In this document: positions 1 through 45,080 of the stretch, piece by piece
How positions within the stretch are numbered: position 1 is the first letter of the stretch
Layout of the letters: each line of letters starts with the position of its first letter
The notes under the pieces: model-generated
Told to the model about the DNA's origin: nothing
Databases searched by the model: none
What the model saw: only the letters and a program-made list of their open reading frames with translations
Translations under genes and position numbers: made by a program
Origin: a virus
Lineage: Duplodnaviria; Caudoviricetes
IMG/VR virus record: IMGVR_UViG_3300005095_000053
Coordinates: 1-45,080 of that record
Direction: 5' to 3' (one strand)
Length of the DNA stretch: 45,080 nt

Positions 1-91
1 TTTATTGTCTTTGATATATAAAGCTGAATTTATAACTTCTGGAGCTAGATTATCTAGTTCCATGTCCAAATCAATTACATCATAAGTGCGG
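1..91. repeat. Terminal direct repeat, copy 1 (identical to 44990-45080); probably the circular-assembly overlap
   Basis: TTTATTGTCT...CATAAGTGCGG matches the last 91 nt exactly, and an ORF reads in frame across the join. Confidence 0.95.
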
Positions 92-180
92 AGTTGATTC
101 TCCGCACTTTTAGAAATTATGCCCTCTTGTTTGAGGGCATTTTTAATATTATTTACATTATCAAATCTTACTTCATTCAT
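1..180 (-). CDS. 5' part of a 236-aa early protein spanning the circular join (continues at 44459-45080)
   Basis: ATG at 180-178 with AAAGGAG RBS; MNEVRFDNVNNIKNALKQEGIISKSAENQLRTYDVIDL is in frame with ORF 44459..45058. Confidence 0.85.
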   Translation of the reverse strand, partial: MNEVRFDNVNNIKNALKQEGIISKSAENQLRTYDVIDLDMELDNLAPEVINSALYIKDNK

Positions 181-242
181 TTTCCACTCCTTTTTTTAGT
201 TTTTTTTTACAAAGAAAAAAAAAGAAAAAAATAAAAACAACC

Positions 243-299
243 AGAGAACCAAGAGAACCAAGAGAGTTAGGTTTGGTCTCCCTTGGTTCTTGGTTCTCT
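243..299. repeat. Intergenic inverted repeat built from tandem AGAACCA/TGGTTCT units
   Basis: AGAGAACCAAGAGAACCAAG (243-262) versus CTTGGTTCTTGGTTCTCT (282-299). Confidence 0.8.
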
Positions 300-318
300 T
301 TTTCTTGAAGACTTAAAG

Positions 319-363
319 CTACACACAACACAAAATCCGAATTGGGTTCTGTGTTCTGTGTAG
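319..363. repeat. Imperfect 20-bp-arm hairpin in early intergenic region
   Basis: CTACACACAACACAAAATCC-GAATT-GGGTTCTGTGTTCTGTGTAG, three mismatches including one C.C. Confidence 0.7.
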
Positions 364-402
364 GGTTGGTGTTGTTGCAAAAAAGTTAGAAAAAATTGGG
401 GA

Positions 403-591
403 CTAGATGTCCCCTTCGTTATTTTGATTTTTATTTTTTCTGTAGATCTTCCAAACCAATTTCGTGAACAATTCTATAAACTCGTTGTTGTATTCGAGTG
501 CTTTCAGCGTATCTCTTACGGCATCCATGATGCCGTAAGATATGTTTTGTTCTTTTAGTAATTTTTTTAGCTTCTGAATTTCTTTACTCAT
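403..591 (-). CDS. Small early hypothetical protein (62 aa)
   Basis: ORF with GAGGAGG RBS upstream; first sizeable gene of the leftward arm. Confidence 0.75.
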   Translation of the reverse strand: MSKEIQKLKKLLKEQNISYGIMDAVRDTLKALEYNNEFIELFTKLVWKIYRKNKNQNNEGDI

Positions 592-950
592 ACTATACCT
601 CCTCTAAAAGTTTTTTTATTTTCTTAACTTCACTGTCAATTTTCCCTATATCTACACTTGCACCAAATACTGTACCAAAGGTTTTTTCAATGATTTTTAT
701 GACTAATGATACGATAAAATAAATCAATACGATTAATCCATTAATCATGATAATCCTTTCACAATGGAATTAATTTTTGCACAACACATACAACACAAAA
801 AAAAGAATTCTTATTAGCGCAAGCGGGGTAGGGATTAGGAGCATATGGTAAGGTGGTTGTAGGAATCCCCAAAACAATTTAAATTCAATTTTTTAAAAAG
901 CTCATGTAAGAAATATTTGTTTAAAACAGAATTAAAATTAACACATAATA

Positions 951-979
951 TTGACAAATATTTATTTATATTATAAAAT
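951..979 (+). promoter_or_regulatory. Sigma70-type promoter upstream of the HU-like gene
   Basis: TTGACA (951-956), 17-bp spacer, TAAAAT (974-979). Confidence 0.65.
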
Positions 980-1017
980 TCATTTTGGATGGAAAAAACA
1001 AAAAAAGGAGTGTTGCA

Positions 1018-1293
1018 ATGAGGCTTATTGATATAATTGAAAAGATTTCTAGTGAATCAGGGCTACAAAAGAAACAAGTAAGGAATGTTATTAACGCATA
1101 TGTAGACATCTTACTAGATGAATTAAAACAAACAAACAAAACAACAATTCATAAATTAGGTAAATTATCTATTAGTAAATATACAAAAAAGAACCACTAT
1201 GATATTAATAAAGAAAAAATTGTTGGTGAATTAGATGTATGTAGAACATCATTTAAAAAATCTAGAATTTTATCTAGAAGAATTGGATGCTAG
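1018..1293 (+). CDS. HU/IHF-family histone-like DNA-binding protein
   Basis: ~91 aa basic protein, IIEKISSESGLQKKQVRNVINAY...IHKLGKLSI...SFKKS pattern; AAGGAG RBS favours ATG 1018 over the track's TTG 985. Confidence 0.8.
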   Translation: MRLIDIIEKISSESGLQKKQVRNVINAYVDILLDELKQTNKTTIHKLGKLSISKYTKKNHYDINKEKIVGELDVCRTSFKKSRILSRRIGC

Positions 1294-1350
1294 AGTGGTT
1301 CTATCTTCTTATTAATACTTCTATTTTTCTTCTTCTTATTTTTCATCTTT

Positions 1351-1368
1351 TAGTATAATTTTTTAAAA
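1351..1368 (+). promoter_or_regulatory. Putative late promoter -10 box (copy 1)
   Basis: TAGTATAATTTTTTAAAA, 17/18 identical to 4064-4081; both lie just upstream of virion-module genes. Confidence 0.5.
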
Positions 1369-1380
1369 AAAAGGTTTACA

Positions 1381-2022
1381 ATGGCAAATATTGTTGAGAG
1401 TGATAAAAATATTATAGCATCAAAAGTTGTATCTGATCTTGGTATTAACATGGAACCAAATGAATTAATACACATCTCTCAACAATCTGGTGTTAATGAT
1501 TTAAAAAAAATAGGTAAATATATTATGTATGCAGAATCAAGATTAGTAAATGGTATGTCAAGATATGATGCTTTTAAACATGTTTTTCCAGAAAGATGTG
1601 TAGTATCTGATAAATCAGAAATAGGAACATTTAAAACAAATAAACCAGTTGGTTCTGAATTAAGTAAAAGCTCTATAGAAGTAAAAGCAAAAAGACTAGA
1701 GAATACAAAATTATATAAAAGTATAGTTGCTTATTTAACAACATCGTTGTATGTATTATATGCAGCTGATAGAATAAAAGTAATGGATTTAATGTTAGAT
1801 AAAATATTTGATCCAAAGACAAAAGAAGTTCATAGAATTGAGTATGTAAAAACATTTCTAAATGAAACAAAGAAACCAGAAGAAAATGGAATAGATATAA
1901 ATATAAATGTTGAAAATAATAACTTTATACAAATAGAACAAAAATTAGATTTAATAGCCAATAAATTATCTGGATTAGATGCAAGTTCTATAATAAATAT
2001 TATTGGAAATAAAAATGGCTAG
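1381..2022 (+). CDS. Putative terminase small subunit (N4 gp69-like)
   Basis: Upstream of TerL; Y..Y..SRL..GMSRYDAF..VFPER resembles N4-like gp69; C-terminal ININ tail typical of TerS. Confidence 0.6.
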   Translation: MANIVESDKNIIASKVVSDLGINMEPNELIHISQQSGVNDLKKIGKYIMYAESRLVNGMSRYDAFKHVFPERCVVSDKSEIGTFKTNKPVGSELSKSSIEVKAKRLENTKLYKSIVAYLTTSLYVLYAADRIKVMDLMLDKIFDPKTKEVHRIEYVKTFLNETKKPEENGIDININVENNNFIQIEQKLDLIANKLSGLDASSIINIIGNKNG

Positions 2023-2569
2023 TTTTGACAAAGCATTTGAAAAATTAAAAAAACTTGAATTTAAAAATTGTTCTAATGTTTTACATAAAAACAAGACAGA
2101 AAACTATTATACATTTGCTGGTGTCTATCAAAAGTATCATACTAATCTGAATATTTGGTCAATGGTGGTTCTATATAAAAACATTGGACTAGAATTAGAA
2201 GATATTTCAAAGATATTGTATTGTAATAAAGAAATCTGGAAAGAAGTAAAAGAAGTATATAAAAAAGAATACTGGGATAAAATAAAAGGTGATTACATAA
2301 AAAATCAACATATAGCTGATGAAATATTTATATTTGCCGTAAATTCTGGTGTAGAGACAGCAGTAAAAACAGCTCAAAAAATAGTTGGAGTTGTTCCAGA
2401 TGGTATTGTTGGTCCAAAAACATTAAGAGCATTAAATTCATATAATAGTTCATTGTTTGATCATGAATATGATAGCATGGAAATAAATTTTTATAAAAGG
2501 CTTGTAAATAAAATAAAAAAATTTAAAATATATCTAACTGGTTGGATAAATAGGGCAAAGGCAGTATAA
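2015..2569 (+). CDS. Endolysin, glycosyl hydrolase 108-like with peptidoglycan-binding domain
   Basis: MASFDKAF...TFAGVY...YKKEYWD...FIFAVNSG...DGIVGPKT...GWINRA; ATG 2015 overlaps the TerS stop. Confidence 0.85.
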   Translation: MASFDKAFEKLKKLEFKNCSNVLHKNKTENYYTFAGVYQKYHTNLNIWSMVVLYKNIGLELEDISKILYCNKEIWKEVKEVYKKEYWDKIKGDYIKNQHIADEIFIFAVNSGVETAVKTAQKIVGVVPDGIVGPKTLRALNSYNSSLFDHEYDSMEINFYKRLVNKIKKFKIYLTGWINRAKAV

Positions 2570-4071
2570 TGATAATAAAAAGAGAAAGATATGACAAACC
2601 ATATTATCCAAAACATAAAGAAACAATAAAACATTTTTTATGGTTTGATTCATTTTTTGAAGAGGAAAATAAACCAGCACAAGCGCATTTTCAATTAGTT
2701 GATCATATTTTATCAAAAAGAAAAAGAAAAGTAATAATGGCACATAGAGGTTTAGCAAAATCTACAAAAATGATTCATTTAATACTTGAATGGTTATATC
2801 TTGGATATAAGCCAAATTTTGGTGATTTTGAATATATACTTATTATTCAAGATACAGTATCAATGGCAGCAGCAACAATAGAAACAATAGCTGGAATGAT
2901 AGAAGATTCAAAATTAAATAATGTATTGGAAATTAGAAAAAAAACACTTGGTGATGATCCAACATTATATATCTTTAATAAAAACAAAAATAAAACTTTT
3001 TATATAAAAGGTCGTGGTTCTGGTCAAAGTATGAGAGGAACAAAGATAATGAACAAAAGACCAAATATAATGATATTTGACGATATTGAAAACGAAGAAA
3101 AACATGACACAAAAAATTCAAGAGATAAACTCAAAAGGTGGTTCTATTCAGTTGCATTGCCAGCAACAAATCCAAATAGAGAAGAATTTATTTTTATAGG
3201 AACTCCTATACATGAAGATGCATTATTAATGGATTTAATAAAAAATGATAAATGGGAAGCAATAGTATTGCCAGTTGCTGAAGAATTTCCTCCAGAAAAC
3301 TGGGATTGGAATAAACTAATAACATCATGGAGTGATAGATTCACTCCAGAATATGTTAGAGATAAATTTGAAGAGTACAAAAATGATGGGCAAGAAAAAT
3401 TGTTTTATCAGGAATATATGCTAGAAGTTACACCAAAAGACGATTTACTATTTAACATAGACAAGATAAATTATTATGACTATAATGAATTTAAAAGTAA
3501 TTTTAGATCTTTAACATATTATATATCAGTTGATTTAGCTGTTAGCGAAAAAGAATACGCTGATTACACAGCAATTAGCGTTATTGGAGTAGATGAAAAC
3601 AATAACTGGTTTTTAGTTGATGGATTTTTTGGTAGAGTTAAACCAGATGAAACAATTGATAAAATATTTATGTTTGTAAAAAAATGGAAGCCATATTCTG
3701 TTGTACTTGAAAAAGTTGCATTTCAATTATCAATGAAAACATTTATTCAGAATGAGATGGTGAAGAGAGGAATATTCTTTAGTATAGAAATGGTGAATAG
3801 AACAAAGAGCAAATTGTCTGTGATAAAGGGACTTCAACCGATAATTGAACTTGGAAAATTCTGGATACCAAACAATTACATAAAAGATTTTATAAATGAA
3901 TTAATACATGAAATGAGTTCTATAACAAATAATAGTATTTTATCAAAACATGATGATCTAATAGATAGTATAGCACAATTAACACTTATTGATATGGTCA
4001 ATGTAGAGCCAGTTATTGAGTATGATGATGATTTCATTGACATAGATTACAAAAATCCATATATAGTATAA
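2569..4071 (+). CDS. terL: Terminase large subunit
   Basis: Walker A-like AHRGLAKST, Walker B MIFDDIE, FIGTP motif, nuclease SVDLA...DYTAI and HDDLIDS. Confidence 0.95.
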   Translation: MIIKRERYDKPYYPKHKETIKHFLWFDSFFEEENKPAQAHFQLVDHILSKRKRKVIMAHRGLAKSTKMIHLILEWLYLGYKPNFGDFEYILIIQDTVSMAAATIETIAGMIEDSKLNNVLEIRKKTLGDDPTLYIFNKNKNKTFYIKGRGSGQSMRGTKIMNKRPNIMIFDDIENEEKHDTKNSRDKLKRWFYSVALPATNPNREEFIFIGTPIHEDALLMDLIKNDKWEAIVLPVAEEFPPENWDWNKLITSWSDRFTPEYVRDKFEEYKNDGQEKLFYQEYMLEVTPKDDLLFNIDKINYYDYNEFKSNFRSLTYYISVDLAVSEKEYADYTAISVIGVDENNNWFLVDGFFGRVKPDETIDKIFMFVKKWKPYSVVLEKVAFQLSMKTFIQNEMVKRGIFFSIEMVNRTKSKLSVIKGLQPIIELGKFWIPNNYIKDFINELIHEMSSITNNSILSKHDDLIDSIAQLTLIDMVNVEPVIEYDDDFIDIDYKNPYIV

Positions 4072-4081
4072 TTTTCTAAAA
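4064..4081 (+). promoter_or_regulatory. Putative late promoter -10 box (copy 2)
   Basis: TAGTATAATTTTCTAAAA overlapping the terL stop. Confidence 0.45.
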
Positions 4082-4100
4082 TAGATATTGGAGAACCACC

Positions 4101-4838
4101 ATGGACATTAGTAAATACAGAATATATGTAAAGGAATTTTCATTAACAGATGATGAACTTATTCAGGTTATAAAAGATGTCTTGTCTGATATAGCGATAT
4201 CTACACATTTTTTTAAAAAAGCATTTGGTTTTTCTGTTGAAAAAAATATTAGAGAATATGACTTTTATTCATTATTCAAATTAAGTGAATCATTTTCATA
4301 TGATATTGATACTATCTATTTTGGTGGTGACAATTCAATAATTAATAAGTTAATATCACTTAATGGTAATAACACAAACAATAGTCAATTATTTACTGGT
4401 TCATTCAATAAAAATATTGAATATGAAAATGAGCTAATAGATATTAATGACATTATTAAAATAAATAACAATTCAACAAATAAAGAAAATAAAATTATTG
4501 ATGACAGTAAATTGCACTATTGTATTGTGTCTGTTTTTGACAGATTTGAACATATTAATGACTACAAGTATTTATATAAACCAGAAATAAAAGAAAACGA
4601 TTACTTTATATGTATTGTAAGTATAATTCCAGATATTAAACTAATTGACTTATTTGAAAAAGATATAAGAAATTGTCTAATATCTGGAATTAAATACATG
4701 TTAAGCACAAATTTTCTGAACATGGATGATATAAATACAACAAACATGTTGTCAAACATATATGAAAATGAAAAGAGAAAATTAATGAATCGTGTTAATT
4801 TCTATCAAACAAAAATGATTAGGAGATCATGGCTATAA
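4101..4838 (+). CDS. Putative virion adaptor/head-tail protein
   Basis: 245 aa directly after TerL, the position of N4 gp67-like proteins; GGAG RBS. Confidence 0.45.
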   Translation: MDISKYRIYVKEFSLTDDELIQVIKDVLSDIAISTHFFKKAFGFSVEKNIREYDFYSLFKLSESFSYDIDTIYFGGDNSIINKLISLNGNNTNNSQLFTGSFNKNIEYENELIDINDIIKINNNSTNKENKIIDDSKLHYCIVSVFDRFEHINDYKYLYKPEIKENDYFICIVSIIPDIKLIDLFEKDIRNCLISGIKYMLSTNFLNMDDINTTNMLSNIYENEKRKLMNRVNFYQTKMIRRSWL

Positions 4839-4847
4839 GGAAATACT

Positions 4848-6986
4848 ATGATTGACTTAAACAAGATCTATGACATAATTGATCGTTATATAGTAACAGC
4901 TCTCAAAAATAGCATATTTATTGCAAATAATGAAAAAAATATTATTTATTCAAAGAAAGATAACAGTGATGAATCAATAAATTATTACAAATATGACGAT
5001 AGTTATTACTACAATGAACAAGAACAAGATAACAGTAGTGATGAACAATACTGCGATAATCAACAAGATCAACAATCTAGCATCGGTGGTTCTACAATTG
5101 ATTGTGATACCATCTTCAACGGGATAAATATTTCTTCAAGAGATGTATTTATTGATGGTTTTACAATAGAGTATGATCCGCCAGAAAAAATAATAAAAGA
5201 TCAAGTATATACATATGATGTAATAGTAAATGTTACACACAATGATACTGGATGTACAAAGACATTCACATTCAAAGAAACAACATATCCAGATAATACA
5301 ACTACCGATAAATATGGAAGAGTAATTATTCCATATAACAATATTGAACCAGTTACATGTATTGATGAAGAAGTATTAGAGTATGCAATAAACAATAATA
5401 TTGTTTTTGTTGCACCAAATGATAATACAGCTGAAAAAACAATTGTCGAAATTTTTAAAGTTGTTCTTGGAAGAAATTATATTGATTCTGATGCATTAGA
5501 GCATTATTCAAAGATGTTTTTAAATGGTGTTAGTGTAGATGACATCAGAAAACAAGTTGCTTTAGATGCACAAGCATTGTACATAAAATTACCAAAGACA
5601 GCGTATAGAAGTAGAAAATATCTTGGAGAAATAGGTTATGGAGATTATGATACAAATAATAGAGTTGTTGATGATATATGTTTGTTAGATGAAAAAGATG
5701 AATGTTATTATGAAATAGTTATTAGAAAAAAAGATGTTTTTGTAAAACCAAATATTTCTGATAGAATAGATGTAATGATTAATAAAGCATACAATGATGT
5801 ATTGAACAGAACAAATATAGACAATAATGGGATGAAATATTGGTATTCAGAAGTACAAAAAAATAATTATGAACAATATGATCTAAATGTAAAAATAGCA
5901 GAATCAGCAATTTCTATTCTTGGTTCTGGAATATGTTCAAAAAGTGTATATAGTGCATATATTTACTTAAATCCAGTTGATGCAAATAATAGAGAATTTT
6001 ATAAAATTAATGATGTAGTAAATAATGACAAAAATACAGAAGAAGATAATGAATGTATAGAATATGTATTGTCAACAGGATTACCTAGTAAATATTGGTT
6101 TGTTATTCCAAAAGATGATTTAGAGATTGAAATATCAAAAGCATACAAAGATGTTCTAAATAGAAACTATGTTGATTCAAATGGTATGAATTTCTTTTAT
6201 GAATGGGCATCATTAAACAATCCTACATATTATCAATTATGTTTGTACATAGCACATATAGCAGCAGATTCTGATATTGCATGTAATAAAACAAAAGAAA
6301 GAGCAAGACAATTTATTCAATCAAATATTTTTGATCTATTTGGTAATGGGAGTATTATATCTTTACATCAATTTAATGACAATCTGTTAGATTATGGTGG
6401 TTTGTATAATGGACAAGCCGTAGATACTATATATTATTCTGATGATTCTGTTAATGGTAAATCATTAGCCTTGAGTGGTTCTGGTAATGTAAGAATTGAT
6501 CTCTCTGGTAAGAATTTTCCATCATTAAGGAATAATGATTTTTCTATATCAATATGGATAAAGGTTAATCAAACATGTATAGATAACGATTGTACAATGT
6601 GTATTGTAAGTTTTAGAAAAAGTAGTGAAAATAAAAGAATGTTTGAATTATGGTATAAAAACAAATCAATAGTTTATAAGTATCTCGATGGTAGCAATGA
6701 CATTTTGAGAATAGAAGTAGAAAATATTGTAACAGAATCAAGCTGGTTGCATATTGCTATTACAACAAATTGGTCTACAAATGAAAGTAAAATTTACATT
6801 AATAATAATCTTGTAAACACATCAACAAATGATATATCTAATTGTAGCATGGATATTGATTCAATATATGTTGGTGCATTTTATGATGGAGCATATAGAT
6901 TTAAAGGAAATATAGATCAATTTAGAATTTATAAAGATGTATTGACAGAACAAGAAATTGATTTCATATACAGAAATAAAGCATAA
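4848..6986 (+). CDS. Putative receptor-binding/tail appendage protein 1 (three DUF4214-like repeats, C-terminal LamG/ConA-like domain)
   Basis: Repeats VVLGRNYIDSDAL, DVLNRTNIDNNGMKYW, DVLNRNYVDSNGMNFF; C-terminal FSISIWIK...WLHIAIT...IYINN...FKGNIDQFRIY. Confidence 0.7.
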   Translation: MIDLNKIYDIIDRYIVTALKNSIFIANNEKNIIYSKKDNSDESINYYKYDDSYYYNEQEQDNSSDEQYCDNQQDQQSSIGGSTIDCDTIFNGINISSRDVFIDGFTIEYDPPEKIIKDQVYTYDVIVNVTHNDTGCTKTFTFKETTYPDNTTTDKYGRVIIPYNNIEPVTCIDEEVLEYAINNNIVFVAPNDNTAEKTIVEIFKVVLGRNYIDSDALEHYSKMFLNGVSVDDIRKQVALDAQALYIKLPKTAYRSRKYLGEIGYGDYDTNNRVVDDICLLDEKDECYYEIVIRKKDVFVKPNISDRIDVMINKAYNDVLNRTNIDNNGMKYWYSEVQKNNYEQYDLNVKIAESAISILGSGICSKSVYSAYIYLNPVDANNREFYKINDVVNNDKNTEEDNECIEYVLSTGLPSKYWFVIPKDDLEIEISKAYKDVLNRNYVDSNGMNFFYEWASLNNPTYYQLCLYIAHIAADSDIACNKTKERARQFIQSNIFDLFGNGSIISLHQFNDNLLDYGGLYNGQAVDTIYYSDDSVNGKSLALSGSGNVRIDLSGKNFPSLRNNDFSISIWIKVNQTCIDNDCTMCIVSFRKSSENKRMFELWYKNKSIVYKYLDGSNDILRIEVENIVTESSWLHIAITTNWSTNESKIYINNNLVNTSTNDISNCSMDIDSIYVGAFYDGAYRFKGNIDQFRIYKDVLTEQEIDFIYRNKA

Positions 6987-6995
6987 GGAGTATAT

Positions 6996-9176
6996 ATGAA
7001 CACTACAAATGATATTTTCAAATTCATAAAAGAATATGTTGACATAAAAATCCAAAAATTACTTGAGGATGGTTCAATTAATGAAACAATATTAAATATA
7101 TATTCTGATTATATTAATGTAAATTCTACTGATAGTACTAATGAAGTAAATATTGCTGATATGTTTTCTTCTAATGATAATGAAATTCCTGATGTATATG
7201 TCAATACGCAAGATGATGAAAGTAATGATCAATCTCAAACTAATGAATCTGATACGGAAAATACTTCAAGTGGTTCTCAATTATCACAATGTGATATAGT
7301 GTTTAAAGATATCAATATCACATCAAGAATTCCATCGATTGATGGATTTGAAATAATATATGTTCCAGAAGAACCAATTGTAAAAAATGAACCATACTCA
7401 TATAATGTTACGGCAACATTAACACATATAGAAACAGGTTGTACAAAAACATTTATGTTTAAAGAAACTACATACCCAGAAGATGCAGAGGTTGATATGT
7501 ATGGAAGGCAAATAGTGCATATTGCATACATAGAACCACAGACTTGTGTTGATAATGAACTTATCGAATATGCACAAAATAATACAATTGTTTTTGTAAA
7601 ACCTATAGATGGAGATGATATAGATTCACAAGTTGTAAATTTATATAGAGAAGTCCTTGATCGAACGATTATTGATAGTGAAGGATTTAATTATGCAGCA
7701 AATCTGATAAAAGAAAAAGGATATGATGAAGCGTGTAAACAAATTGCTTTAGATGCACAAAGCTATAAACTTGTATTACCAAAAGCGTCTTATAATGCAA
7801 GATGTTATCTTGGCTCTATCGGTTATGGTAATTATGATACTGAAGGAAGAGAACCTATTAAGATATGTGATCTATTACAAAATGAATTAGGGTATATAGA
7901 TGAACAATGTGTTAATAAAATAATAAAAGAAAATGAAATCTTTGTAAATAGACTTGGTGACAATATTGATAATGCAATATGGACAGCGTATAAAAATGCA
8001 CTTGGAAGAAATTATGTTGATAATACTGGTGCCAAATATTGGAGAAATAAAATAATGACAGGATACATAGATGTTGAAGATATAGAACAATCAATTGCTA
8101 GTAATGCTATTTCTATAGCAAACGATAGAACATGTATATATGCATCCTTAAAAGCACTAAAGTATATGAGGAATACTGATCCTTATGGTAGAGAATACTA
8201 TGATATAATAGATGTGCTTGATGCGTATAACAATGATGAGTTTTCGCAAGTTGACAAAGAGTGTTTTGATTATGTTATAAATGAAGGCGATATTATAAAA
8301 GAATGGTTTGTAAAACCTAATCCTAATTATGAAGAAGACAAAGAAATTGTTTCTGCATATAAATCAGTTCTTGGTAGAAATTATATTGATAGTAAAGGGT
8401 TCAATTACTGGTTCTCTGAATATAGAACAAAAGATTGGGAATTTTATGATCTAGAAAAAGCTATTGCAAATAGTGCCATTAATTTTACATCAGACAAATG
8501 TAAAACAGCAAGAGAAAATGCTATTAACTGGAATATTGCTTATGGAGATGTAAGTCCATATAGCGCAGACCCATTTGGAGATGGCAGTTGTGTGGCTTTT
8601 TATCCATTAGATGGAAATGCTAATGATTATACTGGCAATGGACATAATGGAGAATGGGTGGGAACAGAACAATATGATACAGGAGCTATAAAACAAGCCG
8701 CAAAATTTGACGGTAGTAGTTATATAAAATTACCAAGCCCTTCATCTCTTGGAATTAGTAGATATAATTTTTGTTTTGCCTTATGTTTTAAAGGAACTGG
8801 TAATATTGGATTAGGAAATGTTTGGAGTGACTCTGGGAGTTTTTTATATATTACAGATAGTAAGTTGGAAATAAAATGTGAGAATTATGTTCGTTTTACT
8901 TATCCATTTGAAAATCAACAAGACAAATTTTATTTTGTTGTATGGCAAAACAATGGAATATATCTAAATGGTAAACAAATTACAAGTAATTTGCATAAGC
9001 CATTTTGTTCAGAAAGCAATCAAATTGAAATAGGTGGAGTACAAGAATGTTATCTTTACAAACAATATGGTGGATATTTTAACGGTTTAATTGATAATGT
9101 TTACATATTCAATAGAGCATTAACAGATGAAGAGATAAAAATTTTATCATCAATTGAAATAGGAGCGTCAAAATGA
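6996..9176 (+). CDS. Putative receptor-binding/tail appendage protein 2, paralog of 4848-6986
   Basis: Shared TGCTKTF.FKETTYP...D.YGR block, three LxR..ID..G..YW-type repeats, LamG-like C-terminus (YPLDGNAND...FNGLIDNVYIFNRAL). Confidence 0.7.
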   Translation: MNTTNDIFKFIKEYVDIKIQKLLEDGSINETILNIYSDYINVNSTDSTNEVNIADMFSSNDNEIPDVYVNTQDDESNDQSQTNESDTENTSSGSQLSQCDIVFKDINITSRIPSIDGFEIIYVPEEPIVKNEPYSYNVTATLTHIETGCTKTFMFKETTYPEDAEVDMYGRQIVHIAYIEPQTCVDNELIEYAQNNTIVFVKPIDGDDIDSQVVNLYREVLDRTIIDSEGFNYAANLIKEKGYDEACKQIALDAQSYKLVLPKASYNARCYLGSIGYGNYDTEGREPIKICDLLQNELGYIDEQCVNKIIKENEIFVNRLGDNIDNAIWTAYKNALGRNYVDNTGAKYWRNKIMTGYIDVEDIEQSIASNAISIANDRTCIYASLKALKYMRNTDPYGREYYDIIDVLDAYNNDEFSQVDKECFDYVINEGDIIKEWFVKPNPNYEEDKEIVSAYKSVLGRNYIDSKGFNYWFSEYRTKDWEFYDLEKAIANSAINFTSDKCKTARENAINWNIAYGDVSPYSADPFGDGSCVAFYPLDGNANDYTGNGHNGEWVGTEQYDTGAIKQAAKFDGSSYIKLPSPSSLGISRYNFCFALCFKGTGNIGLGNVWSDSGSFLYITDSKLEIKCENYVRFTYPFENQQDKFYFVVWQNNGIYLNGKQITSNLHKPFCSESNQIEIGGVQECYLYKQYGGYFNGLIDNVYIFNRALTDEEIKILSSIEIGASK

Positions 9177-9772
9177 TATTTAGAGTATTAGAAGACAAAA
9201 AGCTAAACAAAATAATTACACCAAGTTCATTAACAGAAGACCAATTTATAGGTCTTCAAAAATCAAAGGTTTATAAATTCATTAAAGTAGATGAAAGTGA
9301 TTTACCAAAGCAATATGAAGATGATAAAAGAAAATTTAATGAAATTTTTTATATGCTTGATGAAAATGACAATATTGTCATTGATTATGAAAGAACAGAA
9401 CAGGCATGGTTGGATGAAAGAAAAAAAGAATTGACACATATGATATATACAAATTATCCACAAAGTAAACAAAATAGTGATATTGCTGATAAAATGTATT
9501 ATGAAACTTTATTAAGATCTCTTGAAGATGAAAATCATAACAAGATTTATCCAACATTAGACAATATGATATCAACAATGGTGGTTCAATTCTATCATGG
9601 AAAAACGATAGATGAATTATTAAATTCAATTAATGAAAAAGATAAAGAATCTTTTGAACAATTATTAAAAGTTGGTATAAGGGTAAAATGGATTCAAGAT
9701 TGTAAAAATGAACTGAAACAAGCATTAAAAGAAAAAAGAGAACCACAATATCCATTGTATCCTTTTAATTAA
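9173..9772 (+). CDS. Hypothetical protein, possible tail-fibre assembly chaperone
   Basis: ATGA overlap with the preceding gene; IYTNYPQSKQ and W-containing helical C-terminus; call rests mainly on position. Confidence 0.4.
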   Translation: MIFRVLEDKKLNKIITPSSLTEDQFIGLQKSKVYKFIKVDESDLPKQYEDDKRKFNEIFYMLDENDNIVIDYERTEQAWLDERKKELTHMIYTNYPQSKQNSDIADKMYYETLLRSLEDENHNKIYPTLDNMISTMVVQFYHGKTIDELLNSINEKDKESFEQLLKVGIRVKWIQDCKNELKQALKEKREPQYPLYPFN

Positions 9773-9788
9773 GCGCAAAGGAGATTTA

Positions 9789-10166
9789 ATGAAAATAAAA
9801 CTAATAGCCCCAGATGCTTATTGGAAAATGACTGATAGAGAAAAAACAGAAATATGTAATGGATGTGGTGGAAGAGGAAGTTTATTATCTAAATTTATTC
9901 CTAATGGATGTTTTGAAGAACCATGCAACATACATGACTTTATGTATCATTATGGTGAGAACCTGAATGATAAAAGACTAGCTGATGCTGTATTTCTATA
10001 CAATATGAATCAAGTAATTAAAAGTTTAAGTGGATTTAAAAAATTTATATACAAAAAACTTGCAAAGATATATTGGGAATCAGTTTATAATTTTGGTGAT
10101 TATTATTTTTGGAAAGACAAAAAATTTGATTTTTTAACAGAAAAAGAAGTAGACATAAAGGAATAG
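9789..10166 (+). CDS. Phospholipase A2-fold-like protein
   Basis: CNGCG...CNIHDFMY...ADAVFLYNM matches the secreted-PLA2 C..HD..Y and downstream D pattern; AGGAG RBS. Confidence 0.6.
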   Translation: MKIKLIAPDAYWKMTDREKTEICNGCGGRGSLLSKFIPNGCFEEPCNIHDFMYHYGENLNDKRLADAVFLYNMNQVIKSLSGFKKFIYKKLAKIYWESVYNFGDYYFWKDKKFDFLTEKEVDIKE

Positions 10167-10167
10167 T

Positions 10168-10428
10168 ATGAATAAAAGTATATTTGTTATTTATCTATTG
10201 TTCATATTTTCTGGATGTGCAACAGATAATATTTATAACAAAGCAAAAACAATCTACATAAAAGAAAGGAAAGTTGTGATAAAAAATTGGGATGAATTAC
10301 CAGATGATGTAAAGCGTAAATTACAAGAAATAGATTTTGTTGCAAAAAAATACAATAGAATAAGAACCACCATCAAAGAGTTTTTACAAAAAAAGAAAAA
10401 GGATGTTACATCTCAAAAAAAAGATTAG
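10168..10428 (+). CDS. Lipoprotein (possible spanin or exclusion protein)
   Basis: Signal peptide with lipobox LLFIFSGC followed by an amphipathic helical body. Confidence 0.65.
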   Translation: MNKSIFVIYLLFIFSGCATDNIYNKAKTIYIKERKVVIKNWDELPDDVKRKLQEIDFVAKKYNRIRTTIKEFLQKKKKDVTSQKKD

Positions 10429-10457
10429 AAATAATTTGTATATGGTAAGGAGATATA

Positions 10458-10919
10458 ATGGAGACTGTTGAACACTATATAGAAAAACATTCATTCGAAA
10501 TAGAAAGTATTAAGAAGACTATGTCAGAACTTGCTACAAGTATAAAAGATTTATCACAAGATATAAAAAAAATATCTGAAACGATACAGAAACAAGAAAT
10601 AATACTTGAAAAATTGTCAAATGTTGAAGATAAACATAAAGACACAATTAAAAGAATCCATGATAGAATTGATAAACTAGAAGTCAAAATAGAAACTGAA
10701 ACATCAAGTTATAATTCAAGACTTGACTCATTAATAGATAGAATCGAAGAAACATATGAAAAATTATCATTAAAACCATGTGTATCACATTCAACATTTG
10801 AAGAGAAACTAAAATCACTTGAAAAGACAATAGATGTTCATCAAAAAGTATTATGGGGTATAATATCAACAATATTATTTTCTGTTCTAACAGCAATAGT
10901 AACACATCATTTTAAATAA
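10458..10919 (+). CDS. Coiled-coil protein with C-terminal transmembrane helix (XhlA/holin-like)
   Basis: Heptad-rich body ending VLWGIISTILFSVLTAIV; AAGGAG RBS. Confidence 0.55.
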   Translation: METVEHYIEKHSFEIESIKKTMSELATSIKDLSQDIKKISETIQKQEIILEKLSNVEDKHKDTIKRIHDRIDKLEVKIETETSSYNSRLDSLIDRIEETYEKLSLKPCVSHSTFEEKLKSLEKTIDVHQKVLWGIISTILFSVLTAIVTHHFK

Positions 10920-10930
10920 GGAGATATATA

Positions 10931-11290
10931 ATGTTTGATAATGAAAAAATTATTGAAACATATGATGTTTTGACATCAAGAATAAAAAAAGATCTAGATG
11001 AACAATTTAAACTTGGGAGAATTAAAGGATCAGATTATGCAAATGCCTATGTTCAACTTATGAATACGGCATTACAATTAGCATTTAAGACACCATTAGA
11101 AAGCAAACAAATAGAATTATATGATAGACAAATAAAAGGTTTTGATGACAATATAAAAATAAAACTATTTCAAGCACAGATAAATGCATGGGGTTCTATG
11201 GTTGCTAGTGGTATGCTTGAAGCAAAACCAGCGATTATAAATGATGATGAAGTATCAAAATTATATAATGAATTATTAGATAAGAATTAA
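10931..11290 (+). CDS. Virion structural protein, N4-like
   Basis: LDEQFKLGRIKGSDYANAY and IELYDRQIKGF resemble a conserved N4-like virion protein, here much shorter. Confidence 0.5.
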   Translation: MFDNEKIIETYDVLTSRIKKDLDEQFKLGRIKGSDYANAYVQLMNTALQLAFKTPLESKQIELYDRQIKGFDDNIKIKLFQAQINAWGSMVASGMLEAKPAIINDDEVSKLYNELLDKN

Positions 11291-11292
11291 TA

Positions 11293-11730
11293 ATGTACTG
11301 GAAAGAGCTAGAAAAAGATATTTTTTTTAAAAATATAAAAAATATACATTTTAAACATAAAGATAATATTGAATCAATGGAATATGGATATAAGAATGTA
11401 AAAGATCTGTTTAAAGACTTATATTATTGTGATTTTTGTAGATTTTTTGTTGTAAAAGATGATGAATTTATATATGCAGCAATAACACTTGATAGATGTG
11501 GTAATATCTCATTTTTTACAACAAAAAATTTAGTTGCAGACAAAGCAATAAAATTTGTAAGAACGATAAAAAATTTAATTGATTGGTATTTAATAAATTA
11601 TGAAACGACATTATTTGTTACAACAGCAAATTGGTATAAAGAAGCAATAAAACTAAATAAACTACTTGGATTTGAGAAATATAAAGAATATCATAACAAA
11701 ACAAAGTGGGTAATTAAAGGTAACAAGTAA
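11293..11730 (+). CDS. GNAT-fold protein (T7 gp13-like)
   Basis: C-terminal WYKEAIKLNKLLGFE GNAT-like motif; located in the virion module. Confidence 0.5.
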   Translation: MYWKELEKDIFFKNIKNIHFKHKDNIESMEYGYKNVKDLFKDLYYCDFCRFFVVKDDEFIYAAITLDRCGNISFFTTKNLVADKAIKFVRTIKNLIDWYLINYETTLFVTTANWYKEAIKLNKLLGFEKYKEYHNKTKWVIKGNK

Positions 11731-13394
11731 TGGGATTTGGTGGAAAAATAAAGACTATAAAAAATATAGAATTTACAAATATATTTGACAACAACAAATC
11801 AATTTTTAGTCAGGAAATAGCTATAGCAATGCTAATTACAGACAATGCACTAGATATTGTAAATTATCTTGTAAATAAGATTTTACTTTTTACAAACTCA
11901 AAAATAACAGAAAAATTTGGAGTAAAATCAGAAATATTATTAAATAAGAAATTTATTGAAAAAGGATCAGTTGAAAATTATTTAAAACAAAAATATGGAA
12001 ATTCTGTCATTTTAGTCCACTACACAAAATGTTTATATACAGCTGATAATTGTTTATTTGAACATTGTTACCCAAATATCTATAACGATGTTATAGAACA
12101 TCTAACAAATATTTATAACATTAATCAAGATACACAAATTGAAATTAATGTTAACTATTATGTATGCAAAGGAATTTATGAAAATAATTACATTATTGAA
12201 GATAATGTAGAATTTAATTATTCTATACAATATCATCCATTCATGATAAATAATAAACAATATAAAATTAGTAGTGTAAAACCAAAATACAATAATGGTG
12301 TTTTATATTATGTTGTCAATTTAGAGAATATAGATGATTCAACAGATACTATATCTTTGAATATAGAACCACCAGATGTAAGTAACTATTATTTTGTTAT
12401 ATTTGATGATGGTGGTTCTTTAAAACTTGATTTATTTGATGCAAATCAACTTATTACATCAAGTGTAAATTATACAGCAATTATATATCAAATAAAACAT
12501 AATGGCAATTTTGTTGTAGAAGATAGTAAATATTACAAAGCAATATATCATAAGTATGGTTTCATAAGTGACTTAAAAAAACAATTATCAAGCGATATTA
12601 TAAAGGATGTTGTTATTACACTTGTCTCAAATTGTAATGATGATGTAGTAAAAGACGATATGAATAGTATATATTTTAATTCAACCGAATCAATTATATC
12701 AAATGACTATATAAATATTATTTATTCCCAAATAGATGAAAATAATACAAAATTAAGCATATGTGAAAATAAAAACCAAAAAACAACTAATTGTTATAAT
12801 GAAATAGTAAACAGAAATGAAAATAAATTTATAATTCCAACAAATATAATTAAAAAACTACCATTAAGAAAAAAATATGATTTACTACAAAAATATTCAT
12901 CATTAATAATTTCTACTGAACAGGATGTAAAAATTAGTTGGTATCAATCTGGATTTATTTCATTTCTTATAACAGCTATTGTATTTTCTACAGGAAATCC
13001 ATTACTTGCAACAATGTCAATATTTACAGAGATAGAAAAAAATAGACAATTGATGAATGATAATGAAAATATTGCAACTGTTTTATCATATATTCAATAT
13101 GGAATTACAAGTTACAGTGGTTCTAATTATTTCAACATAAATCCAATTGATATTGTAAATATGCTTCTAAAATTTATCAATGAATATTTCACAATTAAAA
13201 CAAAAGAGATTATATCTGAAATAGATGATATCAATAATAAAATTGAAGATAATAAAAATAAATATCCACACAATGGTGATTTTGCATATATTGATATAGT
13301 AGATACATTCTATGATACAATATACAACTTAGATGATATTAGTTATGATTATCTATATGAAAAAATGTATGATTATGACAAATTTTTTATATAG
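11730..13394 (+). CDS. Virion structural protein with hydrophobic segment
   Basis: MG start, TAATG coupling, VKISWYQSGFISFLITAIVF motif like N4-type structural proteins. Confidence 0.45.
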   Translation: MGFGGKIKTIKNIEFTNIFDNNKSIFSQEIAIAMLITDNALDIVNYLVNKILLFTNSKITEKFGVKSEILLNKKFIEKGSVENYLKQKYGNSVILVHYTKCLYTADNCLFEHCYPNIYNDVIEHLTNIYNINQDTQIEINVNYYVCKGIYENNYIIEDNVEFNYSIQYHPFMINNKQYKISSVKPKYNNGVLYYVVNLENIDDSTDTISLNIEPPDVSNYYFVIFDDGGSLKLDLFDANQLITSSVNYTAIIYQIKHNGNFVVEDSKYYKAIYHKYGFISDLKKQLSSDIIKDVVITLVSNCNDDVVKDDMNSIYFNSTESIISNDYINIIYSQIDENNTKLSICENKNQKTTNCYNEIVNRNENKFIIPTNIIKKLPLRKKYDLLQKYSSLIISTEQDVKISWYQSGFISFLITAIVFSTGNPLLATMSIFTEIEKNRQLMNDNENIATVLSYIQYGITSYSGSNYFNINPIDIVNMLLKFINEYFTIKTKEIISEIDDINNKIEDNKNKYPHNGDFAYIDIVDTFYDTIYNLDDISYDYLYEKMYDYDKFFI

Positions 13395-13402
13395 GAGAGA
13401 AA

Positions 13403-15442
13403 ATGACAAGAGATGAAATAAAAGACTTATATGCAGAGGCTTATAATTTTAAGCATGAAATAAATTCAAAAATACAACAATGGTTAAATGAATTTAGAGG
13501 TGAAAAATATGGTAATGAGATTAAAAATAGATCTTCAATCGTATGGAAAATAATAAAAAAACAAACAATAACATTACAAGCAAATCTAATAAGACCATTT
13601 GTTGTTGGGTCATCAATAGTGGAACTTATTCCAGTATCCAAAAATGATGTTATAAAGTCAAAAATAGATGAAAAAATATTAAACTATTTCTGGGAAAAAG
13701 ATTTCGATAAAAATTCATTTATGAATACATTAACTGGAGTAATGATAAAAGAAGGAACATCATTTATATATGTATCATGGGACTATGAAGAAAAAGTAAA
13801 TAAACAAACAATTAGGGTGTATGACCCAAAAGCATTAGAACCATTTATTAATGCTGGTGCAGAAGTAAATAAAATAAGCGATAATGAATATGAAATAATC
13901 TTCAGAAAGAAGATAAAAAATAGACCACATGCTCAAGTTATTCCAAATGAAGATATCTTTACAGATCCAACAGCATCGTCAATAAGTGAAAGTAGATTTA
14001 TAATAGTAAGATATCCAACAACAAAAGATGAATTATTATCAAATCCATTATATGATAAAGAAATTGTAAATAAATTTATTAATGAAAATTCTGACTCAAT
14101 GACATATGAATCTGGAGAAGATCTACATAACAGACAATTATATAGAAGTTCTTTTGAATTTAATATAGATAAATCATCTAGAAGATTGTTTGTATATGAA
14201 TTTTGGTATAAAAAGAATAATGAAGTCAATATAATATTTTTCTTATCTAATTCACCAAATGATATAACAATAATAGGGAAAAAGAAATATGACTTTAATT
14301 TTTATCCATTTGTTTCTGTTCCATTTTTCGAAAATGAATTTTCTATATGGGGTGATAGCCTTGCAGAAATAATCAGTGATGAACAAAAGTTTATGACTTC
14401 TATTGTTAGAGGTGTAATAGACAATATGTCAAATAGTAATAATGGACAAAAATTTGTAAGAAAAGGAGCATTAGATTCAATAAATATGAGAAGACTAATA
14501 GAGGGATATCCTATCGTTGAAATAAATGCAACTGGTTATCCAATACAGCAATTAATAATGGATGGTTCTTTCAATGAATTGCCAAGTAGTGTATATAACA
14601 TGTTACAAATAATAGAGAACCACTCTGAAGGATTGACTGGGGTTACAAGAACAATAGCAGGCGTAAGTGGTTCTGAATTAAATGCTCCAGCAACAAATTT
14701 TACAGCAATGATGAATCAAGCACAAGTTAGGTTATTGATATTTACTACTAATTTACAACAAGCTCTAAAAAAAATGTTTTTAATGTGGTTAGAGATGTCA
14801 ATGAAATATTTATCTGATGATGATATATATGAAATAACTGGCATAAGTATACCAGAGATAAAAGCAAAAGAAACTAAAAGATTGATAGAAAAATATGGTA
14901 TAGATGAATTACCAGAAGATACAAAACAAAAAGCAATGCTATTAATAGTAGATGAAATAAACAATATGTTTGACAAAAATACAATTAAATATGATTTTAA
15001 TTTTAAGGTTGGTACAGATGGTCTAAAAGCAATAAAAATAAATCAAATAAATATGTTAATGCAACAAGCAGCACAACTGGTAACAGCCAACATATGTCCT
15101 CCAAGTGTGATACAAAAATTACTAGCAAAATTAGCAGAGTTAATGGAATTTCATGATATAGCCGATGAAATAAAAGAATACAAACCACAACCTAATGAAC
15201 TAGAAATACAAATGGCTCAATTAGAAATGTTAATGAAAAAAGCAAAAGCTGATAAAGAAGAAGCATTAGCTAAAAATGCATTAGCTAGAACACAAAGTAC
15301 ATTAGTAAAAGCAAAAAAAGAAGAACTATCAATTGACGCAGATTTATCAACAAAATATGCAGAATTATTGGAAAGAATAAAAAAACTTGAACAACAAAGG
15401 AATGCAAATGACATACAAAGAGATGTTAGAAAATCTACTTGA
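13403..15442 (+). CDS. Portal protein (N4 gp59-like)
   Basis: 679 aa; NRSSIVWKIIKKQ, IFTDPTA, VYEFW, YPFVSVP, G.SLAE.I.D.Q, RG.ID.M..SNNGQ, EGLTGV. Confidence 0.88.
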   Translation: MTRDEIKDLYAEAYNFKHEINSKIQQWLNEFRGEKYGNEIKNRSSIVWKIIKKQTITLQANLIRPFVVGSSIVELIPVSKNDVIKSKIDEKILNYFWEKDFDKNSFMNTLTGVMIKEGTSFIYVSWDYEEKVNKQTIRVYDPKALEPFINAGAEVNKISDNEYEIIFRKKIKNRPHAQVIPNEDIFTDPTASSISESRFIIVRYPTTKDELLSNPLYDKEIVNKFINENSDSMTYESGEDLHNRQLYRSSFEFNIDKSSRRLFVYEFWYKKNNEVNIIFFLSNSPNDITIIGKKKYDFNFYPFVSVPFFENEFSIWGDSLAEIISDEQKFMTSIVRGVIDNMSNSNNGQKFVRKGALDSINMRRLIEGYPIVEINATGYPIQQLIMDGSFNELPSSVYNMLQIIENHSEGLTGVTRTIAGVSGSELNAPATNFTAMMNQAQVRLLIFTTNLQQALKKMFLMWLEMSMKYLSDDDIYEITGISIPEIKAKETKRLIEKYGIDELPEDTKQKAMLLIVDEINNMFDKNTIKYDFNFKVGTDGLKAIKINQINMLMQQAAQLVTANICPPSVIQKLLAKLAELMEFHDIADEIKEYKPQPNELEIQMAQLEMLMKKAKADKEEALAKNALARTQSTLVKAKKEELSIDADLSTKYAELLERIKKLEQQRNANDIQRDVRKST

Positions 15443-15623
15443 AAATGAATACTTCAATGAGATCTTTTACAAATTATTTTTTGATGAATCATTAAGAGAT
15501 ATAATATACAATGGGAATATTGATTCTAAAGAAGTTAGGGATCAAATAAAAGCAAGACAAATATTAAAAAACTTTTTTGACAATATTTCAACATATGATA
15601 TTATTACAGAAACAACTGAATAA
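15408..15623 (+). CDS. Small protein between portal and scaffold (N4 gp58 position)
   Basis: AAAGGA RBS; LENLLENEYFNEIF; overlaps the portal 3' end. Confidence 0.55.
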   Translation: MTYKEMLENLLENEYFNEIFYKLFFDESLRDIIYNGNIDSKEVRDQIKARQILKNFFDNISTYDIITETTE

Positions 15624-15632
15624 GGAGAATCT

Positions 15633-16709
15633 ATGGAAAATGATGTTGTGACTTTAGCTACTCCATCTAATGAGATGGATGCTATTGATGATAAAAATGT
15701 AAACAATGAATCACATGAAAATGATGATGTGAGTAATACAGAAGATTACAAAGAAGATGTCAGTGAGGAAAAAGACACTAGTGATGAATATGATAAGTAT
15801 TGGGATGAAGATATTGATCAACTAGATGGTGATGGATTTAATATCGATGATGTCGGTGATGATGATGATGATGATGAGATAGATGAATATGGCAGTGATT
15901 TAGATGATGAAGAATTTGATGACGACAACAATGATGATGATGCTAATGCAAACAGCATAAGCATAACAAAACCATTAAAATACAGAGGAAAAGAAATTTG
16001 GGTAAGATCTGAAGAAGAGGCGATAGAATTGATGCAAAAAGGTTTAGATTACTCATTTAAGATGAGTAAGATCAAACCATACAGGGAAGTTATTGATATT
16101 CTTGAAAAAAGTGATTTATCTATCGAAGATGTAAAAGCATTGTCTGATGTAAAAAATGGAAATAAAGATGCATTAAAGTATCTATTAAAAAAATACAATG
16201 TTGACTTTAATGATTTATATGAAGACAACATCTATGATGATGCAAATAATGAGGAAAGTGATTACAAACCAGAAATAAATAAAAAAAATGCAATTGAAGA
16301 AATATATGAAGATATTGCAAATACAGATCCAGAACTTGCTGGTAAAGTTGCTGGTGTGTTTAATTCTCTTGATGATACATTTAAAATTGAATTAAACAAT
16401 CCAAATGTATTTATGGCTTTTATAAAGTCTGTAGAATCTGGAGAATTTGACAAAGTATATCCAGAAGCTATAAGAGTAAAAGCATTAAATCCAGCTATTA
16501 ACTGGATACAAGCTTATCAAATAGCATTTAGAAACATAAATACTAATAAAAACACACAAACACAACAAATTAAAAAACCATCACAGGTGGTTCAACCTAG
16601 AAGAAATAAAAATAAACAAAAAAGAACCACCACGATTGAAGAGAAATATGATGAACTATGGAGTGATAAGTATTCTCTTGAAGATCTTGAAAAAATGATA
16701 TTCCAGTAG
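15633..16709 (+). CDS. Acidic capsid scaffolding protein (N4 gp57-like)
   Basis: Asp/Glu-rich N-terminus, then PLKYRGKEIWV.SEEEAIELMQKGLDY..KM..IKP. Confidence 0.7.
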   Translation: MENDVVTLATPSNEMDAIDDKNVNNESHENDDVSNTEDYKEDVSEEKDTSDEYDKYWDEDIDQLDGDGFNIDDVGDDDDDDEIDEYGSDLDDEEFDDDNNDDDANANSISITKPLKYRGKEIWVRSEEEAIELMQKGLDYSFKMSKIKPYREVIDILEKSDLSIEDVKALSDVKNGNKDALKYLLKKYNVDFNDLYEDNIYDDANNEESDYKPEINKKNAIEEIYEDIANTDPELAGKVAGVFNSLDDTFKIELNNPNVFMAFIKSVESGEFDKVYPEAIRVKALNPAINWIQAYQIAFRNINTNKNTQTQQIKKPSQVVQPRRNKNKQKRTTTIEEKYDELWSDKYSLEDLEKMIFQ

Positions 16710-16722
16710 AAAGGAGGGTAAA

Positions 16723-16995
16723 ATGGCTAATCATACTATAAGTGGAGTTCCTTACAAAGTAATTGCTGATTATGATAATGATAATGGTGACACTATCACA
16801 AACAATTTAGATATTGGTGTTAGAGTAGGTCTTACTGAAACAGATGGTGTTACAATTGACATTGAACAAACTAAATTTGTTGGTCCAAATAATAGCATTA
16901 CATATCCTAGTGGTCTTGGTTCTGGAAGAAAATTAATTTTATTTAAACAAGCTAATACATCAACATTAAATGGTTATGATATTACAATTTCTTAA
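16723..16995 (+). CDS. Small beta-rich protein, possible capsid decoration protein
   Basis: Strong AGGAGG RBS, Gly/Thr/Asn rich, directly upstream of the capsid gene. Confidence 0.45.
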   Translation: MANHTISGVPYKVIADYDNDNGDTITNNLDIGVRVGLTETDGVTIDIEQTKFVGPNNSITYPSGLGSGRKLILFKQANTSTLNGYDITIS

Positions 16996-17019
16996 TAACT
17001 AAATAATAAGGAGTCGGAT

Positions 17020-18096
17020 ATGCCTACATTAATGTATGGAGATCAAGGTAGTGGTTTAGGTGTTAAACAACAAGCATATTTAGATAAATTAATGGCTACA
17101 AGAGTAGCTGAAAAAACAATTTTTGATAGATTTGCAACTATGCAAAGAACATTACCGCAAAAAAGTGGTAAAACAATAAAATTTAGAAAAACAATTCCTA
17201 TGGAAGATCTTGTGTTAGCAAACAAGTTATATCTTGAATATACACAAAATGATGTTGTTAATCTTGGTGAGGGAATTCACCATATGATTGAAAAAGATTT
17301 CTATAAAAATTTTGTTTTACCTGAAGGTTCTAGTGGTTCTGAATTTGGTGATTTTAAAACAATTGAATTACAGACTGATGTATTTCCTATTGGTGCATGG
17401 ATGAGTGTTACTGAAGAAACAAACTTGTTCCACGATATGTATACTCTTGCAAATAATGTTGAGGAGTATTCAAGAATTGCAGCAAAAATTATTGATGGAT
17501 TCTACAGGGATCTATATCTAAATAGTGCTGGTCATTTTATTGACATTACTGGAAATAGTGATCCAGATGACAAAGTAACATCTAGTGCATTTACAGATGC
17601 TGTTAGAAAAGTTTCACTATTATTAAGATTATCTGGCGCTGAATATGTTGATGAAATTTTAAAATCAAGTCCTAATTATGGAACTGAACCTGTTTGGAGT
17701 AGATATGTAGGATTAGCAAACCCATTGATGGCTGAAAATATAAAAGATAATCCTGACTTTGTACCATTAGAAAAATATGCAAGTGGAATTAAACCATTAG
17801 ATGGTGAAATAGGTATGTTAAAAGACATAAGAATAGTTGAAGCATTTAATATGTATGCTGAACAAGAAGGATCTGGTACTGGAATTGGATATCTACTTGT
17901 TATGGGTAAAGATCATACAGCTAATGTTCCTATTAGAGGTAAAAAAAGAATTGAAGTAATTGTAAAAGGATTTAATGCACAAGATAAGTCAGACCCATTA
18001 AACAGATTGCAAATTGTTGGTTGGAAATCTTGGCTTGGTGCACTTACAATACAACCAGAAAGAATTGCCGTAATAAAAGCTAGATTTAATTATTGA
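17020..18096 (+). CDS. Major capsid protein, N4-gp56 family
   Basis: LPQKSGKTIKFR, LPEG, FVPLEKYA, DGEIG...IRIV, DKSDPLN...VGWK. Confidence 0.92.
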   Translation: MPTLMYGDQGSGLGVKQQAYLDKLMATRVAEKTIFDRFATMQRTLPQKSGKTIKFRKTIPMEDLVLANKLYLEYTQNDVVNLGEGIHHMIEKDFYKNFVLPEGSSGSEFGDFKTIELQTDVFPIGAWMSVTEETNLFHDMYTLANNVEEYSRIAAKIIDGFYRDLYLNSAGHFIDITGNSDPDDKVTSSAFTDAVRKVSLLLRLSGAEYVDEILKSSPNYGTEPVWSRYVGLANPLMAENIKDNPDFVPLEKYASGIKPLDGEIGMLKDIRIVEAFNMYAEQEGSGTGIGYLLVMGKDHTANVPIRGKKRIEVIVKGFNAQDKSDPLNRLQIVGWKSWLGALTIQPERIAVIKARFNY

Positions 18097-18144
18097 TGTA
18101 TATAACCATGAACCACCTCATCTGGTGGTTCTTATTATATACAT
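18096..18144 (+). terminator. Terminator-like hairpin after the capsid gene, formed by an inverted GAACCAC/GTGGTTC pair
   Basis: ATGTATATAA-CCAT-GAACCACC-TCATCT-GGTGGTTC-TTA-TTATATACAT. Confidence 0.65.
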
Positions 18145-18165
18145 TAATAAAAACAAGGAGAAAAT

Positions 18166-18486
18166 ATGGCAAAAAGTAAAAGTAATGATATCAAGATAGT
18201 AGTCTTACCAGCAACTGATAATGCAAGAAAAGAAGGATATGCTAGAGCAAATGGAAAAATCATCCCATTTGAGGCAACAGTAGTTGTACCAATTGATGTA
18301 TATGAGGCATTAAAAAGAATAAAAGAACCAGTTGTAGAAGATGCTGGAACAATTGATGTAAAAGACATGATGGATACATTAAGAGTTTCTCAAGAGAAAA
18401 TGAATGCCATAGCAAAAATGAGTCCAGAAATGATGAGAAAAAGAAAAGTAAAATTTATAAATAAATATTATGTAAAAGCTATTTAA
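18166..18486 (+). CDS. Protein downstream of capsid gene (N4 gp55 position)
   Basis: AAGGAG RBS; ANGKIIPFE..V.VP..VYEALK. Confidence 0.55.
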   Translation: MAKSKSNDIKIVVLPATDNARKEGYARANGKIIPFEATVVVPIDVYEALKRIKEPVVEDAGTIDVKDMMDTLRVSQEKMNAIAKMSPEMMRKRKVKFINKYYVKAI

Positions 18487-18489
18487 ACA

Positions 18490-18514
18490 ATATAACCACT
18501 ATTTGTGGTTATAT
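18490..18514 (+). terminator. Hairpin after gene 18166-18486
   Basis: ATATAACCAC-TATTT-GTGGTTATAT, perfect 10-bp stem. Confidence 0.55.
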
Positions 18515-18550
18515 GATTTAAATAGACTTCTTAAAAAAAAAGGAACTACA

Positions 18551-18841
18551 ATGAATGAGCTTACTCTTGCAAATTTCAAAAAGCTTGATTATGATTTAAG
18601 TAACTATATGCCAGATGAAAATACTAACTACAATTTCAATATCGAACCATTTAAACAATTAAATTTTGGAATAAATTCATTTGCTACATTAGGTAATTTA
18701 TTTCTTGGATTTAAAAAGTATAATCTAGCAAAAGACCAACTAAAATTAGCTAAACAACAATGGAATATAACACTTGATGAGATAAACAGAATTAAAAATG
18801 TTAGAGATAGAATAACAAAAGAATATCTAGGCCAAGGATAA
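18551..18841 (+). CDS. Small putative internal virion (ejection) protein
   Basis: AAAGGA RBS before ATG 18551; amphipathic segment followed by YNLAKDQLKLAKQQW. Confidence 0.5.
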   Translation: MNELTLANFKKLDYDLSNYMPDENTNYNFNIEPFKQLNFGINSFATLGNLFLGFKKYNLAKDQLKLAKQQWNITLDEINRIKNVRDRITKEYLGQG

Positions 18842-18844
18842 AAA

Positions 18845-20653
18845 ATGCCTTTTCAATCTCCAGTAATAACAGCTCTACAACAAGGTGGTTCTTTAGTTAA
18901 TCAAACATATAAAAATGCATCAAATACACTTGATTCGGTTTCTAATATCCTTAATATAGCTGGTTCACTAGCAATGAAATTAAATCTCTTATTAGAACAA
19001 GAAGAAGCAAGTAAAATGCAACAAGCAATGAATTATGCTAATTTTATGAGAGAAACATTAAAAGATAAGTTTAACATGAATATGAAAGTAGCTGAATATA
19101 ATTTAGAAAAAGCAAAACTATTACATAACATTGAAAAAGACACAAAAAAACTACAACTTGATGAACAAAAAATGTATCTTGATAGTCTAGAAAAATCAAA
19201 TACAAATATAATAAAAACACTGGATGCTATTAGAAACAACTTAAAAGCACAATACGATGTATTAGATGAAAAAGAAAAACAATATACAACAATTTTAAAT
19301 GATCCAAATTCTACACTTGATCAGATAAATACAGCAAGAAAAGCTCTAGAAAATATAATGAAACAAAAAGTCGAAATAAAAAAAAGAATATCTGATATTT
19401 ATTCAAAATTAGAATCTATATACAGCAATAACAACAATACAATACAACAATTAGAACCACCAATGCAATATAATGAACAACAACATGTTGTTAGACAACT
19501 AGATACAAATTTAATACAAACACAACAAAAAAATAATTTACAAAACAATAATTTAAATAAAAACATAACTACACTTGGTGGTTCTAATTTACAAACACAT
19601 AATAATGCAATTATTGAAGATAACAATAATGTGTATTTTAACAATATTCCAATTTTCTTTAAAAAAGGAGAAAATGTAGTTTTACATAAAAAATTTAAAA
19701 ACTTTATAAAAAATATAGATATTGATGACAATACAGCAATTAATCTTGGTTCTATAATAGCTGGCTCAATAATAAAGGCAAGAGATTCTATAGAAAAAAT
19801 TTCTAATTCTAGCATATCTGGAATAAAAACTAGTTTATTTACTGGAAATAAAAAAGTTGATACGGCTATAGCTGCAAATGTGCTTGGATATATAGAAGAT
19901 AATTTCCCTATTATTGATATTACAAATGAAAGTATAAATGAAGAAAATGTTAAAAAAATTGTTAATGTTGCCAACAAATTAAGACAAATAGTATCTGTAA
20001 ATGATAATTCAAAAACAAGTAATGTATTTAACAATCTATATGAACTTGCAAGATTAGCTGATAATATATTAAAAACAGATCCAAATAAATTATATTCATC
20101 TATAGAAAATCATCTTGGTAAATCAAAAATATCATTACTTTTTGAAAAAATAATACCACTAAATTCAAAAGACATAGAATCTATAGATTATGACCCTAAT
20201 AGATTTAAGAAAACACTATTAGAAGTTGCTGCAAGTTTTATAGAAAATGGTTTTAATGGTAAAAATGTAAGAATGGCATTATCTTTCAATAAAGATCTAT
20301 CAAATTTCTTGAACAAAGATAAAACTGGTGAATGGATAAGTAATTTTGCACCAGAAATATTTTCTAGCGCTAATTTTAGTGATGTTGTAGACATAAAATA
20401 TGATCCATTTTTAAAAGTTGATAATGAAAAAATTAAGTTTAATATAGAACAAATAAAATCAGTATTAAAAGATAAAAACATAGACATAAATAAAAAATAT
20501 AAATTAACATTCTACAAACTTAACTCAATATCACCATATTCACAAGAACCAAAAAAAGTAACAAAAGAATTAACTGGTAGAGAATTGTTAAACTATTTAA
20601 GACATCTAATAATAGTTGATTCAGTAAGAAAATATATACAAAATAATAGTTAA
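18845..20653 (+). CDS. Putative internal virion (ejection) protein, coiled-coil
   Basis: 602 aa Gln/Asn-rich helical protein preceding the giant gene. Confidence 0.5.
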   Translation: MPFQSPVITALQQGGSLVNQTYKNASNTLDSVSNILNIAGSLAMKLNLLLEQEEASKMQQAMNYANFMRETLKDKFNMNMKVAEYNLEKAKLLHNIEKDTKKLQLDEQKMYLDSLEKSNTNIIKTLDAIRNNLKAQYDVLDEKEKQYTTILNDPNSTLDQINTARKALENIMKQKVEIKKRISDIYSKLESIYSNNNNTIQQLEPPMQYNEQQHVVRQLDTNLIQTQQKNNLQNNNLNKNITTLGGSNLQTHNNAIIEDNNNVYFNNIPIFFKKGENVVLHKKFKNFIKNIDIDDNTAINLGSIIAGSIIKARDSIEKISNSSISGIKTSLFTGNKKVDTAIAANVLGYIEDNFPIIDITNESINEENVKKIVNVANKLRQIVSVNDNSKTSNVFNNLYELARLADNILKTDPNKLYSSIENHLGKSKISLLFEKIIPLNSKDIESIDYDPNRFKKTLLEVAASFIENGFNGKNVRMALSFNKDLSNFLNKDKTGEWISNFAPEIFSSANFSDVVDIKYDPFLKVDNEKIKFNIEQIKSVLKDKNIDINKKYKLTFYKLNSISPYSQEPKKVTKELTGRELLNYLRHLIIVDSVRKYIQNNS

Positions 20654-20665
20654 AAGGAATAAGAA

Positions 20666-23600
20666 ATGGGTTTGTTTGATAAACTATTATCTAGTGCAAT
20701 GAATAAAGAATCTACTGATTTTTCTAATAGCGAAATAGATGCACAATCAACATATATTAGAGATGTTCATAATGAAAACACTGGAAATATATCAGGAGCT
20801 TTATTAAGTATAATAGAACCACCTATCAATGTATTAGCATTTGCAAAATATAAGATGTCTGGTGATGAAGATTCTTTTAAGACATATTTACAAAATATTG
20901 GAAAATCACATGAATATAATCCAGCTACAGGTATGCAAGAACATTCTACACTAGAAGAAATAGCACAAGCTGCATCTGAAACAGCTATAGGTATGGGTAG
21001 TGGTTCTCTAGCTTTTAGAACAATAAAAAAATTAACAGAAAATGAATTAGAAAAATTTGCAAAAAAACAAATAAATACTGAATTAACAAAAAAATTATTT
21101 ACATCTGATAGTAAAAAAGATATAGTAAAAGAAACACTAATTCAAGATATATATGCTAATAATCTTGCAACAATAGATCAATTGTCTAGTGAATCTACAT
21201 ATCTAGATAAAAATTCAGATATAAAATCAAACCCTAAAGAAACATTTACATTAGAAAATTATGGTAAAACATTTATTGCTAATACAGTAGCAACAGCATT
21301 ATTGAATTTAGTTGGTAAAGCTGTTAAATTACCATTTTCTATGTTAAGAGATAGACAGATAATAAAAGAAATAAATAATGGAAAATCAATAGTTCTTAAT
21401 TCACAATTACTTGGTCCATATGAAAATGGCTACGAGAATACAAAACTTTTCTTAATTAAACTATCTGAAGAAAACAAAATTCCGATTGTATTTAAAAAAG
21501 AAGACGGAAAATACAATCTATATGATCCAAACAATGAACATGAAAAAGGTGTTATAGAAATAGAAAATAAAGATAACTTACAACAAATTCTTGATAAATA
21601 TGATGGTGGAATAATAGTAAATGAAAAAACAGGAGAAATAACAATAGATATACCAAAATATTTTAAAGCAAGTGGTATTTTAGAAAAAAATGGACAAATT
21701 TTACTTAAAAAAGATGATTTTAATGTTTATAAAATTAAAAAAGAAGACTTATTTAAAAAGAAGATAAAAAATGAACCTATATTTCAAACATCTGACAAAC
21801 AAATAGAATTAAAAAAAGATGAAAATGCAAATAATTTAATAATGTGGGATAAACTTGGAAATCCACAATATATAGATATTAGTGAAATTCTTAAAAGAAA
21901 TGACTTTAAAAATGCATTAGAAGAAGGAAATAAGCAAAAAATATTAAACATAATAAATGGTATTGGAAAAGATCTTGGAATTAAGTTTAGAATTAATAAA
22001 GTAAAATTAACAGATGATATAGATTCTGGTGTCCTTGGATATATTGAACAGAATGGTGATACATACACATTAATGCTAAATAAGAAAAATCCAATAATAG
22101 AAGAAACATTATCGCATGAACTAACACATACACAATACGCAAAACCAAGTGAGATAACTGATCCACTGATAGATGAAGCAACAGCATATACAGATGGAAT
22201 TATAATGGCAAATGATTTAAATGAACTAAATAGTGTAAAAGAAGCCTTTAGAGAAGAAATTGAAGATCAAGAAAAAAATCCATATCCTACAGACAAAATA
22301 TATAAAGAATATAAAGATCATAATGAATTAAGAAATAAAATAAAAGATTCTACATTTAATTTAATTAAGTTAAAAGAAGATTTGTTAAATAAAAAAATAG
22401 ATAAATTTGATTTTAATGATGCACTTTACAAACATTTGGAACTATTAAGAAAAGGTAGAGAATCAGACAAAATAATAAGCAAAGAAATACATTCATATAA
22501 AAAGAACATAAGATTAATGAGAAATTCATTATTAGAAAAAGATCCAGAAGAATGGGCTAGTGATCTTATAACATTAAAAACAAAAAATAAAATGAAAAAA
22601 TATTTAGAAAAATTATTTGAAGATAAAGGTGTAAAATTAAATAAAAAAATTAAAGAAATTATTGACGATCTCGTAGAAGACATTGATGCAATAGTAAATG
22701 GTGAACAATTTAAAAACTTTGACAAAGATCAAAAAATAGATGCAATTAAAGATTTGCTAACAAATAAATATGATAAACAAACGCTATCATATGAAGAAAA
22801 ACAAAATTTATCATATGTTAGTGGATATAAAGAATTAATTGATGAATTAAAAAGAAACAAAAAAATAAATGTAAAAATTGATGACAATTCAATAATAGAA
22901 TTATTAAAAAATGAATTAGATGCTACAGATGAAGAAATAAAAAGTGTAATTAATAATTTAAAAAACAAAAGATTTAATGAAAAAGATGGAAAAGAAACAA
23001 ATTTATGGGATGACTTAAAAAAAGATGGAATATTTATAGATCTAGAACCAGTTAAGTTAACATCTAGAAATAAACCTGTAGAAAATGGATTAATAAAAAT
23101 AAGTTTGAAAAAAGCACAAGAATCTGGAATTGATATAAGAAATGCAATAAATTATGAAGAATTTGTAAATACTAAAAAAATAAATCCAAAATATCATTAT
23201 ATTGTTGTTAAGCCAACACCAAGAGTTAGTAATTCATTAGTCTCATATATAAGAAGATTATTAAGAATACATAGAAAAAATGTAAAAGCACAAAATAAAA
23301 TAAAAAGATTTGAAGAAAAAAAAGAGAGTCTAAAAAAAGTAAAACTAGAAGAAAGATTTAAAAAAATAGACTTAAAAGAAGATGTAAATGTTGACATGGT
23401 AAAACAAATGAAAGCAAATATCATTATAAATACATATAATCTTATGTATAAAAATGGAGCAAAAAAAGCATTAGAAAAACTTGAATATTTAAAAGATATG
23501 TATATATCAAAAATAGATAGAGATATTAAAAAACTTGAAAAAGATTTAGATTCAATAGTTTCATCTTATGATAAGAAAAAATTAAAAGAACTTATAAAAA

Positions 23601-26600
23601 ACAATAAAAAAAAGGTATCATCTATATTAAAAAAAATATCAAAAATTAATAATGCAAATGATGCAATATCTCTACTAAAAAAAGTTGAAAAATTAGAAAA
23701 AATATTTAATGAAGTAGATATTAAAGACAAAGCATTAAAAAATATTTTAATGAAAATAAAAAGTTTATTAAAATTTAAAATTGGTATATTAAAAGTATAT
23801 TATGTAGCAAAATCATATGTTGATAAATTGAGAACAAAAGAATTAGATGTTTCATCTAGAATAGATAGAGTAGAGGATTTAGATTATTTACTAAACGAAT
23901 ATCTAGACTACAAAAAATCTATGAATGATACATGGGAAACAATAAATGAATTAAAAAATACAGATTTTGCATCTAATACTGATCTTGCTTATACACAAAT
24001 AGATGAATACGATATGTCAAAAGAAGATATGATAAAAGATCTTCAACTACAAGCACAACAATACGAATTTATGATGAATGCAACAAAAAAAAGAATAAAA
24101 GAAGAGTTTGGTCTAAATGATAAACAAATAAATCAAATAATTAAAAAGATAGAGGATGAAAAAGATAAATTCATAAATGATATAAAAAAATCAATAGACA
24201 AAGATATAAATGATAAGACTGAACTAAATGAAGCTGAAAAAAAAGTAAGACTCAATGCAATCAAGAAGTGGTTCTATAACATAAATAAAAAACAAAAATT
24301 AGATTATAAAACAAGAATAGAAATAGCAAACAAATTTATAGAAGATATGTTAGAAGAATTTAAATCAGTAATAACAAGAAAAAATAAGATAGCTGATTCT
24401 ATTAATAAACTATCAGAGATAGATGAAAAAGTTATATCAGATATTTTACCAGTTACAAAAGAAGATATAAAAGATGCAGCTAATCTTATAAGTACAAAGC
24501 TATCTATATCTAATACTACTCTAAAAGGTGAAGATAGTATTAAAATAGATGTAGAAATAACAAACATAGTTGATACATTTGCAAATATTGAAAAAATGAA
24601 AGATGCTGTATATAAAATAAGATTAAATCCTATTTTATTGTTTGAAAAAGTAGAAGAATCTCCTATAGTTATTACACATGAAATTGCTCATGCTGTATCA
24701 GATGATATTACAATTGATATGCTTAAAAAAATAGAAAATATTGTAACTGATGAATTGAGAAAACTTGATGATGACAAAAAACTATATAACAAATATAAAA
24801 AGATATTAGAACTAGAACCACACAACTCTGACGAAAGAAAAGCTGTCATTATGGGATTCTATGCACTAAATGAATTATTAAGAAAAAATAACGCTATAAG
24901 AGATCTATACAAAGATTATAAATTTTCTTCTGATATGAGAACACTTATAGAAGAATCACTAACAGATGAAGAAAAAGAAATATTATTTAACTTTGAAAGA
25001 CAATTTGATATTATGCTTAATTCTTCACCAGAACTCAAACTTATATTACAAAAAAGAAAACTAAAAAACATTGAATTTCTTGATGATAAATTGATATTTT
25101 TATCAATAGTAGAAGATAAAAATTATTATAAAACAATAGTAAATGCAATATCTGAATTTGGATTATTAGAACCACTGACGATCAATAGAGAAAGACAAGT
25201 TATAGAAAGAATAACATCATTACAAAAAGCAGCAGATGAAAAATTAATGAGTAGTGTTACAACAACACTTGAAAAAACTTTAGAACAACTAAAAAAATAT
25301 GCAAAAACTGATGAAGAATTTGAAAATATCAATTATTTTCTTGGTGTAATGACATCACTAGGACTACATAAACTTGAATCACTTGATGCAAAACCAGATA
25401 AAAAAATAATAGATCATATTATTTACACTATTTTAAAACAAACAAAAAATGAAAAAAAAGAAATAGATACAAAAGGATTAAAAAAATTATATGCTGGATT
25501 ATATGCTATAGTGGATAATAAATATTTTGATGGTGAAATAGCAAACACAAGAGTTCTTGCAAGAGAAATAATGAAGTTTTTAAAAAGAAACAATATAATA
25601 GTTGATGATTATGCTGGAACTAGAAGATGGATAATTGAAGTTTTAGATAAAGAAGTTGCAATAAGAAAATATGAAAAATTCAAAAAAATAAGTTCTAAAC
25701 CATATATAAGTAAAGTAGAAAAGATATTTGAAAATAAAGATTTAATGAGAGATATAAAAACATTACAAACAATAATAGAAGTACAATTAGAAAACATAGG
25801 ATTGTATAGTAATCAATTTGCATACAATCCAGAATTTGTTTTTTCAAAATATGATAGAAAATTGTTACTACTAGACAATAAGCCAAAAAATCAATTCAAT
25901 ATGAAATTACTAAAAACAATAAAAATCGATGGAAGAAATATGTATTTATATATAGCTGACACACCAGACATGATACTTGGATATCAAGATAGTGTTATAG
26001 CAGCTTTTAATGCTACTAGATTTGAATCTGGTGTATATGAAATAAGAATGAATAAAAATAAAATAGGATATGATAAAAAAAGAAAAAAATTTTATTTTGT
26101 TGATAGAGTAAAAACAAAAAAAGGAAAAACATTTACTAAAAAAACATATATAAACGATAATGTTTTTAGAATAAAAAAAGACAATAATGACTGGGTAATC
26201 TATTATAGAGTTGATCCAGAAGAATTAAGAAGATTTAAATTATTTGGAGAATACAAAGACTTCATTGATATATCATTTACAAAACAATTTGAAAGAAATA
26301 TTTATTTAATTAAAAAATATCAAATTTACAAAGAAACAAGATTACAACAATTTCAATTAGGTAAAAAATTTAATGTTTTACTATCAAAACCAGAATATGA
26401 AGAATTACCTATTGAAGAACAAAATAAATATTTTAAATATTATACGATGGATTTTGGTGCAGTGTATGTAAATAAAAAATTTGAACATCATATAAAAGGA
26501 ACAAAAGGAATAAATATACACAATATATTAAGATCATTTATTGATGATAGGAAAACGATATATAGAATAGAGTCATTAATAATTAGACCATTAATAGGTA

Positions 26601-27526
26601 TGTTAAGAATATTAAGAACATCATTAATTACATTAAATGTTGCATCATGGATAAACAATTATATCTCATCGCATATGATAGGAATTATTGCTGTTGGACA
26701 TACTGACTATTTAAGAAATTTAAGAAAAGTTCCAAAATTATTTGATGAGTATAAAGAACTACAAAAAGAACTTGCAATAGCATACAATGAATATATTGTT
26801 GATCCAAATGATTTAAATTATTTAAAATACAAAAATAAAGAGTCTGAATTAAAAAACCATATTTTACATGATGCTTTTGATAATGGAATAGTTACATCAA
26901 TTAGAAGTGATGCATATGAAGTTGGAGCATATAAAGAAAATGCATTATTTAAAACAATGAGACCATTTTTTAAAGATAAAAAAGCATATGAGTTATTTAA
27001 AAATTATTGGGCATTACCAGATAGTAAATTTGGAACATTTCTTGGTAATTATTTTGATAAAACAGAAATATATCCAAAACTAGCAACATATTTAGCTGTT
27101 ATAGAACAAGGTGGTTCTAAAGATCTAGCTGTTCAGAAAGTACTAATGCATTATCCTAATTATGCTATAAATCTACATCCAGCATTAGCAATACTTGATA
27201 CATTTACTCCATATACAAAATGGATGGTAAACTATCCTAAAATGATGTATTATGCACTTGGCAATGGTGGTTCTACATTTAGAACATTATTATTTTTAAT
27301 GTCATATTCTTTATTGTTAAATTCTGGATATGATGATAAAAAATCAAAAAAAGATAAATGGTTTTATGAACATGATTTTATGAAAATTAATGATGAAATG
27401 TATTATTATATAGGAAGTATGTATTTCTTTTTACCACCTAATATTATTGATAGAAGTATATTTGGAGCAATACCTGATAGATTTTTAATACCATATAGAA
27501 TAAATCCAATAACAAAGACAGACTAA
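20666..27526 (+). CDS. Giant (2286 aa) putative ejection/polyvalent protein with two zincin-like HExxH motifs
   Basis: TLSHELTH and VITHEIAH, long Lys/Glu coiled coils; last gene of the virion arm. Confidence 0.6.
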   Translation: MGLFDKLLSSAMNKESTDFSNSEIDAQSTYIRDVHNENTGNISGALLSIIEPPINVLAFAKYKMSGDEDSFKTYLQNIGKSHEYNPATGMQEHSTLEEIAQAASETAIGMGSGSLAFRTIKKLTENELEKFAKKQINTELTKKLFTSDSKKDIVKETLIQDIYANNLATIDQLSSESTYLDKNSDIKSNPKETFTLENYGKTFIANTVATALLNLVGKAVKLPFSMLRDRQIIKEINNGKSIVLNSQLLGPYENGYENTKLFLIKLSEENKIPIVFKKEDGKYNLYDPNNEHEKGVIEIENKDNLQQILDKYDGGIIVNEKTGEITIDIPKYFKASGILEKNGQILLKKDDFNVYKIKKEDLFKKKIKNEPIFQTSDKQIELKKDENANNLIMWDKLGNPQYIDISEILKRNDFKNALEEGNKQKILNIINGIGKDLGIKFRINKVKLTDDIDSGVLGYIEQNGDTYTLMLNKKNPIIEETLSHELTHTQYAKPSEITDPLIDEATAYTDGIIMANDLNELNSVKEAFREEIEDQEKNPYPTDKIYKEYKDHNELRNKIKDSTFNLIKLKEDLLNKKIDKFDFNDALYKHLELLRKGRESDKIISKEIHSYKKNIRLMRNSLLEKDPEEWASDLITLKTKNKMKKYLEKLFEDKGVKLNKKIKEIIDDLVEDIDAIVNGEQFKNFDKDQKIDAIKDLLTNKYDKQTLSYEEKQNLSYVSGYKELIDELKRNKKINVKIDDNSIIELLKNELDATDEEIKSVINNLKNKRFNEKDGKETNLWDDLKKDGIFIDLEPVKLTSRNKPVENGLIKISLKKAQESGIDIRNAINYEEFVNTKKINPKYHYIVVKPTPRVSNSLVSYIRRLLRIHRKNVKAQNKIKRFEEKKESLKKVKLEERFKKIDLKEDVNVDMVKQMKANIIINTYNLMYKNGAKKALEKLEYLKDMYISKIDRDIKKLEKDLDSIVSSYDKKKLKELIKNNKKKVSSILKKISKINNANDAISLLKKVEKLEKIFNEVDIKDKALKNILMKIKSLLKFKIGILKVYYVAKSYVDKLRTKELDVSSRIDRVEDLDYLLNEYLDYKKSMNDTWETINELKNTDFASNTDLAYTQIDEYDMSKEDMIKDLQLQAQQYEFMMNATKKRIKEEFGLNDKQINQIIKKIEDEKDKFINDIKKSIDKDINDKTELNEAEKKVRLNAIKKWFYNINKKQKLDYKTRIEIANKFIEDMLEEFKSVITRKNKIADSINKLSEIDEKVISDILPVTKEDIKDAANLISTKLSISNTTLKGEDSIKIDVEITNIVDTFANIEKMKDAVYKIRLNPILLFEKVEESPIVITHEIAHAVSDDITIDMLKKIENIVTDELRKLDDDKKLYNKYKKILELEPHNSDERKAVIMGFYALNELLRKNNAIRDLYKDYKFSSDMRTLIEESLTDEEKEILFNFERQFDIMLNSSPELKLILQKRKLKNIEFLDDKLIFLSIVEDKNYYKTIVNAISEFGLLEPLTINRERQVIERITSLQKAADEKLMSSVTTTLEKTLEQLKKYAKTDEEFENINYFLGVMTSLGLHKLESLDAKPDKKIIDHIIYTILKQTKNEKKEIDTKGLKKLYAGLYAIVDNKYFDGEIANTRVLAREIMKFLKRNNIIVDDYAGTRRWIIEVLDKEVAIRKYEKFKKISSKPYISKVEKIFENKDLMRDIKTLQTIIEVQLENIGLYSNQFAYNPEFVFSKYDRKLLLLDNKPKNQFNMKLLKTIKIDGRNMYLYIADTPDMILGYQDSVIAAFNATRFESGVYEIRMNKNKIGYDKKRKKFYFVDRVKTKKGKTFTKKTYINDNVFRIKKDNNDWVIYYRVDPEELRRFKLFGEYKDFIDISFTKQFERNIYLIKKYQIYKETRLQQFQLGKKFNVLLSKPEYEELPIEEQNKYFKYYTMDFGAVYVNKKFEHHIKGTKGINIHNILRSFIDDRKTIYRIESLIIRPLIGMLRILRTSLITLNVASWINNYISSHMIGIIAVGHTDYLRNLRKVPKLFDEYKELQKELAIAYNEYIVDPNDLNYLKYKNKESELKNHILHDAFDNGIVTSIRSDAYEVGAYKENALFKTMRPFFKDKKAYELFKNYWALPDSKFGTFLGNYFDKTEIYPKLATYLAVIEQGGSKDLAVQKVLMHYPNYAINLHPALAILDTFTPYTKWMVNYPKMMYYALGNGGSTFRTLLFLMSYSLLLNSGYDDKKSKKDKWFYEHDFMKINDEMYYYIGSMYFFLPPNIIDRSIFGAIPDRFLIPYRINPITKTD

Positions 27527-27534
27527 AGTCTGTC
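27517..27534. terminator. Hairpin at the convergence of the two transcription arms
   Basis: GACAGAC-TAAA-GTCTGTC spanning the overlapping stop codons of the + and - genes. Confidence 0.5.
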
Positions 27535-27663
27535 ATAATATTTCTCATAAAAACTTTTTTTACTACAATCACATTTGATTTTACATCTAAAATATGCAAA
27601 TAATAATCTAAAAAATAAATAACCAATTAATAATATTGCTATTATCCATTCAAGAGCCACCAT
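27523..27663 (-). CDS. Small membrane peptide (46 aa)
   Basis: MVALEWIIAILLIGYLFFRLLFAYF; AAGG before ATG 27663. Confidence 0.5.
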   Translation of the reverse strand: MVALEWIIAILLIGYLFFRLLFAYFRCKIKCDCSKKSFYEKYYDRL

Positions 27664-28114
27664 GATATACCTTTTTGTTATTTTTTTTATTTTCAATACC
27701 ATACACACATATTAAATATGCATCACAAATACCATCTAACAATCCATTTCTTTTACCATAACATTTTAGTGTATTGTCTAATTCTAATGCTTTTTTACAT
27801 GATTCTTTTTTATCTTTTTTTATCAAACTAAAATATTTCTTCCATGCAAGTGGTTCTATTAATTCATATTCAACTCCATGAGATTGTAATACGCCTATTA
27901 TAAATCCAAGATTGTAACCAAAAGTAAATGTTGATTTAACCCCTTGTTTTGGCATTGAATGTACTCTTTCAACAAAAGCAAATATATTATTATAATTTCT
28001 TAATATGTTGAATAAAAACATTTCATTCATTTTAGATGATGCAATAATATTTTTATTTTCATTTAATAGAACCACTCCACCATTTTTTCCTACATCTATA
28101 CCAAGATAATACAT
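27650..28114 (-). CDS. RuvC-like Holliday junction resolvase
   Basis: YLGIDVG, FVERV..MP.QGV.STFTFG, P..WKK, DGICDA. Confidence 0.85.
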   Translation of the reverse strand: MYYLGIDVGKNGGVVLLNENKNIIASSKMNEMFLFNILRNYNNIFAFVERVHSMPKQGVKSTFTFGYNLGFIIGVLQSHGVEYELIEPLAWKKYFSLIKKDKKESCKKALELDNTLKCYGKRNGLLDGICDAYLICVYGIENKKNNKKVYHGGS

Positions 28115-28123
28115 TTCATTCCT

Positions 28124-28216
28124 TTAAAATATACTTTTAATAAAAACTAATAATGCAATTACTATTATAAATAAATGAGCTATAAAAAATAGCCCATTTA
28201 TTTCTAAAAAACTCAT
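28124..28216 (-). CDS. Possible 30-aa membrane micropeptide
   Basis: MSFLEINGLFFIAHLFIIVIALLVFIKSIF; ATGA overlap with the upstream stop and fills the gap. Confidence 0.35.
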   Translation of the reverse strand: MSFLEINGLFFIAHLFIIVIALLVFIKSIF

Positions 28217-28401
28217 TTTGCTTTCTTCTTTAATGCAAAATTTTTTGCAAAACAAGCTCTTTTTTTTGTTGTTTTATTTTTTGATTTACAACCTTCTTCT
28301 ATGCATTTTTTTGTTACTCCTTTATATCCCTTGTTTTTACAATATCTTGTAAATTTTCCTTTATTTTTTGGATCTATTTTTATATTTGTTTTTTTATTCA
28401 T
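28213..28401 (-). CDS. Small highly basic Cys-containing protein
   Basis: IKIDPKNKGKFTRYC...C...C...KRACFAKNF; AGGAGG RBS. Confidence 0.7.
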   Translation of the reverse strand: MNKKTNIKIDPKNKGKFTRYCKNKGYKGVTKKCIEEGCKSKNKTTKKRACFAKNFALKKKAK

Positions 28402-28882
28402 TGATACCTCCTTTTAGATTAAATGGTTTTTTATTAGTTACTTTTTTAAACAATATCAATGGTTTTTTTTCTGGAAAAATATCAATAAATAAATTTGATG
28501 CCGTTTCTATTGAGTTATTAAATATTTTTTTATCAAAATCCATTGATGCATTTTTTAATAATTCATAAAAATCAAAATTAAATGTAAAATCTTTTTTATC
28601 AACAATTGTTTTATGATAAAACATAATAGTTAAAACAATTGTCATTAAATCTATATCGTTTAATGAATCATTACTGATTCTTTTTAACAAAAATGTCTCT
28701 ATTTTTTTGTTTGCTATTGTTTTTTTAATATTATCTAACATTTTATATAAAAACTCTATATCAAAATCATTTTTTGTTTTTTCATATATTTTTACACTAT
28801 TTTTATTTTCAGTAAACATTTTTTGCAAAAAAGCATATGATAATAATAATAATGCTCTTTCCTTTAATTGATATTTCTTCAT
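28394..28882 (-). CDS. Hypothetical protein
   Basis: 162-aa ORF overlapping both neighbours. Confidence 0.65.
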   Translation of the reverse strand: MKKYQLKERALLLLSYAFLQKMFTENKNSVKIYEKTKNDFDIEFLYKMLDNIKKTIANKKIETFLLKRISNDSLNDIDLMTIVLTIMFYHKTIVDKKDFTFNFDFYELLKNASMDFDKKIFNNSIETASNLFIDIFPEKKPLILFKKVTNKKPFNLKGGINE

Positions 28883-29223
28883 CTTTCATCTCCTTTAAAT
28901 ACATCATTTGATATAAAGCTCCATATACCATTCTTTTTTTCTTTATAAACAATTACACTATCAGTTGCATTGTTAGCTTTATTATCTAAATAATCCACTG
29001 CTAGTTGTGCATATCCAGCAATATCTCTCCAATTATCTATATATCTTGAACCACCATTGATTATTCTTGCAAGTTTATGTGCAATCATTTCAAATGCTTC
29101 ATTTATTGTTGCATCTATTTCATCTGTGATATTTGCATAATACATATCTTTAATTTTTTGACTAATTTCAGATATTTCTTGAAAATCACCATATATTTTT
29201 TTTCTTTGTTCTAGTGTGTTCAT
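28879..29223 (-). CDS. DUF6378-like protein
   Basis: TLEQR...YGDF...MIAHKLARIING....DNWRDIAGYAQL. Confidence 0.75.
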   Translation of the reverse strand: MNTLEQRKKIYGDFQEISEISQKIKDMYYANITDEIDATINEAFEMIAHKLARIINGGSRYIDNWRDIAGYAQLAVDYLDNKANNATDSVIVYKEKKNGIWSFISNDVFKGDER

Positions 29224-29350
29224 TTATACCTCCTTTATATTTTTTTTCTTTTTTATAATCTTTGTACCATCTATGCTGTATCCAAAAAGCATTATATACA
29301 GAACCAATTGCTGAAAGCAAAGAAAATAAAAGAATTAAAGTATCTTTCAT
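29186..29350 (-). CDS. Small membrane peptide
   Basis: MKDTLILLFSLLSAIGSVYNAFW; AAGGA RBS. Confidence 0.45.
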   Translation of the reverse strand: MKDTLILLFSLLSAIGSVYNAFWIQHRWYKDYKKEKKYKGGINEHTRTKKKNIW

Positions 29351-29361
29351 TGTTTTCCTTT

Positions 29362-29607
29362 CTAATGCCAAAAAATTAAATAATTATATTCATCTATGAT
29401 ATTTGACATATTGTTCTTATATTTAAAACCAATGTAGTCAAACAATTTAATTAACTTATCATCTGATAATTCATTTATGTCAACTCTTATTTCTTGTTCA
29501 CCGTTAGAATCATTAATCCATTCTTGATAATTTATATTGTTACAATAAAGAAATTTTGTTAATGATGATAAATTTATTCTAATAAATAATGCTTTTAAAG
29601 CTTTCAT
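29362..29607 (-). CDS. Hypothetical protein
   Basis: 81-aa ORF with ATGA overlap. Confidence 0.6.
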   Translation of the reverse strand: MKALKALFIRINLSSLTKFLYCNNINYQEWINDSNGEQEIRVDINELSDDKLIKLFDYIGFKYKNNMSNIIDEYNYLIFWH

Positions 29608-30242
29608 TGTTTTCCTTTAAAACATTTTTTATAGTTTGCTTTATACCAAAGATATTTTTTTGATAAATCTTTTTGAAATTTTCCATCAACTATAGAACCA
29701 ACTCTGCTGTTTATTTCTTTTGCAACTTCTTTTAATACACATTCTGGTTCATATCCAAGTTTCATAATTGCTCCTATTGAGAACACAATAATATCTGCAA
29801 ATCCATCTACTATTTCATCACAATTTCCTTTTTTGCAAAAATCATTTGCATTAACAATTTCAAAATCTGTTGTAATAGAATCTTTATTTGTATGAGACTT
29901 AAAATAACCATCATCAACAAGTTGTTTGATATATTCTCTTAAATGTGTTTTTAATTTGTTTCTTTTTTCTTTATCTAGTTCTAATCCAAGCATTTCAAAC
30001 AATTCTTCTAAAATATTTACAGCTTCATTGCTCCAAATAAGATTTTGTTTATCAAGTAATCTATCAGTTTGAAATTTTTTTATTTTTTCTATAGGATTAG
30101 TACTTGTATTTATTATTTCAATCGCTCTATCTATTTTATTTCTCATCTTTATTGCACTATTATGTCTTCTGCATTCATCAAGTTCATCACTAAAATCAAA
30201 CATCTCATGTAAAATATTAAGTAAAGAATCTTGTTCAAGCAT
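29604..30242 (-). CDS. MazG-like NTP pyrophosphohydrolase
   Basis: NILEELFE...EIVDGFADIIVF..G...LG...VLKEV..EINSR...DGKFQK. Confidence 0.7.
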   Translation of the reverse strand: MLEQDSLLNILHEMFDFSDELDECRRHNSAIKMRNKIDRAIEIINTSTNPIEKIKKFQTDRLLDKQNLIWSNEAVNILEELFEMLGLELDKEKRNKLKTHLREYIKQLVDDGYFKSHTNKDSITTDFEIVNANDFCKKGNCDEIVDGFADIIVFSIGAIMKLGYEPECVLKEVAKEINSRVGSIVDGKFQKDLSKKYLWYKANYKKCFKGKQ

Positions 30243-30501
30243 TGTTCCTCCTTTTATTTGTTATTTTCCATTTTTTTATTTTGTCTAAATGTTTTCTTTT
30301 TTTTTCAAGCAAGCTTACTATTGAGTTAATTAAATAACAATCATCATTACAATTTATTTTATTTCTTAAATTGTTTTCTAATATTGAAATATCAATACTT
30401 ATTTCATTTATTAATTCATCAATTGTTTTTCTATGTTTTAATAAATATTCATCAAGATCTATTCCATAAAGTTCATCATATGAAAAATCATTATTTTTCA
30501 T
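30235..30501 (-). CDS. Hypothetical protein
   Basis: 88-aa helical ORF; AAGGTGG RBS. Confidence 0.6.
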   Translation of the reverse strand: MKNNDFSYDELYGIDLDEYLLKHRKTIDELINEISIDISILENNLRNKINCNDDCYLINSIVSLLEKKRKHLDKIKKWKITNKRRNNA

Positions 30502-30511
30502 TGAACCACCT

Positions 30512-30736
30512 TTAATTTTGATTGTTATTTCTTTTGTTTAAATAAAAAATCCATTCGTCTAATTCATTTTTTATGTATTCAATATCTTTATGTGATAATC
30601 CTAATTCAACAGCAAGTTCTTGTAATTCATAATTTGTTGGTTCTTCATAAAAAAAATGGAAAAACATGTTTTTCTTTATTACAAAAATATCTTTTCCATT
30701 TTTATCAAGTCCAAAAATTATGTCAATATTTTTCAT
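30512..30736 (-). CDS. Hypothetical protein
   Basis: 74-aa ORF; AAGGAG RBS. Confidence 0.6.
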   Translation of the reverse strand: MKNIDIIFGLDKNGKDIFVIKKNMFFHFFYEEPTNYELQELAVELGLSHKDIEYIKNELDEWIFYLNKRNNNQN

Positions 30737-30831
30737 TTAGTACTCCTTATAAATTTATTTGTTTTTATTAGTTTAAGAATTTATTCAAAAAAAGAACCAC
30801 TAATGAATATTTATGCAACAAATCATCATAA

Positions 30832-31626
30832 TTATTTTTTGTTTTTAATTCTTTTATAATTGTTTTTTATTTTTTCATTTGTTAAAATTAACTCTCTGTA
30901 ATCACTAGGTAAAGCATCAATCATATCAACACATAATTGTTGAAATTCTTGCAATGCATCTTTGCTTGTTCTTAATTCTAATAGATGAATTAATGATCTT
31001 AAATTAAATGAATATTGTCCTTTAAATTTAAATGCTTCTGGTAAAGCATATTTTGCTATATCATTACTAACTCCACTAACTAAATCCTGTCTTAAATTTT
31101 CAAGAGCCAAAATTGAATTATAATCTGTTCTATCATTTCCAGTAAAATATAAATATTTGCTTGCTCTTTTCCCGACTTCAGTATTTTGGCAATTAAAATC
31201 ACTATCTAAATGAAATGGTTTTTCATTCTTTAATGAATTTAGATTATCTCCATTAGTTCCTTTTGTTAATGTATATCTTGTTGACATCACTGTTGCACTT
31301 ATACCTATTCTATGGCGTGATAATTGTTGTAATAATGCTCTACTTGATTCTATTTCATAAATGATTAATGAATGTTCTAAAACACTTTCATGTTTCATTT
31401 TAAAACCAACTCTTTTTATTAAATCAAAATCTTTATCTCCTAATATACAAGTTGTTGGAACAACTTGTTGTATAAAATCTTCTTTTGTCGCATCAATTGT
31501 TTTATTCCAGTCTTCTATATCAAGTTTTAAAAATTTTGAATCACTTAAATGATGATTACCATGACTATATCTTATACCATTTGCAATAAACCATAATGGT
31601 GATGAATAAAGTAATTTTGCACTCAT
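30832..31626 (-). CDS. thyX: Flavin-dependent thymidylate synthase
   Basis: HESVLEH, SRALLQQLSRHR.....VMSTRY, AKYALP, NLRSL.HLLELR. Confidence 0.93.
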   Translation of the reverse strand: MSAKLLYSSPLWFIANGIRYSHGNHHLSDSKFLKLDIEDWNKTIDATKEDFIQQVVPTTCILGDKDFDLIKRVGFKMKHESVLEHSLIIYEIESSRALLQQLSRHRIGISATVMSTRYTLTKGTNGDNLNSLKNEKPFHLDSDFNCQNTEVGKRASKYLYFTGNDRTDYNSILALENLRQDLVSGVSNDIAKYALPEAFKFKGQYSFNLRSLIHLLELRTSKDALQEFQQLCVDMIDALPSDYRELILTNEKIKNNYKRIKNKK

Positions 31627-31643
31627 TTTTTCCTCCTTTATAT

Positions 31644-32027
31644 TTATTTATTTAATGCAATAAATCTATTTTTTGATTCTATTAATATTTGTTTTATTTT
31701 TTTGTAATTTATTTTTTTAGAATTAAATACAATATCTATCATCTCTTTTGCTGCTAATAAATCAATGACTGAATTATTTTTTATATCATGCTTTTTCAAC
31801 ATTCCAACAATATACTTATATTGTGGATTCTCATTTACATCTGGATATACAAAATGTCTAAATACTACCAGATCTTTTATATGTTTTTTGTTCGATGAAG
31901 AATTGTTGTCTATATTTTCAAATATAAGAACTCTTGTATTTAATCTATTACAATCAACTATTATTTCATATTCTGTTTTCCAATAATCTTCAACAAATTT
32001 TTTCATTTTGTCTATAATGCAATTCAT
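31644..32027 (-). CDS. Hypothetical protein
   Basis: 127-aa ORF; AAGGAG RBS. Confidence 0.6.
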   Translation of the reverse strand: MNCIIDKMKKFVEDYWKTEYEIIVDCNRLNTRVLIFENIDNNSSSNKKHIKDLVVFRHFVYPDVNENPQYKYIVGMLKKHDIKNNSVIDLLAAKEMIDIVFNSKKINYKKIKQILIESKNRFIALNK

Positions 32028-32044
32028 AATATGCTCCTTATTGT

Positions 32045-32272
32045 TTAAAATTCATCAGTTGAGTTAAATGTTAATTTCTCTTTTTTTATATTAAAATAAA
32101 CATAATACGATTTTAATAATTTTGATTTACTCATCATTCTATTTCCAACATAATTATGTACAAAATCATCAGTTTCTGCACAATAAAAGGTATTTTCTTT
32201 AGAACCACATTTGGTGAATGTGGCTCTCATAACATCTTCTTTTGCTAATCTTGTAATTTCATCTTTTAACAT
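32045..32272 (-). CDS. Hypothetical protein
   Basis: 75-aa ORF; AGGAGG RBS. Confidence 0.6.
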   Translation of the reverse strand: MLKDEITRLAKEDVMRATFTKCGSKENTFYCAETDDFVHNYVGNRMMSKSKLLKSYYVYFNIKKEKLTFNSTDEF

Positions 32273-32285
32273 AGTGTTCCTCCTT

Positions 32286-34367
32286 TTATCTCTTATTTTT
32301 TATTGATCTAATAATTTTATTTAACTCACTAATATTAAGCGGTTTATCTAATTTATGGTTTGTTTCATGTAATATTCTTTCTACAAGCTCAATATCATCA
32401 GATATATCACTAACAAACATACCAAGTCTAAATAAGTTGTTGTTTCTGTTTCCTTCATATGTATTTGATAATGTCCACCTTATCATTCCATTTATTCTTT
32501 TTTCTAATTCATCATCATTAATTTTTATATCTTTTAATTTTGATAGTTGGGTATTTGTTTTTTCATTTAATTCAGTGTCTGGTAAATATGGCAAAACATC
32601 AAAAAGTTCTCCATTTTCATTTTTAAATACAATAGCATCTGGATTTGTAAACCATAACCTATCAATATTTCTTGTTGATACATCATAAGAACCTACTCCT
32701 AATGCTTCACATATATTTGTTATTAATTGTTTATGTTGTTCATTATCAACAAAAAATTTTGTTTTTGTTGGTAATATTATTCTAAATCTATCACAGATTA
32801 TTCCATTTTTTTCTTTTCTATGTGATTTTGTTGTATATATCAAATAAACATAGTTATTCATAATATCTAAAATATCATCTATCAAAACACCATTATCAAC
32901 ATCTATTCCTATTAAATTTTGGCCTTCTATAATATTGTCCGATTTTCTTTTACCATTTTTAAAATGAACAAAACAAAAATTACTAACTTTTTCTGAAGTA
33001 ATCAATCTTTCTACTGATTGTTTTTCAATTCCAAAAAATGGTATTTCAACTGAAATATATTCAGTTGTTTTTTCTTTCTTATCAACCATTGGTATTGATA
33101 CCACACATTTATTTAAATCATTCAATGGTAGTGGTTCTATTGAATAAAATTTTACTTTAGAACCATTTGTCTTTAATATTTCATTGTTTCTATAACATAA
33201 CTCTTCTACTAATTTTATATCCTCATTAAAAGTAAGTCTATTAAAAATATCTTTTTCAAGTATTTCAGATTTTGTTAGTTTTTTATAATGTTTTATAATA
33301 TTGTAAATCCTTTTGTGTTGTGGTTCAACATTAAATAAACTAAAATTTGTTTGTCTACATCTAGAATAAAAATCATATGCATATTCAACATTTCTACTAT
33401 CAACATTATCACTACCATTAACAATGGCATGTAATGCACTAAGTTTTAATATTTTTTCAAAAGATCCTATTTCAGCACTCATTCTAGAATCATTTTTATG
33501 TTTGTTAGAAAAAGTAACTAATTCATTGTTGATAAAATCAAGAATTTCAAGTGCATCTGTATTAATGCTTATTATTGAATCAAGCCCTGTTTTCATAACT
33601 GATTTGTTATTAGAGATAAATTCTCTAACATTATCTTTGTAAATTGGTTGTTTTATTGTATAATTATTGTTATTAATTTCAATATCTCGTGGTTCTTCAT
33701 AAAAAATAAATGTTCTACGATACATTCCAGATGATAATGTTTTATTAAACAATTCATATATTTTCGGATCTCTCTTTAATGCTATTGATGAGCCAAATAA
33801 TAATGCATTTGTTCTTATTCCATATAAATTTTCATTTATGTTTGCTTTTATTATTTTTCCTATAAATTTTCCATCATATAATTCTTTTAATGTATCTATT
33901 GTACTATTAGACATAATATCTAGTATTTCTTCATTGATTAGATTTAGTGAACCACTAAAAGCTCTTGATAATGCTAACGCTCTTAAATATAACCCTTCTC
34001 TTGTTCCTTCTATTGAGTTTTCAAAATCTGGTAAAAAACTTTTTATTTTTAATTTATTGCCATCTATTATTATTTCTTCTTGATATTTATTATTTTGATC
34101 ATATGCAAATTGTATTGCATACTTCCATTTTTCTATAATTTCTCCATAATAATCTTTGATTTTTTTATATGAAAAACTTTTACCAGAACCACTTCCAGCT
34201 AATGTAATTCCATAATAATTTACTTGATAAAAATTGTTTTTATATTCAATTGCTGGATTTACAATAGAAATAATAGATGATGTTGCAAACCAAAATGCAT
34301 TTTCTATTATTTCATTACTTGTTTTAAATCTTCCAAGTGAATTTACATAGTCAATTATATCTTTCAT
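32286..34367 (-). CDS. Primase with N-terminal P-loop ATPase and C-terminal PriCT-like domain (N4 gp43-like architecture)
   Basis: AGSGSGKS; GIDVDNG, YTTKSH, DRFRIILP; EGNRNNNLFRLG. Confidence 0.8.
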   Translation of the reverse strand: MKDIIDYVNSLGRFKTSNEIIENAFWFATSSIISIVNPAIEYKNNFYQVNYYGITLAGSGSGKSFSYKKIKDYYGEIIEKWKYAIQFAYDQNNKYQEEIIIDGNKLKIKSFLPDFENSIEGTREGLYLRALALSRAFSGSLNLINEEILDIMSNSTIDTLKELYDGKFIGKIIKANINENLYGIRTNALLFGSSIALKRDPKIYELFNKTLSSGMYRRTFIFYEEPRDIEINNNNYTIKQPIYKDNVREFISNNKSVMKTGLDSIISINTDALEILDFINNELVTFSNKHKNDSRMSAEIGSFEKILKLSALHAIVNGSDNVDSRNVEYAYDFYSRCRQTNFSLFNVEPQHKRIYNIIKHYKKLTKSEILEKDIFNRLTFNEDIKLVEELCYRNNEILKTNGSKVKFYSIEPLPLNDLNKCVVSIPMVDKKEKTTEYISVEIPFFGIEKQSVERLITSEKVSNFCFVHFKNGKRKSDNIIEGQNLIGIDVDNGVLIDDILDIMNNYVYLIYTTKSHRKEKNGIICDRFRIILPTKTKFFVDNEQHKQLITNICEALGVGSYDVSTRNIDRLWFTNPDAIVFKNENGELFDVLPYLPDTELNEKTNTQLSKLKDIKINDDELEKRINGMIRWTLSNTYEGNRNNNLFRLGMFVSDISDDIELVERILHETNHKLDKPLNISELNKIIRSIKNKR

Positions 34368-34990
34368 TTTAACTCTCCTTTTATAAATTTTTGTCTTATT
34401 TTTTTTAAATAATCATAACTAATGTAATCTTTTCCATATATTTTTGTTATTTTTTGATATATATCTTTTGGTTTTAAACTTTTATTCACTCTTAAGAACC
34501 TCAACACAAGTTCTTTTTTTTCACCACTTTTATCTATTTGTCTATAACCATTCTCAATCATCCAGTCAATAATTCCATATTTATATGCAAGTTTTTTTAT
34601 TCTGTCAGTTTTTATTCCATATTTTTTTTCAACACATGAAACTATGAAATTACATTTTCTCAACATTGTTTTTAAATTACTTTTTGATACATATTTTCTT
34701 CTTCTTCTATATTTTTTTGCTCCAGCAAGTCTTGCAACAACAGATACATATTCTTTGTTTGAATATCCAAGAATTTCAGCTATTTTTGAATTTGAAAATC
34801 CTAGATCTCTTAATTCTGCAACTCTTTTTTTTCTTTCTTCTACAAGTGATATATTGAACCACCTTAACATTCCTTTTATCTCATTTACTGAAACTCCAAG
34901 ATAATTTGCAATATCTTTTGAATTTATTTTATCTGGATTTTCTTTTATAAAATTTAATACTTTTTCTTTATTTTCTTGTGTATATTTCAT
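34364..34990 (-). CDS. Multi-HTH DNA-binding protein
   Basis: SKDIANYLGVS and SNSKIAEILGYS tandem HTH motifs; very basic. Confidence 0.65.
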   Translation of the reverse strand: MKYTQENKEKVLNFIKENPDKINSKDIANYLGVSVNEIKGMLRWFNISLVEERKKRVAELRDLGFSNSKIAEILGYSNKEYVSVVARLAGAKKYRRRRKYVSKSNLKTMLRKCNFIVSCVEKKYGIKTDRIKKLAYKYGIIDWMIENGYRQIDKSGEKKELVLRFLRVNKSLKPKDIYQKITKIYGKDYISYDYLKKIRQKFIKGELK

Positions 34991-35007
34991 TTTTTGATCT
35001 CCTATTT

Positions 35008-35766
35008 TTAAAGATCTATTTGCATTGGATTCTTTTTAAAATTTTTATACCACAAACATTTATCATTGTATGAACAATATTTTTTACATCTTATCGGTTC
35101 TGATCTACCTTTACTTTTTCTCCACCATAAATCTTCACAATGAATATTTTTTATCTCGTCATCACTTAATTTTTCTAATGCATTGATTTTATCAATAATT
35201 TCATAAAATCTTTTTTCTACATCCAGATAAGAGACATCTATTTCAATTAAGTCTAGTGATAAAATATCAATATTTTTTGAAATGTTGTATCCTCCATCTT
35301 TTAAAACAAACAAAATTCCAGTTTTAAAGTCAGTTTTAAACACATTATTAGCAAGATATTTGTATACGGCTAATTGCCATCTGTATTGGTGGTTCTTATC
35401 CTTAAGTACATTTTCTATTGTGTATGATTTTGTTGTTTTTATATCTATGATCCATTCGTTGTTCATTAAATCAATAGAACCACTCAATTTCCATCCATTG
35501 TCAAATGGTTTTTCAATTGATAATTCAATTTCAAAATCATCATATAATATTCTTTGTATAGCTAAATGTAATAATGTTCCTATTGTATTTTGTCCAAATT
35601 CTTCTTTTTCAATAACTCCATATTTTTGTTTATAATATATTTGTAAAATATCAGATCCAAATTCACTTGCCGTTATTGTTTTTGAATTTGGCTCTGTGTT
35701 ACCCTGATATTTTGTCTCATCAACTAATCTTTTTTTAATTAATTCTAATATATCTTGTGATTTCAT
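35008..35766 (-). CDS. Cas4-like PD-(D/E)XK exonuclease
   Basis: GTLLH, LSGSID...IIDIKT, QLAVY, C-terminal RC..YC.Y...C. Confidence 0.8.
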   Translation of the reverse strand: MKSQDILELIKKRLVDETKYQGNTEPNSKTITASEFGSDILQIYYKQKYGVIEKEEFGQNTIGTLLHLAIQRILYDDFEIELSIEKPFDNGWKLSGSIDLMNNEWIIDIKTTKSYTIENVLKDKNHQYRWQLAVYKYLANNVFKTDFKTGILFVLKDGGYNISKNIDILSLDLIEIDVSYLDVEKRFYEIIDKINALEKLSDDEIKNIHCEDLWWRKSKGRSEPIRCKKYCSYNDKCLWYKNFKKNPMQIDL

Positions 35767-35786
35767 TTTTTCCTCCTTGTTTATTT

Positions 35787-36079
35787 TTATTTTTTTATTT
35801 CTCCTAAAAGATTTAATCTAGCATTATTTGTTAAATAATAAATTCTTTTTCCTTTTGGTTTAAATAAAAATCTAATTTTTTCTATTAAAAAATCCAGTGC
35901 ATCACAAAAACATTTTTCATCAAAACAATGCAAATCAAATAAGTCATCTCTTATATCATTTGAGAGAATGTAAAATATATTTTTTTTTCATCAAAATAAA
36001 CAATTTTAAAAAATACAGATGATATTGTATAAATACAAGTTTCTATATTTGAATAATTTTTTGATAGATATTCTCTCAT
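35787..36079 (-). pseudogene. About 97-aa ORF split by a frameshift in an A9 run
   Basis: Frame 0 from ATG 36079 stops at 35951; the -1 frame after the A run (35980-35988) is open to TAA at 35787. Confidence 0.5.
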
Positions 36080-36080
36080 C

Positions 36081-36509
36081 TCATCTATCAAATTCACTAT
36101 TTTCATTTTTAAACTCCTTTTTATTGTAATACATTAAATTATTTTTATAATCGCTTATTGATTTATTAAAAAATAATGGATTTATTGTAATGATAGAACC
36201 ACTTCTTGAAATAAAACCTATTTCTTTTAATTCTTTCATATATTTTTTTATTAATGATTCTGAAACATTTATTTTCTTTGCAAGATATTTATTTGTTGCT
36301 CTTAATTGATTGTTTTTTCTTGCATGTGTAAGTATATATTTTATCAGTCTACCTTTTGAGCCTAACAAATTGAATAATGAATAAAATTCATTAAATACAA
36401 TGTTAAATTTTCTTTTTATTTTTTTCTTTTCTGTCAAGTGTGGATCATAAACCAAATCAATTGTCTTTGTCTCATTATTTTTGTTTACAAGCTCTAGTTT
36501 TCTATACAT
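36081..36509 (-). CDS. RepL-like winged-HTH protein
   Basis: AGGAG RBS before ATG 36509; TNKYLAKKINVSESLIKKYMKELKEIGFISR....INP. Confidence 0.65.
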   Translation of the reverse strand: MYRKLELVNKNNETKTIDLVYDPHLTEKKKIKRKFNIVFNEFYSLFNLLGSKGRLIKYILTHARKNNQLRATNKYLAKKINVSESLIKKYMKELKEIGFISRSGSIITINPLFFNKSISDYKNNLMYYNKKEFKNENSEFDR

Positions 36510-36533
36510 AAAATACTCCTTTACTATAAAAAA

Positions 36534-36598
36534 GTACAAAAATATTGTACCAAAAAAAAGTACAAAAATATTGTACTCTTGGTACAATATTTTTGTAC
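36534..36598. promoter_or_regulatory. Three 17-bp quasi-palindromic repeats (operator or iteron-like)
   Basis: GTACAAAAATATTGTAC at 36534-36550 and 36560-36576, inverted copy at 36582-36598. Confidence 0.75.
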
Positions 36599-36754
36599 TT
36601 TTAAAAATAGCTATACTTTCCGAAATCTAGGGAATATAAAGCAATCTGTAAAAATTTTTTCTATATATATAGAAAAAAATAAAAAAATTAATTTTTTTTG
36701 TTTTTTTAAAAAAAAGAAAATTACAGAATAAAAGGAGAAAAAAAAATCAACAGA

Positions 36755-37363
36755 TTAAAAATCTGGTATATTATCTGTTGATGGTTCTCTTTGTTGTTTG
36801 TTTTCTTCTTTAAAAACTGGTTTTTTCTCTATTCTATTTTTTAATTTTTCAATACATTCAGTATCTTCTGCACAACATACATCAACTAATTCATATCTTG
36901 TTTTTTCTTCACCATTTTGATTATAGTAAATTCTATCTCTAATACCAAATGCAAATTTTTTGTTAATTACATCTTTTACAGATGGTAGTTTTTTAACTTC
37001 TCCCCATACTTCAACTGCTTTTTCTTCAAAAGTTAATTGATTAACTCTTTTACCTAAACATTTTGCCATCTTGTCTAAAATTACTAATCCACTAAAATAT
37101 CCACCATTTGAATTTTTAACTGATCCATCTGATTTCTTAACCATTCTCTCAACTGCCCAACCTACTAGTCTTAATTCAATATCATTTGGAATTTCTCCAA
37201 TATCTATAATAAAATTTACATATGCTGTTCCATTTTGAGTCTTATCTAAAAATGCATTTCTTACTACACCTAAATAAACTCCAGGAGTTAATTTTTCATA
37301 ACTCCCTTGTTTTTCTTCTTGTTCATCAAGTTCTTGTAAATTTACTTGTTTTAACCAATCCAT
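36755..37363 (-). CDS. Single-stranded DNA-binding protein
   Basis: L.PGVY.G.V...F OB-type start, acidic C-terminal tail ending DNIPDF, near the Sak4-like gene. Confidence 0.65.
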   Translation of the reverse strand: MDWLKQVNLQELDEQEEKQGSYEKLTPGVYLGVVRNAFLDKTQNGTAYVNFIIDIGEIPNDIELRLVGWAVERMVKKSDGSVKNSNGGYFSGLVILDKMAKCLGKRVNQLTFEEKAVEVWGEVKKLPSVKDVINKKFAFGIRDRIYYNQNGEEKTRYELVDVCCAEDTECIEKLKNRIEKKPVFKEENKQQREPSTDNIPDF

Positions 37364-37431
37364 TTTCTACTCCTTTCATGTTTTTTTAATTGTTTTATAA
37401 AAATGTTGTTTGTTTTTTTTTAAATTGTGAA

Positions 37432-37638
37432 TTATTTATATTTTTGATTATTGTTAAATTTATTAGCTATCACTAGCTCTAATTCTGTTGTTAGAAAATC
37501 TTCTTTGTTTGAATTTAAGTAAATTCCATCTTTAACTCCTTTCATTTCAATTTCAATTCTTATTGAATTTATATCTTTACAACATAATCTTTCTCTAATT
37601 AAGTCAAATAATTCTCTTTTTGTAATATGAATTTCCAT
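37432..37638 (-). CDS. Hypothetical protein
   Basis: 68-aa ORF; AGGAG RBS. Confidence 0.6.
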   Translation of the reverse strand: MEIHITKRELFDLIRERLCCKDINSIRIEIEMKGVKDGIYLNSNKEDFLTTELELVIANKFNNNQKYK

Positions 37639-37641
37639 TTT

Positions 37642-37905
37642 TTACTCCTTTTGCATTTTTTCTTGATAATCTTGCAACTCAAACCATGCTTTTATAGCCT
37701 CTTCTTCACTATCAAAAAATCTTGCAACAGCTTTATTTTTTAAAAAACCATAAACTGCAAAAATAGAACCACCACAGGGATGGAAAACAGAGACTAAATT
37801 TTTTTTGTTTTTATATTTATGCTCTATTGTTTTCAGGTGGTTCTTTATATACATTCTTTCTTCATGTGATATATATTCATGAATGTTATTCTCTATTTCC
37901 ATCAT
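37642..37905 (-). CDS. Hypothetical protein
   Basis: 87-aa ORF; GAGGA RBS. Confidence 0.6.
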   Translation of the reverse strand: MMEIENNIHEYISHEERMYIKNHLKTIEHKYKNKKNLVSVFHPCGGSIFAVYGFLKNKAVARFFDSEEEAIKAWFELQDYQEKMQKE

Positions 37906-38251
37906 CTTCCTCTAATTGTTTAATAAATGACATTGTGTATGATAATACAACTGCATCAGTTTCACTATTTTCTTCATTGTACCATTTTTGCAAAATTTCT
38001 AATAATTTTGATCTCAATCTATGTATAAGCAATTCATAGTTACTAGTATATTTAACGCCATACTCTATTAATAGAAATGGCAAATACCAGTGATTATTTT
38101 TTAACATTATTTTTGCAAGTGCAAAATAACTTGCATCTCTTAAAGAACTATATTTGTAATCTTTACCATGTACTAATATTTTTAATTCTTCATCAAACAA
38201 TTTAGACATTTTTTTTATGTCATTATAGTCACTAAATTTCAAGATTTTCAT
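37886..38251 (-). CDS. Hypothetical protein
   Basis: 121-aa ORF; GAGGAG RBS. Confidence 0.6.
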   Translation of the reverse strand: MKILKFSDYNDIKKMSKLFDEELKILVHGKDYKYSSLRDASYFALAKIMLKNNHWYLPFLLIEYGVKYTSNYELLIHRLRSKLLEILQKWYNEENSETDAVVLSYTMSFIKQLEEDDGNRE

Positions 38252-38927
38252 TTTTAACTCCTCTTAATAAATTTATTATTTTTTGCATATCGTAAAGTGC
38301 ATCATTTTCATATATTACTGTTGGAATTCCAAAATCAATTAATCTATTTTTTCCTACAGCATCTTCTGTTGGTTCTGATATAAGAACCCTTTTTCCTTCA
38401 TTATCAATTACAATATGTCCAACAAAATCAAAATAAGATGGAATAGTACTTTTAAATCTATTTGCCTTATACATTGGATGTTTTATTAAATAACCACCAT
38501 CATTAACTTCTTCTTCTAATGCTGTAATAATTATATTTTTATCTATTGCTAAAATGTCTTCTAATCTTTGCCTTGATATAGTATCAAAATCACCCCATAA
38601 TTTCATTGAATCTCTTTTATCAGGATAAACTTTACTTAATGCAACGAATAACATTTCTCCATATCTTGTAAGAGAATCTATTACAATAGTATCATAATCT
38701 TGTTTTTTTACCCATTCTAAAACATCTTTAAATTGTTTTGCATTTGAAATTGGAATAACATCTATATCTTTATTTTTCACTGATGCACTACCTTTTTCTA
38801 AATCAAGAACCACTGCATTTTCAACAGAACCAGCCAAATGTGTTTTTCCAACACCACTTCTACCATATAATAATGCTTTTAAATTTTTTGCGATTAAATC
38901 TTTTGGTTTGATAGGTTTAAAATCCAT
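38232..38927 (-). CDS. Sak4-like AAA ATPase (ssDNA annealing)
   Basis: LLYGRSGVGKT, LDLEKG, TIVIDSLT, FDFVG, GKNR. Confidence 0.85.
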   Translation of the reverse strand: MDFKPIKPKDLIAKNLKALLYGRSGVGKTHLAGSVENAVVLDLEKGSASVKNKDIDVIPISNAKQFKDVLEWVKKQDYDTIVIDSLTRYGEMLFVALSKVYPDKRDSMKLWGDFDTISRQRLEDILAIDKNIIITALEEEVNDGGYLIKHPMYKANRFKSTIPSYFDFVGHIVIDNEGKRVLISEPTEDAVGKNRLIDFGIPTVIYENDALYDMQKIINLLRGVKNENLEI

Positions 38928-38950
38928 TTTATCTCCTTTTCTTTGATTTT

Positions 38951-39217
38951 TTATTTATAAGTTTCATATCTAATAACATCAACTAAACCATACAATAACT
39001 CATCTACACTATATTTACTAAATATTGGAGTTATATCTCCTGAAATTTTTTGTTTTATTGTATAAATATCAACTTCAAATTGAGAACCACTATTGCAAAA
39101 ATGTCTTATACATACATCAATTTTATTTGATGTATAAAACTCTATTGCCTTGAAAAATTCTTTTTCATTTGTTAAAATAACATGCACTCCTATACCAAGT
39201 CTAGTTCTTGTTCTCAT
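38951..39217 (-). CDS. Hypothetical protein
   Basis: 88-aa ORF; AAGGAG RBS. Confidence 0.6.
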   Translation of the reverse strand: MRTRTRLGIGVHVILTNEKEFFKAIEFYTSNKIDVCIRHFCNSGSQFEVDIYTIKQKISGDITPIFSKYSVDELLYGLVDVIRYETYK

Positions 39218-39235
39218 TAGGCTCTCCTTTTTTTT

Positions 39236-39436
39236 TTAGTTTTCTTTATCAAAATAAATTAGAAATATTGCATATAATAAATCATTGAAATTAATTCTAC
39301 AATCATCAGAATTTTCAAGTGCTTCATATATTACATCTTCTACATCTAAATTTAATTCTTTAATTAATAAATCAATTAAATCTATTTTTTCTTTATTAGC
39401 ATTAAAAAATATTTCAATAAAATTGTTTTTATCCAT
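39236..39436 (-). CDS. Small acidic hypothetical protein
   Basis: 66-aa ORF; AGGAG RBS. Confidence 0.6.
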   Translation of the reverse strand: MDKNNFIEIFFNANKEKIDLIDLLIKELNLDVEDVIYEALENSDDCRINFNDLLYAIFLIYFDKEN

Positions 39437-39758
39437 GTGATCTCCTTTTAATTAAATTTATTTCTTTTTTTAATTTTTCATTTTCTTTATATAAATCATT
39501 TGCATATGATAATAGTATTTCAACAACTTCTTTACAATCAAAAATATCACATAAACTAATTTCATATGTTTCTATAACATCACAATCATAATCTTCACTT
39601 TCATTTACATAAAAACTTCTACAATTAACAAGTTCTAATGTAATTAATGGTTCATTGTATCTTATCATTAATGGAACCACATAATCTAAATTATCTATCA
39701 TATCATCTATTGCATCATTATAATCAATTGTTTCAGCTGAATATCTTACCTCTTTCAT
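39429..39758 (-). CDS. Acidic hypothetical protein
   Basis: 109-aa Asp/Glu-rich ORF; AGGAGG RBS. Confidence 0.65.
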   Translation of the reverse strand: MKEVRYSAETIDYNDAIDDMIDNLDYVVPLMIRYNEPLITLELVNCRSFYVNESEDYDCDVIETYEISLCDIFDCKEVVEILLSYANDLYKENEKLKKEINLIKRRSHG

Positions 39759-39780
39759 TTTGTTTCCTCCTTTTTGTAAT

Positions 39781-40275
39781 TTAAATATTTTCTTTAATAA
39801 AAGAAATTAATCCATCTTTTGTATATGTGCTTATTGGCTCTCTATATTGTTCATATAAATCATTATTTATTTTTTTAGCAATCTCATACAATTCTTGTTT
39901 TGACATCATTTCTAGTGGTTTCAACCTAAATATATCTACACCATCATGATGATAATTTTCTACAATTATTTCTTCACTATCTTCTTCAAATGAAATAATT
40001 AATCTATTTGTATCTTTAATGTTTTCTATTACTTCTTCAAGTGACATTATTGTTAAATCATCAATACAATAATTGTTATTCCATTTCTCAACACAACCAC
40101 TTAAAAAACCATCAATATATCCATATTCTGTCATTATATATTCAAAATCTTCCATTGCATCATCAACAAAATATTCACAATCACAATCTTCACCATTATC
40201 TGTGTAGCATTTGTAATAATTATCACTATCAAAATACAATTCTCTTAATTTTTTCTTCATTTTTCTTTTATCCAT
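39781..40275 (-). CDS. Acidic hypothetical protein with HHDG motif
   Basis: 164-aa Asp/Glu-rich ORF; AGGAG RBS. Confidence 0.65.
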   Translation of the reverse strand: MDKRKMKKKLRELYFDSDNYYKCYTDNGEDCDCEYFVDDAMEDFEYIMTEYGYIDGFLSGCVEKWNNNYCIDDLTIMSLEEVIENIKDTNRLIISFEEDSEEIIVENYHHDGVDIFRLKPLEMMSKQELYEIAKKINNDLYEQYREPISTYTKDGLISFIKENI

Positions 40276-40290
40276 TGTTACTCCTTTTAT

Positions 40291-41742
40291 TTAAAATTTG
40301 TATTTTTTAATTGTTTGTTCATAGAACCATTTTGGAAAAGATTTAAAATTTTCAATTCTAGAACCACTATTTACAATGTTTCTTAATCTTGTTTTGTATG
40401 CTTTTATTGTTGATTTTTTCTTATTAAATTTTTCAAGTTTTTCAAGATAAAAATTCATTTCATAAATGATTTTCTCAATAATTGAACCTCTTAAATAATA
40501 ACCTTTTTTTCTTCTATTAACTTCATTTATGATATTTACTATCATTCTGACATCATCAGTATATTCGAATAATATTTTTAATTGTTCTATTGTTGCTGAT
40601 GCTAAACTAATTTGTTTCTCATAAAAAGATAAATTTTTATTTATATCTTTGTATGAAAATGCATAGTTATTATCTTTAATTGTTTTAAATATTGCACTAA
40701 TCATTTTTGAATCTTTTCCATTATCTATTTCTGGTATACCATGAACAAATAAATTATTTGACAAACATATATACTCAAATTCTTTTTTATTTTTTGTTAT
40801 TCTTGAACCACGACCTATCATTTGATAAAAAAGACTTTTTATTTTTGTTGGTCTTAAATCAATTATTCTTTCAATGTTAGGAGCATCAAATCCAGTTGTC
40901 AAACTTGTTACACCAACAAGAACCTTTATTTTTCCATTTTTAAAATCATTAACTAAATTCTCATGGTGGTTCTTTGAATGAAATACATTAACATTTAATA
41001 ACTTTGCAATATCATTTGCCATATCAATATTTGAACAAAAAATTAATGTTTGTCTATTATCTAGTGATTTAAAAAAATTTTTAAATTCATCTTTAAAAAA
41101 TTGTTCTTTATACAATTTTCTTATTGATTCTTGAGAATAATCAAACCCAGATACTTTTAAATCTTCAAAATTCATTTTTTTAATAAAATGTGGAATTACA
41201 TATTTTGCTCTTGCAATATAACCAAGTTCTTCAGCATCTGTGTATTTAATAGGTTCATATATGTTGTTTGATATTAGATTTCCTTTTTGATCAAAAGGCG
41301 TTGCTGTAAAACCTATTAATTTTACTGGTTTTAATTTGTTTATTATTGAAATAAATCTTTCTCCATTTCTTCTTTTGTGTGCCTCATCATACAAAATAAC
41401 AAGATCTTTATTATGCTTAAATTTAATTCTTTCAAGCCTATTATAAAGCGTTTGTTCACTTGCAAGTGTTATACTACCTAGAATGATAGAATCGTTGTCA
41501 GAAACAATTCTAGATATGTTTAACGACATATTTTTAAAGTGCTCTTCAAGTTGATTGATTAATTGTAAAATATCAGATGAAATAAGAACATTGTATTTAT
41601 CTAATATTTCTTTTGCTATTCTTGGCATTAAATATGTTTTACCTAAACCTGTGTATAGTTTTATGATTAGTTCTTTGTCTTTGTCTTTTTTCATGAAATC
41701 ATTTACTTTTTTAATTACATCACTTTGATATTTCCTCAACAT
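40291..41742 (-). CDS. Superfamily 2 (DEAH) helicase
   Basis: LRKYQ, TGLGKT, DEAH, TATP, LTTGFDAP, QMIGRGSR; start moved to MLRKYQ behind an AAAGGA RBS. Confidence 0.9.
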   Translation of the reverse strand: MLRKYQSDVIKKVNDFMKKDKDKELIIKLYTGLGKTYLMPRIAKEILDKYNVLISSDILQLINQLEEHFKNMSLNISRIVSDNDSIILGSITLASEQTLYNRLERIKFKHNKDLVILYDEAHKRRNGERFISIINKLKPVKLIGFTATPFDQKGNLISNNIYEPIKYTDAEELGYIARAKYVIPHFIKKMNFEDLKVSGFDYSQESIRKLYKEQFFKDEFKNFFKSLDNRQTLIFCSNIDMANDIAKLLNVNVFHSKNHHENLVNDFKNGKIKVLVGVTSLTTGFDAPNIERIIDLRPTKIKSLFYQMIGRGSRITKNKKEFEYICLSNNLFVHGIPEIDNGKDSKMISAIFKTIKDNNYAFSYKDINKNLSFYEKQISLASATIEQLKILFEYTDDVRMIVNIINEVNRRKKGYYLRGSIIEKIIYEMNFYLEKLEKFNKKKSTIKAYKTRLRNIVNSGSRIENFKSFPKWFYEQTIKKYKF

Positions 41743-41795
41743 ATTTATCCTTTTCACAACATAAATATTTTTTTTAAATAAAAAATGAAAAAAGA

Positions 41796-42170
41796 TTAAC
41801 AAATTTTTCTTATTATTTTTGGAACAAGTGTTCCATTTTTGTTTACTATTATCCAGTCTCTATAAAGTGCTAAAATTGGTAATCCTAATTCTTCTACTTT
41901 TCTTATAAGATCTTCTAGTTCAACTAAATCACCAACCGATCTTTTTTTTCCATCAATTCTAATTTCTAATTCATCTATTGTTTCTCTGAATACTTGATAA
42001 TCTATAAAATCTTTTTCTTCATTATTTCCTACTGTATAAATTCCTTCCCAAACATGAAATAATGAATTGTATTTAATAAACAAAGCTATGTTTTTTAATA
42101 ACTCTTTTTTTTTTGTATTACCATTAACTTCTATTAACATTTCATCAAAATTCCAAATAAATTTTTTCAT
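41796..42170 (-). CDS. Early hypothetical protein
   Basis: 124-aa ORF; AGGAG RBS. Confidence 0.65.
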   Translation of the reverse strand: MKKFIWNFDEMLIEVNGNTKKKELLKNIALFIKYNSLFHVWEGIYTVGNNEEKDFIDYQVFRETIDELEIRIDGKKRSVGDLVELEDLIRKVEELGLPILALYRDWIIVNKNGTLVPKIIRKIC

Positions 42171-42261
42171 TTTTGTCTCCTTTTTTTAATTTTTTGTCTT
42201 TATTTTGTCTTTAATATTTTGTCTTGATAAAATAAAATTACACAAAAAAGAACAAAAAATT

Positions 42262-42432
42262 TTATTTTGTATATTTTTCTAATAAGTTTCTCAAATAGTC
42301 TAATTCTTCTTGGAGGTCCACCGATATTGCTCCATCTTCTGGAGATGGAACATCTTTTTGAAATAGAAGATCTAACTGATCTTCTATTTCTTTGATTCTT
42401 TTTTTAATTTCTCTAATATTTAAATTTTCCAT
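42262..42432 (-). CDS. 56-aa acidic helical protein missing from the ORF track
   Basis: MENLNIREIKKRIKEIEDQLDLLFQKDVPSPEDGAISVDLQEELDYLRNLLEKYTK; AAAGGA RBS. Confidence 0.65.
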   Translation of the reverse strand: MENLNIREIKKRIKEIEDQLDLLFQKDVPSPEDGAISVDLQEELDYLRNLLEKYTK

Positions 42433-42443
42433 ATCATTTCCTT

Positions 42444-42716
42444 TTACAGATCTAAATGGAAGTATTTTAGGCTTTTATCTTCGATCATATATAAAACATT
42501 TGCATCATCTACATCTAAATCTTTAATAACATCACCAAGTTTTCTATAATCCTCATATCCAGACATTTCGTCTGGATCAAACACACCATATAAATATTCA
42601 CTTAAACCTAATTCAGTATTTTTTCCGAACCACCATCCGCAAAGTCCAACTGTGATGTTTTCCCATTCAGGATAAATTTCTTTAAAATTTCTAAAATTTG
42701 TGCTTTTTATTTCCAT
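42444..42716 (-). CDS. Early acidic hypothetical protein
   Basis: 90-aa ORF; AGGAG RBS. Confidence 0.65.
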   Translation of the reverse strand: MEIKSTNFRNFKEIYPEWENITVGLCGWWFGKNTELGLSEYLYGVFDPDEMSGYEDYRKLGDVIKDLDVDDANVLYMIEDKSLKYFHLDL

Positions 42717-42732
42717 TTGTACTCCTTTTATA

Positions 42733-43146
42733 TTAATTTTGATTTATTTTTTTTAGAATTTCTCTTTGTATGTTTTCTTCTAATTCTTCAAGTAAACAAT
42801 ATTCACCTCTATACATGATGTAACAATCATCTTTCAAACTGAAATAACAGCTTGTCGCTGTTATTCCCATAATATCTGTTTTTTTACATGAAAAATCCTT
42901 TATTTTGTCCATATCAGCTTTACTTATTAAACAAACGCTATCCTCTGAAGAGAGGTAGCATACTTGTATTCTTTTTTCATATTTATTGAAAAAAGGTAAA
43001 TACACGCAAAAAATTGTATTATCATCTTCTATTTCTTCTCTTTTCGGGACATCGCACACTATCTCTGTCCCTTTTTTTAAATCTAATTTTGTAGTTACAA
43101 ACTCTTCTAATTCTTTCTTTGTCTTGATATCATAATCTAAAGTCAT
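42733..43146 (-). CDS. Early hypothetical protein, Cys-rich
   Basis: 137-aa ORF; AAGGA RBS. Confidence 0.65.
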   Translation of the reverse strand: MTLDYDIKTKKELEEFVTTKLDLKKGTEIVCDVPKREEIEDDNTIFCVYLPFFNKYEKRIQVCYLSSEDSVCLISKADMDKIKDFSCKKTDIMGITATSCYFSLKDDCYIMYRGEYCLLEELEENIQREILKKINQN

Positions 43147-43294
43147 TTTTTATCCTTTCTTTTTAATATTTTTTATTATCAATAAAAGAACCACTAAATA
43201 ATATAGATAATATATCATTTGATGGTTCTTTTGTCTATTCTGTCTTTTTTTTGTCTGTATAAAAAGGAGGTTAATAAAAAATTTTAAATAGCTA

Positions 43295-43315
43295 AAAGGG
43301 GATTTATTCCCCTTT
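43295..43315. terminator. Intrinsic terminator-like hairpin
   Basis: AAAGGGGA-TTTAT-TCCCCTTT just downstream of gene 43325-43690. Confidence 0.6.
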
Positions 43316-43324
43316 ATTTATTTT

Positions 43325-43690
43325 TTAAACAAATAATATTTTTCCTAAATGAGAGCAAAGAAGTACTGGTTCTTTACTCTCTTTAATTATTTTATATAAT
43401 TCTAAAGATTGACTATCTAAAAGTTTTTCATCAAATTCATCTTTAAAAACATCATTACATTTATTTACATATATTATTTTTGTTGGATTAAAATCAAATA
43501 TTTTTTTATTTTCTTTATATACTGTAACAAATCCAAAAATTTCATCTACTCTTTTTGCTTGACAACATCCAGCGTTGTAGTCATATACTACAACGCCTCT
43601 TGCCGCTTGTTTTATAGCGGCAAGGATATAACAACTATCTTTTTTCATAATATTTAATTTTTTTCTATAAAAATTTCTACTTTTTCTCAT
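43325..43690 (-). CDS. Early hypothetical protein
   Basis: 121-aa ORF; AGGAG RBS. Confidence 0.65.
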   Translation of the reverse strand: MRKSRNFYRKKLNIMKKDSCYILAAIKQAARGVVVYDYNAGCCQAKRVDEIFGFVTVYKENKKIFDFNPTKIIYVNKCNDVFKDEFDEKLLDSQSLELYKIIKESKEPVLLCSHLGKILFV

Positions 43691-43818
43691 ATTTTCTCCT
43701 TTTTTTGTTTTTTATTTTTTTTTAAACATCTACATCAAAAAACCTAAAAACTACACATAAAAGAACCAATACAGAGCCCATTAGGGCTCTCTACTGGTTT
43801 TTTTAATTTTTTTTGGGG

Positions 43819-43989
43819 TTAAAGGGCTAACGCCCTTTTCCCTCTAATATATAAATTCCATTTATCAAATTTCTCAATAATAATAAAACCATTAAAAAAA
43901 CTAAAAAATCTAATTTCATTAAAATCTAAACAATCACAAAAAATTACAAAATTTTTAATTTTAAATTCTCTTAAAACTCTCATATCCAT
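43819..43989 (-). CDS. 56-aa Phe-rich protein missing from the ORF track
   Basis: MDMRVLREFKIKNFVIFCDCLDFNEIRFFSFFNGFIIIEKFDKWNLYIRGKRALAL; AAGGAGG RBS. Confidence 0.55.
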   Translation of the reverse strand: MDMRVLREFKIKNFVIFCDCLDFNEIRFFSFFNGFIIIEKFDKWNLYIRGKRALAL

Positions 43990-44036
43990 ATTAACCTCCT
44001 TAATAAAAATTTAAATTTAATTTAAAAAAGAACCAA

Positions 44037-44084
44037 AAAAATAATAATACAACCACCATCTATGGTGGTTCTATTATTATTTTT
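44037..44084. repeat. 22-bp-arm inverted repeat with one C.C mismatch
   Basis: AAAAATAATAATA-C-AACCACCA-TCTA-TGGTGGTT-C-TATTATTATTTTT. Confidence 0.85.
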
Positions 44085-44118
44085 GATAATAAATATTAAA
44101 CTGAAGATGAGTCAGGGA

Positions 44119-44343
44119 TTAATACCCTAACTCATCTAATAATTTTGCTGCCAGCATATCATCATATGCTGGCATAATTTCTTTAATTTTTTTGATAAAC
44201 TCTTTTTCATCCTCAAGAGCCAGTAGCTCTTGAGGAATGAAAATTGTTAGCCCATTTCTTTGGGCTATTACTCTACCATCAGGTAGAGTATCAAAATATA
44301 AATCCAAAATAGACTCAATTAATTCAAAATTTTTCATATTCAC
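44119..44343 (-). CDS. Early acidic hypothetical protein (hairpin-tiled CDS)
   Basis: Track ORF of 74 aa from GTG 44343; AGGAG RBS spacing favours ATG 44337. Confidence 0.7.
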   Translation of the reverse strand: MNMKNFELIESILDLYFDTLPDGRVIAQRNGLTIFIPQELLALEDEKEFIKKIKEIMPAYDDMLAAKLLDELGY

Positions 44344-44366
44344 TCCTTTTGTTAAATTTATTTATT

Positions 44367-44415
44367 CTAATCTAACATAAACATACTATTAAGTAGTATC
44401 TTTATGTTAGATTAG
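44367..44415. repeat. 22-bp-arm inverted repeat with one C.C mismatch
   Basis: CTAATCTAACATAAA-C-ATACTA-TTAAG-TAGTAT-C-TTTATGTTAGATTAG. Confidence 0.85.
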
Positions 44416-44458
44416 TGTTATATTAAAAAACGATAGCAAAAATGTTGAAACAGAGAGC

Positions 44459-45080
44459 CTAAATTAGACTCTCTATTTCACTTTGAATCTCTCGGAGGAG
44501 TTCATACTCCTCCGTAGAGATTTTTCTCTCTTTAAGTTCTAAAATATAACTCAATAATTCTTCTAATTCCTGAGTTCTATCGAACTCTGGATCCTGTTTA
44601 TTGTAAATTTCGTTTGGCTCCCAAAGCTTTGCTCTTCTTGGGAGCTTTCTATATTTTAGTTCCTTTTTCAACCAATTATACTCTACTTTCTTTAATTCAT
44701 TCTTGAGGAGCTCTTTTCCTTGCTCCTCTAATACTATTTTACTCCAATGGCCAGTTCTTTTATCGAACCAGCCATAAAATTTTTTCCCATTTTTAGCTTC
44801 TAAACTATATACCTCGAAGCTTGGGAGATCCGCAACTAGATCTCCCAATTGTAATCTTCCAGATTCTATCAATAAACTTTTAACCCTACTAACAATAGTA
44901 GGGTTTTTCACATATATTCCATTTAATAAGAAATATAGAAATCCTTGTTTTGAGATTTTAGGGATGATCTCGTCATCCCCTAAATAAACTTTATTGTCTT
45001 TGATATATAAAGCTGAATTTATAACTTCTGGAGCTAGATTATCTAGTTCCATGTCCAAATCAATTACATCATAAGTGCGG
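44459..45080 (-). CDS. 3' part of the 236-aa early protein starting at 180 (hairpin-tiled CDS)
   Basis: Open frame continuous across the terminal overlap; no family recognised. Confidence 0.85.
   Translation of the reverse strand, partial: RTYDVIDLDMELDNLAPEVINSALYIKDNKVYLGDDEIIPKISKQGFLYFLLNGIYVKNPTIVSRVKSLLIESGRLQLGDLVADLPSFEVYSLEAKNGKKFYGWFDKRTGHWSKIVLEEQGKELLKNELKKVEYNWLKKELKYRKLPRRAKLWEPNEIYNKQDPEFDRTQELEELLSYILELKERKISTEEYELLREIQSEIESLI
44990..45080. repeat. Terminal direct repeat, copy 2
   Basis: Identical to 1-91. Confidence 0.95.

Follow-up and report, generated by a model that had tools for sequence, protein, structure and literature searches.

Results

The heptamer GTGGTTC recurs throughout the window (the whole 45 kb stretch of DNA that was analysed), and its distribution points to a selected, strand-specific signal, likely recognized on the template by the phage's own gp43 primase when it starts DNA strands. 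With somewhat less confidence, we favor a broader proposal, in which a two-strand priming grid for the gp43 MCM-AEP primase would be written into the genes of N4-like phages and their polymerase-less relatives. The word would co-evolve with the enzyme in dialects, switch in place at orthologous sites and vanish where the primase domain degenerates, so that primase specificity and activity could be read from word counts alone. The observations were the excess of the word, a family core that varies between lineages in dialects, a balance between the strands, spacing along the same strand, retention at synonymous positions and the anatomy of gp43, the last as a predicted fold.

The Phage Genome

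The window represents the complete genome of an N4-related phage in which genes for RNA and DNA polymerases are missing, and its host group was probably the Campylobacterota. The GC content was 24.9%, in agreement with the preliminary description, which had judged it to be about a quarter. The N4 families detected were gp42, gp43, Sak4-like, SSB, capsid, gp57, portal, gp67, terminase, and gp69, while searches with PHROGs, Pfam and clustering with N4 gave no match to vRNAP, RNAP1/2, DNA polymerase, gp24 or gp25. No methyltransferase was found among the 55 window proteins scanned with PHROGs and Pfam. The features under discussion are collected in Table 1.

Table 1. Coordinates of the word array and of the features discussed in the text.
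Feature	Coordinates	Strand	Remarks
GTGGTTC array, 59 exact copies	1191..44071	28 on +, 31 on -	Consensus (R)GTGGTTC(T)
N4 gp43-type primase, 693 aa	32286..34367	-	phrog_2135 E=8.6e-63; tblastn matches are N4-like DNA primases; proposed word reader
gp43 N-terminal part, MCM-like AAA+ ATPase, predicted helicase	33126..34367	-	Approximately residues 1-414
gp43 AEP primase domain	32583..33125	-	Approximately residues 415-595; includes Y511 (32835-32837)
gp43 PriCT-1 helix-bundle domain	32295..32456	-	Residues 638-691; E681 at 32325-32327
N4 gp42-type PD-(D/E)XK exonuclease	35008..35766	-	Rival candidate reader
N4-type single-strand DNA-binding protein	36755..37363	-	phrog_743
Terminator-like hairpin 3' of major capsid gene	18097..18145	+	Inner stem is an inverted word pair (18110-, 18125+)

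Excess of the Word in the Window

The expectation for GTGGTTC was 1.13 copies (sd 1.03, maximum 4), none of the 100 dinucleotide shuffles reached 59, and the word ranked top among 7-mers under Markov orders 1 and 2. All 58 coordinates given in the preliminary description were exact, but one GAACCAC at 1191 had been overlooked; its count of 28 on the plus strand was correct, whereas that of 30 on the minus strand fell short by this copy. Its expectation of one or two copies held under the dinucleotide shuffle, but not within genes once the proteins were fixed, a null approximately ten times higher. The 51 copies within genes compared with 8.8 (genome-wide codon pool) to 11.8 (per gene), with a maximum of 19 over 300 shuffles, and the excess was hence 4-6-fold rather than 40-fold. 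The earlier arguments that amino-acid usage does not explain the word and that intergenic copies exist were nevertheless both confirmed, the latter by eight copies that were intergenic or at gene edges, and the Markov and codon-shuffle counts that it had suggested also went in favor of the word.

As had been noted, most copies extended to a longer word, GTGGTTCT, which was present in 48 of the 59, and the peptide readings were right (RWF at 3138, KWF at 24268, VV at 2165 and 9581, RTT at 10364 and 16624, ENH at 14617). The xTGGTTC variants that had been mentioned were not clearly in excess, the counts within genes being close to the null (A, 10 versus 9.2; T, 11 versus 12.7; C, 10 versus 6.4), and the frequent use of rare codons applied to a minority only, since 34 of the 51 coding copies lay in the common frames xGT-GGT-TCx or GAA-CCA-Cxx. 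A lack of strand bias had also been described; this was true of the plus and minus strands, yet relative to genes 33 copies were sense and 18 antisense. The mean spacing of GTGGTTC on one strand was 1.5-1.6 kb.

A Word Common to N4-Like Phages

The possibility that the word was private to the window genome was rejected, GTGGTTC being the window's dialect of a family word with the core TGGTTC and the variants TGGCTC, TGGTAC, TGGATC, TGCTAC, and GGGTTC. Of the 42 genomes that encode an N4 gp43-type primase, 34 had the family word in their top three hexamers under a synonymous-codon null, 31 of them at rank 1, compared with 0 of 14 gp43-less controls; most comparison genomes had been recruited via gp43 itself. 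Phages with the core ranged from 24 to 55% GC and included coliphage N4, where 145 copies of the family word were counted versus 42 expected, TGGTTC appearing mostly as CTGGTTC. Enrichment in orphan genes equaled that in shared genes in all 16 genomes compared. In L050 and L056, two short gp43 loci of about 11 kb, the excess was weak or absent. The family word was not detected in the siphoviruses Javan385 and phi12, whose AEP domain is related, nor in SV21, Pun_Y3, Rollin, G078, and G079, which belong to the N4-capsid family but have other genes for replication. TGGCTC is the dialect of G026, TGGTAC that of G022 and TGGATC that of G011, and GTGGTTCT, TTGGTTCT and CTGGTTC are candidate template words for gp43.

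The search for dialect-tracking residues by a conserved-column scan of nine families gave nothing specific to gp43. A scan of 12 families for convergence with G at position -1 returned 4 of 674 gp43 columns, with similar rates in the other families, and a link drawn by eye between the last gp43 helix and the -1 base was dropped when exceptions were found.

Strand Balance, Spacing and Synonymous Retention

The ratio of sense to antisense copies stayed near 1:1 despite varying null ratios, with an sd of the log2 ratio of 0.33 versus 0.81 (23 genomes). When 22 genomes were pooled, same-strand pairs were depleted, with ratios of 0.50 at less than 50 bp, 0.71 at 50-100 bp, 0.83-0.89 at 100-400 bp and about 1 beyond, whereas opposite-strand pairs were not (1.28 at less than 50 bp, 1.23, then about 1). 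The CV of the gaps was below random on 35 of 44 strands for the word, versus 20% of 197 control words. Same-strand exclusion and strand parity indicate that the word acts per single strand, as a polar site, a behavior that other polar signals would fit as well.

The comparison with related phages, proposed in the preliminary description, revealed both the core TGGTTC among N4-like phages and the retention of third codon positions within sites. These were kept in 32 of 37 cases versus 0.70 between the window and G001, and in 200 of 226 versus 0.65 between G006 and G007. Five of the nine kept orthologous G sites have T at -1 in G001.

Anatomy of gp43

The predicted fold of gp43 joins an MCM-like ATPase, an AEP primase and a helix bundle in one protein. 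The N-terminal part had an AlphaFold pLDDT of 87, and its top Foldseek matches were all MCM subunits (E ~1e-6, TM 0.25-0.30). The AEP domain matched the S-2L PrimPol AEP (E=7e-7) and RepB' (E=4.6e-4) in Foldseek, and the structure match VIA gave Z 7.8 with rmsd 3.5 over 135 aligned residues. The PriCT-1 domain was detected by Pfam PF08708 above cut-off (E=1e-7). Residues D489, D491 (the DxD pair), H516, D562, R570, R641, and E681 were intact. A PDB sequence search with the gp43 profile gave no match; in a wide fold search helical bundles dominated, and pRN1 and NrS-1 chains were absent among the matches listed. The PriCT-1 helix bundle is the template-reading domain in characterised relatives (PMC5862659, PMC13469122).

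Genomes That Carry gp43 Without the Word

Y511 was changed in all seven word-less gp43 genomes, N484 and E681 were also changed in six, and the catalytic H516 was lost in three, while the exonuclease, terminase and virion proteins were intact. In columns chosen after the data had been seen, conserved primase-domain positions were altered in 3 of 19 versus 0 of 108 elsewhere in word-less group A, and in 9 of 19 versus 3 of 107 in word-less group B. Word loss represented only three independent events on quick trees, one of them on well-supported branches, and for this reason the paired test could not reach significance. Exceptions were G052 (A511) and G074 (H511), which had a strong word without Y511, and G076, where the word was absent though E681 and H516 were intact. 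An excess of TTAGCT/TTAGTT (1.3-2-fold) in word-less genomes was rejected as a dialect, since word-bearing genomes also show it.

The linear record G054 carried an integrase, a DnaB-like helicase, Erf and N4-type virion genes, with no match to gp42, gp43 or SSB. Its virion module held TGGTTCT 20 times versus 6.4; elsewhere the counts were 3 versus 1.2, too few to be called background. Such a word in the virion genes of a phage that lacks a gp43 match counts against the primase reading, as do the exceptions above and the absence of residues that explain the dialects.

Discussion

In the proposed mechanism, the helix bundle would bind 5'-(G)TGGTTC(T)-3' on a single-stranded template. If gp43 works as the primases of pRN1 and NrS-1 do, primer synthesis would start opposite the T, which is nearly invariant, and leave GGTTC uncopied; the variable -1 base would correspond to the second primer position. 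Either strand could become exposed template, hence sites would be needed on both, and a second same-strand site within about 400 bases would add little. No published recognition site for N4 gp43 was found in the literature. A site for a phage primase was among the options of the preliminary description and is now the best supported; its wider inference of a selected signal also stood, whereas the host options, a modification target among them, found no support. The HU-like, multi-HTH and RepL-like proteins that it had named are present in only 1, 4, and 2 of the 86 sequences examined, and were rejected as family-wide readers since they are missing from many word-bearing genomes. The resolvase, SF2 helicase, ThyX, and the window's Sak4 type were rejected on the same grounds.

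A private Chi-like signal, read by the gp42 exonuclease or the gp43 ATPase part and halting resection or loading SSB/Sak4 in recombination-dependent replication, would predict the same strand balance and same-strand spacing, and gp42 was present in all 16 near-complete word-bearing genomes checked. We consider it unlikely, as in word-less group A the exonuclease kept 12 of 12 and the gp43 N-terminal part 13 of 13 conserved columns while the primase domain was changed; furthermore, gp42 is a single nuclease domain of 252 aa. A reader in the virion or packaging module (terminase, gp69, portal, gp57, gp67, an ejected protein), serving packaging or DNA entry, is quite unlikely. Such genes are common to word-bearing genomes, G054 retains TGGTTCT in its virion module without gp43, and the virion module of G077 has TGGCTC 13 times versus 4.5. 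However, word-less G071, G056, G048, and G057 kept 43 of 43 terminase and, where present, 24 of 24 portal conserved columns, and packaging is one-directional, yet the word load is equal on both strands. The relatives of the G054 capsid at 79% identity include gp43-bearing G076, which makes a module swap with relic sites plausible.

Mimicry of a host signal (AddAB/RecBCD Chi, a DNA uptake sequence or a modification site) appears very improbable. The same core is found across the whole GC range of the phages and tops coliphage N4, whereas 50 kb of E. coli, the host of N4, had TGGTTC 16 times versus 23, with a Chi control of 14 versus 3.8 in the same test, and three Nitratiruptor phages (NrS-1, -2, and -4) had 14, 11, and 16 versus about 16. 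No word excess was seen in the stretches examined of G004 (three) and G039 (one). The one genome scan yielded a phage fragment in an unrelated bin, and a search of plasmids for the HU-like protein gave no match. GTTC/GAAC is the phosphorothioate core motif, and sister phages use different words, several of them without it. On the other side, one inverted word pair folds into a hairpin of the terminator type, a trait of uptake sequences (MFE -24.2 kcal/mol, z -6.9, 0 of 200 shuffles), the sole inverted-pair hairpin in the window, and GGTGGTTC was counted 6 times versus 0.4 in NrS-1 and 4 versus 0.4 in NrS-2, so that the host may have some influence on the G at -1. Finally, a codon-pair preference or mutational bias that makes the word with no reader is hardly credible and was largely refuted. 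The two common-codon frames and the high protein-fixed null speak for it, but copies fall in five of the six frame/strand classes as well as between genes, one-base neighbors of GTGGTTC are at the null, and same-strand exclusion, strand parity and lineage dialects all count against it.

If gp43 priming is indeed the function of the word, the choice of synonymous codons, and even of amino acids, would be molded on both strands by the need for priming throughout a phage family, and each strand of an N4-type genome would be primed internally every ~0.5-1.5 kb. The family would also be a source of primases whose long start words are programmable, and recoding N4-like therapeutic phages might harm replication. 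The word supplies an exact template to test in the laboratory phage N4 and E. coli (TGGTTC), and the natural dialects and word-less variants point at gp43 residues Y511, N484, and E681.

Chi, DUS/USS, and HIP1 are iterated host-chromosome words, which resemble GTGGTTC in being short and genome-wide, inside genes and on both strands; however, the GTGGTTC-type word tracks a phage gene family across hosts, without excess in the E. coli stretch tested. T7 gp4 primase sites, (G/T)(G/T)GTC, are likewise short non-palindromic template words, and TGGTC resembles TGGTTC. Nevertheless, the T7 enzyme is of the DnaG type, the enrichment of its known sites is a mild ~1.5-fold (73 versus 48.5 sense and 54 versus 35.6 antisense), and they are not top T7 words. 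Among the Schitoviridae, the N4-like phages, the 17 conserved proteins include vRNAP, RNAP1/2 and DNA polymerase (PMC7650795). The window shares gp42, gp43, gp56, gp57, gp59, gp67, gp68, and gp69 with them, but is 45 kb long and leaves those polymerases unmatched.

Characterised helix-bundle primases read TGG-containing sites, such as TTTGGTTA and GTGG of the NrS-1 primase-polymerase, whose template sites also include GTGA (PMC8718748). This enzyme has no detectable sequence homology to gp43 (best profile match 0.4 bits) and its helicase is C-terminal; TTTGGTTA occurs once in its genome, and GTGGTT is only 2.4-fold enriched, with no dense grid (31 versus 12.7, compared with 17 and 19 versus about 13.5 in the primase-swapped kin NrS-2 and NrS-4). 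The likeness lies in the combination of an AEP domain with a helix bundle, in the host group of the phage, in sites that share TGG(TT) and in priming that starts 5' of the site. In the primase ORF904 of pRN1, a GTG site is read by the helix-bundle (PriCT-1) domain (PMC13469122, PMC5862659). That site has three bases and belongs to an archaeal plasmid, whereas in the window phage selection acts across the genome on a word of 6-8 bases; what the two enzymes share is the PriCT-1 family domain, which in gp43 follows the AEP domain.

Excess of GTGGTTC in the window

The heptamer GTGGTTC was present in 28 copies on the + strand and 31 on the - strand. All 58 coordinates listed in the preliminary description were exact, and one copy, at 1191, had been overlooked. 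GC content was 24.9%, and dinucleotide shuffles gave 1.13 copies (59 reached in 0 of 100). With proteins fixed, 51 coding copies were counted against 8.8–11.8 expected (maximum 19 in 300 shuffles), and 13 one-base neighbours of the word stayed at the level of this null. Hence, the excess is real, but 4–6-fold over the strictest null. T followed the word in 48 of the 59 copies and the preceding base was mainly G or A. TACGGC/GCCGTA (9 copies vs 0.4–0.6 expected) and GAATTA/TAATTC (106 vs 73) were also frequent.

Gene content of the phage

The window (45,080 bp, direct terminal repeats, 100% complete) encodes N4-type terminase, portal, capsid, gp57, gp67, gp69, exonuclease (gp42), single-strand DNA-binding protein (SSB), Sak4-like protein and primase (gp43). 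When its 55 proteins were scanned with PHROGs and Pfam, no DNA polymerase, RNA polymerase (vRNAP included) or methyltransferase was matched; therefore, this N4 relative fails the Schitoviridae core protein list, as it stands in the available part of PMC7650795. The same make-up, with gp43, gp42 and SSB but no matched polymerase, was found in several relatives of 43–48 kb (G001, G006, G007, G029), and in the window gp43 may act as replicase or a host polymerase may be used. The best matches of the endolysin (five Nitratiruptor phages, 47–49%) and of ThyX (Campylobacter phages) point to a Campylobacterota host.

Features of the window with their coordinates
Feature	Position	Strand	Observation
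Two paralogues, 712 and 726 aa	4848-9176	+	Likely receptor-binding fibres, with DUF4214 repeats and a LamG lectin domain at the C-terminus
Strong hairpin 3' of capsid gene	18097-18145		Inverted pair of the word
2286-aa protein	20666-27526	+	No PHROGs/Pfam match; position of N4's vRNAP; common to 5 relatives; possibly an ejected protein
gp43-type primase, 693 aa	32286-34367	-	Best named matches are N4-like primases, ~26%

A family word with dialects

At gp43-homologue loci (88 non-redundant of 126 sequences), TGGTTC or a close variant of it was the top hexamer in most cases. Furthermore, 46 IMG/VR records, selected on length and several of them not covered in full (60 of 74 kb, for example), were analyzed with named controls; ORFs were called mechanically and all hexamers ranked against synonymous-codon shuffles. 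Matches to gp43 above 100 bits were present in 42 genomes, counting the window and N4 (first 50 kb). In these, the family word was in the top three in 34 (rank 1 in 31), weak in G073 (65 vs 34) and missing in seven, as judged by a list of 13 words compiled after data inspection, in genomes related to each other and mostly found via gp43. It was in the top three of none of the 14 gp43-less controls (Javan385, phi12, SV21, Pun_Y3, Rollin, T7, NrS-1, -2 and -4, 50 kb of E. coli, G054, G077, G078 and G079; best rank 17, in G054). The incomplete virion-arm fragments G002 and G049 had it at rank 1.

The base before the core (-1) was G in the window, G013 and G014, T in most genomes, and C in N4, G016 and G037. 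Variant cores were TGGCTC, TGGTAC, TGGATC, TGCTAC, GGGTTC, TGGCTT and TGGTTT. TGGATC, the form of G011 and G027, was absent from N4 (L126, 1-50000; 0 vs 25) and G076 (0 vs 13), which fits GATC avoidance. Two scans found no residues explaining the dialects.

Additionally, other words were over-represented: GTCTGCC (26 vs 3) and CCTGAGG (23 vs 3) in L390, GTCGAT (41 vs 9) in L348, and TACCGG in L363 and G030. GATGAAA/TTTCATC was the top heptamer at L121 and L122, which encode stand-alone AEP proteins with a different C-terminal domain. The octamer AGTGTAAC/GTTACACT occurred 11 times vs 0.5 across NrS-1 (L211), where a GTGGTTA(CAC)-like cluster, possibly origin iterons, lies directly after the primase gene (~17160-17450).

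Selection and strand behaviour

At aligned sites, 32 of 37 third codon positions were kept between the window and G001 (0.70 elsewhere) and 200 of 226 between G006 and G007 (0.65 elsewhere); retention was weaker in other pairs (33/47 vs 0.63, 52/74 vs 0.66). Window and G001 shared 15 of 34 aligned cores, and five of nine kept G sites had T in G001, indicating that the dialect switched in place. Orphan genes showed an enrichment similar to that of shared genes in all 16 genomes, and across 23 genomes the sense and antisense counts were close to equal irrespective of the ratio in the null. Judging from these sequences, the word is under selection, strand by strand.

Same-strand pairs were depleted at distances of up to ~400 bp and opposite-strand pairs were not (22 genomes pooled). 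On 35 of 44 strands the gap CV fell short of the random expectation, compared with 20% of 197 control words; the window by itself gave z values of -1.1 and -1.7, without significance. Close opposite-strand pairs occurred in G001 (3197/3213), G002 and G003.

Natural loss of the word and changes in the primase

Y511 (window gp43 numbering) was replaced in all seven word-less gp43 genomes and was Y in 32 of 34 word-bearing ones, while N484 and E681 were replaced in six of the seven and intact in all 34; H516, T512 and R527 were also lost in three of the seven. In group A of the word-less genomes (G056, G063, G071), changes affected 3 of 19 conserved columns of the primase domain and none of the 108 outside it (exonuclease, terminase, N-terminal part of gp43, and virion proteins, the last represented by G071 only); in group B (G053, G057, G048) they affected 9 of 19 and 3 of 107, respectively. 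Counter-cases were G052 and G074, word-bearing without Y511, and G076, which lacks the word and retains H516 and E681. A tree of the gp43 N-terminal part resolved the losses into three changes, with one independent pair on well-supported branches, thus too few events for a test. These natural losses are new evidence on which protein reads the word.

The gp43 of group B had lost the catalytic histidine and had an altered helix bundle; it is perhaps a helicase-only form. TTAGCT/TTAGTT was ~1.7–2-fold over-represented in G053 and G057.

Candidate readers of the word

Near-complete word-bearing genomes had gp43, gp42, SSB, portal, capsid, gp57 and gp67 in common, as well as terminase and gp69 bar one 90%-complete record. 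The HU-like, multi-HTH and RepL-like proteins, proposed earlier as readers together with the primase, were not common to them and were rejected. The primase is the favoured reader: its helix bundle probably recognises (G)TGGTTC(T) in single-stranded template DNA, with priming immediately 5' of the core. By analogy with pRN1 and NrS-1, the first nucleotide would be templated by the nearly invariant T and the second by the variable -1 base; information in the flank profiles was confined to -2 to +1. If either strand can be the exposed template, sites would be needed on both and equal loading would follow. We assume that N4 replicates from both ends, for which a search of titles and abstract openings gave no confirmation.

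A private Chi-like signal for gp42, which word-bearing genomes share and whose columns were unaltered in group A, is unlikely. Slightly less likely still is a packaging or entry signal. A virion-side reader would fit the temperate phage G054, which has virion genes of N4 type but matched none of gp42, gp43 and SSB; TGGTTCT reached 20 vs 6.4 in its virion module (3 vs 1.2 outside). However, the capsid relative of G054 at 79%, G076, has gp43, which makes a relic of a module swap plausible. G054 (L310, L311) is a chimera of this module with integrase, Erf, DnaB-like helicase and several methyltransferases, and G077 resembles it.

The earlier proposal of a mimicked host signal is not supported and seems improbable: TGGTTC was in excess in N4 (145 vs 46), but not in 50 kb of E. 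coli (16 vs 23), where what we take to be E. coli Chi gave 14 vs 3.8 as positive control, nor in NrS-1, -2 and -4 (14, 11 and 16 vs ~16). Nevertheless, GGTGGTTC occurred six times in NrS-1 and four in NrS-2 vs 0.4, so the host may have influenced the -1 G. A search of titles and abstract openings, outside subscription papers and supplements, found no Campylobacter Chi. Codon effects are scarcely credible as the source of the word.

Comparison with known primase sites

Primase sites are a known kind of signal. Against the primase reading, T7's own sites, as we presume them to be, were only ~1.5-fold enriched, and other T7 words ranked higher. Titles and abstract openings, without subscription papers and supplements, held no dense two-strand grid with family-wide dialects, and the available parts of PMC4889955 and PMC3821669 are silent on any gp43 site. 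Added here are a polymerase-less lineage, an in-place G/T switch and word loss linked to primase-domain changes. The predicted gp43 structure comprises an MCM-like ATPase, an AEP domain matching S-2L PrimPol and RepB', and a PriCT-1 bundle. According to the available parts of the reports, a helix bundle reads the template word in pRN1 (PMC13469122, PMC5862659) and in NrS-1, with sites TTTGGTTA and GTGG (PMC8718748). The PriCT-1 bundle of gp43 is of the same kind as these template-reading bundles. The NrS-1 enzyme has no detectable homology to gp43, which counts against the primase reading, as does the lack of residues explaining the dialects.

Follow-up and report, generated by a model that had tools for sequence, protein, structure and literature searches.

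Why would a phage whose genome is 25% GC pack comparatively GC-rich hairpins into the coding sequence of its early genes, and do these structures act in RNA or in DNA? We find that the hairpin tiling is real: it far exceeds what chance would give, it is selected and specific to lineages, and it turns up again in phages that are not related. The window, that is, the whole 45,080-nt stretch analysed here, is one complete virus record with direct terminal repeats, and its 91-bp end overlap closes it into a circle of 44,989 bp. On the plus strand, the stretch from 985 to 27,526 encodes virion and lysis functions, among them terminase, portal, major capsid and endolysin; the minus strand carries, from about 750 downward, small genes without an assigned role, followed by those for a helicase, Sak4, SSB, a Cas4-like nuclease, a primase and a resolvase. 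The phage is complete, and its terminase and capsid are N4-like. Because a relative of the capsid was found in a Sulfurovaceae MAG, we infer a Campylobacterota host, taken here to be a low-GC bacterium with type III CRISPR; no spacer-like perfect match to window positions 26,000-45,080 was found in 401 genomes of the phylum (one or two candidates scored per genome), nor to positions 35,000-45,080 in 30 genomes of the family. Among the window genes no defence annotation was found, and none is a known anti-defence gene. Several N4-like GenBank records have an inward-facing terL that begins 2.3-3.4 kb from one end of the record; provided that such records follow physical ends, the physical end of this phage would lie near 1-950, and the hairpin zone, we infer, would therefore be the DNA that enters and is transcribed first.

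Every stem listed in a first-pass annotation of this locus was found where it had been placed. Those at 44106-44136, 44487-44521, 44568-44591 and 44617-44645 contain a mismatch or bulge, the remaining listed stems are perfect, and an additional one, at 44750-44774, had been missed. The stems placed past the join are also present: the join is the 91-bp terminal overlap, and the 236-aa ORF reads through it. The zone is wider than first reported, about 42,300-45,080 plus 1-540, and patchy, since three of its genes, at 593-748, 43819-43989 and 42444-42716, are not structured. Its features, and the promoter beside it, are these.

951 to 979, plus strand: strong sigma70-like promoter (11/12) facing the HU/terminase/late operon, at the divergence point near the inferred genome end.
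403 to 591, minus strand: 62-aa early gene; holds one stem of 12 bp (514-540) and, across its stop codon, a terminator-like one (398-414).
181 to 400, minus strand: intergenic leader with two long hairpins, then an unstructured A-rich ribosome-binding region.
1 to 180, minus strand: 5' portion of the 236-aa early gene, containing stems 84-109 and 119-140.
44459 to 45080, minus strand: 3' part of the 236-aa early gene, joined to 1-180 through the 91-bp overlap; the entire gene has 11 helices, which take up about 41% of it.
44446 to 44480, minus strand: terminator-like stem across the stop codon of the 236-aa gene.
44367 to 44415, no strand assigned: long intergenic inverted repeat (about 22 bp, 1 mismatch) upstream of the 72-aa gene.
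44119 to 44337, minus strand: 72-aa early gene, ATG after AGGAG, with stems 44149-44174, 44210-44236, 44248-44267 and 44269-44290; z -4.8.
44106 to 44136, minus strand: stem across the stop codon of the 72-aa gene, a 3'-end hairpin without a clear U tract.
44037 to 44084, no strand assigned: long intergenic inverted repeat (about 22 bp).
43325 to 43690, minus strand: 121-aa early gene, common to G126:C40 and L172, with stems 43599-43624, 43572-43596 and about 43351-43382; homologues have stems at the same sites.
42733 to 43146, minus strand: 137-aa early gene with weaker tiling (stem 42843-42865); z -3.3.
42262 to 42432, minus strand: 56-aa gene with stems 42331-42349 and 42360-42390, at the distal edge of the zone.

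For the small gene, a start at ATG 44337, which has a Shine-Dalgarno sequence upstream and gives 72 aa, is more likely than one at 44343.

A strand-neutral finder returned 22 inverted repeats in the 3,740 nt made up of 42.2-45.0 kb and 1-950 (5.9/kb), against 2 in 14,581 nt of the rest of the minus arm (0.14/kb) and 1 in 25,000 nt of the late arm (0.04/kb), in agreement with the earlier remark that the late genes have no such density. Likewise, perfect stems with a minimum of 7 bp and 3 G/C total 35, and 22 of them are concentrated in about 3.3 kb (42.3-45.0 kb plus 1-540); six genes hold 16 internal stems versus 1.8 after codon shuffling. When 59 genes were folded against codon-shuffled sequence, as the annotation had proposed, the lowest z-scores, terL apart, lay in the zone: -5.8 for the 121-aa gene, -5.7 for the 236-aa gene, -4.8 and -3.3 for the 72-aa and 137-aa genes and -3.2 for one further zone gene; terL, at -4.0, is the sole other gene below -3, and its energy excess is small. 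Across its first 900 nt (2569-3468), terL folds slightly better than its codon shuffles, by 1.3 kcal/mol per 60 nt. The window stems measure 7-13 bp with loops of 3-10 nt and, as had been noted, are unrelated in sequence, sharing no common repeat family; Rfam 15 gave no match in the window at gathering score. Calling the tiling almost end-to-end was an overstatement, as helices take up 52% of the length of the small gene and 41% of that of the 236-aa gene: the arrangement is dense without being continuous. The 14 perfect repeats of at least 9 bp inside the zone have a GC content of 44%, 2 of them being AT-rich, versus 16% for the 10 outside it, of which 7 are AT-rich.

The stems had also been said to use GC-rich codons atypical of the genome, which is true of CTC (8 of the 45 Leu codons in the two genes named, all 8 paired; 0.7% in the genome) and of GAG (20 of 37 Glu codons; 11% in the genome); CGC (1 of 13) and GCG (2 of 12) are few. 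Paired codons end in G or C in 51 of 132 cases and unpaired ones in 19 of 119, the genome-wide figure being 10%. The 236-aa gene provides a natural experiment on how this came about. Single-sequence searches with its product found nothing, and homologues were reached through terL neighbours and a profile (31 matches, 18 at E<=1e-10); five distinct ones, 35-44% identical, lie a few kb upstream of terminase genes (L122, near-identical to L163, was counted once), so the ORF is a real gene. Its product yielded an AlphaFold model of pLDDT 67 with no Foldseek match at E<=0.001, a best VIA Z of 5.5 and no usable Atlas match. Folding z-scores of the homologues are -1.0, -2.3, -1.0, -0.7 and -3.7, against -8.2 for the window gene: one phage encodes this protein through dense stems, four relatives encode it with no such stems, and the difference is largely synonymous. 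At conserved residues within stems, the third position is G or C in 7 of 13 window codons versus 5 of 59 homologue codons; outside stems, 8 of 47 window codons and 43 of 218 homologue codons end this way. Residues have not diverged more in stems (12/26) than outside (38/85). Since third-position GC rises only in stems and divergence is equal inside and outside, the stems were laid onto a conserved protein, and at conserved sites they were made mainly by synonymous AT-to-GC change against the genome bias. Strong selection has thus acted on nucleic-acid shape within phage early genes. This limitation of GC-ending codons to stems makes the stems look selected and lineage-specific rather than a family-wide code. 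Of the second structural code that had been proposed for the early genes, then, a selected layer stands, given the stem-confined GC gain and the recurrence described below, and a conserved family code falls; absence of stems from homologues, which the annotation had named as evidence against itself, is seen in four of the five distinct ones.

Similar zones recur elsewhere. Of four complete relatives, G003 has a clear cluster at the map position of the zone, the cluster of G001 is weak, the stems of G004 are mainly intergenic, and G002 shows nothing of the kind (L118, L067, L069, L063, L075 and L135, duplicate or short, were left out of the relatives' gene-folding survey). The G003 cluster comprises six consecutive small genes, unrelated to those of the window, with z from -1.5 to -5.5; an open A-rich leader precedes each early gene, and a stem spanning the stop codon ends most. 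Its stems divide into 6 in coding sequence, 6 across stops and 1 intergenic. In L166, the first early gene is tiled, the leader in front of it is largely unstructured, and 3 stems lie in coding sequence and 1 is intergenic in 1,852 non-coding nt. The L166 leaders (4240-4560, 4960-5110, 5330-5420) consist almost only of A and C, with clustered CAGAACCAAC repeats, and have apparently been selected for no structure. Along the G003 early row (L044:1-1900, L046:5400-6225), nearly all leaders carry, about 25-30 nt upstream of the start codon, a word resembling TAGCTWTTRTGA, in many cases with CAGAACCAAC ahead at variable spacing, a possible processing or regulator site. Near-identical phages G011 (L071:1399-1773) and G003 (L046:5515-5886) hold unrelated genes in their first early slot, an instance of cassette exchange.

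The 121-aa gene takes the comparison beyond these relatives. It recurs at about 45% identity in G126:C40, an unrelated 39.7-kb circular phage contig in a Campylobacterota bin, and in L172, a 60.8-kb viral record. Two stems are in register among the three genes, with 88% of cells paired; a third occupies the same site in shifted register, and one L172 stem is kept through four G.U pairs. Covariation, a further check proposed for the stems, is not significant in this family (n=3): 3 of 20 pairs changed on both sides, a count matched by 102 of 500 shuffles. Early genes of C40, a siphophage-like element, reach z -7.6, and a plus-strand gene within its structured early cluster, which we take to encode an endolysin, is unstructured (z -0.2). 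A tRNA-Met gene stands immediately upstream of the C40 early promoter, and csf1/csf2/csf3-like genes below NCBIfam cut-offs (L168:15456-18775, on C40) form a minimal type IV-like CRISPR module on a phage. In L172, the early cassettes at 4600-8650 form a row in which intergenic palindromes are perfect and very long (about 28 bp) and a single hairpin element occurs in three copies; the genes that follow are presumably amidoligase-like and glutamine-amidotransferase-like, and a 3' hairpin element is common to L172 and C40.

Relatives of the window phage also bear on what the zone might be for. The early row of G003 and G011 includes a Csx20 ring nuclease (163 bits, cut-off 70; L071:876-1259, minus strand), a candidate anti-type III gene; copies found in host loci with 25-27% GC match it at 86%, 83% and 78% identity, the first two of these lying in loci of 26-27% GC. 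Itself unstructured (z 0.0), it sits beside tiled genes. In the family of G126, csx20 exceeds its cut-off in 9 of 30 genomes and cas10 is found in 8 of 30, these genomes being incomplete. Csx20 degrades cA4 (10.1101/2024.09.24.614671), and the occurrence of csx20 in phage anti-defence operons is already reported (PMC13551039).

We posit, tentatively and as the best of several readings, that the stems shield mRNA from type III CRISPR and single-strand RNases. Folded in early mRNA, they would hide the first-expressed genes from type III complexes and from these RNases, a 22-31-nt hairpin every 40-90 nt raising the cost of opening a target of spacer length; as the stems are perfect on both strands, many guides copied from tiled genes would fold on themselves. 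Tiling could have been gained gene by gene under host pressure, which would explain its patchiness. Predicted costs agree in direction: opening 36 nt at 55 C takes 10.5 and 14.5 kcal/mol in the two named genes, against 4.1-6.1 in 12 control genes and about 5.8 in codon-shuffled sequence, and self-folding below -3 kcal/mol is predicted for 32-38% of 36-nt guides, compared with 0-16%. Further support comes from the stem-confined GC-ending codons, from start regions, of which 5 out of 8 in the window are open (MFE > -2 kcal/mol), from the unstructured plus-strand gene of C40 and the G.U-kept stem of L172, and from Csx20 in the G003 cassette row together with csx20 and cas10 in the host family. 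Stems also track coding sequence rather than DNA position, 12 of 13 in G003 and 3 of 4 in L166 lying in genes or across stops, with hardly any in non-coding DNA. Against shielding count the modest share of self-folding guides, the roughly half of bases in tiled genes that stay unpaired, the weak covariation (102 of 500 shuffles reaching 3 of 20), the unstructured Csx20 gene, a window without defence annotation and a host that spacer searches did not pin down; moreover, translating ribosomes would unwind stems in coding sequence. Published work points both ways: target RNA structure cut type III-B sensitivity up to 100-fold in vitro, from which evasion of type III by target folding was raised, yet at thermophile temperatures structure may count less (PMC8682760); early genes are the main source of type III spacers, yet hairpins have been proposed as substrates that favour spacer capture (PMC13575424); and Csx20 breaks down cA4 (10.1101/2024.09.24.614671). 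The more ambitious version of shielding, a protein-free anti-CRISPR in which the mRNA target and a guide from either strand both self-fold, a spacer hotspot yields weak guides, and the device evolved gene by gene in unrelated phages of one host group, strikes us as unlikely. The matched natural alleles let one ask whether viruses use target or guide folding to evade RNA-guided immunity in vivo.

Whether the stems fold in RNA or in DNA is where shielding meets its strongest competitor, and here the data lean to RNA but do not decide. Pairing in the coding-sequence stems of the window is almost purely Watson-Crick (162 pairs), with a single G.T and 3 further mismatches; sense and antisense strands fold equally well whether RNA or DNA parameters are applied, and the window has 8 intergenic stems besides. 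This strand neutrality, which tells against shielding, is what a DNA element or homogenisation of arms would give. DNA hairpins or cruciforms at the first-entering end could serve as landing sites or as brakes on nucleases and helicases, either behind RNA polymerase in transcription-driven entry or on the strand displaced at terminal replication. We regard this as rather doubtful, although the near-perfect pairing, the equal folding of both strands, the position of the zone next to the inferred genome end and the long intergenic repeats of the window and L172 all fit it, and short hairpins extrude at the N4 left end according to PMC4496689. Yet G003 and L166, whose genes are tiled, have hardly any stems in the non-coding DNA closest to the inferred end, homologues in the equivalent map position do without stems, and there is neither a common stem or loop sequence nor an excess of GNA loops. 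Pooled coding-sequence mismatches, moreover, lean weakly to sense-strand G.T, a bias seen in the relatives (10 versus 3 A.C, p 0.046; 11 versus 3 in a second count, p 0.06; an earlier 25 versus 6, inflated by terminator tails, was set aside in favour of coding-sequence counts). Were a DNA-level role correct, the zone would be an undescribed signal at the entering end of a genome. Of the options listed in the first-pass annotation, mRNA protection thus emerges as the best reading, if unproven, with the cruciform and single-stranded DNA options as its rivals.

A role in mRNA need not involve immunity. The stems could be general devices for the lifetime or elongation of early transcripts that are AU-rich and strongly expressed: they might block housekeeping RNases, make RNA polymerase pause or prevent R-loops. 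The RNA-level evidence for such devices is the same as for shielding, and the cassette layout, with open leaders and 3' stems, suits them, as would the long intergenic helices if, by analogy to T7, these are RNase III sites. We nonetheless think this unlikely: it gives no account of why homologues in close relatives need no stems, and it does not require perfect pairing. Nor do growth-temperature proxies separate the phages (IVYWREL 0.407 and 0.406 in tiled, 0.398 and 0.407 in untiled ones), and thermophily as the separator is not supported by these values.

Template switching, by contrast, would make the stems by-products, quasi-palindromes perfected in highly transcribed or single-stranded DNA and tolerated by the protein. 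It would explain their perfection, strand neutrality, unrelated sequences and lineage specificity, and PMC3820800 reports that such events increase with transcription in yeast. As a full explanation it is improbable: copying one arm cannot raise the GC of both, as the 44% versus 16% GC of zone and other repeats would demand; the third-position GC gain is confined to stems with no surplus of amino-acid change; and stems recur at the same protein sites in unrelated phages, once in shifted register. Template switching may instead be the mutational route by which selected stems are polished.

Finally, we consider it highly improbable that the stems serve as promoters, whether hairpin promoters of the N4 type for a virion polymerase or single-strand promoters resembling Frpo, as the annotation's comparisons implied, since, for all the N4-like terminase and capsid and the giant gene closing the virion operon, the 2,286-aa protein has no polymerase match and the stems are unrelated, lack GNA loops and lie inside genes. 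This protein (20666-27526), at the end of the virion operon, has two HExxH motifs and no match in PHROGs, Pfam, NCBIfam or PDB sequences by sequence searches; its nearest Atlas clusters are unnamed or LPD38/LPD39 polyvalent, which is a lead only, and counterparts in relatives run to 1,859-2,964 aa. It is probably an ejected polyvalent protein. Hairpins with GNA loops number 3 in 3.7 kb versus 19 in 41 kb, none of them a named stem, and promoter-like sites in 42-45 kb number 14 versus 19 expected by chance. Tailed phage DNA enters double-stranded, and the tailed-phage gene set argues against single-stranded entry. N4 early promoters, as described in PMC4496689, resemble the window in being short hairpins near the first-injected end of a phage with this type of terminase and capsid, and differ in their conserved heptamer, 3-nt G-N-A loop, position at transcription starts and need for a virion polymerase. 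Plasmid leading regions with Frpo/ssi, as described in 10.1101/2025.04.03.647016, share first entry, anti-defence cargo (compare Csx20 in a relative) and raised GC, but Frpo hairpins are long and intergenic, carry -35/-10 boxes and act on a strand transferred single-stranded, an anatomy that short, internal coding stems do not fit; the same preprint saw no excess of palindromes in leading regions. Intrinsic terminators were rejected, as minus-strand terminator matches are all stop-spanning or intergenic stems and none is internal to coding sequence; so were antisense terminators, 8 and 3 plus-strand terminator-like matches in two scans probably reflecting the T-rich plus strand.

Other known systems share single traits with the zone. 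The PeSL cassettes of T4-type phages (PMC2839356) likewise line up small early genes between stem-loops and exchange genes at a fixed slot, but PeSLs are repeated and intergenic whereas the window stems are non-repetitive and mostly in coding sequence. No repeated promoter plus stem-loop of this type was found in the window, with partial analogues in the G003 leaders and L172; modular exchange is suggested by the slot swap between G003 and G011 and by the presence of the 121-aa gene in three elements, the window having no close relative to compare. RNA viruses with genome-scale ordered RNA structure carry sequence-unrelated stems all through their coding RNA, and these have been proposed to weaken RNA sensing by the host; in such viruses the genome itself is RNA, whereas here the feature is local to early genes of a dsDNA phage. 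The nearest published anatomy is that of coding palindromes in Nematomorpha mitochondria (PMC6649704), which are also perfect inverted repeats over conserved protein, but reach 284 bp in mitochondrial genes, whereas those of the window are short, many and restricted to early genes. No report of hairpin-tiled phage early genes was found in the literature searched, which covered few subscription papers.

Several genome-wide observations accompany these results. The non-palindromic word GAACCAC occurs 59 times in the window versus 2.0 expected, over-represented on both strands and in all frames; AGAACCA occurs 130-167 times versus 12-14 expected in G001-G003, a different word, TGTAGCA, 82 times versus 9 in G004, and the over-represented word is absent from C40. 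The primases of G001-G003 are 57-68% identical to that of the window and that of G004 31%. Our guess is that the over-represented words are primase recognition sites, by analogy with the GTT/GCT sites of T4 primase, Chi-like protection being the alternative. CCGG and ACGT are wholly absent from the window, in which GATC is common, whereas G003 and G004 lack GATC and G002 has one; the window phage and G002-G004 therefore have different restriction histories. At 36556-36602, a 21-bp perfect AT-rich inverted repeat overlaps the start of a RepL-like gene and is a candidate operator or origin element, and six iteron-like palindromes lie close to the counterpart of this gene in G004.
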